From: an uncultured Nitrososphaeraceae archaeon
GTDB taxonomy: Archaea > Thermoproteota > Nitrososphaeria > Nitrososphaerales > Nitrososphaeraceae
Length of the DNA stretch: 64,000 bases
Reading direction: 5' to 3'
Assembly: GCA_963837175.1 (NCBI GenBank)
Contig: CAWIMJ010000017.1
Span: forward strand, 1-64,000
The notes under the pieces are model-generated. The model saw nothing but the letters and a program-made list of their open reading frames with translations, had not been told where the DNA came from and did no database searches. The position numbers and the translations under genes were made by a program. Positions 1 through 64,000 of this stretch are shown here, one piece after another (the first letter of the stretch is position 1; the number at the start of each line of letters is the position of its first letter).

Positions 1-360
1 AGGGTGATTTCCATCCACATAAGTATTAGTGTTGTCGTGAACCATCATATTATGAATTATTTTCTCTGAAAATCTTGTATCATTTACGTTGTAAATATCC
101 TTCAAGTCCCTAGTTATTTCCAGGCCTGACATACCACTAGGTTCAGCCTTTAACCTATTTTCAATAAAAGATTTTGCGTATTTTGCAGCGGTTTTGTTTA
201 ATTCTGTATCTGGAGTATTTCTAATTTCATTGTCTAACCAAGGATTAAGTGATCTAAGAGTGAGTCGTTGGTATTTGTGACTTAGATCGTTACTATTGTT
301 GTTGCTGCTGTTATTGCTGCTATTGTTATTATTATTGCTACTACTACTAATGTTGCTCAT
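1..360 (-). CDS. Hypothetical protein, 5' part (runs off window start), Ser/Asn-rich N-terminus
   Basis: Manually read open frame from ATG at 360 (MSNISSSSNNNNNSSNN...LNPWLDNEIRNTPD...) with no stop before position 1. Confidence 0.5.
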   Translation of the reverse strand, partial: MSNISSSSNNNNNSSNNSSNNNSNDLSHKYQRLTLRSLNPWLDNEIRNTPDTELNKTAAKYAKSFIENRLKAEPSGMSGLEITRDLKDIYNVNDTRFSEKIIHNMMVHDNTNTYVDGNHP

Positions 361-764
361 ATTTTTCTTGAGATGTCTCTTTTCTCCTTCATCTAGTAAT
401 AGAGTATCTTACTTACTCTCCCCCCTGTCCTGTCAATAGTCTTCTTACAGAAAGACTCTGTTATGCTAGTACCCAGTGGAGTGTTTCAATCTCTCCAAAC
501 TCTGTCAAGTGTCGGCTCTGTTCTAGGTCTTTTGCAACTCTATTTTCTTCTTCTTTGTATTTCTATTATGCCAACATCACCTCTAGCATTTTTGATAAAG
601 AAGATATGGCTAACATTGTAAAAAAAGTGAGCTAGAAAATGACATTAGGTTAAAGAAATCTGATCTGAAATATTACAAGGGTTTATATGACAATAATTAT
701 GTATATAATTATATATGATATTAATAATCAAGGAGTTGCACTAATTTTTTGCAAATGAATAACT

Positions 765-1400
765 TTGAAAACTGAAACGACGATGAAATCTTCTAAAGGC
801 ATTCGAATCTCACAAATTGTACTTGGAGGTATTGCCATAGCACTGTCCCTTGCAGTTATCGTAAACCCTGGAGTTGGTATTGCAACTCTAACTTTCCTAC
901 TCTCTATTACATTAGTAGTTGTAGGAATTGAGAGGTTAGTTACAGGTATTACTACACTATCAAAACATTCAAAGTCGTCTCGATTTGGAAATATTGCTCT
1001 AGGTGCGTTAGCTGCTATATTAGGAATTGCAGTTCTGGCATTTCCTGTATTTACAACAGGTGTGTTAGTTACTTTACTAGCTCTTGGTTTGCTTTTCACA
1101 GGAATTGCGAGAATCATTCATGGCATCTCAGATAAGAATATTTCAAAATGGTCAAAGGGCTTTCTTGTAGGTGTAGGTATATTGTCTTTGGCAGTATCTT
1201 TTATGGTCTTTGCATCTCCAGCATTAGGAGTACTTCTTTTGACACTCATATTAGGTATTAATCTCCTAATAATAGGAATACAAAGTGTTGCATATGCTAT
1301 ATCAGGTAGTCATCAAAGAACATATAATCCAACTACTGCGACTGTCGAACGGCAAGATAGAAGAGTGGCAGAGAAGAGATCTAATCCTCATTTTTTGTAG
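765..1400 (+). CDS. HdeD/DUF308 family membrane protein
   Basis: About six hydrophobic helices in repeated GxxxIxxG..LxxP pairs, typical of DUF308 repeats. Confidence 0.8.
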   Translation: MKTETTMKSSKGIRISQIVLGGIAIALSLAVIVNPGVGIATLTFLLSITLVVVGIERLVTGITTLSKHSKSSRFGNIALGALAAILGIAVLAFPVFTTGVLVTLLALGLLFTGIARIIHGISDKNISKWSKGFLVGVGILSLAVSFMVFASPALGVLLLTLILGINLLIIGIQSVAYAISGSHQRTYNPTTATVERQDRRVAEKRSNPHFL

Positions 1401-1708
1401 TAGTGTTTAATTAAAGATATATGCTTCACAATAGATATCAAGAAAATGAAAATTGTGCCCCTAGAGATTACAAGTGAAGAAGTACATGACAACAAGTTGT
1501 TAAAGTATTTGATTGATCCCGGTCAGACAATGCTGATATTCTTCTGGTAGTTTATCTTGGATATGTGTCTGTAGTTATTCTCTTGTCTATTGTCGTACCA
1601 TTAGATCGAGGTTTTCCCTAAGTAATAAAGATGAATAGTTGTTTTCTTTAATTAAAGATAGTTTAACATAAAATATTTCTATAAAATTATTATAAAGGTT
1701 TTTATTAG

Positions 1709-2008
1709 ATGAAAACTCTCTGTTTCACAATGTCATTTTTAGAAACTATCAGTTACCATAGTAATATTAATTCTAAAGTAACGAATAGCAAGAAGGCGAT
1801 TGTCAAAGAAATACATTTCTTACTATGTAGATCATGTTTTTGGTGTGCCTCGTACTTTAAGATAGGAAGAGTCATTAGTACCAAATGCCCTTCTTGTAAT
1901 GATGATGATAAACTGGAATCAATGCCAATTTCATATGATGAAGTATACAAATTTGATTATGATCAAAAACGTGGAATTATTTTAGAATTCTCAAAAAGTT
2001 GTAGATAG
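1709..2008 (+). CDS. Small zinc-ribbon hypothetical protein
   Basis: LLCRSCFWCAS...CPSCN motif, two CxxC pairs. Confidence 0.6.
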   Translation: MKTLCFTMSFLETISYHSNINSKVTNSKKAIVKEIHFLLCRSCFWCASYFKIGRVISTKCPSCNDDDKLESMPISYDEVYKFDYDQKRGIILEFSKSCR

Positions 2009-3133
2009 CATAAATTCTCAGCCTACTGATCTACTGCAAAGATTCTTCTATGTTTTAACTAATAAATACATTGATTGTCCGGTATTTGGTTGATGTATAA
2101 GACTTTCAATTTCAAACAAATAAACAAACAATATCATCATCATACGAAGAAGTTTGTGTTACCTACTTTCTTACTTTATTTCTGTTGCAACTGCATGTTA
2201 CTAGTTATTAGTAATAGTATCGCTCTTGCCTCAGTCGTGTCCTGATACTCAGACTCTCTGATAATACCCATTGCAATGTCCATATCTGAGTCCATAATCT
2301 TTCGGTGTCCGCTATGCTGTAGGTCTTGTGTATCTCTTCTTTCTTTTTCAGTATTTTATTATGCAGTATATGTCTTCGAGTATTTTTAATGGTGGTGGTA
2401 TCAGTGTGCGTACTGCTGTTCCTTCTCCTCTTTCCCCTGTTCCTCTAAATCTCATCTCATATTCCATTAAGGGTTTGACATAATTCTCAGAGATATTTTG
2501 CTGCATACATTTTTGTTTCTTCATTAACTTTACCAATATCAATGCGAGAATTCTTTATTGTACGCATTTCTGCGTATCATTGTATTCTAATTTCTTTCCC
2601 AGATATACAATTAATGGAATAGCAGGTTTTCCAGAGGAAAGAGTAATCACTTGATTAGCATGTATTATTGATATGCTCTTGTAGTCTCCTTCCTCTGTTC
2701 TCCACCATGTTATTGAACCGTGCAACTTATAGACTCTCATTCCGTGCTTAAACTCTAAATACTTCAGGATTCTAGCCTGTAGACTTGAACCCATCTATAA
2801 AACTAATACCGATCACGTCACAGAACTGTTCAATGGAGTTGTCGTAGTTTGTAGAAAAAATATCCAACACTTCATAGTCATCGATAAAATCTGTTAATTG
2901 CTGAAAGTAATTGACTTTGGATTGCTCAACAAAGCATTTTATTTACAGGTTAGCCGCTACATAAAAGATTCTGCCGTCTTGATAAGTCTTAGGTAAGCTG
3001 CAAATCGTCCTCTAACTTAGCGAGATTATCATCGAAAGAATTAAAATCTTGACTGATATCGGTCTACCCAAAGGCTGCATTCTGATTCGAATACCGTCAT
3101 TTTCTTAAATCCCATCAATCATTACATTTAGGA

Positions 3134-3697
3134 TCATGTGCTGTACGTCAAGCCTACCATGCCTGATTTCAACGGCTTAACCCGTATGAGTTTCAAGGAA
3201 TGTCGCTCTTTTACATCTTTGAATAGAGCTTTTCCTCCACCCAAAATGATGGGATTGACCATTAAACGCACTTCATCAATCAAGCCCATATTCATCAGGC
3301 TGGATACAAAAGTGGCTCCCCCCCATGCCACAATATTCTTCCCCTGTTGCTCTTTCATTATTCGGATTTCCTCAATGTCCCGAACGATCCTTGTCGCCTT
3401 CCATGCAACTTTGTCAAGAGTCTTGGAAAGGACGAAATGGGGTATCTTATCGGCACGTTGTGCATAAGCGGACTGATTAGTTGTCCCCTCTGCTGGATTG
3501 GTCAGGAGGGCAAGCCAGTATTGTTCGTATCCGGGATACATACCTCCCCCAAGGATTAAGGCGTCTACAGAATTGAGCATTTCATTAATCTCCCTCCACT
3601 CTTCTTCGTCATCAACCATCATCCAATCGACTTCTTTATTGGGCCCTTCAATAAAGCCGTCCACCGATACTTGCAAAAATGCGATTATTTTTCTCAT
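3134..3697 (-). CDS. Dihydrofolate reductase-like / RibD C-terminal domain protein
   Basis: MRKII...SVDGFIEGP, GGATFVSSLM..GLIDE.RL.VNPIILGGGKALF motifs; GC higher than flanks. Confidence 0.9.
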   Translation of the reverse strand: MRKIIAFLQVSVDGFIEGPNKEVDWMMVDDEEEWREINEMLNSVDALILGGGMYPGYEQYWLALLTNPAEGTTNQSAYAQRADKIPHFVLSKTLDKVAWKATRIVRDIEEIRIMKEQQGKNIVAWGGATFVSSLMNMGLIDEVRLMVNPIILGGGKALFKDVKERHSLKLIRVKPLKSGMVGLTYST

Positions 3698-4002
3698 CGT
3701 TATTCTTCCTTATCCACTTGCCTTAGAGACCCTTTATTCCAAACATTGGAATATTTATAGATCTGCAGCATCGCATCATGATTCTTCTTGGGCACTTTAT
3801 AAATAACGTGCGAAACTAGACCTGCGTACGTCGAATCAGATTTGCTCATAAATAACAGTATATTTCTCACCGTATTAGTAATAAAATTAGGAATGATATT
3901 TGTCCAAGTTATTCATTATCCATTTTATCGGAAATAATGCTGCATAATCTTTATCTACTTTGATTGATCACTATGACAAAAAAATAGTAGATAACTATCG
4001 TT

Positions 4003-5020
4003 CTAGTTAGTAAAGTAAATTTGAATTTTATTGTTCTTGGATACCTTCTGTTTCTTTAGATCCTTTATCCTATTTCTAAGAGTCACTTCTGTTACTCCTG
4101 CAGCACTCGCAATATTATTTTGAGTTATATTCTCCCCAGTATTAAAAGACGATAAGTAAAGTACAGGATGCTGCAAGTCCCATTGGATCCTTTCCAGCCG
4201 ATATCTCTCTTTTAGTGACATTGTTCATAATCTCTGCTGCTTGTCGTTTAGTTTTCTCACTCAGATTAGCTTTGTTCGCTACTTTGGCAATACATTTTAA
4301 AGGATCAACTATTGGAATTTTAAGATCAAGTTCAAAGTACAGTAGTCTATAGCTTCTAGCAACTTCGTTGAGTTTAACGTTGCTATCTACAGCTACATCT
4401 TTTAATGTTCTTGGATTTCCCAATTCTCTACAAGCAATATATACTGCAGCAGCCAAAATTCCAGAAATTGTCCTACCTCGTACCAATCCTCTTTCCTGAG
4501 CCTTTCTGTAGATATAAGCCGTTTTCTCAACTACTGTATCTGATAGTCTAAGTTTGTCTTTTAATACATCAAGTTGAAAGAAAGCCTGCCTAAGACTTCT
4601 GTCGGTAGGAGTGTGAGCTTGCGTTCTAAAGTCCCATGTTCTCAACCTTTCCATGGTAGTACGCATTACTGCATTTATTTTTTGTCCACTAGCATCTCTG
4701 TCTGTCCTTCCGATTATTGTTGATAGTCCCATATCATGTCGAGCTAGGGATGTTGACATGCCTATTCTGCTCTTGTCATTTGACCCATCTGATGAGGCAA
4801 AATTCCTCCATTCAGGCCGTATTTCTTCAATCTTGTCTGAAATAACCTGGCCACATTTACTACATATAATCTCGCCAGATTCAGTATCTGTAATTGTTTG
4901 ATTACATCTGCAGATAGAGCATACGGGATTAGAAACAGGAATATTAGAAGTTTGTAGTTGAGAATTAGAATTCGTTCTCATGTTTTTGGAATTATCATCA
5001 TTACTGAAGTCGGAAATCAT
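4003..5020 (-). pseudogene. tfb: Transcription initiation factor IIB (TFB), frameshifted near 3' end
   Basis: Zn ribbon (CSIC...GEIICSKCG), PEWRNF, LRTWD, cyclin repeats, GKDPMGLAAS; C-terminal VLYLS...IASAAGVTEVTLRNR continues in another frame (ORF 4003-4221) after one extra base at ~4166. Confidence 0.9.
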
Positions 5021-5746
5021 ATTTATAGATTTTATCATAGTAAATATATCGGGATAATTGTATATAAATATGAAAGTTACTTTAAGGATAGTAGATTGCA
5101 ATATGGTAATTATGTTACTAACTATACAAAGGTAATTATATAAGAAAATGATGTTTATAGTAAGTGTGGAAGTTACTAGATCAGACAGTCCGGCTAATAC
5201 TGTTATCGCACAAATAATAAACTCATCGGACAAAATTGAAATGAAGTCCTGTCCATAATAACATGTTTAAATTGTTGGCAAAAAATTTGCAGTTTAATTT
5301 TAAGAAATATATATGATAAATGGTTGTATTCTTGAAGGAGTTTTCTTGCTATTTCCTTATTTCACTATTACCATGAGATAGTCTCTTCTATACCTAATCT
5401 GTCTAATTTCAATATAGTATCTCTTTCAATTATGTCCTCCCAAGTCTTTTCTTTTTTCTTCTTCTTTGTATTGTAGCTAAAGGAATTTTATATTTGTTGC
5501 ACTAGTTTATCATTAAACACGTTTATTTCTTTATTGTAAATCCGATACATTCACAATCTTTGAGTTTCATTTGAATTGAACAAGAACATGTGGTTATTTA
5601 TTATTTCGTATGGATTATTGGTCAACTTGCTTTGGTGTTACTGTTATAATCATTCATGAATTATATTATTATTGCCACCACTAGAATATTATCTAAAGCT
5701 TTATGAATTCCAAGTGCTCTAATACGTATATTATTTTTCCTCATTT

Positions 5747-6199
5747 TTATTTATTGTCTATAGAACGAATTCCCTGATCTTCTTGTCTAACTTCTTTCAT
5801 GTAATGCGAATGAATATCTCCATCATCATAAACCTGAGCTGCTTTCAAATAGTTGCGTTGTGAATCATCATCAGGTGATTGCGAGATGGTGGCCATTACG
5901 TCTAAATGAACAGGAGATTGAGAAGGCAACAACTCTCTAATAGACATGGGTATATCGTCACCCATTTCATCTGTGCTATAATAAATGTTCAAAGCAAAGA
6001 ATCTCCCACCAATATTTCCCAATTCAATAATTGTTGGTTTAGCTTGTTCCTTAGCATTTTCTTGTGCAGATATTACTGATCGGATTTTATCATAATTCAA
6101 TTCAAGAGATCTAGCTAATTTCTCTTTGTCTTCTTCAGAGAAAGGCTTGCCTAATTTATTGGTTAATTGTACAAATGAATTTTCTATTCGTAGAAGCAT
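5747..6199 (-). CDS. Hypothetical protein
   Basis: 150-aa ORF with normal composition; no motif recognised. Confidence 0.55.
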   Translation of the reverse strand: MLLRIENSFVQLTNKLGKPFSEEDKEKLARSLELNYDKIRSVISAQENAKEQAKPTIIELGNIGGRFFALNIYYSTDEMGDDIPMSIRELLPSQSPVHLDVMATISQSPDDDSQRNYLKAAQVYDDGDIHSHYMKEVRQEDQGIRSIDNK

Positions 6200-6518
6200 A
6201 AAGTATTATATCTACACGAATATAAAAAGAGAAAAGTCAAATTTACATGTCAGCCTTTCTTTGATTTTAAGTCTTTCATATTCTTTTTATGTAAAAGATG
6301 AAGCAGCAGAAGAAGAAGAGCATGTTTTTGTCCAAGCAATAAAATAGTAGGACTATGTTCTTTGTAATAATACAAATACTGCTGATGATATTATCCTTCC
6401 AAAGGTAATTGACTATTATTTCAGAAGTACAAAGCAAGAAGAGAAGTTCATCCTCTAATGGTCTTTGATAACTTAAAGAAGGAATTTCAAGTATATTCCA
6501 TACAAGTAGTAATAATAA

Positions 6519-6974
6519 CTAGTTTTGTGCTTCTTCCTCTAATCCCCAACTTACCTTATTAAATGGTTTTATTTTTATAAATGGAGCCTCGCCTTCTTTC
6601 CATGGATTGTTTCTTACCCATTCAAATTTCTTTTCAAATTTTTTATAGAGCCTTTTAAATTCTTCTCCTCTTTCAATAATATCTACAGTACCTTGTATTA
6701 TTACTGCTTTATTTTCAACTGATGAGTTGTAAACATCTACTGCTAGTCCAATATTTTTGTTAACTTTGAGGTTCTTATATTTCCTTGTATCATAATCTGT
6801 AGCAATAAAGAAATAACTATTTTCATAAATATATGTAACAGGAGTAACATGCGGGATATCATTGTGGGATGTAGCCACTCTACATGCTTCGTTTTCTAAA
6901 AGAAATTTCTCTTCTATTTTAGTAAATTCTATCTCTTTGTTGTTATTAATACTATTAGTCTTCTTATTTTCCAT
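6519..6974 (-). CDS. Pyridoxamine 5'-phosphate oxidase-like (split-barrel flavin/F420-binding) protein
   Basis: CRVAT...PHVTPV...TRKYKNL..N..I.LAVD...AVIIQG...KVSWG. Confidence 0.85.
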   Translation of the reverse strand: MENKKTNSINNNKEIEFTKIEEKFLLENEACRVATSHNDIPHVTPVTYIYENSYFFIATDYDTRKYKNLKVNKNIGLAVDVYNSSVENKAVIIQGTVDIIERGEEFKRLYKKFEKKFEWVRNNPWKEGEAPFIKIKPFNKVSWGLEEEAQN

Positions 6975-7058
6975 TAAACTAGTTACACCTTAGTAGTATT
7001 ATATATGTGAAATAAGTTGTTATATCTTAACATATAGTAATCCACATATTTCACTATT

Positions 7059-7511
7059 TTACTTACTATAATGTTCTATTTCGTCTGCTGTCGGTTGTTT
7101 CTTACTCTCTTTATTTATTACTTCTCCTATCCTTTTCCATATTTTTCTCTCATATTGGTAAGCCATAATCAATCCAACCGTAGTACCACCAACAGCTCCT
7201 AAAGGTCCACCAACAATAAAACCAGTAATTCCAGGAATCAACAGACTTTCAAACCATGCTCCTGATGCTACTTCAACAGCAAAGTCATTTGAATCCCCAA
7301 TTATAGAGATAGTTATTTCTCTAAGAGCGCCTGCAAGAACCACTAAAGATGTATTTACTGCAGTTAAACTACGAAGTGGCTGTCCATTCATTTCACCTTT
7401 GATCTCTGAAACAATTTTCAGATTTTTTTCCTTCTTAATTTCTTCTTTAATACTATTGTATAAATTATCGAGATTGGTATCAAGTGCTTTAAAATGTTCT
7501 ACTCGTGTCAT
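7059..7511 (-). CDS. Conserved hypothetical protein with Gly-zipper membrane segment
   Basis: GITGFIVGGPLGAVGGTTVG hydrophobic glycine zipper. Confidence 0.6.
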   Translation of the reverse strand: MTRVEHFKALDTNLDNLYNSIKEEIKKEKNLKIVSEIKGEMNGQPLRSLTAVNTSLVVLAGALREITISIIGDSNDFAVEVASGAWFESLLIPGITGFIVGGPLGAVGGTTVGLIMAYQYERKIWKRIGEVINKESKKQPTADEIEHYSK

Positions 7512-7823
7512 AACTACTATGTGTTCTTTAAATTATTATAAGCTTGTTAACTAAACTACAAAATGGTGTATTATTTATCCTAGACATTATTTGCTGTTAT
7601 AACTTTGTTATAAGATTCTATAATGTAAAGGAGCATGTGATGAAGAGGTATTATATCCCATATGTAGAGCAGATTATAGGCATTTTTTATTTTCTAATTA
7701 CTGATTACATTTTGCAAAGATAAGATGAGATAAGAATGTTGGCAGGCAGAATTAACATATATTGATAAGAATACTGCTACCTTTAAGTGGTATGATAAGC
7801 GAGCTTGAAGTTATCGATAGAAT

Positions 7824-10187
7824 ATGTCTTCAAACATTGATGATAATAATGAGAATAATACAGGAAACGATAGCACTGGGAACAGCAATGATAATAATGT
7901 AAATAGTACCAAAAAAGAGATAGTAAGTCTGAAAGTCGCAGAAGCAGAACAGCGCGATGTGGGAAGAAAGATTGCACGTATTGATCCAGAAGTAGCTGAA
8001 CGCCTAAATATAACAAGTGGAGATGCACTAGAAATCTCGTCCCTTGGAAAGAAAACTACTGTTCTTAACTGGCCTGCAAGAGAATCTGATAGAGGCAAGG
8101 GTTTAATTCGTATCGATGGCTATATAAGAAACAAGCTTGATGTTGGAATTAACGATCAAGTAGAAGTCAAGAAAGTAACATCAAAAGATGCTAAAAGTAT
8201 AACATTAGCTCCAACAGAGCCACTTAGAATAGTAGGTGCAGAAGATTATCTAACAGAGTATCTAAATGGACAATTGATGACTAAAGGTGATACAATACCT
8301 CTCAATGTTATGGGTCAAAGAGTAGATCTTGTAGTAATTTCTACGAATCCTTCTGGTCCAGTTATAATCAATGACTCTACAAAAGTTACAGTTTCTGAAG
8401 AAAGTGCAAAGGCAGGACAGGTATTAAGAGAAGGTGGAGCTCCATCTATTACATATGAGGATATTGGAGGACTAGGTAATGCAGTTGATAGAGTTAGAGA
8501 AATGATAGAACTGCCTCTAAGACATCCAGAATTATTCAAAAGACTAGGAGTTGAAGCACCTAAGGGAGTTCTTTTACATGGACCTCCAGGAACTGGAAAA
8601 ACCTTGTTGGCAAAGGCGGTAGCTAATGAAACAAATGCTAACTTCTATACTATAGGAGGTCCTGAGATAATGAGCAAATACTATGGGGAATCTGAAGAGA
8701 GGTTAAGAAATGTATTTCAGCAAGCAGAGAAGAATGCACCATCTATTATTTTCATAGACGAGATTGATTCCATTGCTCCAAAGAGAGAAGAAGTATCAGG
8801 AGAAACTGAGAGGAGAATAGTTGCTCAGCTGCTGTCGTTAATGGATGGTATGTCTACAAGAGGAAAAGTAGTAGTAATAGGTGCTACGAATAGAGTTAAT
8901 GCAATAGACCCAGCATTAAGGCGTCCTGGAAGATTTGATAGAGAAATTGAAATTGGTGTTCCTGACAGAAATGGTCGATTAGAAGTTTTACAAATACATA
9001 CAAGGGGAATGCCCATTGCCAAAGATGTCAATTTAGAAAAACTAGCAGACATCTCCCATGGATTTGTTGGAGCTGATTTGCAGGCACTTGCTAAAGAAGC
9101 TGCAATGAGAGCGTTAAGAAGAGTACTTCCTGAGGTTGATCTGTCAACTGAAAGTATTCCTGCAGAAACTTTAAGGAAAATTATAGTCACAATGCAGGAC
9201 TTTCTGGACATAATTAAAGAGATGGAGCCTTCAGCAATGAGAGAAGTATTTGTAGAGGTTCCCGACGTAAAATGGGAAGATATTGGTGGATTGTCATCCA
9301 TAAAACAAGAACTACAAGAAGCAGTAGAATGGCCACTAAAGTACCAACAGATATTTACGTATGCTGACGCAACTCCTCCAAAAGGTATCTTGCTTTATGG
9401 CCCTCCAGGTACAGGTAAAACATTGATAGCAAAAGCTGCAGCAAATGAAAGTGAAGCTAACTTTATCAGCATAAAAGGGCCAGAGTTGCTCTCAAAATGG
9501 GTAGGTGAATCAGAGAAAGGAGTTCGAGAAGTATTTAGAAAAGCAAGACAAGCAGCTCCTTGCATAATATTTTTTGACGAAATGGATGCTATAGCGCCCA
9601 GAAGAGGAGGAGATTTTGGAGATACCCATGTTACTGAAAGACTCATTAGTCAACTTCTGACTGAATTGGATGGACTTGAAATATTAACTAATGTAATAGT
9701 CATTGGTGCAACGAATAGACCAGACATTATCGATGCTGCATTGCTAAGACCGGGTAGGTTTGATAGGTTATTGTACGTTCCACCACCAGATCGTGATTCA
9801 AGAATACAAATAATAAAAATTCATACAAAAAAGAAACCCTTGGCAGATGACGTCAATATAGAACAGTTAGCAGACCATACAGAAGGATATACGGGTGCTG
9901 ATATTGCATCACTATCATCTGCAGCAGTTATGCTGGCTGTACGGGAATACGTATCGAAGTATAAAGACCAAAAACAAGCAGATAACCGCGTAAAGGAATT
10001 AAAGATACAAATGCGGCACTTTGAGGAAGCTATGAAGAAGATTAGACCATTATCAACTCAGGAATTGAATATATACAAGAGAATATCAGAACAATTTGGA
10101 AAACCTGAGCTTGCATCTAGTACAGGAGGAGGGGCAGGAATGCCAATGGAAAGAGGAGGAGGTACTACAGACTCTGCAGCAACTTAA
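7824..10187 (+). CDS. cdc48: CDC48/VCP family AAA+ ATPase
   Basis: N-domain ([11 protein letters not shown]), two AAA modules with GPPGTGKT Walker A, FIDEID/FFDEMD Walker [11 protein letters not shown]. Confidence 0.97.
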
Positions 10188-10522
10188 TTTTTTTTTCCCA
10201 ATATTAGAAGATTTTTTTGTATTCCCTATTAAGAACTTCAACCCTTTGTAAGTTGTAATATATTAGCTGTTGAGGTTCAATAAACTGCAAAAATGCAAGA
10301 AATACGATATGTATACAGCATGTACAAGAGCTTTGTCTGACATTTGTTAGATAGATATGAGGTGGTAAATTAGTTTTTATATTGAGAATATTTTTGAAAT
10401 TAACAGCAAAGAAAACTATTAGTCATTCTTGTTGATTCTGCTGTAATTGATGTTATGATATTCTACTAATTGCAATATAATTATAATGATAATAATAATT
10501 ATTATATTGTTTGCTAGAAGTC

Positions 10523-11766
10523 TTAAAATCTATTTATTACAGCACGCAATCCATAATAGTTTTCAGTAGCTAATATTGCTTCTTCAATATTGCTAAGTGA
10601 ATATCTATGGGTAACTATTTTTGTTAAGTCAACTTTCTTAGTAGAAGCAAGTCTAGCAGCTTCATAAAGCATAGATGGTGTAGAGCTGAAACTACCAGTA
10701 ATAGAAATTTGATTATAATGAAGCCAGTTAGGATCTATTAGAACAGTATTATTCTTACTATTTTTATTTTTATTATTATTACTATTACTATTACTATTTT
10801 CCTTTGGCATGCCTGCAAATATGTTTATTATCGAATTCTTGGCTGCAATTTTTATAGCTAAATCTAAAGCTGCAGGATTACTTGTGGCAACTATAACTAC
10901 ATTAGCACCTATCCCATCTGTAAAATCTAATATATTATCTGATGTTTCTTTACGGCTACTACTCTGAGAGTCATCATCTGCAAATATCACCTCATCTGCA
11001 CCCATAGATTTTGCTTTTTGTATTCTGGCAGATATTTTTCCAACTACAATAGTTTTTGCTCCATATAATTTTGATAATTGGAGATGAAGCAAACCTATTG
11101 GCCCATCTCCTATTATGACGACAACTGATTGGGATCTTTCCCTTCTTTCCCTTCCTTCTCTTTCTTTATCTTTTTTATTTTCGTTTGTTAGTAGTAGTAG
11201 TAATAATCTGTCCTATATGAGAAAAAGCGTTTAGACAGCAGGCTAATGGTTCAAGTAAGGCAGCTTCCTCATTACTTAGGTTATCAGGAACTGAAACAAG
11301 ACCTCCTATTTGGATAACATTTTTAGGTATTTTGACATATTCAGCAAACCCACCATTGACAGTCGATCCTATCTCTTTTAGATTAATGCATAGATTATAC
11401 TGTTTGTTATAGCAATATCTACAGTTTAAACAAGGTATTACAGGACAAACGGCAACCCTTGATCCTTCTTTTATTATTATATTATCATTACTAGTTGTAG
11501 TAGTATGTAGTAGTACTAACATTTATTGGAGTTGCAGCTTTTAGTATTTCTCCACAAAACTCATGTCCTAATATTATAGGTGGTGTTACTTTTGAATGTC
11601 CATTTCTAAATACTCTTACATCGTATCCACATACAGCACATGCATTTACTTTTAACATGATACTACCTTTTTCGTCTAGGTCTGTAGGAAACTGTATTTC
11701 TTGAACACTTAGATTGTTCGGACTATAAAATACAGCTGCATTCATCTTCTGTTTTAACGATAACAA
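10523..11766 (-). pseudogene. Zinc-dependent alcohol/sugar-alcohol dehydrogenase, split into three frames
   Basis: CAVCGYD, LGHEFCG, CLNCRYC..C, GGFAEYV, LLEPLAC, IIGDGPIG; breaks coincide with simple-repeat tracts at ~11490-11520 and ~11135-11200. Confidence 0.85.
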
Positions 11767-11892
11767 TTAGATACTACTATAGAAGAGTTGTAGGTCAATA
11801 ATATAATTTAATATTTAATACAATAATTAATTTCTATTGAAGTTATACAATGTAAAAGGATAATATTTTAGATAATAATAATAGAGTCCTAC

Positions 11893-12804
11893 ATGACACG
11901 AATATTTGATCCACATATCCATATGTATTCTCGTACTACTGATGACTATGAGGCAATGTCTATAGCTGGAATTGAAGTTATAGTCCAGCCTTCTTTTTGG
12001 CTTGGTGGACCAAGAAGATTTGTAGGAACATTCGAAGATTATTGGGAGCATATGATTTCATTTGAAACCCAAAGAGCTAAAGAATTCGGAATAGAACATT
12101 TTGTTTGTATTTCAGTAAATCCAAAAGAAGCTATAGAAAGACCATTAGCTCTGGATGCTATTGATGCAATGGTTAAGAATGGATATCTTGATAGGGAAAG
12201 AGTTGTCGCTGTTGGAGAACTAGGTTATAATCTGATTAACGATTTAGAAGAAGAGGTATTTGTAAAGCAGATGGATATTGCTGCAGAGAAGAATATGCTT
12301 ATGACAGTTCATCTGCCACATAATAATAAGCTAGAAGGAATGAAAAGAATTGAAAGGATTCTTCTAAATAAATAATGATGTGATGGTGATGGTGATGGTG
12401 ATGGTGATGATGAGAAGGAGAGTAAAGGAGGTAGTAGTGGTGGTACTATGGTAGTGGTAGTGAGTCATAGTAAGTACAACAGAGAAAAAATACTTGTAGA
12501 TCATAACGTAGAAGAAACTATTGAGAAAACATTGGAACTAGGAATGTGGGCTGGTCTGTCTGTTTATCCTGTTACAAAACTATCTCCTAAGAGAGCAATG
12601 AAAATAATAAAAAAGTATGGTACAGAACGTATAATGATACATAGTGCTGCTGACTGGGGTATATCAAATCCATTAAGTGTTCCTCTAGTTGCTAGAGAGA
12701 TGAGAAAGTCTGGTGAATTTACTATAAACGATATTGAAAAAGTTACCTTTTATAATGCGTACGAATATTATAAACAATCAGATAGGTTTAATTGGAAACC
12801 TTAG
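11893..12804 (+). pseudogene. TatD-like amidohydrolase (EboB-like), interrupted
   Basis: FDPHIHMYSRTTDDY, VAVGELG, VHLPH, DH..EET, SAADWG; both halves are in the same frame, separated by TAA TGA next to a (GATGGT)n tract. Confidence 0.85.
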
Positions 12805-13663
12805 ATGTGTTTGTAGCTCAATCAAACAATTGATAAAGAAAATAAAGAGATAGAGATTCTTATTAAACATGAAAAGATTGTGAATCCATTAAGACAAACA
12901 GAATCAAAGTTATCTAGGCAGTTGAGCAATTAAATAAGATTGCAAACTGAATGTAATAATAAAGTTAAGAAAGACAATTTGTAGCACAAGCAAGAGATAC
13001 TGCTAAAAACTTCGAGATTAATACAGTATCCCCGATGAAGAGAATTCTTTCACATCATTTTGATTTTACAAATAGTACATCAAAAGACATTGATACAAAA
13101 AGAAAACGAGTGACAGAACTTATGGAAAGAAAGATGAATTGAAGATTAAATTGGATGAGAAACGTAAAGTATTGGAAGATTTCCAGAATCGAAAGAATAC
13201 GCTTTTTGATGAAAAAAGACTTTTAAATAAAGAACTAAAAAGGCTAATTAGTAAACTTAAACTAGAGAAGCAAATACAAAGATTAAGCTAATAGAATCAT
13301 AAACAAGAAAAAAGATTTATTATCATTACCCTCATTGTTCTTCTCATTTCTGTACAACGGGATTTTGTATATCAGGGGATCATATAGGCTAAAGAAGAGG
13401 ACAAAAAAAGAAGCTAATAATACTGGTAGAAAAATAGCCTAGATAAACTTAAGATACTAATGATAAATTAGATGCTTGCTTAAATAATGACTCATAAAGA
13501 AATTGCTGGTCAGAAAAATTTAGCCAAGCAGAGGTGTTAGTAAATAAGTCTATATGCAAGGCTCAACTTATGAATGACTAGATATCAATACCTACAATTT
13601 TAATCATTAAGATTATGTCAATAGAAATCAACCAAATGTTTTTTTTGGAATCATCCTGCTATA

Positions 13664-14190
13664 TTAATGAATATATGACTGAGTACTTTTATCAAAATTC
13701 TTTACAATTTCAAAGTTCTTCTCAAACTTATTATTTTTTTGATATAAGTTTAACTCTGGAAACACCGCCCAAGGTTCATATTTTGCTATTATAGATGCAG
13801 GATGATCTCTTCCAAATAAAGACAGGCATAGGTCATATGTCATGTTCCTGACCTGTAATTCATCTATTATGCCAAAGCTATGAAGATATTCATGACTCAG
13901 TACCATAAACAAATATGAATTATATTCTACACTAGATTTATGTGTTCTAATTATATCTAGGATCCTTCTGTTTATAATAATCATATTGGAGCCAAGGATA
14001 TGATAGGCTCCAAGATTACTTGGTAATCCCTGTAGCATTAAGCTTAATCCAGCTCTATGCATTTTGAATATAATATCAACTGCCATTTTCGCTAATTCAA
14101 ATGCCTCATCAAAGCTTTTTAGTTGTAATATCTTATTTCGATAATATTGTTGTTGTTCGTTAGTAAGGATTGACGCTTGAGGTATGATTG
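13664..14190 (-). CDS. Conserved hypothetical protein with HExxH (zincin-like) motif
   Basis: LGAYHILGSN...VLSHEYLHSFG..DE; frame extends upstream of called start (YRNKILQLKSFDEAFELAK); true start uncertain. Confidence 0.65.
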
Positions 14191-14697
14191 AATTTCTTTC
14201 TTTTCTCTGTATTCTACTCTTTCACTCTCATATAGCTATAAGAAGGTAATCACATATAAATATGATAGTTAGCCTTGTAATACTAGGTTACTATTAGGAA
14301 ACCTGGCTTTACAAAATTTGGCAGTTTAAACTAGACCTTGTGGCGAATTCTTCAGGTCTCCTAATTTCTAGCTGGTTGTACAATTTTTATCAACGTAGAC
14401 TTTAAAAATCGAAGAGATATAGGAATAGAGAAATGTGAGGAATTAAAAGAACTTCAGACAATAAAGAAAGCAACAGGAGTTACATCAATTGTAAGGCAAT
14501 TATTAACAGGATCAATATTGAATCAGCTATTATGACTTATAACTTCACTACGTTTGTATCATCATCAAGCACAGAAATTTATAGAGGAATATGCAAGTCC
14601 ATTTACTTTTCCTCAGTTGAAATATCTTACATGTGCTAAACCTTAGTTATTTAAGCTGGATATCTACTGCTATAAAGTCTCAATATGCTTTTGCCTT

Positions 14698-15207
14698 CTA
14701 TTTCTGATGTTCAAATTCTACCAGCAATTCGATATTTCTAATTTCCTTAGCAATTTTTTTTATTTTTTCAACATTCTGCAATTCAGGTTTACTTGGAGTT
14801 GAAATTATTACTCTGGTTGATTTACTTCCATCTGGAAGCCAGATCAGGTTGACCGTGAGTACCTTTGCTGGAAAAAAGAGATTTTCAATAAATCTTCTGT
14901 CTGTTGCTTCTGCCTCTACAAACCAAACTTTCCTCTGAAATTCATCCTCAAATTTCTTTATTAGTGATGAATTTGTCCGCAGAACACTAATATCTGAACC
15001 ATGGAGACTTAGAATGAAATCGTCATCTACTTGAGAAGCACGTACCATGGTAAATTTATTGACATCCTGGTTGCGTTCTGCTAGTCTACTAATTTTTATT
15101 GCTCCGTCAACATCAGCATGTGTCAAGTGTCCTAATCTTAGTTTAGTTTCACATTTCGTACATAATATAGCAGCTTTGGCATCAAAGGTACAGATAGGAG
15201 TTTTCAA
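14698..15207 (-). CDS. Archaeal NusA-like KH-domain transcription factor
   Basis: MKTPICTFDAK..ILC.KC N-terminal Zn motif and LFFP.KVLTVNLIWLPDGS signature. Confidence 0.8.
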   Translation of the reverse strand: MKTPICTFDAKAAILCTKCETKLRLGHLTHADVDGAIKISRLAERNQDVNKFTMVRASQVDDDFILSLHGSDISVLRTNSSLIKKFEDEFQRKVWFVEAEATDRRFIENLFFPAKVLTVNLIWLPDGSKSTRVIISTPSKPELQNVEKIKKIAKEIRNIELLVEFEHQK

Positions 15208-15542
15208 CGACTAATCACCTTATTGTTCAATTGCCTTAGATCAGCAAGATAACCATCATCTTGTTCTAGTTTATCTGCATGAGCTGCAATATATCGCCGT
15301 ATAATATTATCATCTCTATCAGATTGAAAGTTCCATGGGGCACCTAATACTAACTTATTGTTTCTTATCCGCATGCTTTGGCTTAATTTTCCTCCTTTAC
15401 GACAAGTCCTTATCTTTCCGTCTATACACTTTACAATAATATCTCCTCCTATAGGTTTGATAACCTGATCTAGTAAGTCACCTAGCTGGGGTAATATTAA
15501 TTCCTTTAAATGAGATTCAGTTAATACTTTTCTTTTACCTAT
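15204..15542 (-). CDS. eif1a: Translation initiation factor aIF-1A, divergent or decaying copy
   Basis: GKRKVL.ES.LKEL.LP...GGD..VKC.DGK.R.CR..GK...IR.N.LVL.APW.FQ; expected start position reads ATA. Confidence 0.75.
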   Translation of the reverse strand: MGKRKVLTESHLKELILPQLGDLLDQVIKPIGGDIIVKCIDGKIRTCRKGGKLSQSMRIRNNKLVLGAPWNFQSDRDDNIIRRYIAAHADKLEQDDGYLADLRQLNNKVISR

Positions 15543-16013
15543 TTTTAAAATTCGCCATATAATATCCACAAAATGCACTTAAAAATATATATCTGCTATA
15601 CTTTAGATAGTACTCGTATTTAGATAGAACTTGTAACATTTTTTATAAAGAAGATATTAAAATACTAGAAGACTTTTTGAATATTACATAAATTCTAATA
15701 TGTAGGATATTTAGAGCAGGTAAACGATGGTAAACCCTATTTAATAAATCATTTATTCCCAGAAGCAGAGTCAGAAGACAACAATAACAAAAAAGACAGA
15801 TATTGCAAATAAGTTCTGATGTGCTTAAAGCCGGAACTGCCAAAGACTATTAAACTTACTATGCAAAGAGGAACTTAATAAAAATACAAATACAACAACA
15901 ACATGAATAGGACGGTCATGACAGCAAAAACAGAAAGAGGAAAAACAAGAAAAGACGACGACTGTATCTATTGTACTAATCCTATCCATTACAATATACA
16001 TTATTCATATATG

Positions 16014-16646
16014 TTAATCTGTTATCCTGAATGAATCGATCATCTTTCTAATCGTTGAGCCATAATTTCCATTATTTTCTGATTCTGTACTATATTTGAG
16101 ATAATATAGTTTATTATTTTTTATTATCCAAACTTCTGTTACCTTGTATTCATCCTCACCTACTTTAAACATGTAAACTATTGTATGTGCAAGATTTCCT
16201 GCTAGTACAGTTGCATTTGACTCTATTATTTCAAAATTTGGTAAGGAGTGTTTTAAGGAATTTATTTGCGTATCAATATAGTATCCTAAAGAGTGATTAA
16301 ACATAATCTTACCAACCTGTATTATGAGATATTCTCTGAATCTATCAAGAGTGTCTTCTGATGGTGAAAGGAAAGTAACAACAATATGGCGATCATCTTC
16401 TTCAATTGCTTGGCCGAAATCTATTTTTTCCCAATTGGCAGGATATTGAATTCTAAAACCATAAATAGGATTTGTATATGTCAAAAATCCTGTTGTTTCT
16501 CTAGCAATATTCTCTGACTGTGTGTTTATTGTTTGTGCCGCTGATTGTTGACAGTTGTAGTATACGGAGAGAATACTGTTTGCAAGTAAAATAGCGAACA
16601 AGATTAAAGATCTGTGCAATGTAACATTTCTTCTCTTCCTGATCAT
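16014..16646 (-). CDS. Secreted PsbP/Mog1p-like domain protein
   Basis: N-terminal signal/TM, FLTY.NP.YGF.IQYP.NW, TVLAGN.AH.IVY, KMIDSF.I. Confidence 0.75.
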   Translation of the reverse strand: MIRKRRNVTLHRSLILFAILLANSILSVYYNCQQSAAQTINTQSENIARETTGFLTYTNPIYGFRIQYPANWEKIDFGQAIEEDDRHIVVTFLSPSEDTLDRFREYLIIQVGKIMFNHSLGYYIDTQINSLKHSLPNFEIIESNATVLAGNLAHTIVYMFKVGEDEYKVTEVWIIKNNKLYYLKYSTESENNGNYGSTIRKMIDSFRITD

Positions 16647-17138
16647 ATAGAATTTTCATCTTCTAAAGGATATATAGATAGTACTATGAAGACTGTAAAG
16701 AGAATGTCTTTTTGAGTTGTTGTAATTAAAAGATAAACTAATGGTAATATTTTATTTTGTATACTATTTTGGAGAGATTCCAACAGAATTTTTACCAATA
16801 AATATATTGAGTAGAGAGAGAAAGCATGAATCTAAAAAATAATCTACCAATCAAAGTCTTCATACATACTAGATGACATTGAAGAAGATGCATTTTTGAG
16901 TATTGAATCTTTATTTTTCATCTATAGCCCCCCTTTTGTGATCAAATTTCTATTCTCATCGATTCATGTATACGTACACATACGAGTCACATTTCCCTTT
17001 TGGATCAATAGTTCCCTCTCCTCTATACAATACTATCTTGATTCAATCTTCTTATTTCTTACACTTCCAATATTAGTATATAATATATCATCATCATCTT
17101 CTACTGTATCTCAAATCATAAATTTTTCATACTATTTA

Positions 17139-19421
17139 TTAGACTATTTGTTTTATCCTGATGCATAATGCTTCTCCCTCATGGTACAGCTCTCCAACAA
17201 CTCTGAATTCTGTGCCTCTTTTCAAGAGCTCATGTGGGCCATCATAATCATAATAGTTGAGCCGAGCATACCATTTGCCATCAACTATGACAGTTGCTAT
17301 ACCTTGGAAGATTTTTCCTATTGTTACAGCATATTCTTTACCAGAAAATTTTTTCAAGCTATCTACGATTACTACAGTGTCTTTGTTTAACCACTCTACT
17401 CTCTTCAACTTTTCAAGTTTCTTTATTGCTTCGATCAACAGCGTGTATTCAAAACCGAGATGATTGAAAAGTGTTTTAACATCAAGGCCTTTTTTTCCTG
17501 CCTTTGACAGCTCGACATGAATACGTCTCGCAACCCTCTCTACTTGTCTCTTAAAGTCGTTGGTCAATAAATCTGCTTTAACGGATAATGAAGTCTGCCT
17601 GTTGTTTTTGCCTAGTTGTTCCAATCGGTTTTTAATATCTATATCTGATAACCCATCGTACGGAATTTCGGACTCTACTCTTTTAAGTAAGCGTTGTTCT
17701 AATCTCTTTTTCTTATCCTCTATAATGAACAATTCCTCCGATGTCATAGGATTTGGTGGTACGAAAAACCTGTTGAGAGGTTTCAATATAGTATTTATAT
17801 TATTCAATGAATTCATCATCTTCTCTACACGCATTTTACTAGAGTAAAGATGACGCATATCAATAGTATCTTTAGTCGCAAGGATAATGACCGATCCAGA
17901 TGATTTTCTACCTGCCCTTCCTCTTCTCTGTATATATCTTATTTCACTTGATATCGGCTCATAGAATATGACAAGATCCACTTCCGGTATATCTAGCCCT
18001 TCTTCAGCTATAGAGGTAGCTACAAGCACATCAAAATCGCCATTTCTGAAGGATTCAAGAATAGCTACCTGTTCATTCTGCTTCATACCTTCATCTCCTA
18101 TTCTCTTTGCTTGGCCTACAAATCTAGACGTCTTTATGTCATTTTTTTCTAAAACTTCTACTATGTGTCTTGCAGTATCCCTATATTGAGTAAAAACCAA
18201 TATTTTGGAATTTGAGTTTGGACTATTACTTACATTGTTCATCGAAGAAAGATGATGATCTTTTATCAATTGTAAAAGATGTAGGATCTTTGGATGTTCC
18301 TTTATAATACCATCTACTAACGTTTTAATTTCCATCATTCGTGGGTCCTTAAGGAGGAACGTATGTGTATTGTTTCCATCCTCATTTATCCTATCTAGAA
18401 AGGCCTTTAATGAATGAGAGCCTTGACTCTCTATTAACTCAAGGCAATACATCAATGTAAGGGCAGAAGATTGATTGAGTATAGCAATATAGAGTAATCC
18501 TCTCTGCTCTTCCATTGTTAGCTCCAATTTATATCTAAGTGCTTCTCCGAGTTCAATTAAATCCTTCTTGAATATCCATTTAATACTCTTCAGAAGTAAG
18601 CCGTTCCGTATAAGCCATTTTAGTCTCTCTTCAAGCATAGATCTAAGCATTGATACAATATAACGGAATTCCTCTGGCAGATTCAGCCATTCCCACTTTA
18701 CATTTATGGCATTAACATAGGGTTTTACGTCAGGATCTTCTTCACTTCTGTATTCAATGTGTTCAATGAAGAGGTTATTACATACCTCTTGTATCCTCTT
18801 TCTTTCTGCTCCAGGACTGGCAGTCATCGCCAATATATAAGGACAAGAGGATTGGTTGATGTATTCTTTGGCTATGAAAGTATAGGCATATTCTTTTATC
18901 GCTCGGTGAGCTTCATCAAATACAAGCAAGCCAAAATCCTTCAGATTTAATCTACCTTCTTCTAGATCGTTTTTCACAACTTCAGGTGTGGCGAACACTA
19001 ATCTAATATCTGTTCTATTCCATACTGCTCTCCGTGCATATGGAAGAATCTTGCCTGTAATAGATGCTATAGTTTCTTCCGAAATTTTCAAAACTGATGA
19101 AAAAGACTTCATATGTTGTGAGACAAGCGGTCTTGTAGGAGCCATAATCAAAATTCGTTTATCTCTGTAATTGTAAAGTATGTCTGCGCCTACAAGTAAA
19201 GATATTACAGTCTTTCCTAGGGCAGTAGGAAGAATTACCATCGTATTTCTATGTTGCGCGGAATCTGCAATGTTCTTTTGATACAATCTGAGTTCTATAG
19301 AACTATTCCATATAATGGGATGTTCCAGATATTTAGTTAAAGATTCAGATTGCTCAGGATCATATTCTTGCTTAGGAAATGTTTTCAGCATAACTCTATT
19401 CTCCCATCTGGCAGTTAACAA
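17139..19421 (-). CDS. Hef/FANCM(Mph1)-type SF2 DEAH helicase, no ERCC4 nuclease domain seen
   Basis: LPTALGKT, FDEAHRA, MTASPG, FTQYRDT, RFVGQA, ATSIAEEGLDIP, IRYIQRRGRAGR. Confidence 0.9.
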   Translation of the reverse strand: MLTARWENRVMLKTFPKQEYDPEQSESLTKYLEHPIIWNSSIELRLYQKNIADSAQHRNTMVILPTALGKTVISLLVGADILYNYRDKRILIMAPTRPLVSQHMKSFSSVLKISEETIASITGKILPYARRAVWNRTDIRLVFATPEVVKNDLEEGRLNLKDFGLLVFDEAHRAIKEYAYTFIAKEYINQSSCPYILAMTASPGAERKRIQEVCNNLFIEHIEYRSEEDPDVKPYVNAINVKWEWLNLPEEFRYIVSMLRSMLEERLKWLIRNGLLLKSIKWIFKKDLIELGEALRYKLELTMEEQRGLLYIAILNQSSALTLMYCLELIESQGSHSLKAFLDRINEDGNNTHTFLLKDPRMMEIKTLVDGIIKEHPKILHLLQLIKDHHLSSMNNVSNSPNSNSKILVFTQYRDTARHIVEVLEKNDIKTSRFVGQAKRIGDEGMKQNEQVAILESFRNGDFDVLVATSIAEEGLDIPEVDLVIFYEPISSEIRYIQRRGRAGRKSSGSVIILATKDTIDMRHLYSSKMRVEKMMNSLNNINTILKPLNRFFVPPNPMTSEELFIIEDKKKRLEQRLLKRVESEIPYDGLSDIDIKNRLEQLGKNNRQTSLSVKADLLTNDFKRQVERVARRIHVELSKAGKKGLDVKTLFNHLGFEYTLLIEAIKKLEKLKRVEWLNKDTVVIVDSLKKFSGKEYAVTIGKIFQGIATVIVDGKWYARLNYYDYDGPHELLKRGTEFRVVGELYHEGEALCIRIKQIV

Positions 19422-19513
19422 TATCGTGTAAGAAGTTGTTTTCTATATGAGTCGTATTGCTTCGAATCAAAAAGTCGAACAGGTAACTCCATTTTATAAA
19501 TAATCTAGTCAAA

Positions 19514-19846
19514 TCAGATCTCGAATATATCATCTGTACCACTCTTTGTAAATGTCTTTTCAGGATTGATCTCATCCATATTCTTTGCGAGTTGAGCAAG
19601 CTTTGAATTCGAAAGTAGCCGACTTATTTCTTCTAGTTCTGAGTTAGATCTTATTACAACTCCTCTTTTCTTTGTTGCAGAGCCTGAAGAGCTTACTGGA
19701 TTGATCTCAATAGCCAGAGACGCGGGTTTTCCTCTGAACGTAGGTAGTTTAATCAGAAAAACACCTGGTATATTTGTAGCTTTTCTCTCCCAATCCTTGC
19801 CATCCTTTAGAAATTGCATTAATCTCTCATCAACAGTCATATACAT
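19514..19846 (-). CDS. Conserved archaeal hypothetical protein
   Basis: Compact 110-aa ORF (GKDWERK.TNIPGVF..KLP, EINP, KKRG), co-oriented directly upstream of the Hef-like helicase. Confidence 0.7.
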   Translation of the reverse strand: MYMTVDERLMQFLKDGKDWERKATNIPGVFLIKLPTFRGKPASLAIEINPVSSSGSATKKRGVVIRSNSELEEISRLLSNSKLAQLAKNMDEINPEKTFTKSGTDDIFEI

Positions 19847-20196
19847 ACACTCTATTCTCTAAATGAATCAATAATCTTCACCATGAGGTCAGAAAATGAT
19901 TTATTACTATCATCTGCTCTGTTCTTACTACTGCAGTCATAGTTGTCACTTGAATGTTGGATATATAGGAGTGAATAAGATGATACATTGTTGTCTTTCT
20001 CTTTACCATTGTAGACAAAATAGCGTTGCTTCCTTATAATTTAAAGAGAAAGGCACTATACTGAGGGGGGGAGGAGTAAGTGTGTGATATATGTAAATAC
20101 ATACTTTTTCTATCTGCTAATTTTTCATAAAAATTGATAGAATTTTTTTGATTTGGTAAAGATTAAAATTCTTAATTTGTTTTATATATAATATAA

Positions 20197-21645
20197 GTGC
20201 TAAACGCAAGACTTAGTTATGATAATGGCACAATATTAATAAAAGGATTAGCACACATTCCATTTGCTAGTATAGATCCTAGAACGAATTTATTGAGAGC
20301 TCCGGCTATCTATTATGCTAATATAATAGAATATTTAAAACAAAGTAGTATCGAGTATGTGGATCATGTTCTCGATCTTCTACCATCTCCACATCTAACA
20401 ATAAATTATATTAGTAATCATAAGATTAATCTCCCTTTAAGAACTTATCAACATAAAGCTCTCGGAGAGTGGACTAAAGCTGGAATGAGAGGATGTGTAG
20501 TACTTCCTACTGGATCAGGTAAGACCATTATTGGAGTAAAAGCAATAGAGACTATAAATTCAGCTTCACTTATTGTTGTGCCTACACTCGACCTTATGGA
20601 TCAATGGGCTTCTGTTCTTAGAGAATATTTTACAAATGTAAGAATTGGAAATTTAGGAGGAGGAATAGATGACATAGAGGCAATTACTATTTCCACATAC
20701 GACTCCGCTTATATACGTGCTTCAAGCCTTGGTAACAAATTTTCATTGATCATATTTGATGAGGTACATCACTTAGCTGCGCCTGGTTATAGGTCAATCG
20801 CAGAACTCATGGCATCTCCTTTCAGACTAGGACTAACTGCAACCATAGAAAGAGAAGACGGTATGCATAGGGATCTCCCAAAGCTTGTCGGAGGAATAGT
20901 GTTTATGATGTCTTCTAATGAACTTGCTGAGAAAAAACATCTAGCTCAATATGAAATTGAAAGAAGAAAGTAGAAATGCATTCAGAGACAAGTAGAAATG
21001 CATTCAGATGAAATATACCAATACAGAAAGAATTTCGAAAAGTATCAGTATTCGCTAAGAAGACTTGGGTTTAGGTTTCCCATTCGATTTGAAAAATTGG
21101 TAATGATTTCTGCTAAGAACAAAATTGCCAGAGAGGCATTGTTAGCCAGAAACAAAGCCATGGAAATAGCATTAAATAGCAGATCTAAAATAGAAGAGCT
21201 ACGAGAAATCCTTGCAGAGAATAAGGGGATTAAGACTATAATATTCACACAACATAACAGCTTAGTTTATCAAGTATCAAATACTTTCTTGATACCTTTC
21301 ATCACCTATAAAACAGGGAAAGAAGAAAGACAGGAAGTCCTGAAAGGCTTTAGAGAAGGAAGATATAATGCGATAGTTACATCCAAAGTCCTAGACGAGG
21401 GAGTAGATGTTCCAGATGCTGGACTTGGTATTATCCTCAGTGGGACAGGTAGTGGACGGGAATTTATTCAACGACTTGGAAGACTATTAAGACCAAAACC
21501 TGATGTAAAGAAGAAAGCTAAGTTAATAGAGATCATATCTGCGGATACACAAGAGATGGGCACTAGCGCAAAGAGAAAAAAGGCTCTATGCAGCGAAGGT
21601 GTGACTAATAGTAACAAAGTGGTGGAAGAATCAGGAAATAAGTGA
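20197..21645 (+). pseudogene. xpb: XPB/Rad25 (SSL2) DNA helicase, interrupted by an in-frame TAG
   Basis: LRTYQ, LPTGSGKT, FDEVHH, LGLTAT.ER.DG, VLDEGVDVPDA, QRLGR.LR; halves in the same frame with a stop inside a short tandem duplication at 20968-21008. Confidence 0.9.
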
Positions 21646-21661
21646 GACTGAATAATAAGAT

Positions 21662-23563
21662 ATGCTGCCACTTCAATTACTTAGAACAAGATTAACAGAG
21701 AAGGGAACAAACATTGTTCCGCGATTTTGTACACCCGATGATGATAGCCTATTGCAGTTAGCTGCAAAGATCATTAAAGAATTTGAAGAATCATGGAAAA
21801 ATAAAGAGAAGAAGTTGTTTCTTACTGAAAGAATTGCCCTTCTTGAATCCCAGTATAACGACTATAAGCTTGTAAGGGGATTTTATACTCTTCTTGAAAG
21901 AAGATGTATATTTTCCAAAGTCAAGGAAATGAAAACAGAGTCAAAAGGCATCATCAGTAATGTTGACATTAACAGCAATAATAACTTTCATGACCCGGTC
22001 AATATCAGGAAAGAATTATTTGAAGAATCATCAAAGAGAGGGTTTGCATTGACAGAATTTGGAAGAAGAGAAATAATTGATACAGTTGCATCTAGAATAA
22101 ACGTGCCTGCTAATGATATAATAGACGTCATGTGGAGCGATTTAGAAGAGAACCTGGTATTAGAATGGTTCGATGTATTAAGCCCCAAACAACTATTGGC
22201 TTGGTATAACTTGTCGTTAATGCAGACATTACTGTTCAATTGCACGAAACTAGAATTCTCTGTCACAGGAGGTTCAAACTGGAAGCATATATTACGTGAT
22301 ATTAAAAGACATGGGCTAATGTACAATTTACAATATAAAATAGTGGAGGATGAAAAACAAGCAATCAAGATAGATACGACAGATTCTTACAATAGGGATA
22401 TCAAGTCAATAAATATAAGTAACACAGATGAAAAGAATAATTCCATCATCATCTGCTCTTTAGATGGTCCTTTGAGTATTTTCAAATTAACTGAGAGATA
22501 TGGAACATCAATCGCAAAGATACTTCCATCAATAATTTCTACTGAAATATGGTCCCTAAAGGCATGGATTGTAAGGAAGACTATGTCTTTGGGAAAGAAA
22601 ATATATGAATTCAAAATGTCGAATAACAACGCTCCTCCTTTATCACGGGAACCATACTATAATAAAGAAAGCAATAAAGAGAGAAAGAGAACCTTATATA
22701 CTGTCAAAGAGTCGTCGCAGATTCTTTATTTTGACAGTGGCGTAGAGGAAAAGTTCTCTACCAGATTTGAGCAGTCTGCCAGTGGTTGGAAATTAATAAG
22801 GGAGCCTGATCCATTAATTTTATCTAATGGCAAGGCACTTATTCCCGACTTTGCATTTGAAAAATACGGTATAAGAATATATCTTGAGATTGTAGGTTTC
22901 TGGACTAAAGAATATCTCGAGACAAAAATACAGAAGATAGCGGATCTTACAAAATCTCTACAGACTGAAAATAACGCAGTAGACTTCTTTATAGCTGTAA
23001 ATGATGCTGGTTATGCATCCTCCAATTCTAATATTAAGGAAAAACTTGCTTGGGAGAAGATAACTTCTTCTATATCGAAGGAACGATTGATCTTTTATAA
23101 GACTGATAAAGTTCCAATCAAGCCATTTCTTGATTATTTGAAGTCTATTGACATAAAGATGATTGAAAGGATTGCTAACAACAATTCAGTAAAGTTATTG
23201 ACTGAAATTGAAGATCTTGCTTTCAATAATGCTGCTGTCATCTCCATTAATGAAATAGCAGATAAATACAACTTGCCTATTGAATCTGCCTTAAGAATTA
23301 TCACCACATCTCACAACAATGATAGTAGTATTTCTAATAACAACAGATACGTTGTAGCAGGAATGTACTTGATATCCAAATCCAAGTTAGCTGAATTTGA
23401 GTCTCTGTTTAATGGCATAACTAAATTTACAGACGCTTGTTCAATCCTTGAGCAAAACAAGATACCAGAATCTTGTCATACAGAACTTATTTCTAAGATG
23501 GGATATGATGTTCTATGGCAGAGTATGGATTGCAGCACCGCTATTATCATGAGACGCATGTAA
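21662..23563 (+). CDS. bax1: Bax1 / DUF790 family endonuclease
   Basis: MLP..LLR, YNLSL.QTLLF, LDGPLSIFK.TERYG, FDSGVEEKF, REPDPL, IPDF.F, YLEIVGFWTKEYL; directly downstream of XPB. Confidence 0.9.
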   Translation: MLPLQLLRTRLTEKGTNIVPRFCTPDDDSLLQLAAKIIKEFEESWKNKEKKLFLTERIALLESQYNDYKLVRGFYTLLERRCIFSKVKEMKTESKGIISNVDINSNNNFHDPVNIRKELFEESSKRGFALTEFGRREIIDTVASRINVPANDIIDVMWSDLEENLVLEWFDVLSPKQLLAWYNLSLMQTLLFNCTKLEFSVTGGSNWKHILRDIKRHGLMYNLQYKIVEDEKQAIKIDTTDSYNRDIKSINISNTDEKNNSIIICSLDGPLSIFKLTERYGTSIAKILPSIISTEIWSLKAWIVRKTMSLGKKIYEFKMSNNNAPPLSREPYYNKESNKERKRTLYTVKESSQILYFDSGVEEKFSTRFEQSASGWKLIREPDPLILSNGKALIPDFAFEKYGIRIYLEIVGFWTKEYLETKIQKIADLTKSLQTENNAVDFFIAVNDAGYASSNSNIKEKLAWEKITSSISKERLIFYKTDKVPIKPFLDYLKSIDIKMIERIANNNSVKLLTEIEDLAFNNAAVISINEIADKYNLPIESALRIITTSHNNDSSISNNNRYVVAGMYLISKSKLAEFESLFNGITKFTDACSILEQNKIPESCHTELISKMGYDVLWQSMDCSTAIIMRRM

Positions 23564-23689
23564 TAAGAAACTTTTTTCCAGTTTTACAATAGCAAAATAT
23601 CAAAAATAAGTACATTCAAGGATTGGAAGATCAACTCAAGAACTTAGTTGCGTACAGCTAATATGGCTATACAGCACGATGATTAGCAT

Positions 23690-24505
23690 CTAATCTAATT
23701 TCATAATTCTATTGAAGGCATTCTTCCAACCATCTGGACCTATTCCTTGAACCTTTATGATGTCTTTAATTTCAAGATTTGACCACGAATTATCTGACCT
23801 TTGAACTAGCAGTGGAATATCCATACGATTCAGCATAGAGGCATCATTTTCACTGTCGCCTACTCCAAAAAATTTAACATCATTATGATATTCTTTTCTA
23901 AAGAGATTCATCAATATATCTACTGCTTTGCCTTTATCATTACCAGCTGTCATATCAAAAAATCGTCCACCATGAATGAGCTTTAGACCCATCCCATAAG
24001 CAATTTTTATAAATCTAACTATGTCATTTTTTTTAATTCTTATGATGGTTTCGCCATATTCCCGCTGAGCCATTCTTCTTGCGTCTTCTATTGACAAACC
24101 TGTCATTTTGGCAAGTTCATTCAAAGAAACGTCTGAAACTCCTAAGAAGTCTATTTTGAATTTTTTTCTGATCTCAATTAGTTTTTTTCTGATCTCAATT
24201 GCAGGTTTTCCAAGTTCTATTATGCTATAACCTTTTTTTGCTTTAGAAAACGGCATATTAAAAGAGAAATTGAAATAGCCTTCAGGAATGATTAATGCTC
24301 CACCATTTTCCACTATAAAAGGTTCATTTAATTTTATATCTTCTCTTATCTTATTTTGTTCGGAGCAAGTTTTCGCAGAACAAAGAATAACTGGAATATT
24401 ATTTTTTTTTAAGATACGGACCAATTCTTTTGTTCCTCGATATTCTCCTGTGTTTATATCTATTAAAGTACCATCTATATCGGTAAAGATTACTTTATAC
24501 GTCAT
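23690..24505 (-). CDS. mpgP: Mannosyl-3-phosphoglycerate phosphatase (HAD-IIB)
   Basis: FTDIDGTL, CSAKT..E, PFIVENGG, A.REY.E, GGRFF, DKGKAV, GVGDSEND..ML. Confidence 0.85.
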   Translation of the reverse strand: MTYKVIFTDIDGTLIDINTGEYRGTKELVRILKKNNIPVILCSAKTCSEQNKIREDIKLNEPFIVENGGALIIPEGYFNFSFNMPFSKAKKGYSIIELGKPAIEIRKKLIEIRKKFKIDFLGVSDVSLNELAKMTGLSIEDARRMAQREYGETIIRIKKNDIVRFIKIAYGMGLKLIHGGRFFDMTAGNDKGKAVDILMNLFRKEYHNDVKFFGVGDSENDASMLNRMDIPLLVQRSDNSWSNLEIKDIIKVQGIGPDGWKNAFNRIMKLD

Positions 24506-24867
24506 GTTTACATAAGAGTATATTACGACTTGTTAATTTATCTATACAGATCAAATAAAAAACAAATAAAAGGAATACTTCAAAATTAAAAACACAGATC
24601 AAATATATTTTATATATAATGAAACTTTATTACTTGGTAGAGATCAATTTAGTTCATCTAATTCAGTAGTTGAATTAAATAACGTGGAATTGTTACTACT
24701 GTAGTCTAAATCCGCCCCTTTATTATTTTGCAGCTATTCTTTCACTTATTGATACAAATCTTGACAAAATCCGACTCCCTATAGGAATCAAAGTCAAACC
24801 TATTTGATCCCACGTAAATTAATTTATTATATGTACGTAATTAATCATATTCAATAGTGAAGTGATG

Positions 24868-24997
24868 TGCGGGAGGTGGGATTCGAACCCACGAACCCCT
24901 TAGGGATGAGGTAACCCAGTCAAATTACAGACATCTGAGCATCGTGCCGGACAATTCTGCCGATCTCACGCCGTTGACCGGGCTTGGCAACCCCCGC
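24868..24997 (-). tRNA. tRNA-Leu(CAG) with two introns (24941-24964 and ~24913-24933)
   Basis: GCGGGGG acceptor, GCCAAGCCCGGTCAACGGC D-arm, long variable arm, GTGGGTTCGAATCCCAC T-arm; removing both inserts gives stem TGAGG/CCTCA around CTCAGAA and an 85-nt tRNA. Confidence 0.85.
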
Positions 24998-25534
24998 GAT
25001 AGGTTGCTATGATAATATACTACAATTTATACGCTCTTACGTAAGCATAAATAATTCGCTAAGAAGGAAAGAAGCGGCATCCTTATCAAGCAAACCATTC
25101 TTTACGTAAATGGTTCAAGACGTTATTCCCGGAATACAAGTAGGACAAGGTCCTATCTCCTTAGCTTTCATTTTAGTCCATATAATAAATTCAAGTGATT
25201 TATCATATTTGTGATGGATCCAAGTTTTAGTCTGAGAATATCATATAGTTGTTCTTTAATGTACCTCACTAAAGGATTAACATTTGCAGGAGTATTAGTC
25301 ATACTCAGAATAGGTTTTTTAGCATAATAATAATAATAAACTAGGGCTGCAAATGCCATATCACCACATCGTCCTTTAGTGGCAAAGTTAAGATCACGTT
25401 ATAAATTAAATCAGGAATAAATTGATCTGGAATTGGTGTATAGACAGTTTGGAAAGAATTTGGAAATTAAAATCCATGCATCCATTGCTTAAGATCAGTT
25501 ACAGCTCCGAAAGCAGCAGGAGCAATTTTAGGAG

Positions 25535-25900
25535 CTACTTTTTACCAGTTAATATAGCCTCGCCACTTAGTTCTGTTCCTATTTCATGAGCATTTACAGC
25601 TTCTTTAACAAAGATCATCCCATGCCCCTCAGATCCCGAACGTATCTTTACGAGATCGTCAACGATTTGATTTGCAGATGAATCAGGTACAATCGTTTCA
25701 ATCTTAGTTCTCTTTTCATTTTCTGGAGTAATTTTCCTCCCCGTCAAGTAGGAACGTACCATCTCCTGTACTTCTTTTATTTTTGTCCGGCCTCTAGCGT
25801 TTACCTCATAAAAAGCCAAACCACCGACATTATGCTTAGTTAGAATTTCAGTCACTTTAGGAAGATCCTCATGACGAATAAAAATACTTATTTCCTTCAT
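25535..25900 (-). CDS. P-II family nitrogen regulatory protein
   Basis: MKEI..FIR.EDL..V...L....VGG..F.EV..RGR, KIETIV.D, G.IFV, IGT...GE..L. Confidence 0.85.
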   Translation of the reverse strand: MKEISIFIRHEDLPKVTEILTKHNVGGLAFYEVNARGRTKIKEVQEMVRSYLTGRKITPENEKRTKIETIVPDSSANQIVDDLVKIRSGSEGHGMIFVKEAVNAHEIGTELSGEAILTGKK

Positions 25901-26485
25901 AAGGCCAATTACTAGGTCAAATAGATAAAGTTTACTCCTGATCTCCATTAGAAATTTGCAAACGATGACAGAACTTTTGTAATTTGTATCTTTGCACAGA
26001 AAATCATAGTATTACGGGTAATAGAAGAGGAATCAATGAAAGAAATAAGAATCCACAAGGACATTTAGTCCTCATGTGTTGATTTTCTTTTGGCAGTTTT
26101 TGCCTGTTAAGAGGCTTATCACATGCTTCTATCCTCTTCATTACTACAGTATCTGTTATGACGCAGCTTAGAATATAATGATTTGGTTTTATATCGACTC
26201 ACTCTTTCATTTCAACGAGAGAGGATTTAAACATACTAGATGGATTAGGACAAAGAAATAGGTATTCCAAGAATTGCCTTATCTTTTAGTTCAGTTGCAA
26301 TTCATACCAAACGAATTCGTCTCCTACTACTCTTGTCAGTACAGTTGTATTTATTATTATTGTAGTAGCTTACCGCTATGTATTTTTATTATTCCACTTA
26401 TTTCTTATTATTACATTATTATTCAGAGGTAGTCAATTCTGTCTTAGATTCTAGCTAATCTATACAACACCAGCAAAAGAAAAAG

Positions 26486-26548
26486 CTAAAATAACAAAAA
26501 TCATCAGAACCCTTATACATGCAGGGACCTAATCCCACTGAACCCCGC
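26486..26548 (+). repeat. ~60-bp dispersed repeat ending in a tRNA-3'-like sequence (second copy 61487-61549)
   Basis: ATCATCAGAACCCTTATACATGCAGGGACCTAATCCCACTGAACC vs ATCATCAGGACCCGTGTATATGCAGGGACCTAATCCCACCGAACC. Confidence 0.85.
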
Positions 26549-26894
26549 TCTTGACTATATTAATTTGAGACCTAAAATCATGTCAAATATGGTTCACAAA
26601 CCATTGACCCACTAAGTACGTGGATTCATATACCTTGGTTAAGCAAACTCCGGTGTACAGAAGTTGTGATAAAGCTATTTTGCCTGAACGGGAAACTATT
26701 AGATCAATGTAACATTCAATATCCTGAGGAGATATCACGCGACTGCTACCTGCATGCGATATTGTGTACTAGAAATACACTTTATATAATTTGTTCCTGT
26801 TCCATGGTCTTGTGAAAAGAGAAAAGGATCATGCATTGATTAGAAGTATAGCTTATGGAACACTGCTTTTTCGGCGGCAAGAAGGAGAAAAACA

Positions 26895-27698
26895 ATGACT
26901 GACCACAAGATTGGAACACGTGAAGAGTGGCTTGCGGCCCGGCTGGAGCTGCTCAAGGAAGAGAAGGCGCTGACACGGCGTAGCGACGAACTGGCGCAGC
27001 GGCGGCAGAGGCTGCCTTGGGTTCGAATTGACAAGGAGTACCGTTTTGAGACCGACGAGGGCATGGCGTCTCTTGCCGATCTGTTCAGAGGACGTTCGCA
27101 GCTTCTCATCTATCACTTCATGTTCGGCCCCGAATACAGAGGCGGCTGCCCGGCATGCTCTGCGATCGCAGACGGCTTTAACGGCTTTGCCGTGCACCTT
27201 GAGCACCACGACGTCGCGATGGTCGCGGTCTCACGTGCCCCAATCGCCGCGCTCCAGGCCTACAAGCGCCGCATGGGCTGGACGTTCACGTGGGCCTCGT
27301 CGCTGAATAGCGATTTCAACTACGACTTCAACACCTCGTTTACCGAGGAACAGCAGCGCTCCGGCAGCATCGACTACAACTACAGCACGCTCGGCACGAC
27401 ATCCGACTCGGAGGGCGGCTCAAAGGGCCGTCAAGACCGGATTCGAGCGCGCCTCGACTTTTCAGGCGATTTCGCGGCCATGACCGGCACCGACGTCCCC
27501 ACCTACACCCGCGAGGCGCCGGGCATGAGCGCGTTCGCACTCTCCGAAGGCGTCATCTACCACACATACTCCACCTACGCGCGCGGCCTCGACGCGCTCT
27601 GGGGAATGTACCAGTGGCTCGACCGGGCGCCGAATGGGCGGAACGAAACGGGGCCGTGGTTTCGGCGGCACGACGAGTACATACAAGATTCTCGATAG
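26895..27698 (+). CDS. DUF899 family thioredoxin-like protein, bacterial-type
   Basis: TREEWLAARLELL.EEK, LADLF.GRSQLLIYHFMFGP, CPACS, YHTYSTYARG; markedly GC-rich. Confidence 0.92.
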   Translation: MTDHKIGTREEWLAARLELLKEEKALTRRSDELAQRRQRLPWVRIDKEYRFETDEGMASLADLFRGRSQLLIYHFMFGPEYRGGCPACSAIADGFNGFAVHLEHHDVAMVAVSRAPIAALQAYKRRMGWTFTWASSLNSDFNYDFNTSFTEEQQRSGSIDYNYSTLGTTSDSEGGSKGRQDRIRARLDFSGDFAAMTGTDVPTYTREAPGMSAFALSEGVIYHTYSTYARGLDALWGMYQWLDRAPNGRNETGPWFRRHDEYIQDSR

Positions 27699-28054
27699 CG
27701 GTCGCTTCAATTTTTGGCAGTCAAGGAGCCGACGCTTTAATGTAACAAACTAAACTCCTTTCTTTTGTTATTATGAATGCGTTACTAATTCAATATTAAC
27801 AAATTGCTGAGCGTGAAATCGCTTGCGATAATGCAAGTCTTGTATGGTTATAGTCCTCTAAATGGTGGTGGAGGAGGTGGTCACGGTCATCCAATAGGAT
27901 AATACTCTTTAACATAAAGATCTTCTAAAACCATTTGATATCTTGGACTTCAAACTCCACTTTTCTTTCTTATCCTCTCTGTCTTCTTTACACTTCTGTC
28001 ATAATCAAAATATTAACAAAATTGCTTCGATTTCTGGCTATCGTACATTAATCA

Positions 28055-28414
28055 TCATTTTAGAAATCCAATAGTAAATCCAGCTGACATACTACCTGTG
28101 AAAGGAATACCAAAACTAGTCATTGCTAATAATGAGGAGGCTGTTGCAGCATGACCATCGCCGCTACTTTGAATGTGTATAATTGTATTTGCAAGTGTTG
28201 TAATAGAACCTTCAGCCACTGTTTGAAGTTTATTCCAGTTTATTATAGCTATCTGATGATATTGTAGGTATGCTAATCCAGCTAAGAACAAACCTACTAT
28301 TACACCTACTAATTTGATTACTTTCTTCACAGCATATCCAACTAGAATACCTACAAAGAAACCACCACCCATAGTAGCTGCAGTTGGTCCTAAACTCTCA
28401 ACAATACTATTCAT
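28055..28414 (-). CDS. FUN14 family membrane protein
   Basis: GGGFFVGILVGYAVKKV.K..GVIVGLFLAGLAYLQY..I..INW. Confidence 0.85.
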   Translation of the reverse strand: MNSIVESLGPTAATMGGGFFVGILVGYAVKKVIKLVGVIVGLFLAGLAYLQYHQIAIINWNKLQTVAEGSITTLANTIIHIQSSGDGHAATASSLLAMTSFGIPFTGSMSAGFTIGFLK

Positions 28415-28770
28415 ATTTTAGATGCAGCTCCTTATTTTGGTTATCGTCATTATGTAATGGCTACTACTACTACTTTGATAGCCCCTGTAGTGCTATAGTC
28501 CTGTATTTGGTAACGTAGACAGAAATGAATATCCAAGCTATGAAATGAAAACTCGTACCAGCATATCTTATGCGTACAAGATCTTCTATATCTAGTAGAG
28601 TACCAAAGGTTTTGATAACAATTTGTCTCTGTTGTAGCATATAATCTATTTTCTCTACAAGAGCTATAGCTTTTGTAGTAGACTTTTCTATCCAATCTTA
28701 TGTAGATTTATAGTCAACATAACTTCAGCAGCATGTTTAGCTTATTCCTCTCTCCCTCACTGTCTCTTTA

Positions 28771-29040
28771 GTGCTTCAAGTCTTATTTTGGATGATAAAT
28801 GACAGCATCTTATTGAACCCAAACGAATCACCACGACCATCACCATCAGTACAATCAACACTACCATTAAGATCACTACAAGAGATATTACAGAATAGAG
28901 TAATACAGAAGAAAAGGGAGATGCATCCGTCCCATAATAAAGTATATTTAGAAAGTCTGCGGATAGAGATAGAAACACTTCAATGGGTATTGGCCCAAAT
29001 ACTTATGCCACTGCGGCAATCAACAGCTACCAAGAGTTAA
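28771..29040 (+). CDS. Small hypothetical protein (EIETLxWVL motif)
   Basis: Short helical ORF; a degenerate relative lies at ~461-570 on the minus strand. Confidence 0.45.
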   Translation: MLQVLFWMINDSILLNPNESPRPSPSVQSTLPLRSLQEILQNRVIQKKREMHPSHNKVYLESLRIEIETLQWVLAQILMPLRQSTATKS

Positions 29041-29085
29041 GAGCACATCTAGGGCCTTATAATGATGTCAAATTTGTCTCACATA

Positions 29086-30058
29086 CCTCTGGGCCCGTAT
29101 CAATCTTGTCCCTTAATTTAACCTAGCTATTGCAATTTAATGAAAATACATTTTAAATGTAATTATGAAGAGAAAGATAAGAATCTACAAAGTTTGATAT
29201 CGAGGACCCGTTTAGTCTGGAAAGAATCTCTTGTGAAATAGAATTGACTTTTGGTAAACTCATATAAACGTCAAAACTCATAAGAAATATTCAGGATATT
29301 TACAATGAATTAACGAAGAGATTGATAGAATAATATTATAAGACGAGATGAAGACGGTTGATTGATTGATTGTCATTTATCTAAATAACAGACGTAAATA
29401 TTCCTTCAGGAATAGTATTAATAACTTCTACTATCACTATATTAGCATTTAAAATCGAATATACTACAATTTATACCTGATGAGAATACCGATATATGCA
29501 GCACGCTCGAACGTGTTTGCTCACCAGCAACAAGGTCAAGCCATTCCATTTATAGTACAAAACACCACCATGTCTACACAAGATCCATTATCTGGTCATG
29601 AAACCACATCAAGCTGTAATAGCAGCTCCACGAATAGAAGATGGCAAGATTTATTCTGGTGTGATTACATTCACTACAAGCTATCCAGTCGAAGTAGTTG
29701 TGTACATGGATATACTCCTTCCCAAATACCTGACCAGACACATGGCGAACCATTAAATGCTCCATTTGGTAATGGAAAGGTTGCTATCTCATTGATGAAG
29801 TTCACAGATTCACCCATTAATGTAGGTTCATTTGCATTTACAGGTAACGCATTTGCTTTCCAAACATTGGATGGAAAACCATTTACTGTAACATATACCA
29901 TCGACGCTGAAGTAAAATCTCTGACACCCCAATAACTATTATTATTGATTATCAATATTTTTTTCTTTTCTTTTCTTTTGATAATGGAATTTGCCAGTCA
30001 TTACAATTGACTAAGAAGCATCCTAAATAAAGGGACAAGATTGTCACGGGCTCAGAGG
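29086..30058. repeat. Segment bounded by 35-bp inverted repeats (29086-29120 / 30024-30058)
   Basis: Reverse complement of left arm TAAATTAAGGGACAAGATTGATACGGGCCCAGAGG vs right arm TAAATAAAGGGACAAGATTGTCACGGGCTCAGAGG (4 mismatches). Confidence 0.85.
29480..29935 (+). pseudogene. Probably secreted hypothetical protein, internally frameshifted
   Basis: QDPLSGHE then an alternative frame HQAVIAAP.IEDGKIYSGVITFTTSYPVEVV, returning to HGY...GSFAFTGNA.AF...DGKPFTVTYT. Confidence 0.5.
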
Positions 30059-30272
30059 GATGGAAATTAAAATTCATTTGAATCCTTTTTCCAAGGTTTC
30101 TCTGAAAAATAGAAGATAGTTTAATTATATCGGCTCAGCAGGATTTGAGTCTTGCTAATAGTGATCCTTTCTGCATATATCATCAGAGAGACTTTTAAAG
30201 ATCCTCAAAAGAGCAAAAGCAATGTCAATCACGCATCATGTTATGGCTATAAATTATAAGGTTAGATATTTT

Positions 30273-31589
30273 TTATGATTCATTAACTGAACTTTCTATT
30301 CTTAAATTATGTTCCTTCTCCCATTCATAACTTTGAGTATCCTTATCTTTAGCAACAATCCAAAAATCATAATTTCCACCAATTCTGTCTCCTGCTTTAT
30401 TAAGTTTTATTTTCCCTGATATTCCATCAAATGATTCTGCAGTCTCAACAAGGATTTCTTTAAATGATTTGGTTAAATTTTCATTATTATCATGGTTCAA
30501 GGTACTATTTTTATCAAGGCTTAACGAGGCTATCCAATAAGAATCATAAGCTAGTGCAGGATATGTTATTGAACTTACCTCATGTAATTGTTTTTCTAGT
30601 ACTTCTTTCAGATCATGAGATTTCTTTGACTCACTATCTATTGAATATAAAGGATTAGAAAGATTTACTTTCATTGCAAATGATGCTGAATCAACATTCT
30701 TTGTTATCTGATGATTTTGTGCTATTTTATCACTGCCGTACCACCTTACTTTCCCTAGGTCTTCATAAAGGGTGGATTGGATTAAAATAGGTGTTATCTC
30801 ATCAAAAGATATTACATATACACCTACAGAATTAGCACCATATTTTTTTACTGCATCAGAGACTATTGCATTTAATTTTTCTAATGCTTGATTCCACATT
30901 AAGAAATTTATCCTATGTAAACTGGTGGCAAATTTGCCTGTATATGGTTTATAATTAATACCTTCTTCTACTTCTCCTCCTAGTTTTTCAAAGTGAGATT
31001 TAGTAGATTTATAGAGCCCATTTCCATATATGCCACCTCTCCAAATCGGAACAATAACTTTTATACCGTCACTAATCATTCTTTCTGCAACTATTTTTCC
31101 TTGGTTTGTATCATCAGGGACTAATCGAAAAAGATTGTCTCCTTTGATAGAAAGTAATGGCGAAGTACTGGAGTAACTAATAAGGATGATGTTATTAGCA
31201 TTTGCATATTCTCTGACAGCGTTAACTGTAGCACCGAATGCAGGTCCTACAATGATTTTTGCACCATTTTCATGCAATTTTTTTATTGCTACGAGACTCT
31301 CTTCTGGACTTGTCTTTGAATCTGCCATTAATAAAGTGAAGTGAGATGAAGAAGAATTAATGTCTTCAAAATGTTTGTTTACATCATATTCAGCTTTTTC
31401 TAATGCTACCTTGATAGGTTTACCGATAGAGGAAAAGGAACCAGTCAGTGGTAAAATGGCGCCAACAACAAATTCCTTTCTACCGTCCTCATTATACTTT
31501 GATAAGAGTGGAGCATTAGAAGTCTTTTTTATGAAAAAATCTGTTATTTTCATCACCGCTGAAAACATTTGTAAAATATAAAGCAACAA
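30273..31589 (-). CDS. Type-1 periplasmic binding protein (branched-chain amino acid ABC-SBP-like)
   Basis: VGAILPLTGSFSSIG, ADSKTSPEE, IIVGP, LISYSSTSP.LS, LFRLVPDD, AYDS.WI, FDGISG.I.LN.AGDR. Confidence 0.88.
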   Translation of the reverse strand: MLLYILQMFSAVMKITDFFIKKTSNAPLLSKYNEDGRKEFVVGAILPLTGSFSSIGKPIKVALEKAEYDVNKHFEDINSSSSHFTLLMADSKTSPEESLVAIKKLHENGAKIIVGPAFGATVNAVREYANANNIILISYSSTSPLLSIKGDNLFRLVPDDTNQGKIVAERMISDGIKVIVPIWRGGIYGNGLYKSTKSHFEKLGGEVEEGINYKPYTGKFATSLHRINFLMWNQALEKLNAIVSDAVKKYGANSVGVYVISFDEITPILIQSTLYEDLGKVRWYGSDKIAQNHQITKNVDSASFAMKVNLSNPLYSIDSESKKSHDLKEVLEKQLHEVSSITYPALAYDSYWIASLSLDKNSTLNHDNNENLTKSFKEILVETAESFDGISGKIKLNKAGDRIGGNYDFWIVAKDKDTQSYEWEKEHNLRIESSVNES

Positions 31590-32451
31590 ATATTAGAAAG
31601 GATACTAATATAATGGAACCAAACAGAACCCTTTTGGAAGTACCACTTCTTATCTTTCTATGAACCTTAAAAATGAGATCCTTTGACTGCCATTTGATAA
31701 AATATCTAAGATACCATATCAGACCTCCTGCAATTAATAAATAATGTGCAGACAATAATAAAGTAGACATCCATATTTGTTCAACAAATGCAGTTAGAAC
31801 AATAATTGCAAACCAACTATCTCCAATAACTATTGCTAAAAATCCAATTAATTCACAGATCCAAGGTATAAAGTGATGTTTTTCATTCTTTATTCCAAGG
31901 AGGATCATCAATGCAAGAACAGTTAGAATAGAATTTAACGTAGGATATGCTATGGTAACAATAAAGAGCATAAGACCTCTGAAATTCGATAATTCCGAAA
32001 GTTCTAGAGTCAAGTTTAATATGTATACCAAAAATAAACCTGTACCAGAGATTATCAAAAAAAGAAATTTTTTATTTACAATGTGATGAAGGTTCCTATA
32101 TATTGCTATCAATCTATATATCAGAAATCCATATGCAGACAATAAGAATAAATCTGCTAAAGAAGGTACAGGTGAGACAATATCAAGTACTAGCTCATAA
32201 TATGCCCAGATCATATTCGCTATAAGCCAGAAAACAAGGCCCAGTGCTAGAAAAATATTAGTTTTATCTGCTTCATTACTATCTTTGTCCTTAAAGAGAA
32301 TCATTGCAGAAAGCCCTGCAGCAATAAGTGAATTTATTATCAATATCCAATTTGAATAGATTAGTTTACTCTCTGAGTCAGCTAAAATAATAATAGAATT
32401 TCCTATAACTATGGTGCTAATTACACCTAAAAAAAAATATAGCGGCTTCAA
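31516..32451 (-). CDS. Multi-pass membrane domain, likely the N-terminal half of a fusion with the binding protein
   Basis: About nine TM helices, W.IANMIWAYYE...PVPSLADLF.L.AY, AYP; overlaps the next ORF at A/T runs. Confidence 0.7.
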   Translation of the reverse strand: MKPLYFFLGVISTIVIGNSIIILADSESKLIYSNWILIINSLIAAGLSAMILFKDKDSNEADKTNIFLALGLVFWLIANMIWAYYELVLDIVSPVPSLADLFLLSAYGFLIYRLIAIYRNLHHIVNKKFLFLIISGTGLFLVYILNLTLELSELSNFRGLMLFIVTIAYPTLNSILTVLALMILLGIKNEKHHFIPWICELIGFLAIVIGDSWFAIIVLTAFVEQIWMSTLLLSAHYLLIAGGLIWYLRYFIKWQSKDLIFKVHRKIRSGTSKRVLFGSIILVSFLIFVALYFTNVFSGDENNRFFHKKDF

Positions 32452-33125
32452 TTATTCTCTTCTCTTTATGATTATTAGTATTAATTATAAATCCTTTTTT
32501 TACTAAAACAATTTTTCGATAGTACATAAAAATATATAAAATCCCTTCGTAGTATTGTTAATAGCTATTAGCATGAATTTTCAGTGAATAAAGATTGTTT
32601 GTATCTGTAAACCTTCATTTTATATTGAAGTTCTTTCATAATGTAGTTTTATATATTGTAATCCATCAATTTGAATTAAAGATGAAGTTGTAATGGTGGT
32701 TTTATATTTAATATTTCCAGAAACAAATAATGTTATGACTGTAAAGTACTCCTCAATTCTTTGAGATAATGTTATTTATTGTTATTATATACATACATAC
32801 ATGAATTGAATATTTTCTCTATCGTATAACTTTCTCTAAAATCAAACGACAGAGCCAAGAGCTATAGATCTATTTAAAATAAGTTTCTGCCGGATTTGCT
32901 AATGGATTAGTACTTATTTTTAGATTTGTTATTGAGATATTGGAATAAAGTAAAAATTCATTCAAAAATGGGTCCAGAGGGGTGCAATTGAAAATTCATT
33001 TGAATCGCATTATATTCATTTTTTTCTATTTGTTGATTCTCAAATCCTCTTTAACGTAATCATTTAGTAGATAGTTAATCAAGCTATGGGTTTATAGTTA
33101 AGTATAAACAATGATTATTATTTCC

Positions 33126-34103
33126 CTATACTTTAGTAATTACTTTTGATTTAAATTCCTTTAGAATTTGCTCATCTAATTTAATAAAATGAATTACAAA
33201 ATGACTAACACCAATGTTGGTGTATTCGTTTAATCCTTTAACTATCTTTTCAGGTGTTCCTACTGTAATTCCGCCAACAAGATATTGAATATATTCTTGA
33301 ACTGTTTTATCTTTTCTTTTATATTCCATCAGTGTCTGGTAAACCTTCTCTTCTGATTCTATTAATATACATGGTAGTACTACTGAGTATTGTATTTCAT
33401 TATAGTTTCTTCCAATAGAGTTACAATATTCCTTAACTAGCAGAATTTTTCTTTTCATTTCTTGGGGTGAACCATAGAACAGGTTGTATCTGTCTGCATG
33501 CTTTGCTACAACCTTTAGCATATACTTTTCGCCTTCTCCTCCCACCATTATTGTCGGATAAGGATTTTGAATGGGTTTGGGATTACAAATCACATCTTTC
33601 ACTTTGAAATAATGGCCCTCAAAAGAAGATCTTTTCTTTGTCCACATTGCTTTGATAATATTTAATGATTCATCTAATTGCTTGATTCGAATGATATTTG
33701 ATGGAAAGTCATAGCCATATGCTATATACTCTTGCTCATACCATCCTGCACCTATTCCTAATTCTGCTCGACCATTGCTTATAACATCCAAAGTTGAGAG
33801 CATCTTTGCTAGCAATGCGGGATTACGATAAGAGTTACATCCAACTATCTCACCTATCTTTATCTTGTCTGTAATTGCTGCTATTGCAGATAATAATGTA
33901 AAGCATTCAAAAATATTCTTTTCCAAGTCATCCTTATAATGAGGGATAAGATGATCGTATGCATAAAGAGAATCAAAGCCAAGATTATCAGCTGCTATCG
34001 CAATGGATTTTGAGAATTCATATTGTTTAGCTGGGTTATTTTCTTGTTCTAATGGAAGGTCTCCACCTCGCCATCCTTGAGGTATAGTTAATCCAAATTG
34101 CAA
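33126..34103 (-). CDS. LLM-class (probably F420-dependent) oxidoreductase
   Basis: GFDSL..YDH, ECFTLLSAIA, CNSYRNPALLAKM.STLDVISNGR.ELGIGAGW, PKPIQ.P.P.IMVGG.GEK. Confidence 0.92.
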   Translation of the reverse strand: MQFGLTIPQGWRGGDLPLEQENNPAKQYEFSKSIAIAADNLGFDSLYAYDHLIPHYKDDLEKNIFECFTLLSAIAAITDKIKIGEIVGCNSYRNPALLAKMLSTLDVISNGRAELGIGAGWYEQEYIAYGYDFPSNIIRIKQLDESLNIIKAMWTKKRSSFEGHYFKVKDVICNPKPIQNPYPTIMVGGEGEKYMLKVVAKHADRYNLFYGSPQEMKRKILLVKEYCNSIGRNYNEIQYSVVLPCILIESEEKVYQTLMEYKRKDKTVQEYIQYLVGGITVGTPEKIVKGLNEYTNIGVSHFVIHFIKLDEQILKEFKSKVITKV

Positions 34104-34165
34104 TTTCTATATCTCTTTGGATATCATAATCTACTATCTACTGCTAATGACATAACAGATATTTC

Positions 34166-34714
34166 CTAGATATTTGTATCCAATTGCTTGCCATACTTAT
34201 CATAGTAAACTAACTTACTGAGGGAAATTCTTTCAAATCTTTCAGGTTCTTCATCTGGATAACCTATACAAATAATTCCTATTGGTTTAACAAACTCAGG
34301 TAGTTTAAGTATTGCAGACACTTTATTGTCTTCAAATGCACCTACAAAACAAGTGCCAATTCCCTCATTTACAGCTGTCAGTAAAATAAGCATAGAAGCA
34401 AAAGCACCATCTATTATACTATAAAACTGCTTTCCCCGATTACCATAACGACTAATTGAGCGAGAGGTATTTGAGCATACCACAATCAGGACAGGAGCTT
34501 TTTCTACATATTCTTGGCTCACAGCTGCCTTTCTCAATTTCTTCTTTATTGCAAGATCTTTTATTATGATAAATTCCTGAACTTGTGTATGACCTGCACT
34601 AGGGGCTCGATGTGCATTTCTAATTAATTTCATTATTATTTTATCTGAGATTTGCTTGCCTTTATCATATTCTCTTACCATTTTTCTTTTTCTGATAACT
34701 TCATCAAAGTCCAT
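34166..34714 (-). CDS. Nitroreductase family protein
   Basis: IRKRK.VR.Y, A.RAPSAG..Q, IDGAFA...LL.AV.EG.G.CFVGAF, PIGIICIGYP. Confidence 0.92.
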   Translation of the reverse strand: MDFDEVIRKRKMVREYDKGKQISDKIIMKLIRNAHRAPSAGHTQVQEFIIIKDLAIKKKLRKAAVSQEYVEKAPVLIVVCSNTSRSISRYGNRGKQFYSIIDGAFASMLILLTAVNEGIGTCFVGAFEDNKVSAILKLPEFVKPIGIICIGYPDEEPERFERISLSKLVYYDKYGKQLDTNI

Positions 34715-35044
34715 GATAATTATTATTATCAGACATATTTAGGCAATCAAACAAGATAAAGTAACAACACTCAATGTTAAATTTGTAGTATACATTAGTC
34801 CTATATTTTCTAGAAGATTAAGTGTCTGGAGTCGAATTGGATTCAGAATAGAAGTGAAGTTGTAAATGGGGCCCAGAGGGGGTTGAAACAAATTTAACAT
34901 GATTTTATAGCCGAGAATATATGTCCTGCATTTTATAATCCCCATCACTGTTAGATTGACAATTAGGAGATATAACCCTCCCTGTGTGCTTGGTGCTTCG
35001 ATTCTTAATAGTAGTAGAAAAGAGGTTGTATGTGATGATAGTAT

Positions 35045-35413
35045 ATGAGTCTATTTCCAAACGAAGACATTCTCACAAAAGAAATTGAATCATGGAAAGG
35101 TTTTGCAGATAGTTTGCATAGTGATAATAAAGAATTATTTATGAATATGTTAAATGAATGTTACAAGTATGCTGCTGCAATTAATGCAAAAGGCGAACCA
35201 TTTCCAGCTGAACCATTGATTATGGCGTTACTGCTATCACAACATAAAATGATTGATTGGTTAACAAAACAAATTTCAAAGTATCAATCACTTGTTAATA
35301 ATAGTAAAGAACTTAAGAAAGCCAAACAACTAGGAGAACAAGACTTAGGTAGAGAAAATACAAATGATTACATCATAAAGAATGAAAGAATTCATTATAT
35401 TGATGACTATTAA
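35045..35413 (+). CDS. Conserved hypothetical protein
   Basis: EIESWKGFADSL...LF..ML..CYKY..AINAKG.PFP.E..IMALLL.QH; clean ORF. Confidence 0.6.
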   Translation: MSLFPNEDILTKEIESWKGFADSLHSDNKELFMNMLNECYKYAAAINAKGEPFPAEPLIMALLLSQHKMIDWLTKQISKYQSLVNNSKELKKAKQLGEQDLGRENTNDYIIKNERIHYIDDY

Positions 35414-36909
35414 GCTTGTCAATTATTATTATCATCATAAAACGCAAATCTTCAATTCAGTTTATTTCCCTCTTTAATTTTGAGTTGTCATATTACTATT
35501 ACTGGTACAGTTATTCTAAATACATGATGAGTCTTGTAAATAATTAATAAATACACACTAGTAGAATGTAATCTGTATGCATCAAAAGATGATAAATGAA
35601 TCATAGTAATACAATAATACTAATAATAATGAACAAGGAATTATCCTAATTATCACTGCATTGTCAATATGAACAGATTGTTCTTGCAGCTGCAGGATCA
35701 ACAGCAGAATTCGCACCTATACTATTTTATGTTGTTTCTAATACAAATGTGATATTCCTGCTTGCTCTAAATACTGCATCATATCCTTTGTTGGTAACAA
35801 TATCTTCTTGATCCCATTTTCTTATTAATTCTATCCCTCCAGGAAGTATAGGATCTATAAATAGAATTGGTCATCATATTGTCGTTGTAATGGATTATAG
35901 ATAATAATAATTGGTCTGCATTTAAGTAAATCTCACTATTGTCTTTAATCACATATTCCGTAGAGTAAAGAAGAAGACCAGAGAATCTATTATTACAAAC
36001 AATATGTAAAGGTCTGTGACTTTAATATCCAATAATACTCCCAGAAAATGAAGACACTGAAAGCAGTGAAGGCGTTATAGATGATACCTTAGACCAAAAC
36101 CAAATGATGATGAGGTTATAATGATAGTATCATAATGACTAAAATAGGCACAAAATGGGGTTTGTTTGAGGCAGGGAAGATAGTGGAGGTATTTTCATAT
36201 AGTGGTTGGACATCTACATCTATCTCTATCTCTGTGCACCAACGAATGAGTTATTTTAAATGTTTACTGACTGTCATAGGATCCTCTTTTATTAAAATGA
36301 GATGAGGTAACTATTCCATTAATGATTGAAGTTAGAGAAGGATTCAATCCTGATAATCCAGGGATAATAGTAGCATTACGAAATCGTTCGATTATATTCT
36401 ACTTTATTGCATTTTGTTCCATTTGGAAGCAGAAGATCAAAAGAGTTAGATGATTTCAACTGTATCTTTATGGATATGAATGAGTCGCAGGTTATATCAT
36501 GATAGTAAGGAATAAGAAATCCTATTAATTCTATTTTTAAGATAATTTCTTAGGAATTTAATACTCAGCAGACTAAAAAGTGAATTGATTGTAAATGTGC
36601 TGCTGGTTTTGAGACTTCTGTTGATGCTGCTGTTGCTCTTCGAGTAAATGATATATTCGATTGTTACGAAGTTGGCTTAATAGATGATGTATTGTAAATC
36701 GTAATAGTTCTGATGGACTTTCTTCATTAATCAATCAGCTTCATATTCAATCTTGGTTAGCGTAAGAAATGCATTATACTTTCTAACAATAGTATTGTTG
36801 GGAATACTTTCGATGATTTCTTGCTGCTATTGTTAGCGAATACATAATATTATCAGGTTGATCTTATAAAAGTCATGGCAAGCAATTCTATATATAATGG
36901 TGATATCCT

Positions 36910-37938
36910 TTGGTTATAGAACAGATACAAACCATTCTTAATATGTATAATTCAGGAATTGTCCCAGAGGTGATAGCACTTCAAATGGATAAAAGCAAAG
37001 AAGAAATTCTTCAAATTATAAAGAAAACAAAAGCAGAGGAAGAAGAAAAGAATAAGAAGAATAAGGTGGATTTATCATTGTCATCAAAAGGCGAAGTCAG
37101 AAAAGATTCCAACATTCCACTAATAACTAAAGTTTACTTCGACAAAGCTGTCAATATCGATCATGCCATAAAACATGCACAATCGAGAATGTGGAAAGCT
37201 CTAACGGTGAAATCTGACTTTGATATTTCAATGGAAGAGACACAAAACGCTCTAAATAATTATGCTGAATCTAAGGCTACTTTTGTGATTCTGCATATTG
37301 ATCTTGTGGATTCTACCAAATTATCAATGACTCTTCCTGTAAATAGGCTTATTACAATAATTCAAGCATTTTCTCAAGAAATGTCAGTGATATTATCAGT
37401 ATATGGTGGTTATGTGTTAAAGTATATAGGAGATGCCGTTTTGGCATTTTTCATTGTAGACTCACCCAATAACTTGTATTTACGTTGTATTAATGCAATG
37501 GAATGTGCATGTTCAATGATCAAAGTAGTAAGTCAAGGAATAAACCCTATTCTAAACCAATATGACTATCCTGAGTTAAGAGTAAGAATTGGTATTGATG
37601 TTGGTGAAAATGCAGTAGTTCAATTTGGATGGGATACTCATACATTAGATGGAAAAGTGGTTATGAAAAGCCCTCATTTTGACATTTTAGGTTATACTAT
37701 TAGTATTGCAACCAAAATGACTGTTTTTGCAAAACCAGATCAAATTGTAATAGGCCAATTAGTATATGATGTATTAGAAGAAGATAAGCAATCTACATTT
37801 AGGCCTCTACCAATAAATCCGCAAATTTGGGATTATTTTAGTAACAATACAGGAGGTATTTACCAGCTATATGGTAGCATAAATGAAAATGAAAGCAAAT
37901 ATAAAGAATATATTGATAGTAATCTGAAACACGGATAA
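36910..37938 (+). CDS. Class III adenylate/guanylate cyclase domain protein
   Basis: ILHIDLVDSTKLS, GGYVLKYIGDAVLAFF, VRIGIDVGE, DILGYTISIA.KM. Confidence 0.88.
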   Translation: MVIEQIQTILNMYNSGIVPEVIALQMDKSKEEILQIIKKTKAEEEEKNKKNKVDLSLSSKGEVRKDSNIPLITKVYFDKAVNIDHAIKHAQSRMWKALTVKSDFDISMEETQNALNNYAESKATFVILHIDLVDSTKLSMTLPVNRLITIIQAFSQEMSVILSVYGGYVLKYIGDAVLAFFIVDSPNNLYLRCINAMECACSMIKVVSQGINPILNQYDYPELRVRIGIDVGENAVVQFGWDTHTLDGKVVMKSPHFDILGYTISIATKMTVFAKPDQIVIGQLVYDVLEEDKQSTFRPLPINPQIWDYFSNNTGGIYQLYGSINENESKYKEYIDSNLKHG

Positions 37939-37980
37939 ATTTACCTCTCCGTTAAACTTAACTACTTTTCAATAAGAATT

Positions 37981-38690
37981 GGCTCTGTTAACTTAACCAC
38001 CTCTGATCAATAAAAATTTCATAAATCGTATTCCTGTTCATTCCCATATGCAGGTACAAGACAAAGATTTTCAACCAGTTATTGATGTGTTGTCTATCAC
38101 ATTTCTCTTTTCTACTACAAGGAAAATAGTCCTCAAAGCATTCTGTGTCCTGTCTTTTATTTTCTGAGTAAACCTTTCCATTACATTCTTTAGCTCAGAT
38201 ATACATGATATACATGATGATTTAATCGAAGCCATTTACAAGCATCATCATTGTACCAATGAGCTCCATCAGTATGGATAGGTTTTCTACTGCCATATCT
38301 AGCCCTAAGTTGTTTGAAAAAGCGGTAACATATGAAAATGGTTCTTCTGTCTTTAGATAAGTACATCATCAAACACGAATTTATATTTGGTTCATACGCT
38401 ATCCATAACCAATAATCTTGTCCATCTATTTGGATTAGCGTTTCATCAACAAATATTTCCTTGACTAAATGTTTATTTATTTATTTATTTATTTATTTAC
38501 TTTAAATCTGTCAGCACAATTAGCGTATTTCTGAACCCATTTCCAGATCGATACATGTGTCCTTTTAATTATGAGATCTAAACATTTTGATGCACATCGA
38601 TAGCTCCTGGAATTAAAATATAGGTACAATCCATAAGATATTACAGCTGGGTATTGTTGTCTTATTGCGTTCCATTTGGTCAATGAAATG
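37981..38690 (-). mobile_element. IS6-family DDE transposase remnant with one terminal IR
   Basis: RTHVSIWKWVQK, IFVDET..QIDG..YWLWIAYEP, TDGAHWY..AC, NVMERF...IKDRT.CF.DYFPC across frameshifts; GGCTCTGTT terminus at 37981; (TTTA)n tract at ~38472-38499. Confidence 0.85.
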
Positions 38691-38694
38691 CTTA

Positions 38695-38963
38695 TAGTTC
38701 AATCTGTGTTCTTGTACTGTTCTCATAGGCTCTTTCAAACGCATCCCTCTCTTTAAATTGTTATGCGCCTTCTTTTATAATTGTTTCAATAAATTTGTCA
38801 ACTACGACAGGAGGCATGAAGGAAGGGTCTGCATATATGGCATCTAATACTCTTTTCAATTTCTTGTATCTTAATACTGGCTCTATTTCCATTGCAGCAT
38901 CCAAATACTGTTCCAGCAACGGGGTAGGTTTTTCAAGCAGGCCTGAGGAGTCTATTAATACAA
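38695..38963 (-). repeat. Internal fragment duplicated from an alpha/beta-hydrolase gene (matches ~61868-62121)
   Basis: Long high-identity nucleotide match, e.g. ATTTCCATTGCAGCATCCAAATACTGTTCCAGCAA in both. Confidence 0.9.
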
Positions 38964-38986
38964 CCTAATAAATACACGCTATAGTT

Positions 38987-39025
38987 CGGGCCCGGAGGGA
39001 TTTGAGTCTTCCTGGTAGGAGGGTT
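38987..39025 (-). repeat. 39-bp att-like direct repeat, copy 1 (tRNA-Arg 3' end plus tail)
   Basis: CGGGCCCGGAGGGATTTGAGTCTTCCTGGTAGGAGGGTT; 2 mismatches to 41342-41380. Confidence 0.9.
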
Positions 39026-39164
39026 TTGTTTCTATTTGGTTGTTATGTAAAAACTGTTCAATGGGTCAGGTTGTTTGTGAACTGTTATCAACAATATAAT
39101 ATATAATTTGCAGCCAATCACTAACAAACAAGTTTGACATGATATTAGATATTCACGGGAGGAT

Positions 39165-39395
39165 TTACCCGTGAATCTCTTTTTCTAAAGCTTCTTTGAG
39201 CATATGCATATGTCTTTTTCTTTCTTCTTTAATTGTTTGCCATATTTGTACCAAATCTGATTTATTGGCATTCTGTGCATCTTTGATATAAGTTTCGATT
39301 GTATCATACAGGAAGTCTGCATCCTTGCCCAGAACTTTTAGAATATCATATGCCGTATCTGTTAACTCAGTTGATGATGATGTTGTTGATGACAT
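39165..39395 (-). CDS. Small ferritin-like helical protein
   Basis: YDI...L...A.FLY..IETYI.DA......L..IW..I..E..RH..ML pattern (half ferritin fold). Confidence 0.6.
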   Translation of the reverse strand: MSSTTSSSTELTDTAYDILKVLGKDADFLYDTIETYIKDAQNANKSDLVQIWQTIKEERKRHMHMLKEALEKEIHG

Positions 39396-39859
39396 ATCTA
39401 TATAATAAAGACAAATAAAATATTTAACAGATACATACATACATACATTAACCTGTACTTTTGAACATATGAGAATTTAAATGACATATTAAATATGTTT
39501 GAAATCAATTATGAATTGAAGGCAAAAAACATGCTATGTTCGTGGTGTTAAGAACATAGAATGTGAGATAGATCATATATCAGGTTTTCTTAGTTAAATA
39601 TGTCTAATCTGACCTGCGAATCGAAGTCTGAACCAGTCTATTAGCATCTAGGACTCATGATACCATACAAACCAAAGCAGATTTTTCAAGCTATCCACTG
39701 CTAGATAACCAAGAAGCTCATCTAGCTGACTGTCTTTATCTTCTAACGGCATATCTGATGAGTAAGTGCAGATCATAGAAGGATAAGTCAAATAAGATTA
39801 GGTCAAGGAAAAATGACCTAGATGTTTTTATTGATAGAAGTAGAGAATGTATCATTGGG

Positions 39860-40957
39860 ATGATTTCTTATCATGTTTTACAAGGAAATTCCTACGATGT
39901 TTTATCTAGATTATCTAATGATTCAGAACAAAGAGGCAAATACAAGCTTGTAGTTACCTCACCTCCCTACTACAGACACAGACACTATGGTAAAGATCCT
40001 AATGAAATAGGTCAAGAGGAAACTGACAAGATATTTATAGACAAATTGACGAATGTTTTTACAAAATGTAGAGAGCTTCTTACAGAAGATGGCAGCCTTT
40101 GGATTGTATTAGGTGACACCAGAAGGAAATATGGAAAACTTATGATACCTCATAGACTAGCCTTGAAGCTAGTTGAAAAAGGTTATACTTTTAGAGAAGA
40201 TATTGTCTGGTATAAAAAAAATAATATTTCTAGCAGTTCCAAGGATAACTTTGCACAAGCATATGAAGTAATATTATTTCTCTCAAAGAATGAAAAAAGT
40301 TTTACCAGTATGAGCCAGATAAGAGTAATAGGTAATGAGGCAAGGGAAGGGAGGAATAAAACACCACCCCACCATATGATACAATATGAACGATCATTAT
40401 TAAATCGTGATAGAGAGAAGATTAATAAAATAAAAGAAATTATCCGTAATGCGAAACATGATACCCCTTTTGAGGAATTACCAACAACAAGTGAAATAGC
40501 CAGAGCATATGGTTACGATCCTGAAAAATATTGTCCTACATGCTATCGCAAATTTAAACGTCATGCCACACGAAAAAGGATAGGAGATCACAAACATTAT
40601 CCAATATTTGCTGTCTGTAATTCCAGTGGAAAAAATCCAGGAAATGTCTGGGAGATATCTACAAAGGCACATTATGGAAATGAGCATTTTGCAATTTTTC
40701 CTGAAGATCTGGTTGACAGAATTGTTAAATTTGCTACAGATGAAGGCGACTGGGTTCTTGATCCCTTTGCCGGAAGTGGAACTACTGGAATAGTATGTGC
40801 GCACGTTAAAAGGAACTTTACAGGTATAGATTTGTATTCCGAGAATATTGCTAATGCAAATAAAAATATCGAATCTGCAATAAAAGGTAAATTTCGTATT
40901 AGGATGAAGCAATATCACATGCTCAAGCATCCAAGAAAAGAAACTTTTTTATATTAG
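39860..40957 (+). CDS. Site-specific DNA methyltransferase, beta class (probably m4C), orphan
   Basis: Motif IV VTSPPY precedes motif I VLDPFAGSGTT; HFAIFPE.L. Confidence 0.92.
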   Translation: MISYHVLQGNSYDVLSRLSNDSEQRGKYKLVVTSPPYYRHRHYGKDPNEIGQEETDKIFIDKLTNVFTKCRELLTEDGSLWIVLGDTRRKYGKLMIPHRLALKLVEKGYTFREDIVWYKKNNISSSSKDNFAQAYEVILFLSKNEKSFTSMSQIRVIGNEAREGRNKTPPHHMIQYERSLLNRDREKINKIKEIIRNAKHDTPFEELPTTSEIARAYGYDPEKYCPTCYRKFKRHATRKRIGDHKHYPIFAVCNSSGKNPGNVWEISTKAHYGNEHFAIFPEDLVDRIVKFATDEGDWVLDPFAGSGTTGIVCAHVKRNFTGIDLYSENIANANKNIESAIKGKFRIRMKQYHMLKHPRKETFLY

Positions 40958-41341
40958 AAAACTTTCTCGCGGAATATTAAGATGAACTAACATTCTAATA
41001 AGTAGATTAACAGATTTAATTCATGTTGTAGAACCTCTTGTTATCCTGCTATCAATAGATTTGTTAACATAGGAGGGAATCCAAATCAAGTGCATTTCTT
41101 TTTTAGAAAGACTGCATTGTATGCTATTTCTCTTACCTATTCGTCTTTTATATGATAATAAAACTACTACTACAATATTCAATTGTGTTTTTACAAATTC
41201 ATAGTGTCCCAAGCTTAAGTCTGAGGGGCATTCATCGCAAAGACGAACATGGAGTAAGGGTCTGATTCTAGTTCAAGCAATTGTTTATCTCTCTTTCTTA
41301 TTTTTATTTCCTAAAACCCTAAATGAGAAGTAATATCGTAG

Positions 41342-41380
41342 CGGGCTTGGAGGGATTTGAGTCTTCCTGGTAGGAGGGTT
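41342..41380 (-). repeat. 39-bp att-like direct repeat, copy 2
   Basis: CGGGCTTGGAGGGATTTGAGTCTTCCTGGTAGGAGGGTT; first 19 bp match tRNA-Arg 49722-49740 with one mismatch. Confidence 0.9.
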
Positions 41381-41838
41381 CATCTACCTTCTACAAAATT
41401 CATTAAGGAGATTGTAACAACAAGTCAAGGTATGCATATCATGATGCAGAATAAGAATTTCCAACAAGACAATTAACAGAAGGAAAGTTAGAATAATAAT
41501 GCAAAATCAAAGCAAGCTTAAAATAATTTAAGTGAAGAGCCGATTTATTGCTATAATATATTATAAACTATATAGCAAATAATTGTACATATATTTAATG
41601 TCAGACTCAAATGGAATATCTTTTAAAGATCCGTTATCGCCTATTTTAGCCTTAGTTTTACCATAGCAGATGCTTTTTGACATATCTTGTTGGACTAGTA
41701 AAGGATATACAGTTTAATAAAAAAATGAAACAAACTTTTTGTTAATAATGATATTGTTTTAGGAAATTTCAGGCGGGAAAATGAAGCTAGCGTCATATAT
41801 TCAATACCTTTCTCGTTCTATATCTTATTTAGTCCTAT

Positions 41839-44088
41839 TTAAAATTTAAAATCATTATGTGATGCATCTTCCAAAATAGTTTTTAACATAGTCACATCAC
41901 GTTTAAAGAAAATATCCAAAGTCCAATCAGCCATTACTCTTATCTTTTTTTGTAGTGTAGGAAGATTGGCTAGATAATACATACGCCATATCCACCATGC
42001 TATAAATCCTTGTACTTCTATTCCTAGTATTGCACCAACACCATTTCTCTTTCCAATAGATGCCATCATTCCTTTTGTTTTGTAGTCGAATACTTTTTTG
42101 TTTCCTGGTTTTCCTTCAATCAAAGAAATTATATTTTTGGCTACTACTGTCCCCTCTCTTATTGCATGCTGAGCTGTAGGTGGATAGGGATTCCCAGTGT
42201 TTGGATTTATTATAAATGCGCAATCTCCTATGGCAAAAACCCCTGGATATCCCTGTGCTTCCAAGTGCTTGTTTGTTATTATGCGACCGCTCTTTTTGTC
42301 ATGCTCACAAGTAAGTTCTTCTGTGATGGGATTGGGTGCTACTCCACCGGACCATATAATGGTATTTGTAGGAATAGACCTTCCATTTTTTAATTTAACA
42401 CTAGTTGCAGTAGCACCTGTAACACGAGCATTCAATAGGACTTCAACGCCACTTTGAGTCAATTTTTGCAAGGCAAATTTGGATAATTCTTCACTCATCT
42501 CAGGTAGAAGTCTGTTTCCAGATTGTATTATTATTACACGGATATCTTTAGGTTCAATATTATGATAATAGTCCTTTACTGAATCACGTAAAAAATCATT
42601 TAGTTCTCCTGCAGTCTCTACTCCTGCAAACCCTCCTCCAACAACTACACAGGTTAAAAGATTTTCTTTGTTAGTAATATCTGAATCTGAACCATTTTTT
42701 TTATCAGAGAAAGGTCTTTCTCGTAGCAGAAGTTCAGCCTGTTCAAGCTGATGTATGACATGGTTTCTTATGACAATTGCATCATTCCAACTTTTTATGG
42801 TAAGGGCATGTTTTTCGATATCTGCCATATCAAAAAATTTAGTTTCACTTCCCAATGCTATAACCAAGTAATCATATGAAAGATTGCTCAACTGTGCCTT
42901 TCCCAGATTAGACAATAATAAATGACTACTTCCCTGCTCTTGTTCCTGATAACTTGGAAGAGCAACCCCTTCAAGATTGCTGTTATTTGCATTGATAATA
43001 GAATGAGAAGATAAAGGAGATTCAATTTGGACTTGTCTATTCTTCAAATCAATTGACTTTACTTTAGCAGCATAGAATTTTGCTCTGTTGCAAAAAGCCC
43101 TAATAGGGGTTACAATATGCCTAGTTTCTATCATCCCTGAAGCTACCTCATGTAGCATCGGAGTAAAAAGGAAAAAGTTATCTTTACTTACCATTGTAAT
43201 ATTGACACTGACATCATTTTGAAATCTATCTTGCAGTCTTCTTAATACTTCTACACCAGCAAATCCTCCACCTAAAATAAGTATCTCTTTTGGATGAATT
43301 GGTTTAGCACCATGTATAAGCTCAAGGTGACGTTGCAGAGAATCAACCCTCGAGAAGGAAATATCACATTTAGGACATCTATATCTAGCACCAAATTTTA
43401 TCGACAAGAATGAAGAAAATAATCCAAGTGTTATTCCGAAAACTAAATTAATTATAAGAGAGTTTAAGAGGATTCTCAACTGTGTAAAAACAGATTGATT
43501 TGACGGAAAAGAAGAATATGATGTTTCTGATGGCTGGCTTATCATAGGTTGAGAATCTTCTATAATAACAGGAGGTTGTGTATTAATATTCGTGGTCTTA
43601 GTAGTTGAACTATTATCAATTGTGCGTGCAAATTCAGGACCTAATACGAATTGTTGAACTGGTATGGCAAAAACAACAAATACTAAAGAACCAACAAAGA
43701 GCCCATATTTTAACCCATTAGATGGTTTGCTTATATTTAGAATATTAGTTTTGTATAGAAAAAGTCCTGCTATTATACCAATACTTGTTGCAACAAAAAT
43801 ATGTAGCAAAAATCCTGCAACTATGACAGATGAAACAGGAGAATAAATGCCAGCAATGTGACCAAATACTATCCATGTTAAATAATATAATGACCCTTGT
43901 TCGATTGCAAACACGGTTATAGGAATAACATACATTATGGCTCCTGCAAGGGCTCCTGCGATAATGAAGAATACTTCCCTCTTAAATGAAAAATCTATCT
44001 TAAATTTAGTTGCAGCTGTTATGGTTTTTCTTTCTATTTGTGTTTTTGTTATACCATTACCATTATTATTTTTGTTATCGTTATCCAA
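41839..44088 (-). CDS. Type II NADH dehydrogenase-like flavoprotein with N-terminal membrane domain and C2H2 zinc finger
   Basis: ILGGGFAG, FLFTPMLHEVASG, YDYLVIALGS, VVGGGFAGVETAGEL, VFAIGDCA, PPTAQHA; CPKC...F...DSLQRHL..IH before the catalytic domain. Confidence 0.9.
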   Translation of the reverse strand: MDNDNKNNNGNGITKTQIERKTITAATKFKIDFSFKREVFFIIAGALAGAIMYVIPITVFAIEQGSLYYLTWIVFGHIAGIYSPVSSVIVAGFLLHIFVATSIGIIAGLFLYKTNILNISKPSNGLKYGLFVGSLVFVVFAIPVQQFVLGPEFARTIDNSSTTKTTNINTQPPVIIEDSQPMISQPSETSYSSFPSNQSVFTQLRILLNSLIINLVFGITLGLFSSFLSIKFGARYRCPKCDISFSRVDSLQRHLELIHGAKPIHPKEILILGGGFAGVEVLRRLQDRFQNDVSVNITMVSKDNFFLFTPMLHEVASGMIETRHIVTPIRAFCNRAKFYAAKVKSIDLKNRQVQIESPLSSHSIINANNSNLEGVALPSYQEQEQGSSHLLLSNLGKAQLSNLSYDYLVIALGSETKFFDMADIEKHALTIKSWNDAIVIRNHVIHQLEQAELLLRERPFSDKKNGSDSDITNKENLLTCVVVGGGFAGVETAGELNDFLRDSVKDYYHNIEPKDIRVIIIQSGNRLLPEMSEELSKFALQKLTQSGVEVLLNARVTGATATSVKLKNGRSIPTNTIIWSGGVAPNPITEELTCEHDKKSGRIITNKHLEAQGYPGVFAIGDCAFIINPNTGNPYPPTAQHAIREGTVVAKNIISLIEGKPGNKKVFDYKTKGMMASIGKRNGVGAILGIEVQGFIAWWIWRMYYLANLPTLQKKIRVMADWTLDIFFKRDVTMLKTILEDASHNDFKF

Positions 44089-44428
44089 GGTATTATCTTC
44101 CTTTATTCATAATAACCATTCCAACAGAACACAAAGTCATACATTCATCGATACTACAACATATTTAATCAATGTTGACTGGATCTATTTTGTTCGTGTA
44201 GTATGAAAAATAGCTTTATTTTTTTAATAAATATGTATTCACATTTGATTTTCTAAGATGATTATTTTTTCTCATTTTATAATAGTAATCAATTTGTGGA
44301 TAAATATTGCTATTAGGGTCCGGTGGTATCAAGACCCTTCTCCTTTATAGGTTGAATAACTATTCTGTGATCATTGCAAAACTTTACTCCAACAGTGATA
44401 GTAGATGGACTTCCACGTACTGTAATAA

Positions 44429-44779
44429 GTGGGGTTTGTAATACCAGCAATATCTGAGCTATCTATGATGCTGTTTAAGTTCATAGCTCCAGGTGCAATG
44501 ATGAATAGGTTGTCTGATAGAAACAATTTTGGAAGAGTGGCATTAATTTGTCCATTAACAAACTTGGTGATGGATTTCTCATTCCTGTTAATCTCGGTCT
44601 ATTCCAATTCCGTTAGTCCATATTTTGCAGTAGATGCATCATTTAATGGTTGGATCGCAATGTTTAATCTTGTGCCATTTGGAGTATTAGATGGTCAGAA
44701 GATATTTGACTGGAATAAGATAATATCGAGAATTGTCATGATGTTTGCTATGGGATTATTTATCTTTGTTTATTTGTAA
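44429..44779 (+). pseudogene. Site-2 protease (M50) C-terminal fragment
   Basis: FIAPGA, GRVAL..PLTN, N.WIAMFNLVPFG.LDG.KIF.WN; HExxH half absent. Confidence 0.7.
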
Positions 44780-44836
44780 TTTGTTTAGTCTAAAAGGCTC
44801 CCTAATTCTCCTTCCTAACACAAGGACTTCTGCTCT

Positions 44837-45140
44837 TCACTTAGGTAGATCAAACGCAATGACGCCCCCTCCTGAGTTTGCTCCGATAGTAAATGTTTGA
44901 CCAGTTGTTACAAACAACATACCATTTCCAATTGATGGGCCACCAATTCCGATAGGGGTTCCTATGTTAAACTCCCATAGTTTCTTACCTGTATCCTTGT
45001 CTAGTGCAAAAATTATTCCTGATGGAATTAATGGTGCTTGCTGGAGAGTTAGGACCACCAAACTGACTAATTCCATATGGTTTTCCTGTTGCAGTTACAT
45101 GTCCTGAAAATACTAATCCATTAGTTACTAATGGTGATTA
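44837..45140 (-). pseudogene. PQQ-type beta-propeller protein, C-terminal fragment
   Basis: GIIFALDKDTGKKLWEFNIG.PIGIGGPSIGNGMLFVTTG; upstream frameshifted PLVTNGLVFSGH. Confidence 0.7.
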
Positions 45141-45570
45141 GCCAAAGAGTGTTATTCAATGAAGCTGGCTTTATTTACTAATTCTACTGCGGTAGATGAT
45201 GCTATTATGTTTGTATCTCAGAAATCTAAAGAGAATCTAAAATCATCTGGTGAAGATGAGGAAGAAGAAGTGGATGGGTCAGATTATGAAGAACCTAGAG
45301 AAACAAGTCATACAGCAATAACTACTAACGAAGTCTTTTAGGATGAATCATGAAATGAACTGCTATATCGAGGGTGTATAGATATTGCTACTTTGGGCCC
45401 TTAACTTACAGTTATAAGCCAAGTCGTTAACTATCGAGTCATGCCACTCAGGATGGGCATTGTGTTCATTGATCTGTATGTGGCACTTCTAAGCTCTCAC
45501 CGCCATCATCTTTTGGAACCTTACGTTATCTTTTACAGAATGTTTATTGTCATGTGTTCTGGTGCCACGT

Positions 45571-46407
45571 CTAGGATTTCAAGAAGGACAATAGGTCGGG
45601 GTTGAGCTGATCCTGATGCGTGGCCGTGAGGCCGTGAGGTGCGCCAGGATAATAGATTTCCTTCGCGCCTTTGATGAGCCTGGCCGATTTCTTAGCCGAA
45701 TCCTTGACGGGAACGATCTGGTCGTCCTCGCCGTGCATAACAAGGGTCGGGACGTCGATCTTCTTGAGATCCTCGGTGAAATCGGTCTCGGAGAAGGCCT
45801 TGATGCTTTCATAGGCATTCTTGAGGCCGGCCTGCATGCTCCAGAGCCAGAACTGATCCAGGATACCCTGGGAGACCTTGACCCCCTGCCTGTTAGCGCC
45901 GTAGAACAAGATGGCCAGATCCTTGTAGAATTGCGAGCGATCCTTGATTAGGCCCGAACGCATGCCATCAAACGCTTCCATCGGCAGGCCCTCCGGATTG
46001 GTGGCTGACTTCAGCATGATCGGCGGCACAGCCGCGATGAGGACAACCTTGGCAACTCTCTTAGTCCCATGGCGCGCGATGTAGCGGACGACTTCGCCGC
46101 CGCCGGTGGAGTGGCCCACGAGAGTGGCGTCCTTGAGATCGAGCACCTCGATCACAGCTGCAAGATCATCGGCATAGCCGTCCATGTCATTGGCCGAAGA
46201 CGCCTGGCTCGACCGGCCATGGCCACGACGGTCGTGTGCGACCACCCGGAAGCCGTTCTGCGCGAGGAAAAGCATTTGGCCGTCCCAAGCGTCAGAGCTT
46301 AGAGGCCAACCATGCGAGAACGTTACGACCGGGCCTTTGCCCCAGTCCTTGTAGTAGATTTCGGTACCGTCCTTGGTGGTGATCGTGCTCGAGTTTGATT
46401 TATTCAT
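45571..46407 (-). CDS. cpo: Non-heme chloroperoxidase / arylesterase (alpha/beta hydrolase), bacterial-type
   Basis: [49 protein letters not shown]; markedly GC-rich. Confidence 0.93.
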
Positions 46408-46994
46408 TGATTACCTATAATCCTATTCAAATTATATCTTATAAATATAAATGAACAAAAGGAAAAGCTAAAGATCCCCAACATGATCTATATATATTCA
46501 TGGAATTCATTTCATGACTATGTTTTGAATGTGACTGTATTTATTCTGAAAGATACTCCTTCTTCATAGAGGCCTTTAGAAATACAGTGTACTAGACCAT
46601 CCTCTAAGTCTATGTTTATCTTCAATAATATCAAGAGGCATATCAACTTCAATTTGTACTTCTAATTTCATTTTCTTTGGATATGTCATCTAGTTATTGA
46701 ATCTTCACACATCCAGACCTATAAGGCTGATGCGATTAGCGGTGTCCACTTCGTTTGACATTAGATAGTCTTATGCCTAGAGGCATGTTGTTAAGTATTT
46801 CCCTTCTTAGCACTCTATAGTACAGTAGTACCTCGTGGATTTCCTGTTACGTAACGTTGAACCCGATAATAGAGGGAAGCAGAAGTAGCACTAGTAGTAA
46901 TACGAATTTGAATACGGTTTATAATTAAGAAAGAGTTTGAATCATAAGCAGCACTTAAGGAACCCATTATATATCTGGCAATTGTTTTTTATTT

Positions 46995-48533
46995 GTGACT
47001 GAAGCAACAACGGTAGATTATTCTTCCAAATTGCAGAAATTTGACCTTATAGTTATAGGGAGTGGTTCTGGATTAGATGTTGCTAATGCATCATACCAGC
47101 ATGGACTTAGAGTTGCAGTTATTGAAAAGGGAAGAATGGGCGGAACTTGCCTCAATCGAGGATGTATACCATCAAAGCTACTCATACATAGCGCTGATGT
47201 AGCTGAAACAATCAAGAGTGCACATGTTTTTGGACTAAAAGTTGAAGGATTTTCTGTTGATTTTCATTCAATTGTTGAACAAGTTAATGGTATAGTAGAT
47301 TCGCAATCTGAGAAAATAAGAAAATCATTTGAAGGTAACGAAAATCCCAAACTCTTTGCAAATGAGTGCAAATTTGTTGGAGAAAAAATAATCTCCATAG
47401 AAGGAGATGGTAGTGGTCATCATAACAGAAATGATGAAAAAACAATAATGATAACTGCAGATAAAATATTGCTAGCTTCAGGTACCAGGCCGAGAATTCC
47501 AGAAATAGATGGTCTTAAAGAAAGTGGCTATATCACCAGTGATGAAGCTTTACGTCTTAACAAACAGCCCAAAGTTCTGACCATTATAGGTGGAGGATAC
47601 ATAGCTTGTGAACTAGCTCACTTCTTTGGTGCTCTTGGGACAAAGATCAATATTATACAAACAAGAGAGGTAATTATCCCAGACGAAGATGAGGAGATTT
47701 CAAAGAAATTCACAGAAATATTTTCAAAAAAATACAATGTTTACTTAGGCTATGATACAACGTTTGTTTCAAAAGAAAACAACAATAACAATAATTCCAG
47801 TAAATTCCATGTAATTGCTAAAAACGCCTCTGGAAAACAAATAGATCTTGAATCAGATGAGCTTCTTATTGCTGCAGGAAGAATTCCAAATTCAGATAGA
47901 CTAGATCTTGAAAAAACTGGCATAAAGATTAACAAAAAGGGTTATATCATAACAGACAGATACCTTGAAACTAATGTCAAAGGAATATTTGCATTAGGAG
48001 ATGCAATCGGACGATACTTGTTCAAGCATAGTGCAAATTATGAAGCTCAGTATGCTTACTATAACATATTACATCCGGATCGTATGATTCCAATCAGCTA
48101 TTATGCAATGCCACATGCTATTTTTAGCTCACCGCAGGTTGCAGGAGTAGGATTCACTGAACAAGAGTTGGCAAAAAAGCAACAAGAAAATAACAAGCAA
48201 AATGATAATAAGAATGATAATACCAAAAACATAATAGATTATCGAAAATCAGTTTATCATTATATAGATACAGCAATGGGCTTGGCAATTAAAGACCATG
48301 ACGGCTTTGTAAAATTTCTTATTGGTAAAAAAGATGGGAAGATACTTGGTTGCCACATTATTGGAAGTCAAGCATCAATACTTATCCATGAGGTTTTAGC
48401 AGCTATGAGAGGTTATACTGATGATAACGGTGACGGTACAATTGAGAATATTACAAAAAGTATCCATATTCATCCGGCTCTTTCTGAAGTGATTGCAAGA
48501 GCAGCTGCTGCTGCCACGACCAATGATAGTTGA
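46995..48533 (+). CDS. Pyridine nucleotide-disulfide oxidoreductase (dihydrolipoamide dehydrogenase / mycothione reductase-like)
   Basis: VIGSGSG, GGTCLNRGCIPSK, IIGGGYIACE, ALGD, HIHPALSEV. Confidence 0.9.
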   Translation: MTEATTVDYSSKLQKFDLIVIGSGSGLDVANASYQHGLRVAVIEKGRMGGTCLNRGCIPSKLLIHSADVAETIKSAHVFGLKVEGFSVDFHSIVEQVNGIVDSQSEKIRKSFEGNENPKLFANECKFVGEKIISIEGDGSGHHNRNDEKTIMITADKILLASGTRPRIPEIDGLKESGYITSDEALRLNKQPKVLTIIGGGYIACELAHFFGALGTKINIIQTREVIIPDEDEEISKKFTEIFSKKYNVYLGYDTTFVSKENNNNNNSSKFHVIAKNASGKQIDLESDELLIAAGRIPNSDRLDLEKTGIKINKKGYIITDRYLETNVKGIFALGDAIGRYLFKHSANYEAQYAYYNILHPDRMIPISYYAMPHAIFSSPQVAGVGFTEQELAKKQQENNKQNDNKNDNTKNIIDYRKSVYHYIDTAMGLAIKDHDGFVKFLIGKKDGKILGCHIIGSQASILIHEVLAAMRGYTDDNGDGTIENITKSIHIHPALSEVIARAAAAATTNDS

Positions 48534-48847
48534 TTTTTCATCAGACATTCCAGTTTAATCATAATGATTAACAAGTTCTATGCTACTTGATTGTAACCTC
48601 CTAAGTCATATAAGATGAGATAAAATTAGTGCTTGCTCAACTATTCTTCTGCTCCCCTAATTGATTGGAACCATAGAATGGGTGATAAAGGCATTAACAA
48701 TACTGAAGATATTCACATCAAATGGCCAGAATTAATGCGCTTTAAGCATTCCATTGTTACTATTGTCGCCATTATTATGCTGTGGAATATATTAGATATG
48801 AGCTGGCAGCTATTAGCAATCCAATATCTTCTAATTCTTTGTCCACT

Positions 48848-49312
48848 TTAACATGATGACCCTGTATTCCTAAACCTGATACTTCTCCAACAGGTACCCC
48901 TCTAAATCTCAATAACTCATGCTTTATGTGATGATCTATCTTTTTTAGATCAGAGTATGGAAAGTTGTCTAGCCTAGATATTATCTGATGCCGCTAAGGT
49001 ACTCATTCCAATGTTTTCCCTCAGGATGATTTGTAAGCATATAGAATTTGCCTCTATATTTGAAGAGATGAGGACTTCTTTATTGATATCATTATCTTCA
49101 TTTTGATTTAGTACAGAGATTGAAAAAGGACGAAACTCGCCATGCACCTTCTTAGTAAGAGTCCACTTATGGCCATCATTTTTTCTAATAAGTTTGAAGC
49201 TCTTCTGATCCTTTCCTTTCTTTATCTCAGCAATCTCCTCGCTATGATCATGGTCTAGGAATATTTTGGCCTCCCATGGTCTTGGACCTATGGTTACATA
49301 CTCAGAAGTCAT
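48848..49312 (-). pseudogene. Hypothetical protein, frameshifted
   Basis: ORF MTSEYVTIGPRPWEAKIF... continues in shifted frames to ~48850; boundaries approximate. Confidence 0.35.
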
Positions 49313-49721
49313 TAGTCTGATAACTAAATTAAAAGATATAAAAAATTTATGTACCGTGTTAATGGTACTCATTCCATAGTATCTATCATATTTTTTGTTT
49401 GTAGCATAGTTATTATTATTATTATTATTATTGCAACGAAGAATGCATATGAGTTTATACATATATACTGATGTGAAATTTTTCACTACGCTAAATACCT
49501 AGTAACTGTTGTTAGGTGACGAAATAAGACAGCGCAAAACTAGTTTAATAGAGACATCAACATAATAGCTCAGATACGAGAGAATAAGACTAAAAACAAT
49601 TTTAAGTTCCTTGATTGAAAGTGATCAAACAAGAGTAATTCCACTTTTCAATGGAGGGTTTCCAACTTTTTTTATTTCACCATTTATTTATGAAACCCAC
49701 TAAAAAGCACTGATATCGGAG

Positions 49722-49826
49722 CGGGCTCGGAGGGATTTGAACCCTCGACCTGACGCTTAGGAGGCGTCTGCGCTATCCATTTTACGCCTATTTGTCTTGT
49801 TTTTTAATAGTCTGCGCTACGAGCCC
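49722..49826 (-). tRNA. tRNA-Arg(CCT) with ~30-nt non-canonical intron in the D-loop
   Basis: GGGCTCG/CGAGCCC acceptor, GCGC D-stem, GACGC-CTCCTAA-GCGTC anticodon arm, GAGGGTTCAAATCCCTC T-arm; AT-rich insert ~49781-49810. Confidence 0.9.
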
Positions 49827-50054
49827 TAACATTTTGAACTCGAGAGAGCCAAATTTAAATATTGATTCTAAAGAATATAATGATATTTTTATATACAGAC
49901 CTTATATTAATAATTAATATTTTTAGCCTATCGTTCTCTCTTTCCTTCCACAAACTCTATGAAATTTGCTTTGGCTTGAGAATATGGCATTTGTATAGGA
50001 GGATGTTTAAAACAATATGCAGAAATGCTCTCAAGTGGACCAGAAATACCTCTA

Positions 50055-50567
50055 TCAAGAGCCAATTTTGCTCCTCTCTCTTATTGCATCGATCATTACT
50101 CCTGCACTGTTATATGCATCTACTACACGTAGTTTAAGATCTAGTTCTACTGGCATATTACCAAAATATCTGCCTTTCATTGAGATATAACATATTTTGT
50201 CATTTTCTAAGAATCTAACAAAATCTGAAGGTCCAATACGCATAGGAATTGAATACGGTATCATTGCTTCTACTGCACTTGTCTTACTTATTCTTTTGTC
50301 TTCAAGTCTTTCGTCATCAAGCATATTGTAAAAATCCATGTCACCGCCTATATTCAGCTGATAAGTTTCATCTATCTTTACTCCCCGGTCAACGAACAAT
50401 TTTACTAATGTTTTGTGTAATACAGTAGCACCTAATTGACTCATTACATCATCGCCTGCACACGGAAGATTTCTATTTTGAAATGATTGTTGCCATTTTG
50501 GCATAGATGCAATAAAAACAGGTATAGCATTAATAAAACAAACTCCTGCATCAAGACTCATATACAT
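50055..50567 (-). pseudogene. ino1: Inositol-3-phosphate synthase, C-terminal fragment
   Basis: AGV.FINAIPVFIAS, GDDVMSQLGAT..H, YQLNIGG.MDF.NM, KRISKT, IGPSDFV, D..NSAGVMIDAIR; N-terminal Rossmann half missing. Confidence 0.85.
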
Positions 50568-50696
50568 ACCATGCTATTCTTGTGTAGAGTTAATTATATT
50601 CAAAGACATAAAGCCTACTATTCTATTTAGGAATTAAAGGTAAAAGATGATTATGAGAAAATCAGTAGCTTTGTGTGTATAATATATACTTAATAA

Positions 50697-53129
50697 TTAT
50701 GATTGCTTTTTAGGATGAAAGATTAGTATTTGGGGTGTTCGTCCATTAATAAAACTGGGATCCTTCCAACCTGTTGGGAAGTATACCTTTTCTGTATAAT
50801 CGACTTCTAAGTGAAAACCTGCATCAACTATGATCGTTATCAATTCCTTGAACTTCATGCTATCTTTTTCCAAATCAGTTAGTATCTGCAGTGTTCCTCT
50901 GGCCGTTAATTTTGATAGCATACTTGCAAGCAAAGATCTCAGAGATAATTTTTCTTCCATTGAGTTGAGCGGCTTAAAATTCTCAGGTAAAACCATAAGG
51001 AAATTATCAATTGATTTATCTATAATATTAGGTACCAGCTTATGTACGTCCCCCCAGAAGGCTGAAGCATTTGGAGGATCAAGATCAGCAAACTTAGACT
51101 TTGCTCGCAATACTTCACTCTGATCTTTTCCAATGCCGATAAAATACTCTGCCCAATTATTTATTGCAATGTTATGTAGCATCTCGCCACTTCGCATTTC
51201 CAATTCTATATTAATCCTGAGATACAAATTTCTCGCCTTGACGATGGTTCTATTCAGCTGTGTGGAAGGATTGCCTTCGTGAAAGAATTGATATACTAAA
51301 TTCCATCGTTGTCTAAAGATATCGGGAAAGTGTCGCATGTGAATTAATTCTTTAAAGAGTTCGATCTCAGCAAAATCTGAAAAAAATGCATCTGTTCTAG
51401 AAACTGCTTCGAATTTAGGAAGATATAATTCATCATAAAGATTACTTACTCTATCCCATGCTCTAATAGGGTCAGAACCCATGTAAGTTACGGCAAGATC
51501 AGCTAGCCATAGAATCTCTGCAAGCAGTTTTATTTTAATAGTATCATATCCATTCTTATCAAGTTGGCTGATGAGTTGCTCAAACTTTTCCTGAGCTAGT
51601 TTTTGTTTAAAATATGGGAAATCAGTGCGCCAGATTAATGCCTCTACAATTCTGCTTTCATTAGGCTTCCATTCAACTTTGACATATTCTGGATGAGTTG
51701 TAGCAAATTCTATAGGGGGTAATAACGTAGATTTATACTCCCGGAAATAATCTTCAAATTCTAATTTATTCATTGTAAAATATGCGTCATGAATTCTTGT
51801 TTTATATATCTCATTAATAGTTCTCTGGACTTTAGGGCCCTTTGGCTGTTGGGTTTCATTGTTTTCCATATTAATGTATATTTGGTCAGGGTCATAGTCA
51901 TGCAAAAGTGCTGCTACAAGAATTATTTCGTAATCTTTTGAATTGAAGCTGTGGCCATGAAATTCTTTGGGTAGCATTTGCAAGCTAATATAAGCTACTT
52001 CCAAACTATGGTGTAAGTTGTGATATTCACTTGAGCCTTCACCAATACCATGCTTGGTATAAATATTTTTTAGGAAACTAATAAGAATTTTAATATTTTC
52101 AATCCTATGCTCAGGTATTCCTTTCTGTAAGGCAACTTGGATTATGGCAGCAACCAAATCATCATCTTTAATATTTGCAAGATTCTCGTTTGTATCGTCA
52201 ACGGTATGTTTTTTTGCTCCGGGAAAATACCTGATAACCTGTCTATATATAATTCGAACTGGCAGACTTTTGTTGAGATAAATTCCCAGTGTAGTTGTTT
52301 TCCATGGATATTGGATTCGTGGTTTTTCACGTTCTATAATTTCAGCTGCAGCTAATACGAGTTTTTTGTTAAGGTCTGCTATGAGCGAGCTTAATTCTAA
52401 ATCATTTAAATTCAGTTTTCGTTTCTCATTGGCAAATCTGACACGTTCAGTGTTAATTACTAACCATTGAGGAATTTTTACTCTATAGCGATAGCGTCGT
52501 CGTAATCTGGAAGAAGATCTAGTCCCAGGTAGTAATTCTTTGATAGTAACGGCAACATTACGTCGACCTGTGGTAAAAGGAAGGTCGCGATCTCGTACTA
52601 CTTGTAACATAATTTCTTTATTGCCGGTTTGAAGGCCAAGCAAAATGTTCCAGTATTTTCCCTTATCCAGCCAGTTTGGAACCTGAGTTTCCTTGTCCCA
52701 AAAATCTATCGGTCCAAGTGGAACATATCCATTTTCATATTCTTTCGTTTCAGGATTATAAGAACGATATTCATAATCACCTATCATAGGGTCGAGTTTA
52801 CGTGCAAGGTCTCTTGCTGAGTTTATTACATCGGCAGCTCGTGAAAATTCGCGATATGCCATGACTCCCCAAATAGTGCCTAGAGCACTAAACAAAGTGA
52901 ATAAACCTGCGATAAGGTCAATCTTATTATATAAAAAATATTTAGGAACAAGTGGAATTCCAAACCAACCTGTAGATAAAAGCCCAGTAAAGGTTAATAT
53001 TATGAATAGCCATCGTGCAAGATCATTATAATATAGGCTGAATGATTTACTGTTAGGGGTACGCCTAGAATATGGAAACTGATTAAATTTCTCATTTCTC
53101 ATATTAATTCTATCAGCTCCAAATTTCAA
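50697..53129 (-). CDS. Membrane-anchored HD-domain phosphohydrolase with C-terminal methyltransferase-like fold
   Basis: Two N-terminal TM helices; YHNLHHSLEV, AALLHDYD, LADLA; C-terminus resembles a TrmB-like pattern. Confidence 0.7.
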   Translation of the reverse strand: MKFGADRINMRNEKFNQFPYSRRTPNSKSFSLYYNDLARWLFIILTFTGLLSTGWFGIPLVPKYFLYNKIDLIAGLFTLFSALGTIWGVMAYREFSRAADVINSARDLARKLDPMIGDYEYRSYNPETKEYENGYVPLGPIDFWDKETQVPNWLDKGKYWNILLGLQTGNKEIMLQVVRDRDLPFTTGRRNVAVTIKELLPGTRSSSRLRRRYRYRVKIPQWLVINTERVRFANEKRKLNLNDLELSSLIADLNKKLVLAAAEIIEREKPRIQYPWKTTTLGIYLNKSLPVRIIYRQVIRYFPGAKKHTVDDTNENLANIKDDDLVAAIIQVALQKGIPEHRIENIKILISFLKNIYTKHGIGEGSSEYHNLHHSLEVAYISLQMLPKEFHGHSFNSKDYEIILVAALLHDYDPDQIYINMENNETQQPKGPKVQRTINEIYKTRIHDAYFTMNKLEFEDYFREYKSTLLPPIEFATTHPEYVKVEWKPNESRIVEALIWRTDFPYFKQKLAQEKFEQLISQLDKNGYDTIKIKLLAEILWLADLAVTYMGSDPIRAWDRVSNLYDELYLPKFEAVSRTDAFFSDFAEIELFKELIHMRHFPDIFRQRWNLVYQFFHEGNPSTQLNRTIVKARNLYLRINIELEMRSGEMLHNIAINNWAEYFIGIGKDQSEVLRAKSKFADLDPPNASAFWGDVHKLVPNIIDKSIDNFLMVLPENFKPLNSMEEKLSLRSLLASMLSKLTARGTLQILTDLEKDSMKFKELITIIVDAGFHLEVDYTEKVYFPTGWKDPSFINGRTPQILIFHPKKQS

Positions 53130-54209
53130 TGCATTATGCCTGCCGTATCAAATTACCAATTAATAGCCGATTATATATTATCTGCACTTTGGAACAATAT
53201 ACTTCGGAATAACTCATAACTGTGATATTTTTAATAAGCAAATTATAAACTCGCTATTTGGTATCATCAATAATATTACAGGAATTTTCCTATAAATTAG
53301 TTTTGCATACAGTTATTTTTTCATATTTATGATATTATATTCAACTTAATACTCGATAGCAAGCCTCTTTTCTGATCTGTTTATCTGATAATTCAGTTAT
53401 ATATTCTCTACATAGATATGCTATTGGTTTAGTATAATTAGGCATTAGTAGAGTTGTTTGAAGACCCTTATTTATAAGGATACTTGCCCAACAATGCCTT
53501 TTTCATATGCCCTACGGGCAAGCCGAAGATTTGAATCACACAAATCTCAATGACTATTGTCATTGATCTATCCGGAGTACGGAGACCAAATCTGATATCC
53601 GATACGGAGAATTTTTCTTGTCTAGACTGTCTGGCTTTATTATCCTATATCTGGTAGAATATTTTTTCTTCTACCCATTGCCTTGTCTTACTGTATTATA
53701 GTAACTAAATTAGCAAAATAATAACTAAATTAGCAAAAGAATGGGAATTTGAAATAATACTTATAGACATCAGAGGAGTTATTTTTGAACTAGACATTAT
53801 TGGATTTCCTCTTTACTATATGATATCATCTAGAAAAATGTACCTCATACAAGTTATCAAATTAATAATATGCAATTTATCTTTAGGTCTTCTATATCAC
53901 CAACAAAATTACTTATAAACTTCAACCTTTAATTAGCAACCTTTTGCAATGAATTAAATTTGAGAGTAATTAAGATATTTCTTGGCAATTTCCTTCTATC
54001 CTACTTAGTTAGAGACAGAATCATGATGTCGATGACCCTGATATGGGGAGCAGATGTAATAATAGTATGAAATTGGTTAGAAATTATGTGATGACTTCGA
54101 GTATTCTTTTGGACTATTTGAAAGGCCTGCTCGAGTTTGAATTAAAGGTAGTTTTAACTTTATCGGCGAATATATATTTAGGTCATTGGAAATTTCAAAT
54201 CAAATACCT

Positions 54210-54284
54210 GGGCCGGTGGTCTAGCTTGGTTAAGATACCGCCTTGACATGGCGGGGGTCGTTGGTTCGAATCCGACCCGGCCCA
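54210..54284 (+). tRNA. tRNA-Val(GAC)
   Basis: GGGCCGG/CCGGCCC acceptor, CCGCC-TTGACAT-GGCGG anticodon arm, GTTCGAATC T-loop; TATA-like TATATATTTA upstream. Confidence 0.97.
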
Positions 54285-54336
54285 TTTTGATAACGATGCT
54301 TATTTACGGCCCACTTCAATAATATATTAGAACAAT

Positions 54337-54733
54337 TTGGCATTATCAACACAGTATGAAGAAGAAAGTCATCCATTGTCTGTTTTTCTTTATGCTTTAA
54401 AGGCTCCAGAAACAAGGAGGCAGTATCCAAGATGATTAAAAGTACTTTTGGACTTCCTCAAGATTAAGGGTAATTTGGAACAGCAATCCAAAGAATTTTT
54501 AGAAAAAGCAAAACAAAATCCGCAATGGGCTCAGAATTCTATTATGCAATTTATATCCCTTCAAAAGGAAAGAGCAAGGAAGGGTGAAATATTATACTCT
54601 ACTATTGTCAATTATTACAAAGCGACAAAACTATTTGTAGAAATGAACAGTGATGCTCCGATTATTATTTGGAAGAAGAATAACACGTGGTATTCCAAGC
54701 GGAAGGAAAGCAGCAAATGATAGAGCTCCTACT
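54337..54733 (+). pseudogene. Thaumarchaeal tyrosine integrase, N-terminal remnant
   Basis: FLYALKAPETRRQYPR*LK...Q.ERA.KGEI..STI.NYYKA.KLF.EMN...WKKITRGIP.GRKAANDRAPT; internal TGA at 54433, frameshift ~54680, catalytic domain absent. Confidence 0.8.
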
Positions 54734-55936
54734 GGATGGTATAAAGGATGAAAAGGATGAGTAGCAATCACCGTGCACTTCAAAATAATAAGAAATGAAT
54801 TGCTATTCAAGATGGCTGATAATAAAGAAGCAGTTATCGGTATATCCGAAGCCTTAGCTTCTAACTATAATAAACTCCCAGATGAATTGTTAAGAAAGTT
54901 AGAGGATAGAGAGAAAGCTAGAAGACACCAGAGAAAAAGCTAATTATATTAACACTTTGTATTGAATAGTTTTCAAATAGCTTTAAAAGATTATTTGGAA
55001 GGAAATATCTAAAATTATTTGAATGCTATTAATTAAAATAAAAGCTTAAACTTAACCTATTCTTATACTAATTCAGAATCCTTTTCGTGAATTGATATCA
55101 TTACGGAAACCTCCGAGCCCGTCAACCAATTGGACTCATATTTAGATATGAAGTCTCTAGATCAATAAAACATTATTAATTACTATATCTAATTAGCAAT
55201 AGTAAATTTACTTGTTTGTTGGATTGTTACTATTACGTACATAATCTAAACACCAAACTTCAGGCTTTGGTATTCCATCAATATTTCTTCTTACCTCTAT
55301 CTAAACAAATAGATTCGAACCACCATTGTTACATGTTCCATCATAACTTGTTGTTGCCATCTTCAATGATATTAGCAAAATAAATTATAAAATATTTTTA
55401 AGGATTAATGAATAATGATTTTATTTATTCACTGTCAGAATCTCCTATTATGTTAGCCTCTTTTTTCGATTCTCTGATGGTTTTATTAGAAGCATTTTCA
55501 AGTGAGGTTTCAATCTCTTTCTTTTTAGCATCTACTTCTTGTTGTTTTTTATTAATTCGATTATTTTCCTCAGTCAGTATTCAATATAATATTAATCATA
55601 TCAACAATATCATATATTAACATCATATAAAGCAAATGAAAAAATAGTATTAGTATTAAGTGAATTTTCTTCTAATCATTATCGTAAAGATTGGACTATC
55701 TCGGAAATGGTGCCAATAAAAAGAATACTAGACACCATACTATATTTCAATAATAAAAACTTTTAATATTATGTTACCGAATCCTGTTATAATGAGAAAT
55801 TGAAGACCTTTAAACTTATAGATAGTTGATTTAATAAACTAATAATTAAGATTATTTTATTATTAGACTTTTAACTTATTTTTATTTAGTAACCATAATA
55901 CTAGACAGTATTCAATTAATATTAATAATTATTCTT

Positions 55937-56749
55937 TTATAAACTTGGATAAATCAACTTTGGTTTTGGAAATTTTAATTTCATACTTTCAAGAGTATTG
56001 ACTATGATCTGTGCCACTGCAAAATTTCTTAACCATTTTATATCTGCAGGAATTATATACCATGGAGCCCATTCTGTACTACATTTCCACAGAGCTTCTT
56101 CATATGCTTCCATATATTGCTCATAATAATTCGGTTCAGTTATATCACTTTCTGTAATTTTCCATTGTTTTAGAGGATTTCTCATTCTCTCTTCCAATTT
56201 TCTCTTTTGTTCATCTTTGCTTATATGCAAAAATAGTTTTATAATTTTGATATTATTTTCATGTAAATAGCGTTCAAATTCGTTAATTTGTGTATACCTC
56301 TTAGACCAAATGGATTTTAATATCAATTTACGAACCCTTACTTCTATAACATCCTCATAATGAGAGCGATTAAATACTGTTATTTCACCTTTTGCAGGGA
56401 TTAATTTGTGTATTCGCCACAAGTAATCATGGGAAAGCTCTTCTTCACTTGGAGCCCTAAAGGGTAGAGCTCTACAACTTTGTGGATTGAAAGCACCCAT
56501 TACATTTCTTATAGTACTATCTTTTCCAGCTGCAGATAGCCCCTGTAAAATTATTAGTAATGATTGACTTTTATCTGCAAAAAGTTTGTATTGCAAATCT
56601 GACATCTGATTCATTAGATTTTGGTTTAGTATTTTTTCTGCTTCCTTCTTATCCATTCTTTTTAAATAAGTTGGATTCCAATTAGTTAGATGGATCTTGC
56701 TAGTATTAGGTTTGACTAAAAGGCTATCAATAAGAAGGTTTGTCTGCAT
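55937..56749 (-). CDS. ppk2: Polyphosphate kinase 2 family protein
   Basis: LLIILQG..AAGKDSTI, F.APS.EEL.HDYLWR, FNRSHYEDV, KLFLHISKDEQ, APWYIIPAD.KW.RN. Confidence 0.93.
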   Translation of the reverse strand: MQTNLLIDSLLVKPNTSKIHLTNWNPTYLKRMDKKEAEKILNQNLMNQMSDLQYKLFADKSQSLLIILQGLSAAGKDSTIRNVMGAFNPQSCRALPFRAPSEEELSHDYLWRIHKLIPAKGEITVFNRSHYEDVIEVRVRKLILKSIWSKRYTQINEFERYLHENNIKIIKLFLHISKDEQKRKLEERMRNPLKQWKITESDITEPNYYEQYMEAYEEALWKCSTEWAPWYIIPADIKWLRNFAVAQIIVNTLESMKLKFPKPKLIYPSL

Positions 56750-56920
56750 TTATAATATCAATTAATCTGAATGAATTAAAGATATGTGTTTTTTAATAAA
56801 TTAATAATGATGATTCTCATAGATACTTACTACGGAATAAACCGACAACCTTAAGAAGATTTGAGTTATACTAATTTATACGTTGAAATATGCAGAATTA
56901 ATATTTTTACTAAATTATTT

Positions 56921-57292
56921 CTAAAACCAATTATTTTGCAATTTTGTGGAAGTTTTATTTCTTTCTTTTGAACTACAAAATCGTGTCAAAATCAGTTCAC
57001 ACACCTCCGAACCCATTCTAGGACCAACTGCATGTATTATTGCCTTACATGGAAGTTTTCCAGCTGTAGTAATAGCGGCGAAACCAACTGGAACAAAACC
57101 TATCTTATTGCTTTCTTGCTGTATTATTGCCCCACCCTTTCTTACAATGGCTGCCACTACTCCACCGACATGTCTTAGATAAGGATTTGCAGCATTTACT
57201 ATGGCATCAACTTCTCTTTCTCTTATGTCTCCTTTTACAAGTCTGATGATCTTGTTATTGTTATTTAGATTTATTTCAGTTATTATACTCAT
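56921..57292 (-). pseudogene. Macro domain (ADP-ribose binding) protein, C-terminally truncated
   Basis: LVKGDI...[16 protein letters not shown]...[19 protein letters not shown]; homology stops after GPRMG. Confidence 0.85.
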
Positions 57293-57360
57293 ATGACTAT
57301 TAACCCTTAATGTTAGGAATCATGTGCATTTTATCTACTTTAAGAAGAAAAGTATATGCC

Positions 57361-57458
57361 TCTCTCTGGGGTTAAAAATACTTTCTACGTGTGACTGTTA
57401 GTGTAACCACCGTCATGTGACTGGTAACATGCTGAAAATAATTTTACCCCCACAGAGA
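57361..57458. repeat. ~100-bp element with imperfect 25-bp terminal inverted repeats (MITE-like)
   Basis: TCTCTCTGGGGTTAAAAATACTTTC vs reverse complement of right end TCTCTGTGGGGGTAAAATTATTTTC (4 mismatches). Confidence 0.6.
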
Positions 57459-57534
57459 CATATAAAAAGGAAAAATAACAATATTAACAACCAATATTAT
57501 CTCTTTAAAGAATTGAGAATAACCATAAAGAAGT

Positions 57535-58312
57535 TTAAGTCTCAGGAACTGGACTATAATTTTTTACTATATCTATAAGAGGAAACCTTCTTCCACCTAC
57601 TATTTTTATATCAACATTAATCTTTCCATTATCTTTAATATCGATAATATTATAAGTATTTTTAAAAAATCCTCTAAACCTAGTGGATGATGCTGTTCCT
57701 GCATATGCAATATCTAAAGATTCTAGATTCCATAGCCAAGGTCTATGCTTATGTCCACATAGCACCAAATCTACTTTGTACCTGAAGACAGGTTCTAAGA
57801 ATATCACCAGCATCAACAATAACTATCTTGTCTGTACCAGTATCTGGAACTCCTATCAAATGATGATGCATTGCAACAATCTTTGTTGTTGTCTTTTCTT
57901 TGTATTCTTCATTGCTTAGAATCTTTTCCAGCCATAGATTTTGTCTGTGACCCACCTCTCCTTCATCTCTGTCAGGTCTAGAGGTAGCAAGAGTTATGAT
58001 TAGTGTATTCCTAAATTCATAAATATTGTTTTAAAAGAAGGAAAGAATTTTTTAAAAAGAAGATAACCTGTATGGCGATAATCATGATTTCCTGGTAAAA
58101 TCAGCACATTAGGACAGCTATCAACAAGCTTGTTGATTTCTATACGGGCACGCTCAAATTGAGATATCAGCCCATCATCAGTCAAATCTCCTGTTATTAG
58201 TATTGCATCTGGCTTTAGTTTATTATTAACTTCATCAATAATAGTATCGAAATATGGCTTGATTAAAATAAGCTCCTCCAATATGTAGATCTGATAATTG
58301 AACTAATTTCAT
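57535..58312 (-). pseudogene. Calcineurin-like metallophosphoesterase (CpdA/Icc-like), multiply frameshifted
   Basis: QLSDLHIG, ITGDLTDDG, PGNHD, MHHH, LVLCGHKHRP spread over four or more frames. Confidence 0.85.
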
Positions 58313-58440
58313 GTCAGTTTGTTTGCTTCTTTTTGTGTTATGAATTATAATAATATATTTCGAATAGTATAAAGACAATAAAGACACAGAAACTTTTATT
58401 TCCATAGTAATAGTTATTTGTCCTTCTCTACACGGAAAAC

Positions 58441-58495
58441 ACTTACAACGTGTGACTGCTGACACATGTGACAGAGTCAGTCACACGCTGTAAGT
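58441..58495. repeat. 55-bp palindrome/hairpin
   Basis: ACTTACAACGTGTGACTG ... CAGTCACACGCTGTAAGT, 17 of 18 arm positions complementary. Confidence 0.85.
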
Positions 58496-58505
58496 AAATT
58501 GCACC

Positions 58506-58757
58506 CTAAGCAAGACGTCTATCAAATGTTCTTCTGCATGGTATTTTGGATAGTCCACATCCTTTCATTACCTTTTTGTTATATGATAGATCCATTGCAA
58601 GGTATTCATGTAATGCTCTGTTCGAATCTAATCTAAACCAGATACGTACTACAAAACATCTCAAAATAACAGTGGAAGAATAGACATATGGTCTGCCACA
58701 TTTCTTATTTTTTCTCCTATCATGTTTCGACCACGATATCAAGCCAATCAAATACAA
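58506..58757 (-). mobile_element. Transposase N-terminal fragment (IS4/IS5-like superfamily)
   Basis: GRPYVYS..VIL.CFVV.IW.RL.SNRALH.YL...CGL..IP.RRTFDRRL then stop; DDE domain absent. Confidence 0.65.
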
Positions 58758-58998
58758 AATACTAATTAGAATAGATCTAGATCTCTTATGTGCTAGTTTG
58801 TTGGCGAGGATGATTGTCTTTCACCAAAATATCATACTCCAATAGACTAGCTTTATTGCTTATGAAAATGAAATAATTATGACCCAGCCTCAATTAGTTA
58901 CTTCTTGTATAGTAATTCTCTTCACTGTGTATTTAGAGGCCATGTTGTAGCACACCTAAGTCTAGCTCTAATCGAATATATCCTTATTTTGGGCTTTT

Positions 58999-60717
58999 AT
59001 GATAATAACTTATCATCTTAATGTTGAAATACATCCTCCAATATACATAATCATGTTAAAGTACGATGGCACTAATGCTTTTAGATTGATACGTTCTAAA
59101 ATAGGCTTAAAAATAGGAATATTAATTGTTATTCAAATTATTTTCATTATTAGCAGTTTTAGTGTACTCTCTTACTATGAATCACAGGGAACTTATTTAG
59201 GAAATTCAATAAATATTGCAGGAAAGAATCGATACCTCACCTCTAATCTCATGCTTCATATGTCAGAATATTTTTTAGCGGATAGTAGTGATGTTTCTAA
59301 AGTCGATCATATATCTAAAATCAACTCTGCAGTACAGCAATTGGAATCAAACATCTTGGCATTAAGACAAGGTGGAAAGGTATCAGATGTAGATCTAAAA
59401 CCGTTGCCATTAGAATTTTTTGATGATTGGAATATAATTTATCAGAAATGGGTTTTACTAAAAACAATCTTAACAAACAATATAATCAAACCAAATGAAA
59501 AAATTAATCCAACAGCAGCAACAGCAACATCAACAACAACAGAACCAATAGACAAAGCTATAAAAACAACATTAGAAACAAGAGCATTATCTTTAGTAGA
59601 TTCATCAAATGCATTGGTTACAAAGTTAGGAGAGTATGCAAGAAATAGTTCGCAGAACTCAATGTTTCTGCAAACAATTTTTGCGATTTTAAATATTGCA
59701 GTTGCTGCTGTTGTGCTTTACCTTGTTATGAAGATATTAAAACCAATATTTGCTCTAACTACTGCAACGTCTGAAGTAAGGAGAGGAAATCTTGAAGTAT
59801 CAGTTAAAAGCAGAGGTAATGATGAACTTTCAGTTCTAAGTGAGTCCTTCAATTCTATGGTGAACTCTATAAAGAACTATATCAAAAAACAAAATGAATT
59901 AACAAAGAAACTGGAAAATGCAAACGAAGAACTAAAACATAAAGATCAATTAAAGGACGAATTTATAAATGTGGCGGCACATGAACTGCGAACCCCTATA
60001 CAGCCTATACTTACACTATCTGAATTCCTGATATGCAGAAAGAGAGAAACAAACAATAGTAATAACAAGGCCATTATAAATATAGAAAAAGAAGAGGAAT
60101 TTCTAGATGTTATTTCTAGAAACGCAAAAAGATTGCGGCAACTAACAGAAGATATATTAGATGTTTCAAAAATTGAAAGTGGATCTCTAATTTTAAATAA
60201 AGAAAAATTTGATATAAATGAAAAAATATCAAATATTATAAAAGATGTAGAAAAGCAAATCTCCAATTCTAATAAATTAAAAATATTATTTGTAGAACCA
60301 ACGGAGGCTATATTTGTAGAAGCAGATAAAGTAAGAATATATCAAGTTATTACAAATCTACTAAATAATGCTATAAAATTCACTAAAGGGGAAACTATAT
60401 CGGTATCTGCAAAAGTGACACAACAACAAAAAGATAAGAATAAAGAAAAAGAAGGAAGAGATTATAGTGATCGTGATGATGGTAGTAGCACTAGACAAGT
60501 TATAGTAAGTGTAAAAGATGGTGGAATAGGAATAGATCCTGAAATTCAACCAAGGCTATTTACAAAGTTTACTACTAAATCACAGACAGGCGGTACTGGT
60601 TTAGGATTATTTATTTCCAAGAATATAATCGAAAAACATGATGGCAAAATATGGGCTGAAAATAGTGCTGATGGAAAAGGAGCTACCTTTAGTTTTTGTT
60701 TACCAATCAAAAGATGA
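58999..60717 (+). CDS. Sensor histidine kinase with NarX/PilJ-like sensor and HAMP domain
   Basis: TM1, SINIAGKNRYL, TM2, HAMP (DELSVLSESFNSMV), H-box AAHELRTPIQPI, N-box NLLNNAIKF, DGGIGI, GTGLGLFI. Confidence 0.92.
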   Translation: MIITYHLNVEIHPPIYIIMLKYDGTNAFRLIRSKIGLKIGILIVIQIIFIISSFSVLSYYESQGTYLGNSINIAGKNRYLTSNLMLHMSEYFLADSSDVSKVDHISKINSAVQQLESNILALRQGGKVSDVDLKPLPLEFFDDWNIIYQKWVLLKTILTNNIIKPNEKINPTAATATSTTTEPIDKAIKTTLETRALSLVDSSNALVTKLGEYARNSSQNSMFLQTIFAILNIAVAAVVLYLVMKILKPIFALTTATSEVRRGNLEVSVKSRGNDELSVLSESFNSMVNSIKNYIKKQNELTKKLENANEELKHKDQLKDEFINVAAHELRTPIQPILTLSEFLICRKRETNNSNNKAIINIEKEEEFLDVISRNAKRLRQLTEDILDVSKIESGSLILNKEKFDINEKISNIIKDVEKQISNSNKLKILFVEPTEAIFVEADKVRIYQVITNLLNNAIKFTKGETISVSAKVTQQQKDKNKEKEGRDYSDRDDGSSTRQVIVSVKDGGIGIDPEIQPRLFTKFTTKSQTGGTGLGLFISKNIIEKHDGKIWAENSADGKGATFSFCLPIKR

Positions 60718-61051
60718 ATAACAAGAAATTCTCCTACTTTTGCAAAAAAGATGTTATATAGATTTCTGAGATATTTAGTTCACCTTCGTCCTCAGTCTTT
60801 GTATTCTGAGAATGTATTTCTATAGATAGGATGAATACTGGATGGCAAAATAGAGTCAATTCTGTCCTACATCCCATCGAACCCCATTATCCTCTATTAC
60901 ATGTATACGGATTAATATTTTAGCAATAAAAGATAATTAAAGAATTAATCGAAAAGTTATACTTAAAATAATAGTCAACCAACCAGTCAGCCTAATTTCT
61001 GATTGAATGAAATTAATACTTCTTATTCTTATTCTTCTTCTTAGTCAAAAA

Positions 61052-61312
61052 CTACGTTTCTTTACTCCCTTTTTTCCCTGCTGTTTTTCTAGAATCTAGG
61101 ATTTCTTTTACAATAGGTTTTAACTGTTCAATATTTTCAGAAATCTTTGTTTTCCTCAATACATCAACTGGTATTCCACTCTTCCTTGCAATTCTGATAT
61201 TATTTAGTCCTGATTCATTTAGCTCAGGCTTTGAAAAACCTCTACCTTTTCTGACTAACTCTATATTTCTAATTGGACGTTTGACAATTGGCTTGTTTAT
61301 TTGCACTTTCAT
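61052..61312 (-). CDS. rpl13e: Ribosomal protein L13e (archaeal short form)
   Basis: PIVK...RKGRGFS..EL.E.GL...ARK.GIPVD..RKT...ENIE.LK. Confidence 0.8.
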   Translation of the reverse strand: MKVQINKPIVKRPIRNIELVRKGRGFSKPELNESGLNNIRIARKSGIPVDVLRKTKISENIEQLKPIVKEILDSRKTAGKKGSKET

Positions 61313-61486
61313 ATTGTATTAATTGTACATGAGTAAATAAATGATTATCAGAATTTGTGTTCAACATTAGAGTGAATTGATATCATTATTGCGATTTATT
61401 CAAATAAGCGATTCAGAAGACTTAAGCAATTTCAGTCGAAATGAGTCTGATTGATTAATGAGGAAATATTGACATGAAAGAAATAA

Positions 61487-61549
61487 CTAAATAACAGGAA
61501 ATCATCAGGACCCGTGTATATGCAGGGACCTAATCCCACCGAACCTGCA
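61487..61549 (+). repeat. Second copy of the ~60-bp dispersed repeat (see 26486-26548)
   Basis: Shared core TGCAGGGACCTAATCCCAC. Confidence 0.85.
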
Positions 61550-61660
61550 TAAATCTTCTCTTTATCTTAGTAACATACTTCTAAGAACGGAAATCGACGC
61601 TACTTTTGGTTGTTGCCTTTCTATTAAAGATCTAATGTATATACTCTTCCTATTTTTGTC

Positions 61661-62459
61661 TTAGCTTAAGAATGTACGTAATTTTTCATATACCAATGCA
61701 GTCCTCTCAACAAATGGTGCATGACCCGTATCTTTTATTATTAGATTTTGAGTTTCGGATCCTGAGAGATTCTGTTTGAACTTCTCACAATATTCAATTG
61801 GTATTAGACTATCCTTTTCACCCCATATTAACAAACAAGGAACATCTTGAATCTGCTGGAATCCTTCTAGTTCAATATGTGTTCTTGTACTGTTCTCATA
61901 GGCTCTTTTAAACGCATTCCTTGCGCCTTCTTTTATAATTGTTTCAACAAATTTGTCAACTACGATAGGAGGCATGAAGGAAGGGTGTGCATATATAGCA
62001 CCTAATACTTTTTTCAATTTCTTGTATCTTAATACTGGCTCCATTTCCATTGCAGCATCCAAATACTGTTCCAGCAATGGGGTGGGTTTTTCAAGCAAGC
62101 CTGAGGAATCTATCAATACAATCTTTTCTATCGTCCTTCTATTCTCTATGGCAAATTGTGCTGCTATATAGCCTCCTAATGAGTGGCCCACTATACTTAT
62201 TTTCTCATTTTCCCCAATCTTAATTTCTTCTTTAAGGAAATTAGCAATGAATTTGCTAAATCCTTTGATTGTATAGTCTCCCTCCACTGGCATATCGCTT
62301 TCGCCAAAGCCTATCAAATCAACATTTATAGTATGAAAATAGTTTGACAATGCAGACTGGAATATCCCTCCAAGCAAGAGACGATGCTCCAAGGCCATGA
62401 ACAAATAGTACATGCTTGTTATTTGTGTTCTTTCCGTATTCGGTATATTTAATTGGCAT
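61661..62459 (-). pseudogene. Alpha/beta-fold hydrolase, frameshift near N-terminus
   Basis: [18 protein letters not shown] in one frame; [35 protein letters not shown] in ORF 61661-62413. Confidence 0.85.
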
Positions 62460-62865
62460 TCTCAAAGAATACCAAAATTTGTGTATTTTCCTTATTATAA
62501 TTATCTATATAGTTGTGGTGAAAAATGATGATTGATATTATTTATGTAAAGACTGTTACTTTATGCCTTTCTATAACTCTTGTTAGATCAGCAACGATTA
62601 ATTGGTAGCGTCATCATTATATCGACATGAATCCCAGCAAACAAAGACTACGAACTGAGGGTTCGAATCCGACCCGGCCCATTGAACTTTTTTCATGAAA
62701 TAACTAAATAGAATGAACCCCTTTACCACAAGGGATATAATCCCGCCCAGTCCACTTAACCAAAGGCAAGTAAAAAGCAGTCTATTTTTAGATTCAAATT
62801 AGAAAAAAAGTTGACCTTGCGGTGATACATTTGAATTCCAAAAAGAGATCAATAGTTGAGCATAC

Positions 62866-63858
62866 CTAATAGGAATTATTGGATACATCACTTATTCTTA
62901 TGGGTTCTGGAGGAATTTTAGGTCTCCAGTTGTTTATCTCATCTAAATTCTTTGGTGGTAGTAACAAACTAAGAAGATTTATTGATTGAAAATTCTGTCC
63001 TTGTTGTTGTGGTTGTTGTGGAGGTGAAGGAGAAGAAGAATAAGGACGATAATTTTGGAAGTTATTTTGAGCAATAAATGTGCTATTACCGATTAAAGAA
63101 GTTGGCCTATCAGTAGCCATATTATTATTGCTATTCACAGGTAAAGGCAGATCTGGAGACGAAAGTTGATTTAGAGCTTGCCTAATCTTTACTGTCTGAC
63201 GTACTTTTTTCAAATTCTGATCCAGAAAATTGTCATTTCCACTATTGATACATTCCACAGCCAACATTTGTAATATATTACATATTTCTTGATGAGGAGA
63301 ATATGGAGTTAATAACATTTTGATCTCTGCAATTTTTGTTATTCTTTCTTGAAATTCTTCGAAGGGGTCAGACTGTTTTGTATGAGATGATTTGTCGGCG
63401 GATATTGATGATAGTGATTGCAAAAATGGATTGGTGCGATATTGAGGTGGTCCTTTCTTTGAAATATATTTATACACATTATTGTTATGCCTGATTGGTT
63501 GTCCTAAAGTTCCACAGCCTAACTTATCTCTTGTCTGGTCTGGAATGGTTGTAAATCCACCGTTACCACTCTCACCACGAAGACCATTATTGTTATTATT
63601 ATTGTTGCCAATAAATGGGCTGCTGCTATTGTCGTCGTTTTTGTTATGCCACCATTTTCTACTAATTCTTGTTGATGAATTATTATTATTAGCAGATAAT
63701 GCTGTTGGAAATTGACCATTTATTCTTCCAATTACGTATTCTAGGACCCGAACAATTATTCCATTCCCATAGTGAAAATGATTATTATGTCTATTGGCGC
63801 TGTAAATCCTGGTGAAATCCTGTCCACATGTTGCGCAGACCCAATTAACTTTGCTCAT
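62866..63858 (-). CDS. Hypothetical protein with N-terminal C2H2-like zinc finger and low-complexity tracts
   Basis: WVCATCGQDFTR..SA.RH...FH; poly-N, poly-S and Q/P-rich segments. Confidence 0.65.
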   Translation of the reverse strand: MSKVNWVCATCGQDFTRIYSANRHNNHFHYGNGIIVRVLEYVIGRINGQFPTALSANNNNSSTRISRKWWHNKNDDNSSSPFIGNNNNNNNGLRGESGNGGFTTIPDQTRDKLGCGTLGQPIRHNNNVYKYISKKGPPQYRTNPFLQSLSSISADKSSHTKQSDPFEEFQERITKIAEIKMLLTPYSPHQEICNILQMLAVECINSGNDNFLDQNLKKVRQTVKIRQALNQLSSPDLPLPVNSNNNMATDRPTSLIGNSTFIAQNNFQNYRPYSSSPSPPQQPQQQGQNFQSINLLSLLLPPKNLDEINNWRPKIPPEPIRISDVSNNSY

Positions 63859-64000
63859 TGTAATTTATCCCATAGATATCAATGCTCTTTGTTTTTAAGA
63901 CTTGTTATTTTTTCAATTCATTTTTTTGAATTTATAATAGCTTAATCGAGTGCAGCACTGTGCTGCAATTTATAATATTAATCACTAATAAAAATATTCT

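Follow-up and report, generated by a model that had tools for sequence, protein, structure and literature searches.

The accessory region of an uncultured Nitrososphaeraceae archaeon raises the question of why short copies of tRNA 3' ends recur between its genes. The window analysed here is the whole stretch of 64,000 nucleotides (contig CAWIMJ010000017.1, positions 1 to 64,000). A preliminary description listed 14 such places, ascribed many of them to a tRNA-Arg near 49722, and proposed that an integron-like system shuffles small integrase-less cassettes between them. The copies appear to be seams between small swappable gene modules stacked behind two tRNA genes of this soil ammonia-oxidising archaeon. 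They probably result from one element after another integrating at att sites derived from tRNAs, with the integrases later lost and the att-flanked remnants still moving site-specifically. The first interpretation is supported in part, for the partition of the region, the breakpoints and the recurrence of units, and not for a dedicated integron-like system.

As the reference, we used the 15-nt 3' cores of the tRNAs of this genome, composed of the last 2 nt of the T-loop, the 3' strands of the T-stem and acceptor, and the discriminator. Of the 14 listed places, 13 agree with the final 15 nt of a tRNA at 12 to 15 positions, confirming the initial observation. The cores come from tRNA-Arg(CCT), another tRNA-Arg type (Arg-variant, the 3' end of another tRNA-Arg in members of the family), Lys(CTT), Val(GAC) and Ala(CGC); the attribution to tRNA-Arg thus stands for about half of the sites and fails for the rest. 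On the minus strand, Arg cores are located at 30047..30061, 38987..39001 and 41342..41356 (14/15 each), Arg-variant cores at 32969..32983 and 34868..34882 (12/15 each) and a Lys-like core, ATACCACCGGACCCT, at 44315..44329 (12/15; 13/15 in the G003 copy). The plus strand carries a Lys(CTT)-like core at 26532 (13/15), an Arg-variant core at 29083..29097 (14/15), an Arg-like core, AAACCTCCGAGCCCG, at 55107..55121 (13/15), Lys cores at 60871 (13/15) and 61533 (14/15), and exact 3'-end copies of Val(GAC) at 62660..62682 (23/23) and of Ala(CGC) at 62739..62755 (17/17, to the gene at C2:29810 and C16:165501). The remaining place, 30131 (minus strand), is weak (about 10/15), its one support being an arm resembling those of 38987 and 41342. 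All four pairs said to share flanks (38987/41342, 30047/32969, 29086/30058 inverted and 26486/61487) are real. These comparisons support the view that the sites are att-like sequences derived from tRNA 3' ends. Each site appears to combine an arm of 30-45 nt with a core of 14-15 nt that matches a tRNA 3' end fully or almost fully: conservation among 52 A-type arms ends at the 3' edge of the core, and upstream and downstream arm families combine in many ways around the same core.

The minus-strand array is headed by tRNA-Arg(CCT) (49720..49826, core ATCCCTCCGAGCCCG) and extends leftwards to about 30047. The gene is real, as judged from Rfam (RF00005, 37.5 bits at 49730-49788) and its sequence (5' GGGCTCG, anticodon CCT); it was missed by ARAGORN, and its D-arm region apparently holds an insertion or an intron. 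Directly after its core lies the arm CTCCGATATCAGTGCTTTTTAGTGGGT (49695..49721, minus strand), also found after tRNA-Lys at C7 and after other cores. Arms of this family are followed by integrase N-terminal coding sequence in G002:C210 and G005:C15, in the latter after an internal Arg-variant core; no integrase is left after the arm in the window. The tRNA-Arg(CCT) counterpart in G002 bears an integrase fragment and wholly different cargo. Leftwards, a decayed core about 45 nt upstream of the 44315 core marks a break in homology with G003:C6. The 41342 core has a C-like arm (41357-41385), shared by the 38987 core, and an arm of the integrase-proximal family comes next, at 41312-41341; G003:C239 is 95% identical as far as this core and aligns poorly past it. 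A 98% block, 39012-39529, common to G000:C30 and C31, stops about 25 nt before the 38987 core. The 34868 core has an A-like arm and then a decayed Val-like core, and the block common to the window and G005:C17 stops at 34903. The arm GATTCAAATGAATTTTCAATTGC (32984-33007) accompanies the 32969 core, which separates units Y and X; the 30047 core terminates X and has GGATTCAAATGAATTTTAATTTCC (30062-30085) as its arm. The 29083 core is inverted relative to 30047, with GT(A/G)(T/A)CAATCTTGTCCCTT inward of both, and its downstream arm is also present at G000:C25:844. At 26486..26546 (plus strand), the C-type arm known from 61487 precedes the Lys-like core, with a decayed A-arm at 26430-26444.

The plus-strand array runs rightwards from tRNA-Val(GAC) (54209..54285; ARAGORN; Rfam 61.4 bits). 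This gene forms attL of an 8.4-kb Val-type element, attR being the 23-nt copy of its 3' end. Directly downstream of the gene is the remnant of a tyrosine integrase, its N-terminal part only (54382..54733, plus strand), detected when the N part of the C7 integrase served as tblastn query (44% over 90 aa and 74% over 19 aa, E 4e-19). Positions 54263-54685 are 84% identical to G000:C22:13583-13999, which begins at another Val core copy. An A-type arm with the Lys-like core ATCCCATCGAACCCC occupies 60840..60885 (plus strand); here the G000:C36 block stops at the core and the G004:C464 block begins at the arm. A C-type arm with the Lys core ATCCCACCGAACCTG follows at 61487..61547 (plus strand), and homology to G004:C464 stops right after this core. 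The Ala(CGC) copy is preceded by a C-type arm (62683-62738), and an integrase adjoins the tRNA-Ala(CGC) gene (C2:28777). Cores of different tRNA origin occur within one array, which nesting explains only by assumption.

Orientation follows the heads of the arrays. The minus-strand tRNA-Arg has all seven minus-strand sites downstream of it, and the plus-strand tRNA-Val likewise has all five plus-strand sites between 55107 and 62740; the only inverted sites are 26532 and 29083 (both plus). Neighbouring sites within 10 kb are co-oriented in 48 of 55 pairs, with a median spacing of about 2.5 kb. The sites are largely intergenic: 10 of 109 fall inside ORFs of at least 100 aa, which occupy 53% of the genome.

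The sites partition the accessory region as the preliminary description proposed: blocks common to congeners end at sites, and homology breaks exactly at cores, although the relatives are fragmented assemblies in which many contigs end at site positions. None of the 150 matches listed extends more than 40 nt across 29083, 30047, 32969, 34868, 38987 or 41342; alignments in the adjacent non-array region, 15995-23999, run for 5.6-6.9 kb. Within the genome, a duplicated block begins or ends no more than 20 nt from 35 of the 168 sites (random mean 6; shifted controls 3-14). No recognisable core was found at the edges of the alpha/beta-hydrolase block (45131-46745), at the left edge of the histidine-kinase block (about 58890) or at either edge of the DUF899 block in the window.

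Small units of 0.7-3 kb that lack an integrase are found again in other contexts with their ends unchanged. Unit X (30062..32968, minus strand) encodes, by Pfam, a substrate-binding protein (ANF_receptor/Peripla_BP_6) and a 311-aa membrane protein, hydrophobic throughout its translation, and no recombinase. Among the matches listed, X is present in G000:C1, G005:C17, G006:C46, G006:C245, G003:C150 and G002; junctions were aligned for G005, G006 and G000:C1, the copies in G006:C245, G003:C150 and G002 being taken from the match table. The aligned junctions break exactly at the core, and each end of X is found in five distinct contexts, with unlike sequence immediately beyond both ends. Unit Y (32984..34867, minus strand; luciferase-like monooxygenase and nitroreductase, no recombinase, by Pfam) shares 91% identity with G005:C17:68825-70765, where its neighbours to left and right are not those of the window. 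In G005, G006 and G000:C1, homology at the ends of X and Y stops precisely at ATCCCTCTGGGCCC, beyond which the sequences differ. The 0.65-kb unit between two Lys-type sites (60886..61532, L13e-like fragment) is 90% identical to G004:C464, and its flanks differ on both sides.

On the preferred reading, the sites would be attachment-site scars left by tyrosine integrases recombining at tRNA 3' ends. In support, tblastn places remnants of one integrase family beside tRNA-Val (in the window), tRNA-Lys, tRNA-Met, tRNA-Ile, a 'caat' tRNA and several cores. Successive elements would have inserted to the left of tRNA-Arg(CCT) and to the right of tRNA-Val(GAC), as well as into core copies that older elements already contained; deletion or breakage of the integrase genes would then leave arrays of att-flanked units of one to three genes each. 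Because the core is kept at both ends, such units may still be movable by an integrase encoded elsewhere. The presumed agent, an integrase from a neighbouring or incoming element, would act in trans or in cis on units lacking their own, excising, inserting, duplicating or inverting them, perhaps to this day, and X and Y would for this reason appear in new contexts and order in related species.

The same remnants could be read as decay alone, which we consider rather unlikely: each site would mark one end of an element that formerly carried an integrase and had integrated at a tRNA gene or at an att copy already in place, the units would be immobile deletion remnants, and shared units would be inherited, with neighbours altered by later insertions and deletions. 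The integrase fragments at array heads and beside cores agree with such a history, as do the integrase-proximal-family arms lacking an integrase at 49695 and 41312. The argument that the density of sites exceeds one att per element is weakened by the remnants after tRNA-Val and, in G002, tRNA-Arg; since they stand at array heads, much of the density is attributable to ordinary serial integration followed by decay. Furthermore, of 2095 blocks duplicated within the genome, only one has sites at all four of its ends, and X is 89-95% identical to its congeneric copies, close to core identity (84-91%). Against decay alone, X keeps identical core-to-core ends in several contexts while the outside sequence differs, and an X-X tandem junction remnant exists in the genome itself. 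X and Y are adjacent here and 7 kb apart in opposite order in G005. The DUF899 block (26577..27872, plus strand, 54.6% G+C) is 98% identical to two G005:C36 copies with different flanks, in contrast to 84-87% for syntenic core DNA, an excess that suggests recent transfer.

As for present activity, tblastn coordinates in the 91%-complete assembly revealed no intact member of the integrase family that is linked to the Lys, Arg and Val cores, the loci being fragmentary or in more than one reading frame, and the arrays may therefore be inert in this genome. Excised circles, a predicted product of shuffling, did not emerge: two joints in metagenome contigs that go back on the unit are matched by the tandem X-X remnant, and one metagenome contig with the junction pattern is explained by a tandem remnant or a neighbouring unit with the same arm.

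The arrays resemble the accretion of streptococcal cis-mobilizable elements (CIMEs), which integrate at a tRNA 3' end, lose their integration genes and keep attL and attR, form tandem accretions with newer elements and can be moved by a neighbour's integrase (PMC5704250, citing Pavlovic 2004 and Bellanger 2011). Here this bacterial scheme would be miniaturised and amplified, with mobilisation presumed: the units are far smaller (0.7-3 kb, 1-3 genes), the sites far more numerous (109-168 in this one genome) and spread over many contigs, with cores of several tRNAs per array, and the host is archaeal. Thaumarchaeal integrated elements, including cryptic ones, likewise have short att sites (median 17 bp), 39 of 68 at tRNA 3' ends, in the survey of Krupovic et al. 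2019 (PMC6563490), which refers to arrays from site re-use as a known feature of tyrosine-recombinase elements. Those elements bear integrases and span 2.6-140 kb, unlike the small integrase-less units here; the sections of PMC6563490 consulted describe neither integrase-less cassettes nor dozens of dispersed copies of one tRNA end, and the word Nitrosocosmicus is absent from its main text. In Dehalococcoides, many islands share one small-RNA gene, ssrA; 16 of 31 carry an integration module, the histories of cargo and module are discordant, and strains differ in large part through these islands (McMurdie et al. 2011, PMC3146451). They differ in having a single target (tmRNA), a size of about 12 kb and a bacterial host, and genome-wide dispersal of sites is not reported in the abstract of PMC3146451.

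A dedicated integron-like platform, in which a specialised integrase at a fixed primary site recruits promoterless cassettes each with a tRNA-like site, is improbable. Short co-oriented units in arrays (the 48 of 55 pairs), site families alike within a genome (16 F-type sites, in five of seven congeners) and GC-rich cargo resembling bacterial genes would suit it. The contig, however, contains no integrase catalytic-domain gene, the arrays begin at ordinary tRNA genes with remnants of ordinary element integrases, no attC-like features were seen in the sites on inspection, and genes run in the same or opposite direction as sites at 54 versus 42 and 43 versus 45. Integrons, including archaeal ones, also have short-unit arrays, mostly without an adjacent integrase, with foreign-looking cargo and sites alike within a genome (Ghaly et al., bioRxiv 10.1101/2022.02.06.479319), and the analogy holds for array form only. 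Here IntI, attI and attC-type sites were not found, the cores are tRNA ends, and genes are not co-oriented with sites. Recombinase-less modules bounded by short recombination sites in varying contexts would be shared with the pdif modules of Acinetobacter plasmids, from which the present sites differ in being tRNA-derived, mostly direct and chromosomal. The pdif modules are moved by host XerC/XerD, and their Xer sites are in inverted orientation.

A role at the RNA level, as 3' processing or termination signals like tRNA minihelices conserved for that function, is very improbable. Most sites are intergenic (99 of 109), T-loop, T-stem and acceptor sequence is retained, and several arms contain palindromes. 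Yet the sites show no strand coupling to neighbouring genes, Rfam finds only the two tRNA genes, the 5' acceptor strand is absent, A-arm variants (GAGTTG for GGGTGG) are uncompensated in the core, and homology breakpoints at cores would be left unexplained.

Chance, or an artefact of base composition when GC-rich words stand in AT-rich spacers, is conceivable for the shortest matches, as was cautioned earlier (here 30131, and 8347 and 62364, both inside genes), and has a negligible probability for the set as a whole, being refuted by the controls. Site frequency exceeds the shuffled background that had been suggested for comparison: CCCTCCGAGCCCG at up to 2 mismatches has seven matches in the window against 0.06 expected, and none of 100 shuffles reached seven. 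Genome-wide, 15-nt tRNA cores outside tRNA genes (up to 2 mismatches) number 199 against 33 for reversed controls, the excess lying mainly in Lys(CTT) (64 versus 0), Arg(CCT) (23 versus 0), Ala(CGC) and Val(GAC) (10 versus 0 each); in a set of 61 genomes, each gave 0-1 control hits. Copies of one Lys core number 30-38 in four congeners and 13 in a fifth; the other genera of the family have 0-13. Contig C17 holds nine of the 168 sites at up to 2 mismatches, all within the 36 kb described here, where they average about 2.5 per 10 kb (genome mean 0.44).

When the 14 places noted in the preliminary description were compared with the 3'-terminal 15 nt of all tRNAs detected in the studied genome (G000), 13 of them matched tRNA ends (hereafter cores) at 12-15 of 15 positions, with five tRNA ends as sources; place 30131 gave a weak match. 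The derivation of the sites from tRNA 3' ends is thus upheld, and it extends far wider than the window. The resemblance to tRNA-Arg, noted for many of the places, holds for seven, where the core is of Arg(CCT) type (30047, 38987, 41342 and 55107) or of an Arg variant, ATCCCTCTGGGCCCG (29083, 32969 and 34868), but Lys, Val and Ala ends supply the others. In other family members this variant forms the 3' end of a further tRNA-Arg, whose gene is absent from the G000 assembly. Lys(CTT)-type cores, which differ from Arg cores at only 2 of 15 positions, are located at 26532, 44315, 60871 and 61533, an Ala(CGC) core, exact over 17 nt, is at 62739, and the tRNA-Val 3' end at 54263-54285 is repeated exactly (23/23) on the same strand at 62660-62682. 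The motif CCCTCCGAGCCCG was found seven times in the window with up to 2 mismatches, against 0.06 expected.

The window carries an intron-bearing tRNA gene (24867-24997, minus strand), the gene for tRNA-Arg(CCT) (49720-49826, minus strand; recognized by Rfam and by eye, missed by ARAGORN) and that for tRNA-Val(GAC) (54209-54285, plus strand). All seven minus-strand sites are located downstream of the minus-strand tRNA-Arg, and all five plus-strand sites from 55107 on are downstream of the plus-strand tRNA-Val; only the sites at 26532 and 29083 are inverted. Behind tRNA-Arg, seven co-oriented sites of Arg or Lys type are aligned in tandem between 30047 and 44315. The 0.95-kb segment 29098-30046 carries inverted Arg-type cores at both ends with the same arm, CAATCTTGTCCCTT, inward of each, a layout that would be expected after inversion between two cores.

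The G000 assembly (3.81 Mb in 58 contigs, 91% complete, about 33% G+C) encodes archaeal AmoA, indicating an ammonia-oxidising archaeon. It was scanned outside tRNA genes with 33 distinct 15-nt tRNA cores, the same cores reversed serving as the control. At up to 2 mismatches, 199 matches were obtained against 33 for the reversed cores, in agreement with an origin of the sites other than chance. The excess was concentrated in a few tRNAs, Lys(CTT) with 64 matches, Arg(CCT) with 23, Ala(CGC) with 10, Val(GAC) with 10, the tRNA at position 53034 of contig C7 with 9 and Met with 8, each against 0 reversed. Dropping some matches of other tRNAs (for example of Ala-GGC type) that lie in a repeated coding motif left 109 'active-core' sites. 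Ten of these are inside ORFs of at least 100 aa, which make up 53% of the genome. Neighbouring sites within 10 kb are mostly co-oriented (48 of 55 pairs), and the median distance between them is about 2.5 kb. In other genomes the Lys core, at up to 1 mismatch, was present in 38, 34, 31, 30 and 13 copies in five genomes of the genus and in 0-13 copies outside it (56 genomes from 17 further genera of the family); reversed controls gave 0-1 matches. The comparison includes one unpublished genome, G051, which bears on no conclusion.

The cores are accompanied by recurrent flanks, or arms. The upstream arm families include A (CTGGGTGGCAAAATAGAGTCAAWTCTGTCCTGC, 52 copies), B, C, D and F, and one downstream family, which has integrase coding sequence after it, also follows the true tRNA-Lys (C7) and tRNA-Arg genes. 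Upstream and downstream families combine in many ways around one and the same core, and one and the same arm family is found with Lys, Arg-variant, Val, Ala or Met cores. The 52 A-type sites are conserved up to the final base of the core, and directly beyond it the conservation drops to background level. Since the arms are variously recombined and conservation ends at the core edge, the site is, as read from these alignments, a 45-60-nt composite of arm and core, with sequences exchanged at the core. In a recurrent double site, an A arm continues into the Lys core only as far as its ninth nucleotide (ATYCCAYCG), after which come CATA and another A-like arm. Four loci of G000 (C16:141191, C22:11443, C52:61803 and C40:2598) have this join at the identical core position, and it could mark the crossover point or represent one composite family.

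Homology was searched for window positions 24000-43999 in 30 relatives and for 44000-63999 within the genus; the relatives named below are G001-G006. Two units, X (30062-32968, minus strand; ORFs for a substrate-binding protein and a membrane protein) and Y (32984-34867, minus strand; ORFs for a luciferase-like monooxygenase and a nitroreductase), have cores at both ends and are without integration genes. Copies of X with 86-95% identity are present in G000:C1, G005:C17, G006:C46, G006:C245, G003:C150 and G002. In the junctions aligned (G005, G006 and G000:C1), the homology ends exactly at ATCCCTCTGGGCCC on both sides, and beyond the ends each aligned copy continues into a different sequence. 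Five distinct contexts result for each end of X when the remnant of a tandem in G000:C8 and a single metagenome contig are included. Y is 91% identical to G005:C17:68825-70765, where it has other neighbours, and X and Y are 7 kb apart in G005 in reversed order. The 0.65-kb unit 60886-61532 likewise recurs in G004:C464 with other flanks.

Homology also breaks at sites 41342, 61533 and 44315, and sites 29083, 30047, 32969, 34868, 38987 and 41342 are crossed by none of the matches listed (150 of 301). Against G003 and G005, the non-array segment 15995-23999 aligned in unbroken runs of 5.6-6.9 kb. Within G000, 35 of 168 sites (cores at up to 2 mismatches) have the endpoint of a duplicated block of at least 300 bp within 20 nt, against a mean of 6 for random positions and 3-14 for shifted sites. 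Some block edges do not conform to this pattern: no clear core was detected at either edge of the alpha/beta-hydrolase block (45131-46745) or of the DUF899 block in the window, nor at the left edge of a histidine-kinase block, and the block common to the window and G000:C30 ends 25 nt short of core 38987. A search for duplicates running from core to core within the genome yielded one qualifying block of 2095, an internal tandem. A second X-like copy (G005:C17:76219-78778) is a gene-level paralogue, the ends of which are without sites.

The P-II gene (25321-25961) is 96.7% identical to that of G003:C106. Its left neighbour there matches G000:C13, and tRNA and hydrolase genes take that place in the window; because the left neighbours differ, the variable region probably starts at about 25.1-25.3 kb, to the left of the start at 26486 given in the preliminary description.

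Integrase loci in G000 number about 17 by tblastn and Pfam, against 109-168 sites. No match to PF00589, the integrase catalytic domain, was found by Pfam anywhere in C17, the contig of the window. Directly after tRNA-Val, at 54382-54733, only an N-terminal integrase remnant was detected by tblastn, with the C7 integrase beside tRNA-Lys as the query, and no integrase is located behind the tRNA-Arg of the window. A 170-aa ORF behind this tRNA was considered as a piece of integrase and discarded, with no Pfam match and no tblastn relative in the genome, and the 311-aa ORF of X, considered as a hidden recombinase, is a multi-pass membrane protein by sequence. Elsewhere in G000, integrase remnants adjoin tRNA-Met, tRNA-Ile, the tRNA at C7:53034 and several cores (tblastn). 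Wherever both halves of the C7-integrase family occur in G000, they occupy more than one reading frame, and so no intact copy of this family was seen in the assembly. In both near-full copies, at C7:2226-3481 and C7:51712-52924, the frame changes between the N- and the C-terminal part, which could reflect pseudogenes, assembly errors or a conserved frameshift; the integrase fragment at C15:15764-16429 keeps to a single frame.

In the relative G002, tRNA-Val, an 810-aa gene and tRNA-Arg still form one conserved block. Behind its tRNA-Arg are an integrase fragment, a sulfotransferase, an APS kinase, an Arg-like core and other genes, none of which is in the window. In G005:C15 the integrase-proximal arm and integrase sequence come after an internal Arg-variant core, indicating that internal cores serve as targets.

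The cassette-shuffling proposal is partly supported by these comparisons: recombination seams between small units are what the sites represent, and some integrase-less units moved as units. The system looks like the accretion and decay of ordinary tRNA-targeting elements at unusual density, and a separate machine of integron type is not supported. Elements would integrate serially at tRNA ends and internal cores, the integrase would decay after integration, and every core would be re-used. The closest mechanism, judged from the available part of PMC5704250, is streptococcal accretion with CIMEs: X and Y are att-flanked, lack integration genes and stand in tandem with co-oriented sites. The direct repeat of the tRNA-Val 3' end, with the tRNA orientation kept, is a trait of tRNA-targeting elements. 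Short att sites at tRNA 3' ends are described for integrated elements of thaumarchaea, and arrays are noted as known, in the accessible portion of PMC6563490; the elements covered there all bear an integrase and measure at least 2.6 kb, whereas the units of the window are integrase-less. A bacterial parallel is offered by the ssrA islands of Dehalococcoides, 15 of 31 being without an integration module according to the part of PMC3146451 available. In the literature searched (main texts, with few subscription journals), no description was found of integrase-less cassettes bounded by tRNA ends in these archaea.

A bolder reading, which we consider somewhat improbable, is that of a working platform for gene capture and shuffling. 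Recombinase-less units of 1-3 genes, with composite sites of about 45-60 nt, would be captured behind tRNA genes and at secondary cores. Element-borne tyrosine integrases, acting in trans, would reorder and duplicate these units, exchange them between species and load them with bacterial genes. Such a platform would be an archaeal counterpart of the integron in function, would have arisen independently and would be one of the forces behind the large accessory genome of this genus. True integrons, including archaeal ones, resemble the arrays of G000 in array form only, as far as the available part of 10.1101/2022.02.06.479319 describes them. Instead of an IntI gene and attI at the head, C17 is without a PF00589 match and the arrays begin at tRNA genes. 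In place of attC, the sites consist by inspection of an arm and a tRNA 3' core, and Rfam found tRNAs only. Unlike integron cassettes, the genes are not co-oriented with the sites (5'-side gene, 54 on the same and 42 on the opposite strand; 3'-side gene, 43 and 45), indicating no coupling. A MITE or insertion sequence was dismissed, the repeats being direct and always of the same tRNA-derived sequence, with arms that differ between the ends.

If accretion, decay and exchange at the cores hold as proposed, an abundant soil nitrifier would have much of its accessory genome arranged in small modules swapped at 15-nt seams. This would account for the different gene sets behind one tRNA gene in sister species, for the passage of GC-rich genes resembling bacterial ones from species to species and for the positions where assemblies of these genomes break. 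Cores of tRNA ends with known arms would provide a simple marker for mobile cargo in these archaea, and the system is a candidate for natural site-specific cassette exchange.

In 20 soil or rhizosphere sequencing runs from 10 studies, 61-78% of the words of 29000-38999 were present. Joints were examined in assembled (Logan) contigs of four soil runs from four studies. In two run contigs, 32968 or 32955 connects back to 30048, so that both ends of X meet through one core. The same junction is present in the genome as the X-X tandem remnant of G000:C8, and the joints therefore indicate tandem or circular X, not circles specifically. A scan of metagenomes for the junction pattern gave a single match (L017), with X beside a unit of the same arm type and no circle. 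The depth of X in the four runs is 2-4 times that of its neighbours, and 8 of the 64 ends of 32 listed pieces are within about 40 nt of a site. Other joints (35630 to 39404, 41572 to 39506, 40230 to 41736, 32803 to 39431 and 32086 to 29131) are not at recognised cores, and some of their sides are short. Among the viral contigs searched, none carried a core with the integrase-proximal arm. The bare Lys 15-mer was present in 84 viral contigs, and of 80 viral loci checked none had a nearby A, B, C, D, dn1 or dn2 arm and none was below 40% G+C. The single viral match to the T motif (L082, 55% G+C) looks like chance.

The DUF899 block (26577-27872) has 54.6% G+C in a genome of 33%, is 98% identical to two copies in G005:C36 (core DNA, 84-87%) and encodes a protein with 64-67% identity to plasmid homologues of rhizobia and the Burkholderia group; contig depth over the block, taken from the four soil runs, exceeds that of the DNA beside it by a factor of about 5-20. 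These features suggest a block recently acquired from bacteria and passed between species. The alpha/beta-hydrolase block (44-46% G+C) is 97% identical to G001:C72 and very high in soil-run depth. The 8 kb at 15995-23999 match three contigs of G005 (C13, C21 and C32) at 84-87%, suggesting triplication or a mixed-strain assembly in G005. Segments 10476-12814, 27940-29120, 37978-38966 and 58509-60902 have 18-24 partial copies elsewhere in G000, part of which represent a histidine-kinase gene family and the DDE-transposase fragment at 58506-58757.

At the tRNA-Arg(CCT) locus, the 5' acceptor strand GGGCTCG is more than 30 nt upstream of the Rfam match and TAGCGCAGAC is present twice, which together suggest an insertion or a non-canonical intron in the D-arm region. 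Just upstream of this gene, at 49916-50557, is a 642-bp fragment of a myo-inositol-1-phosphate synthase gene, the 99% identity of which to G000:C12:101062-101699 indicates a very recent internal partial gene copy.
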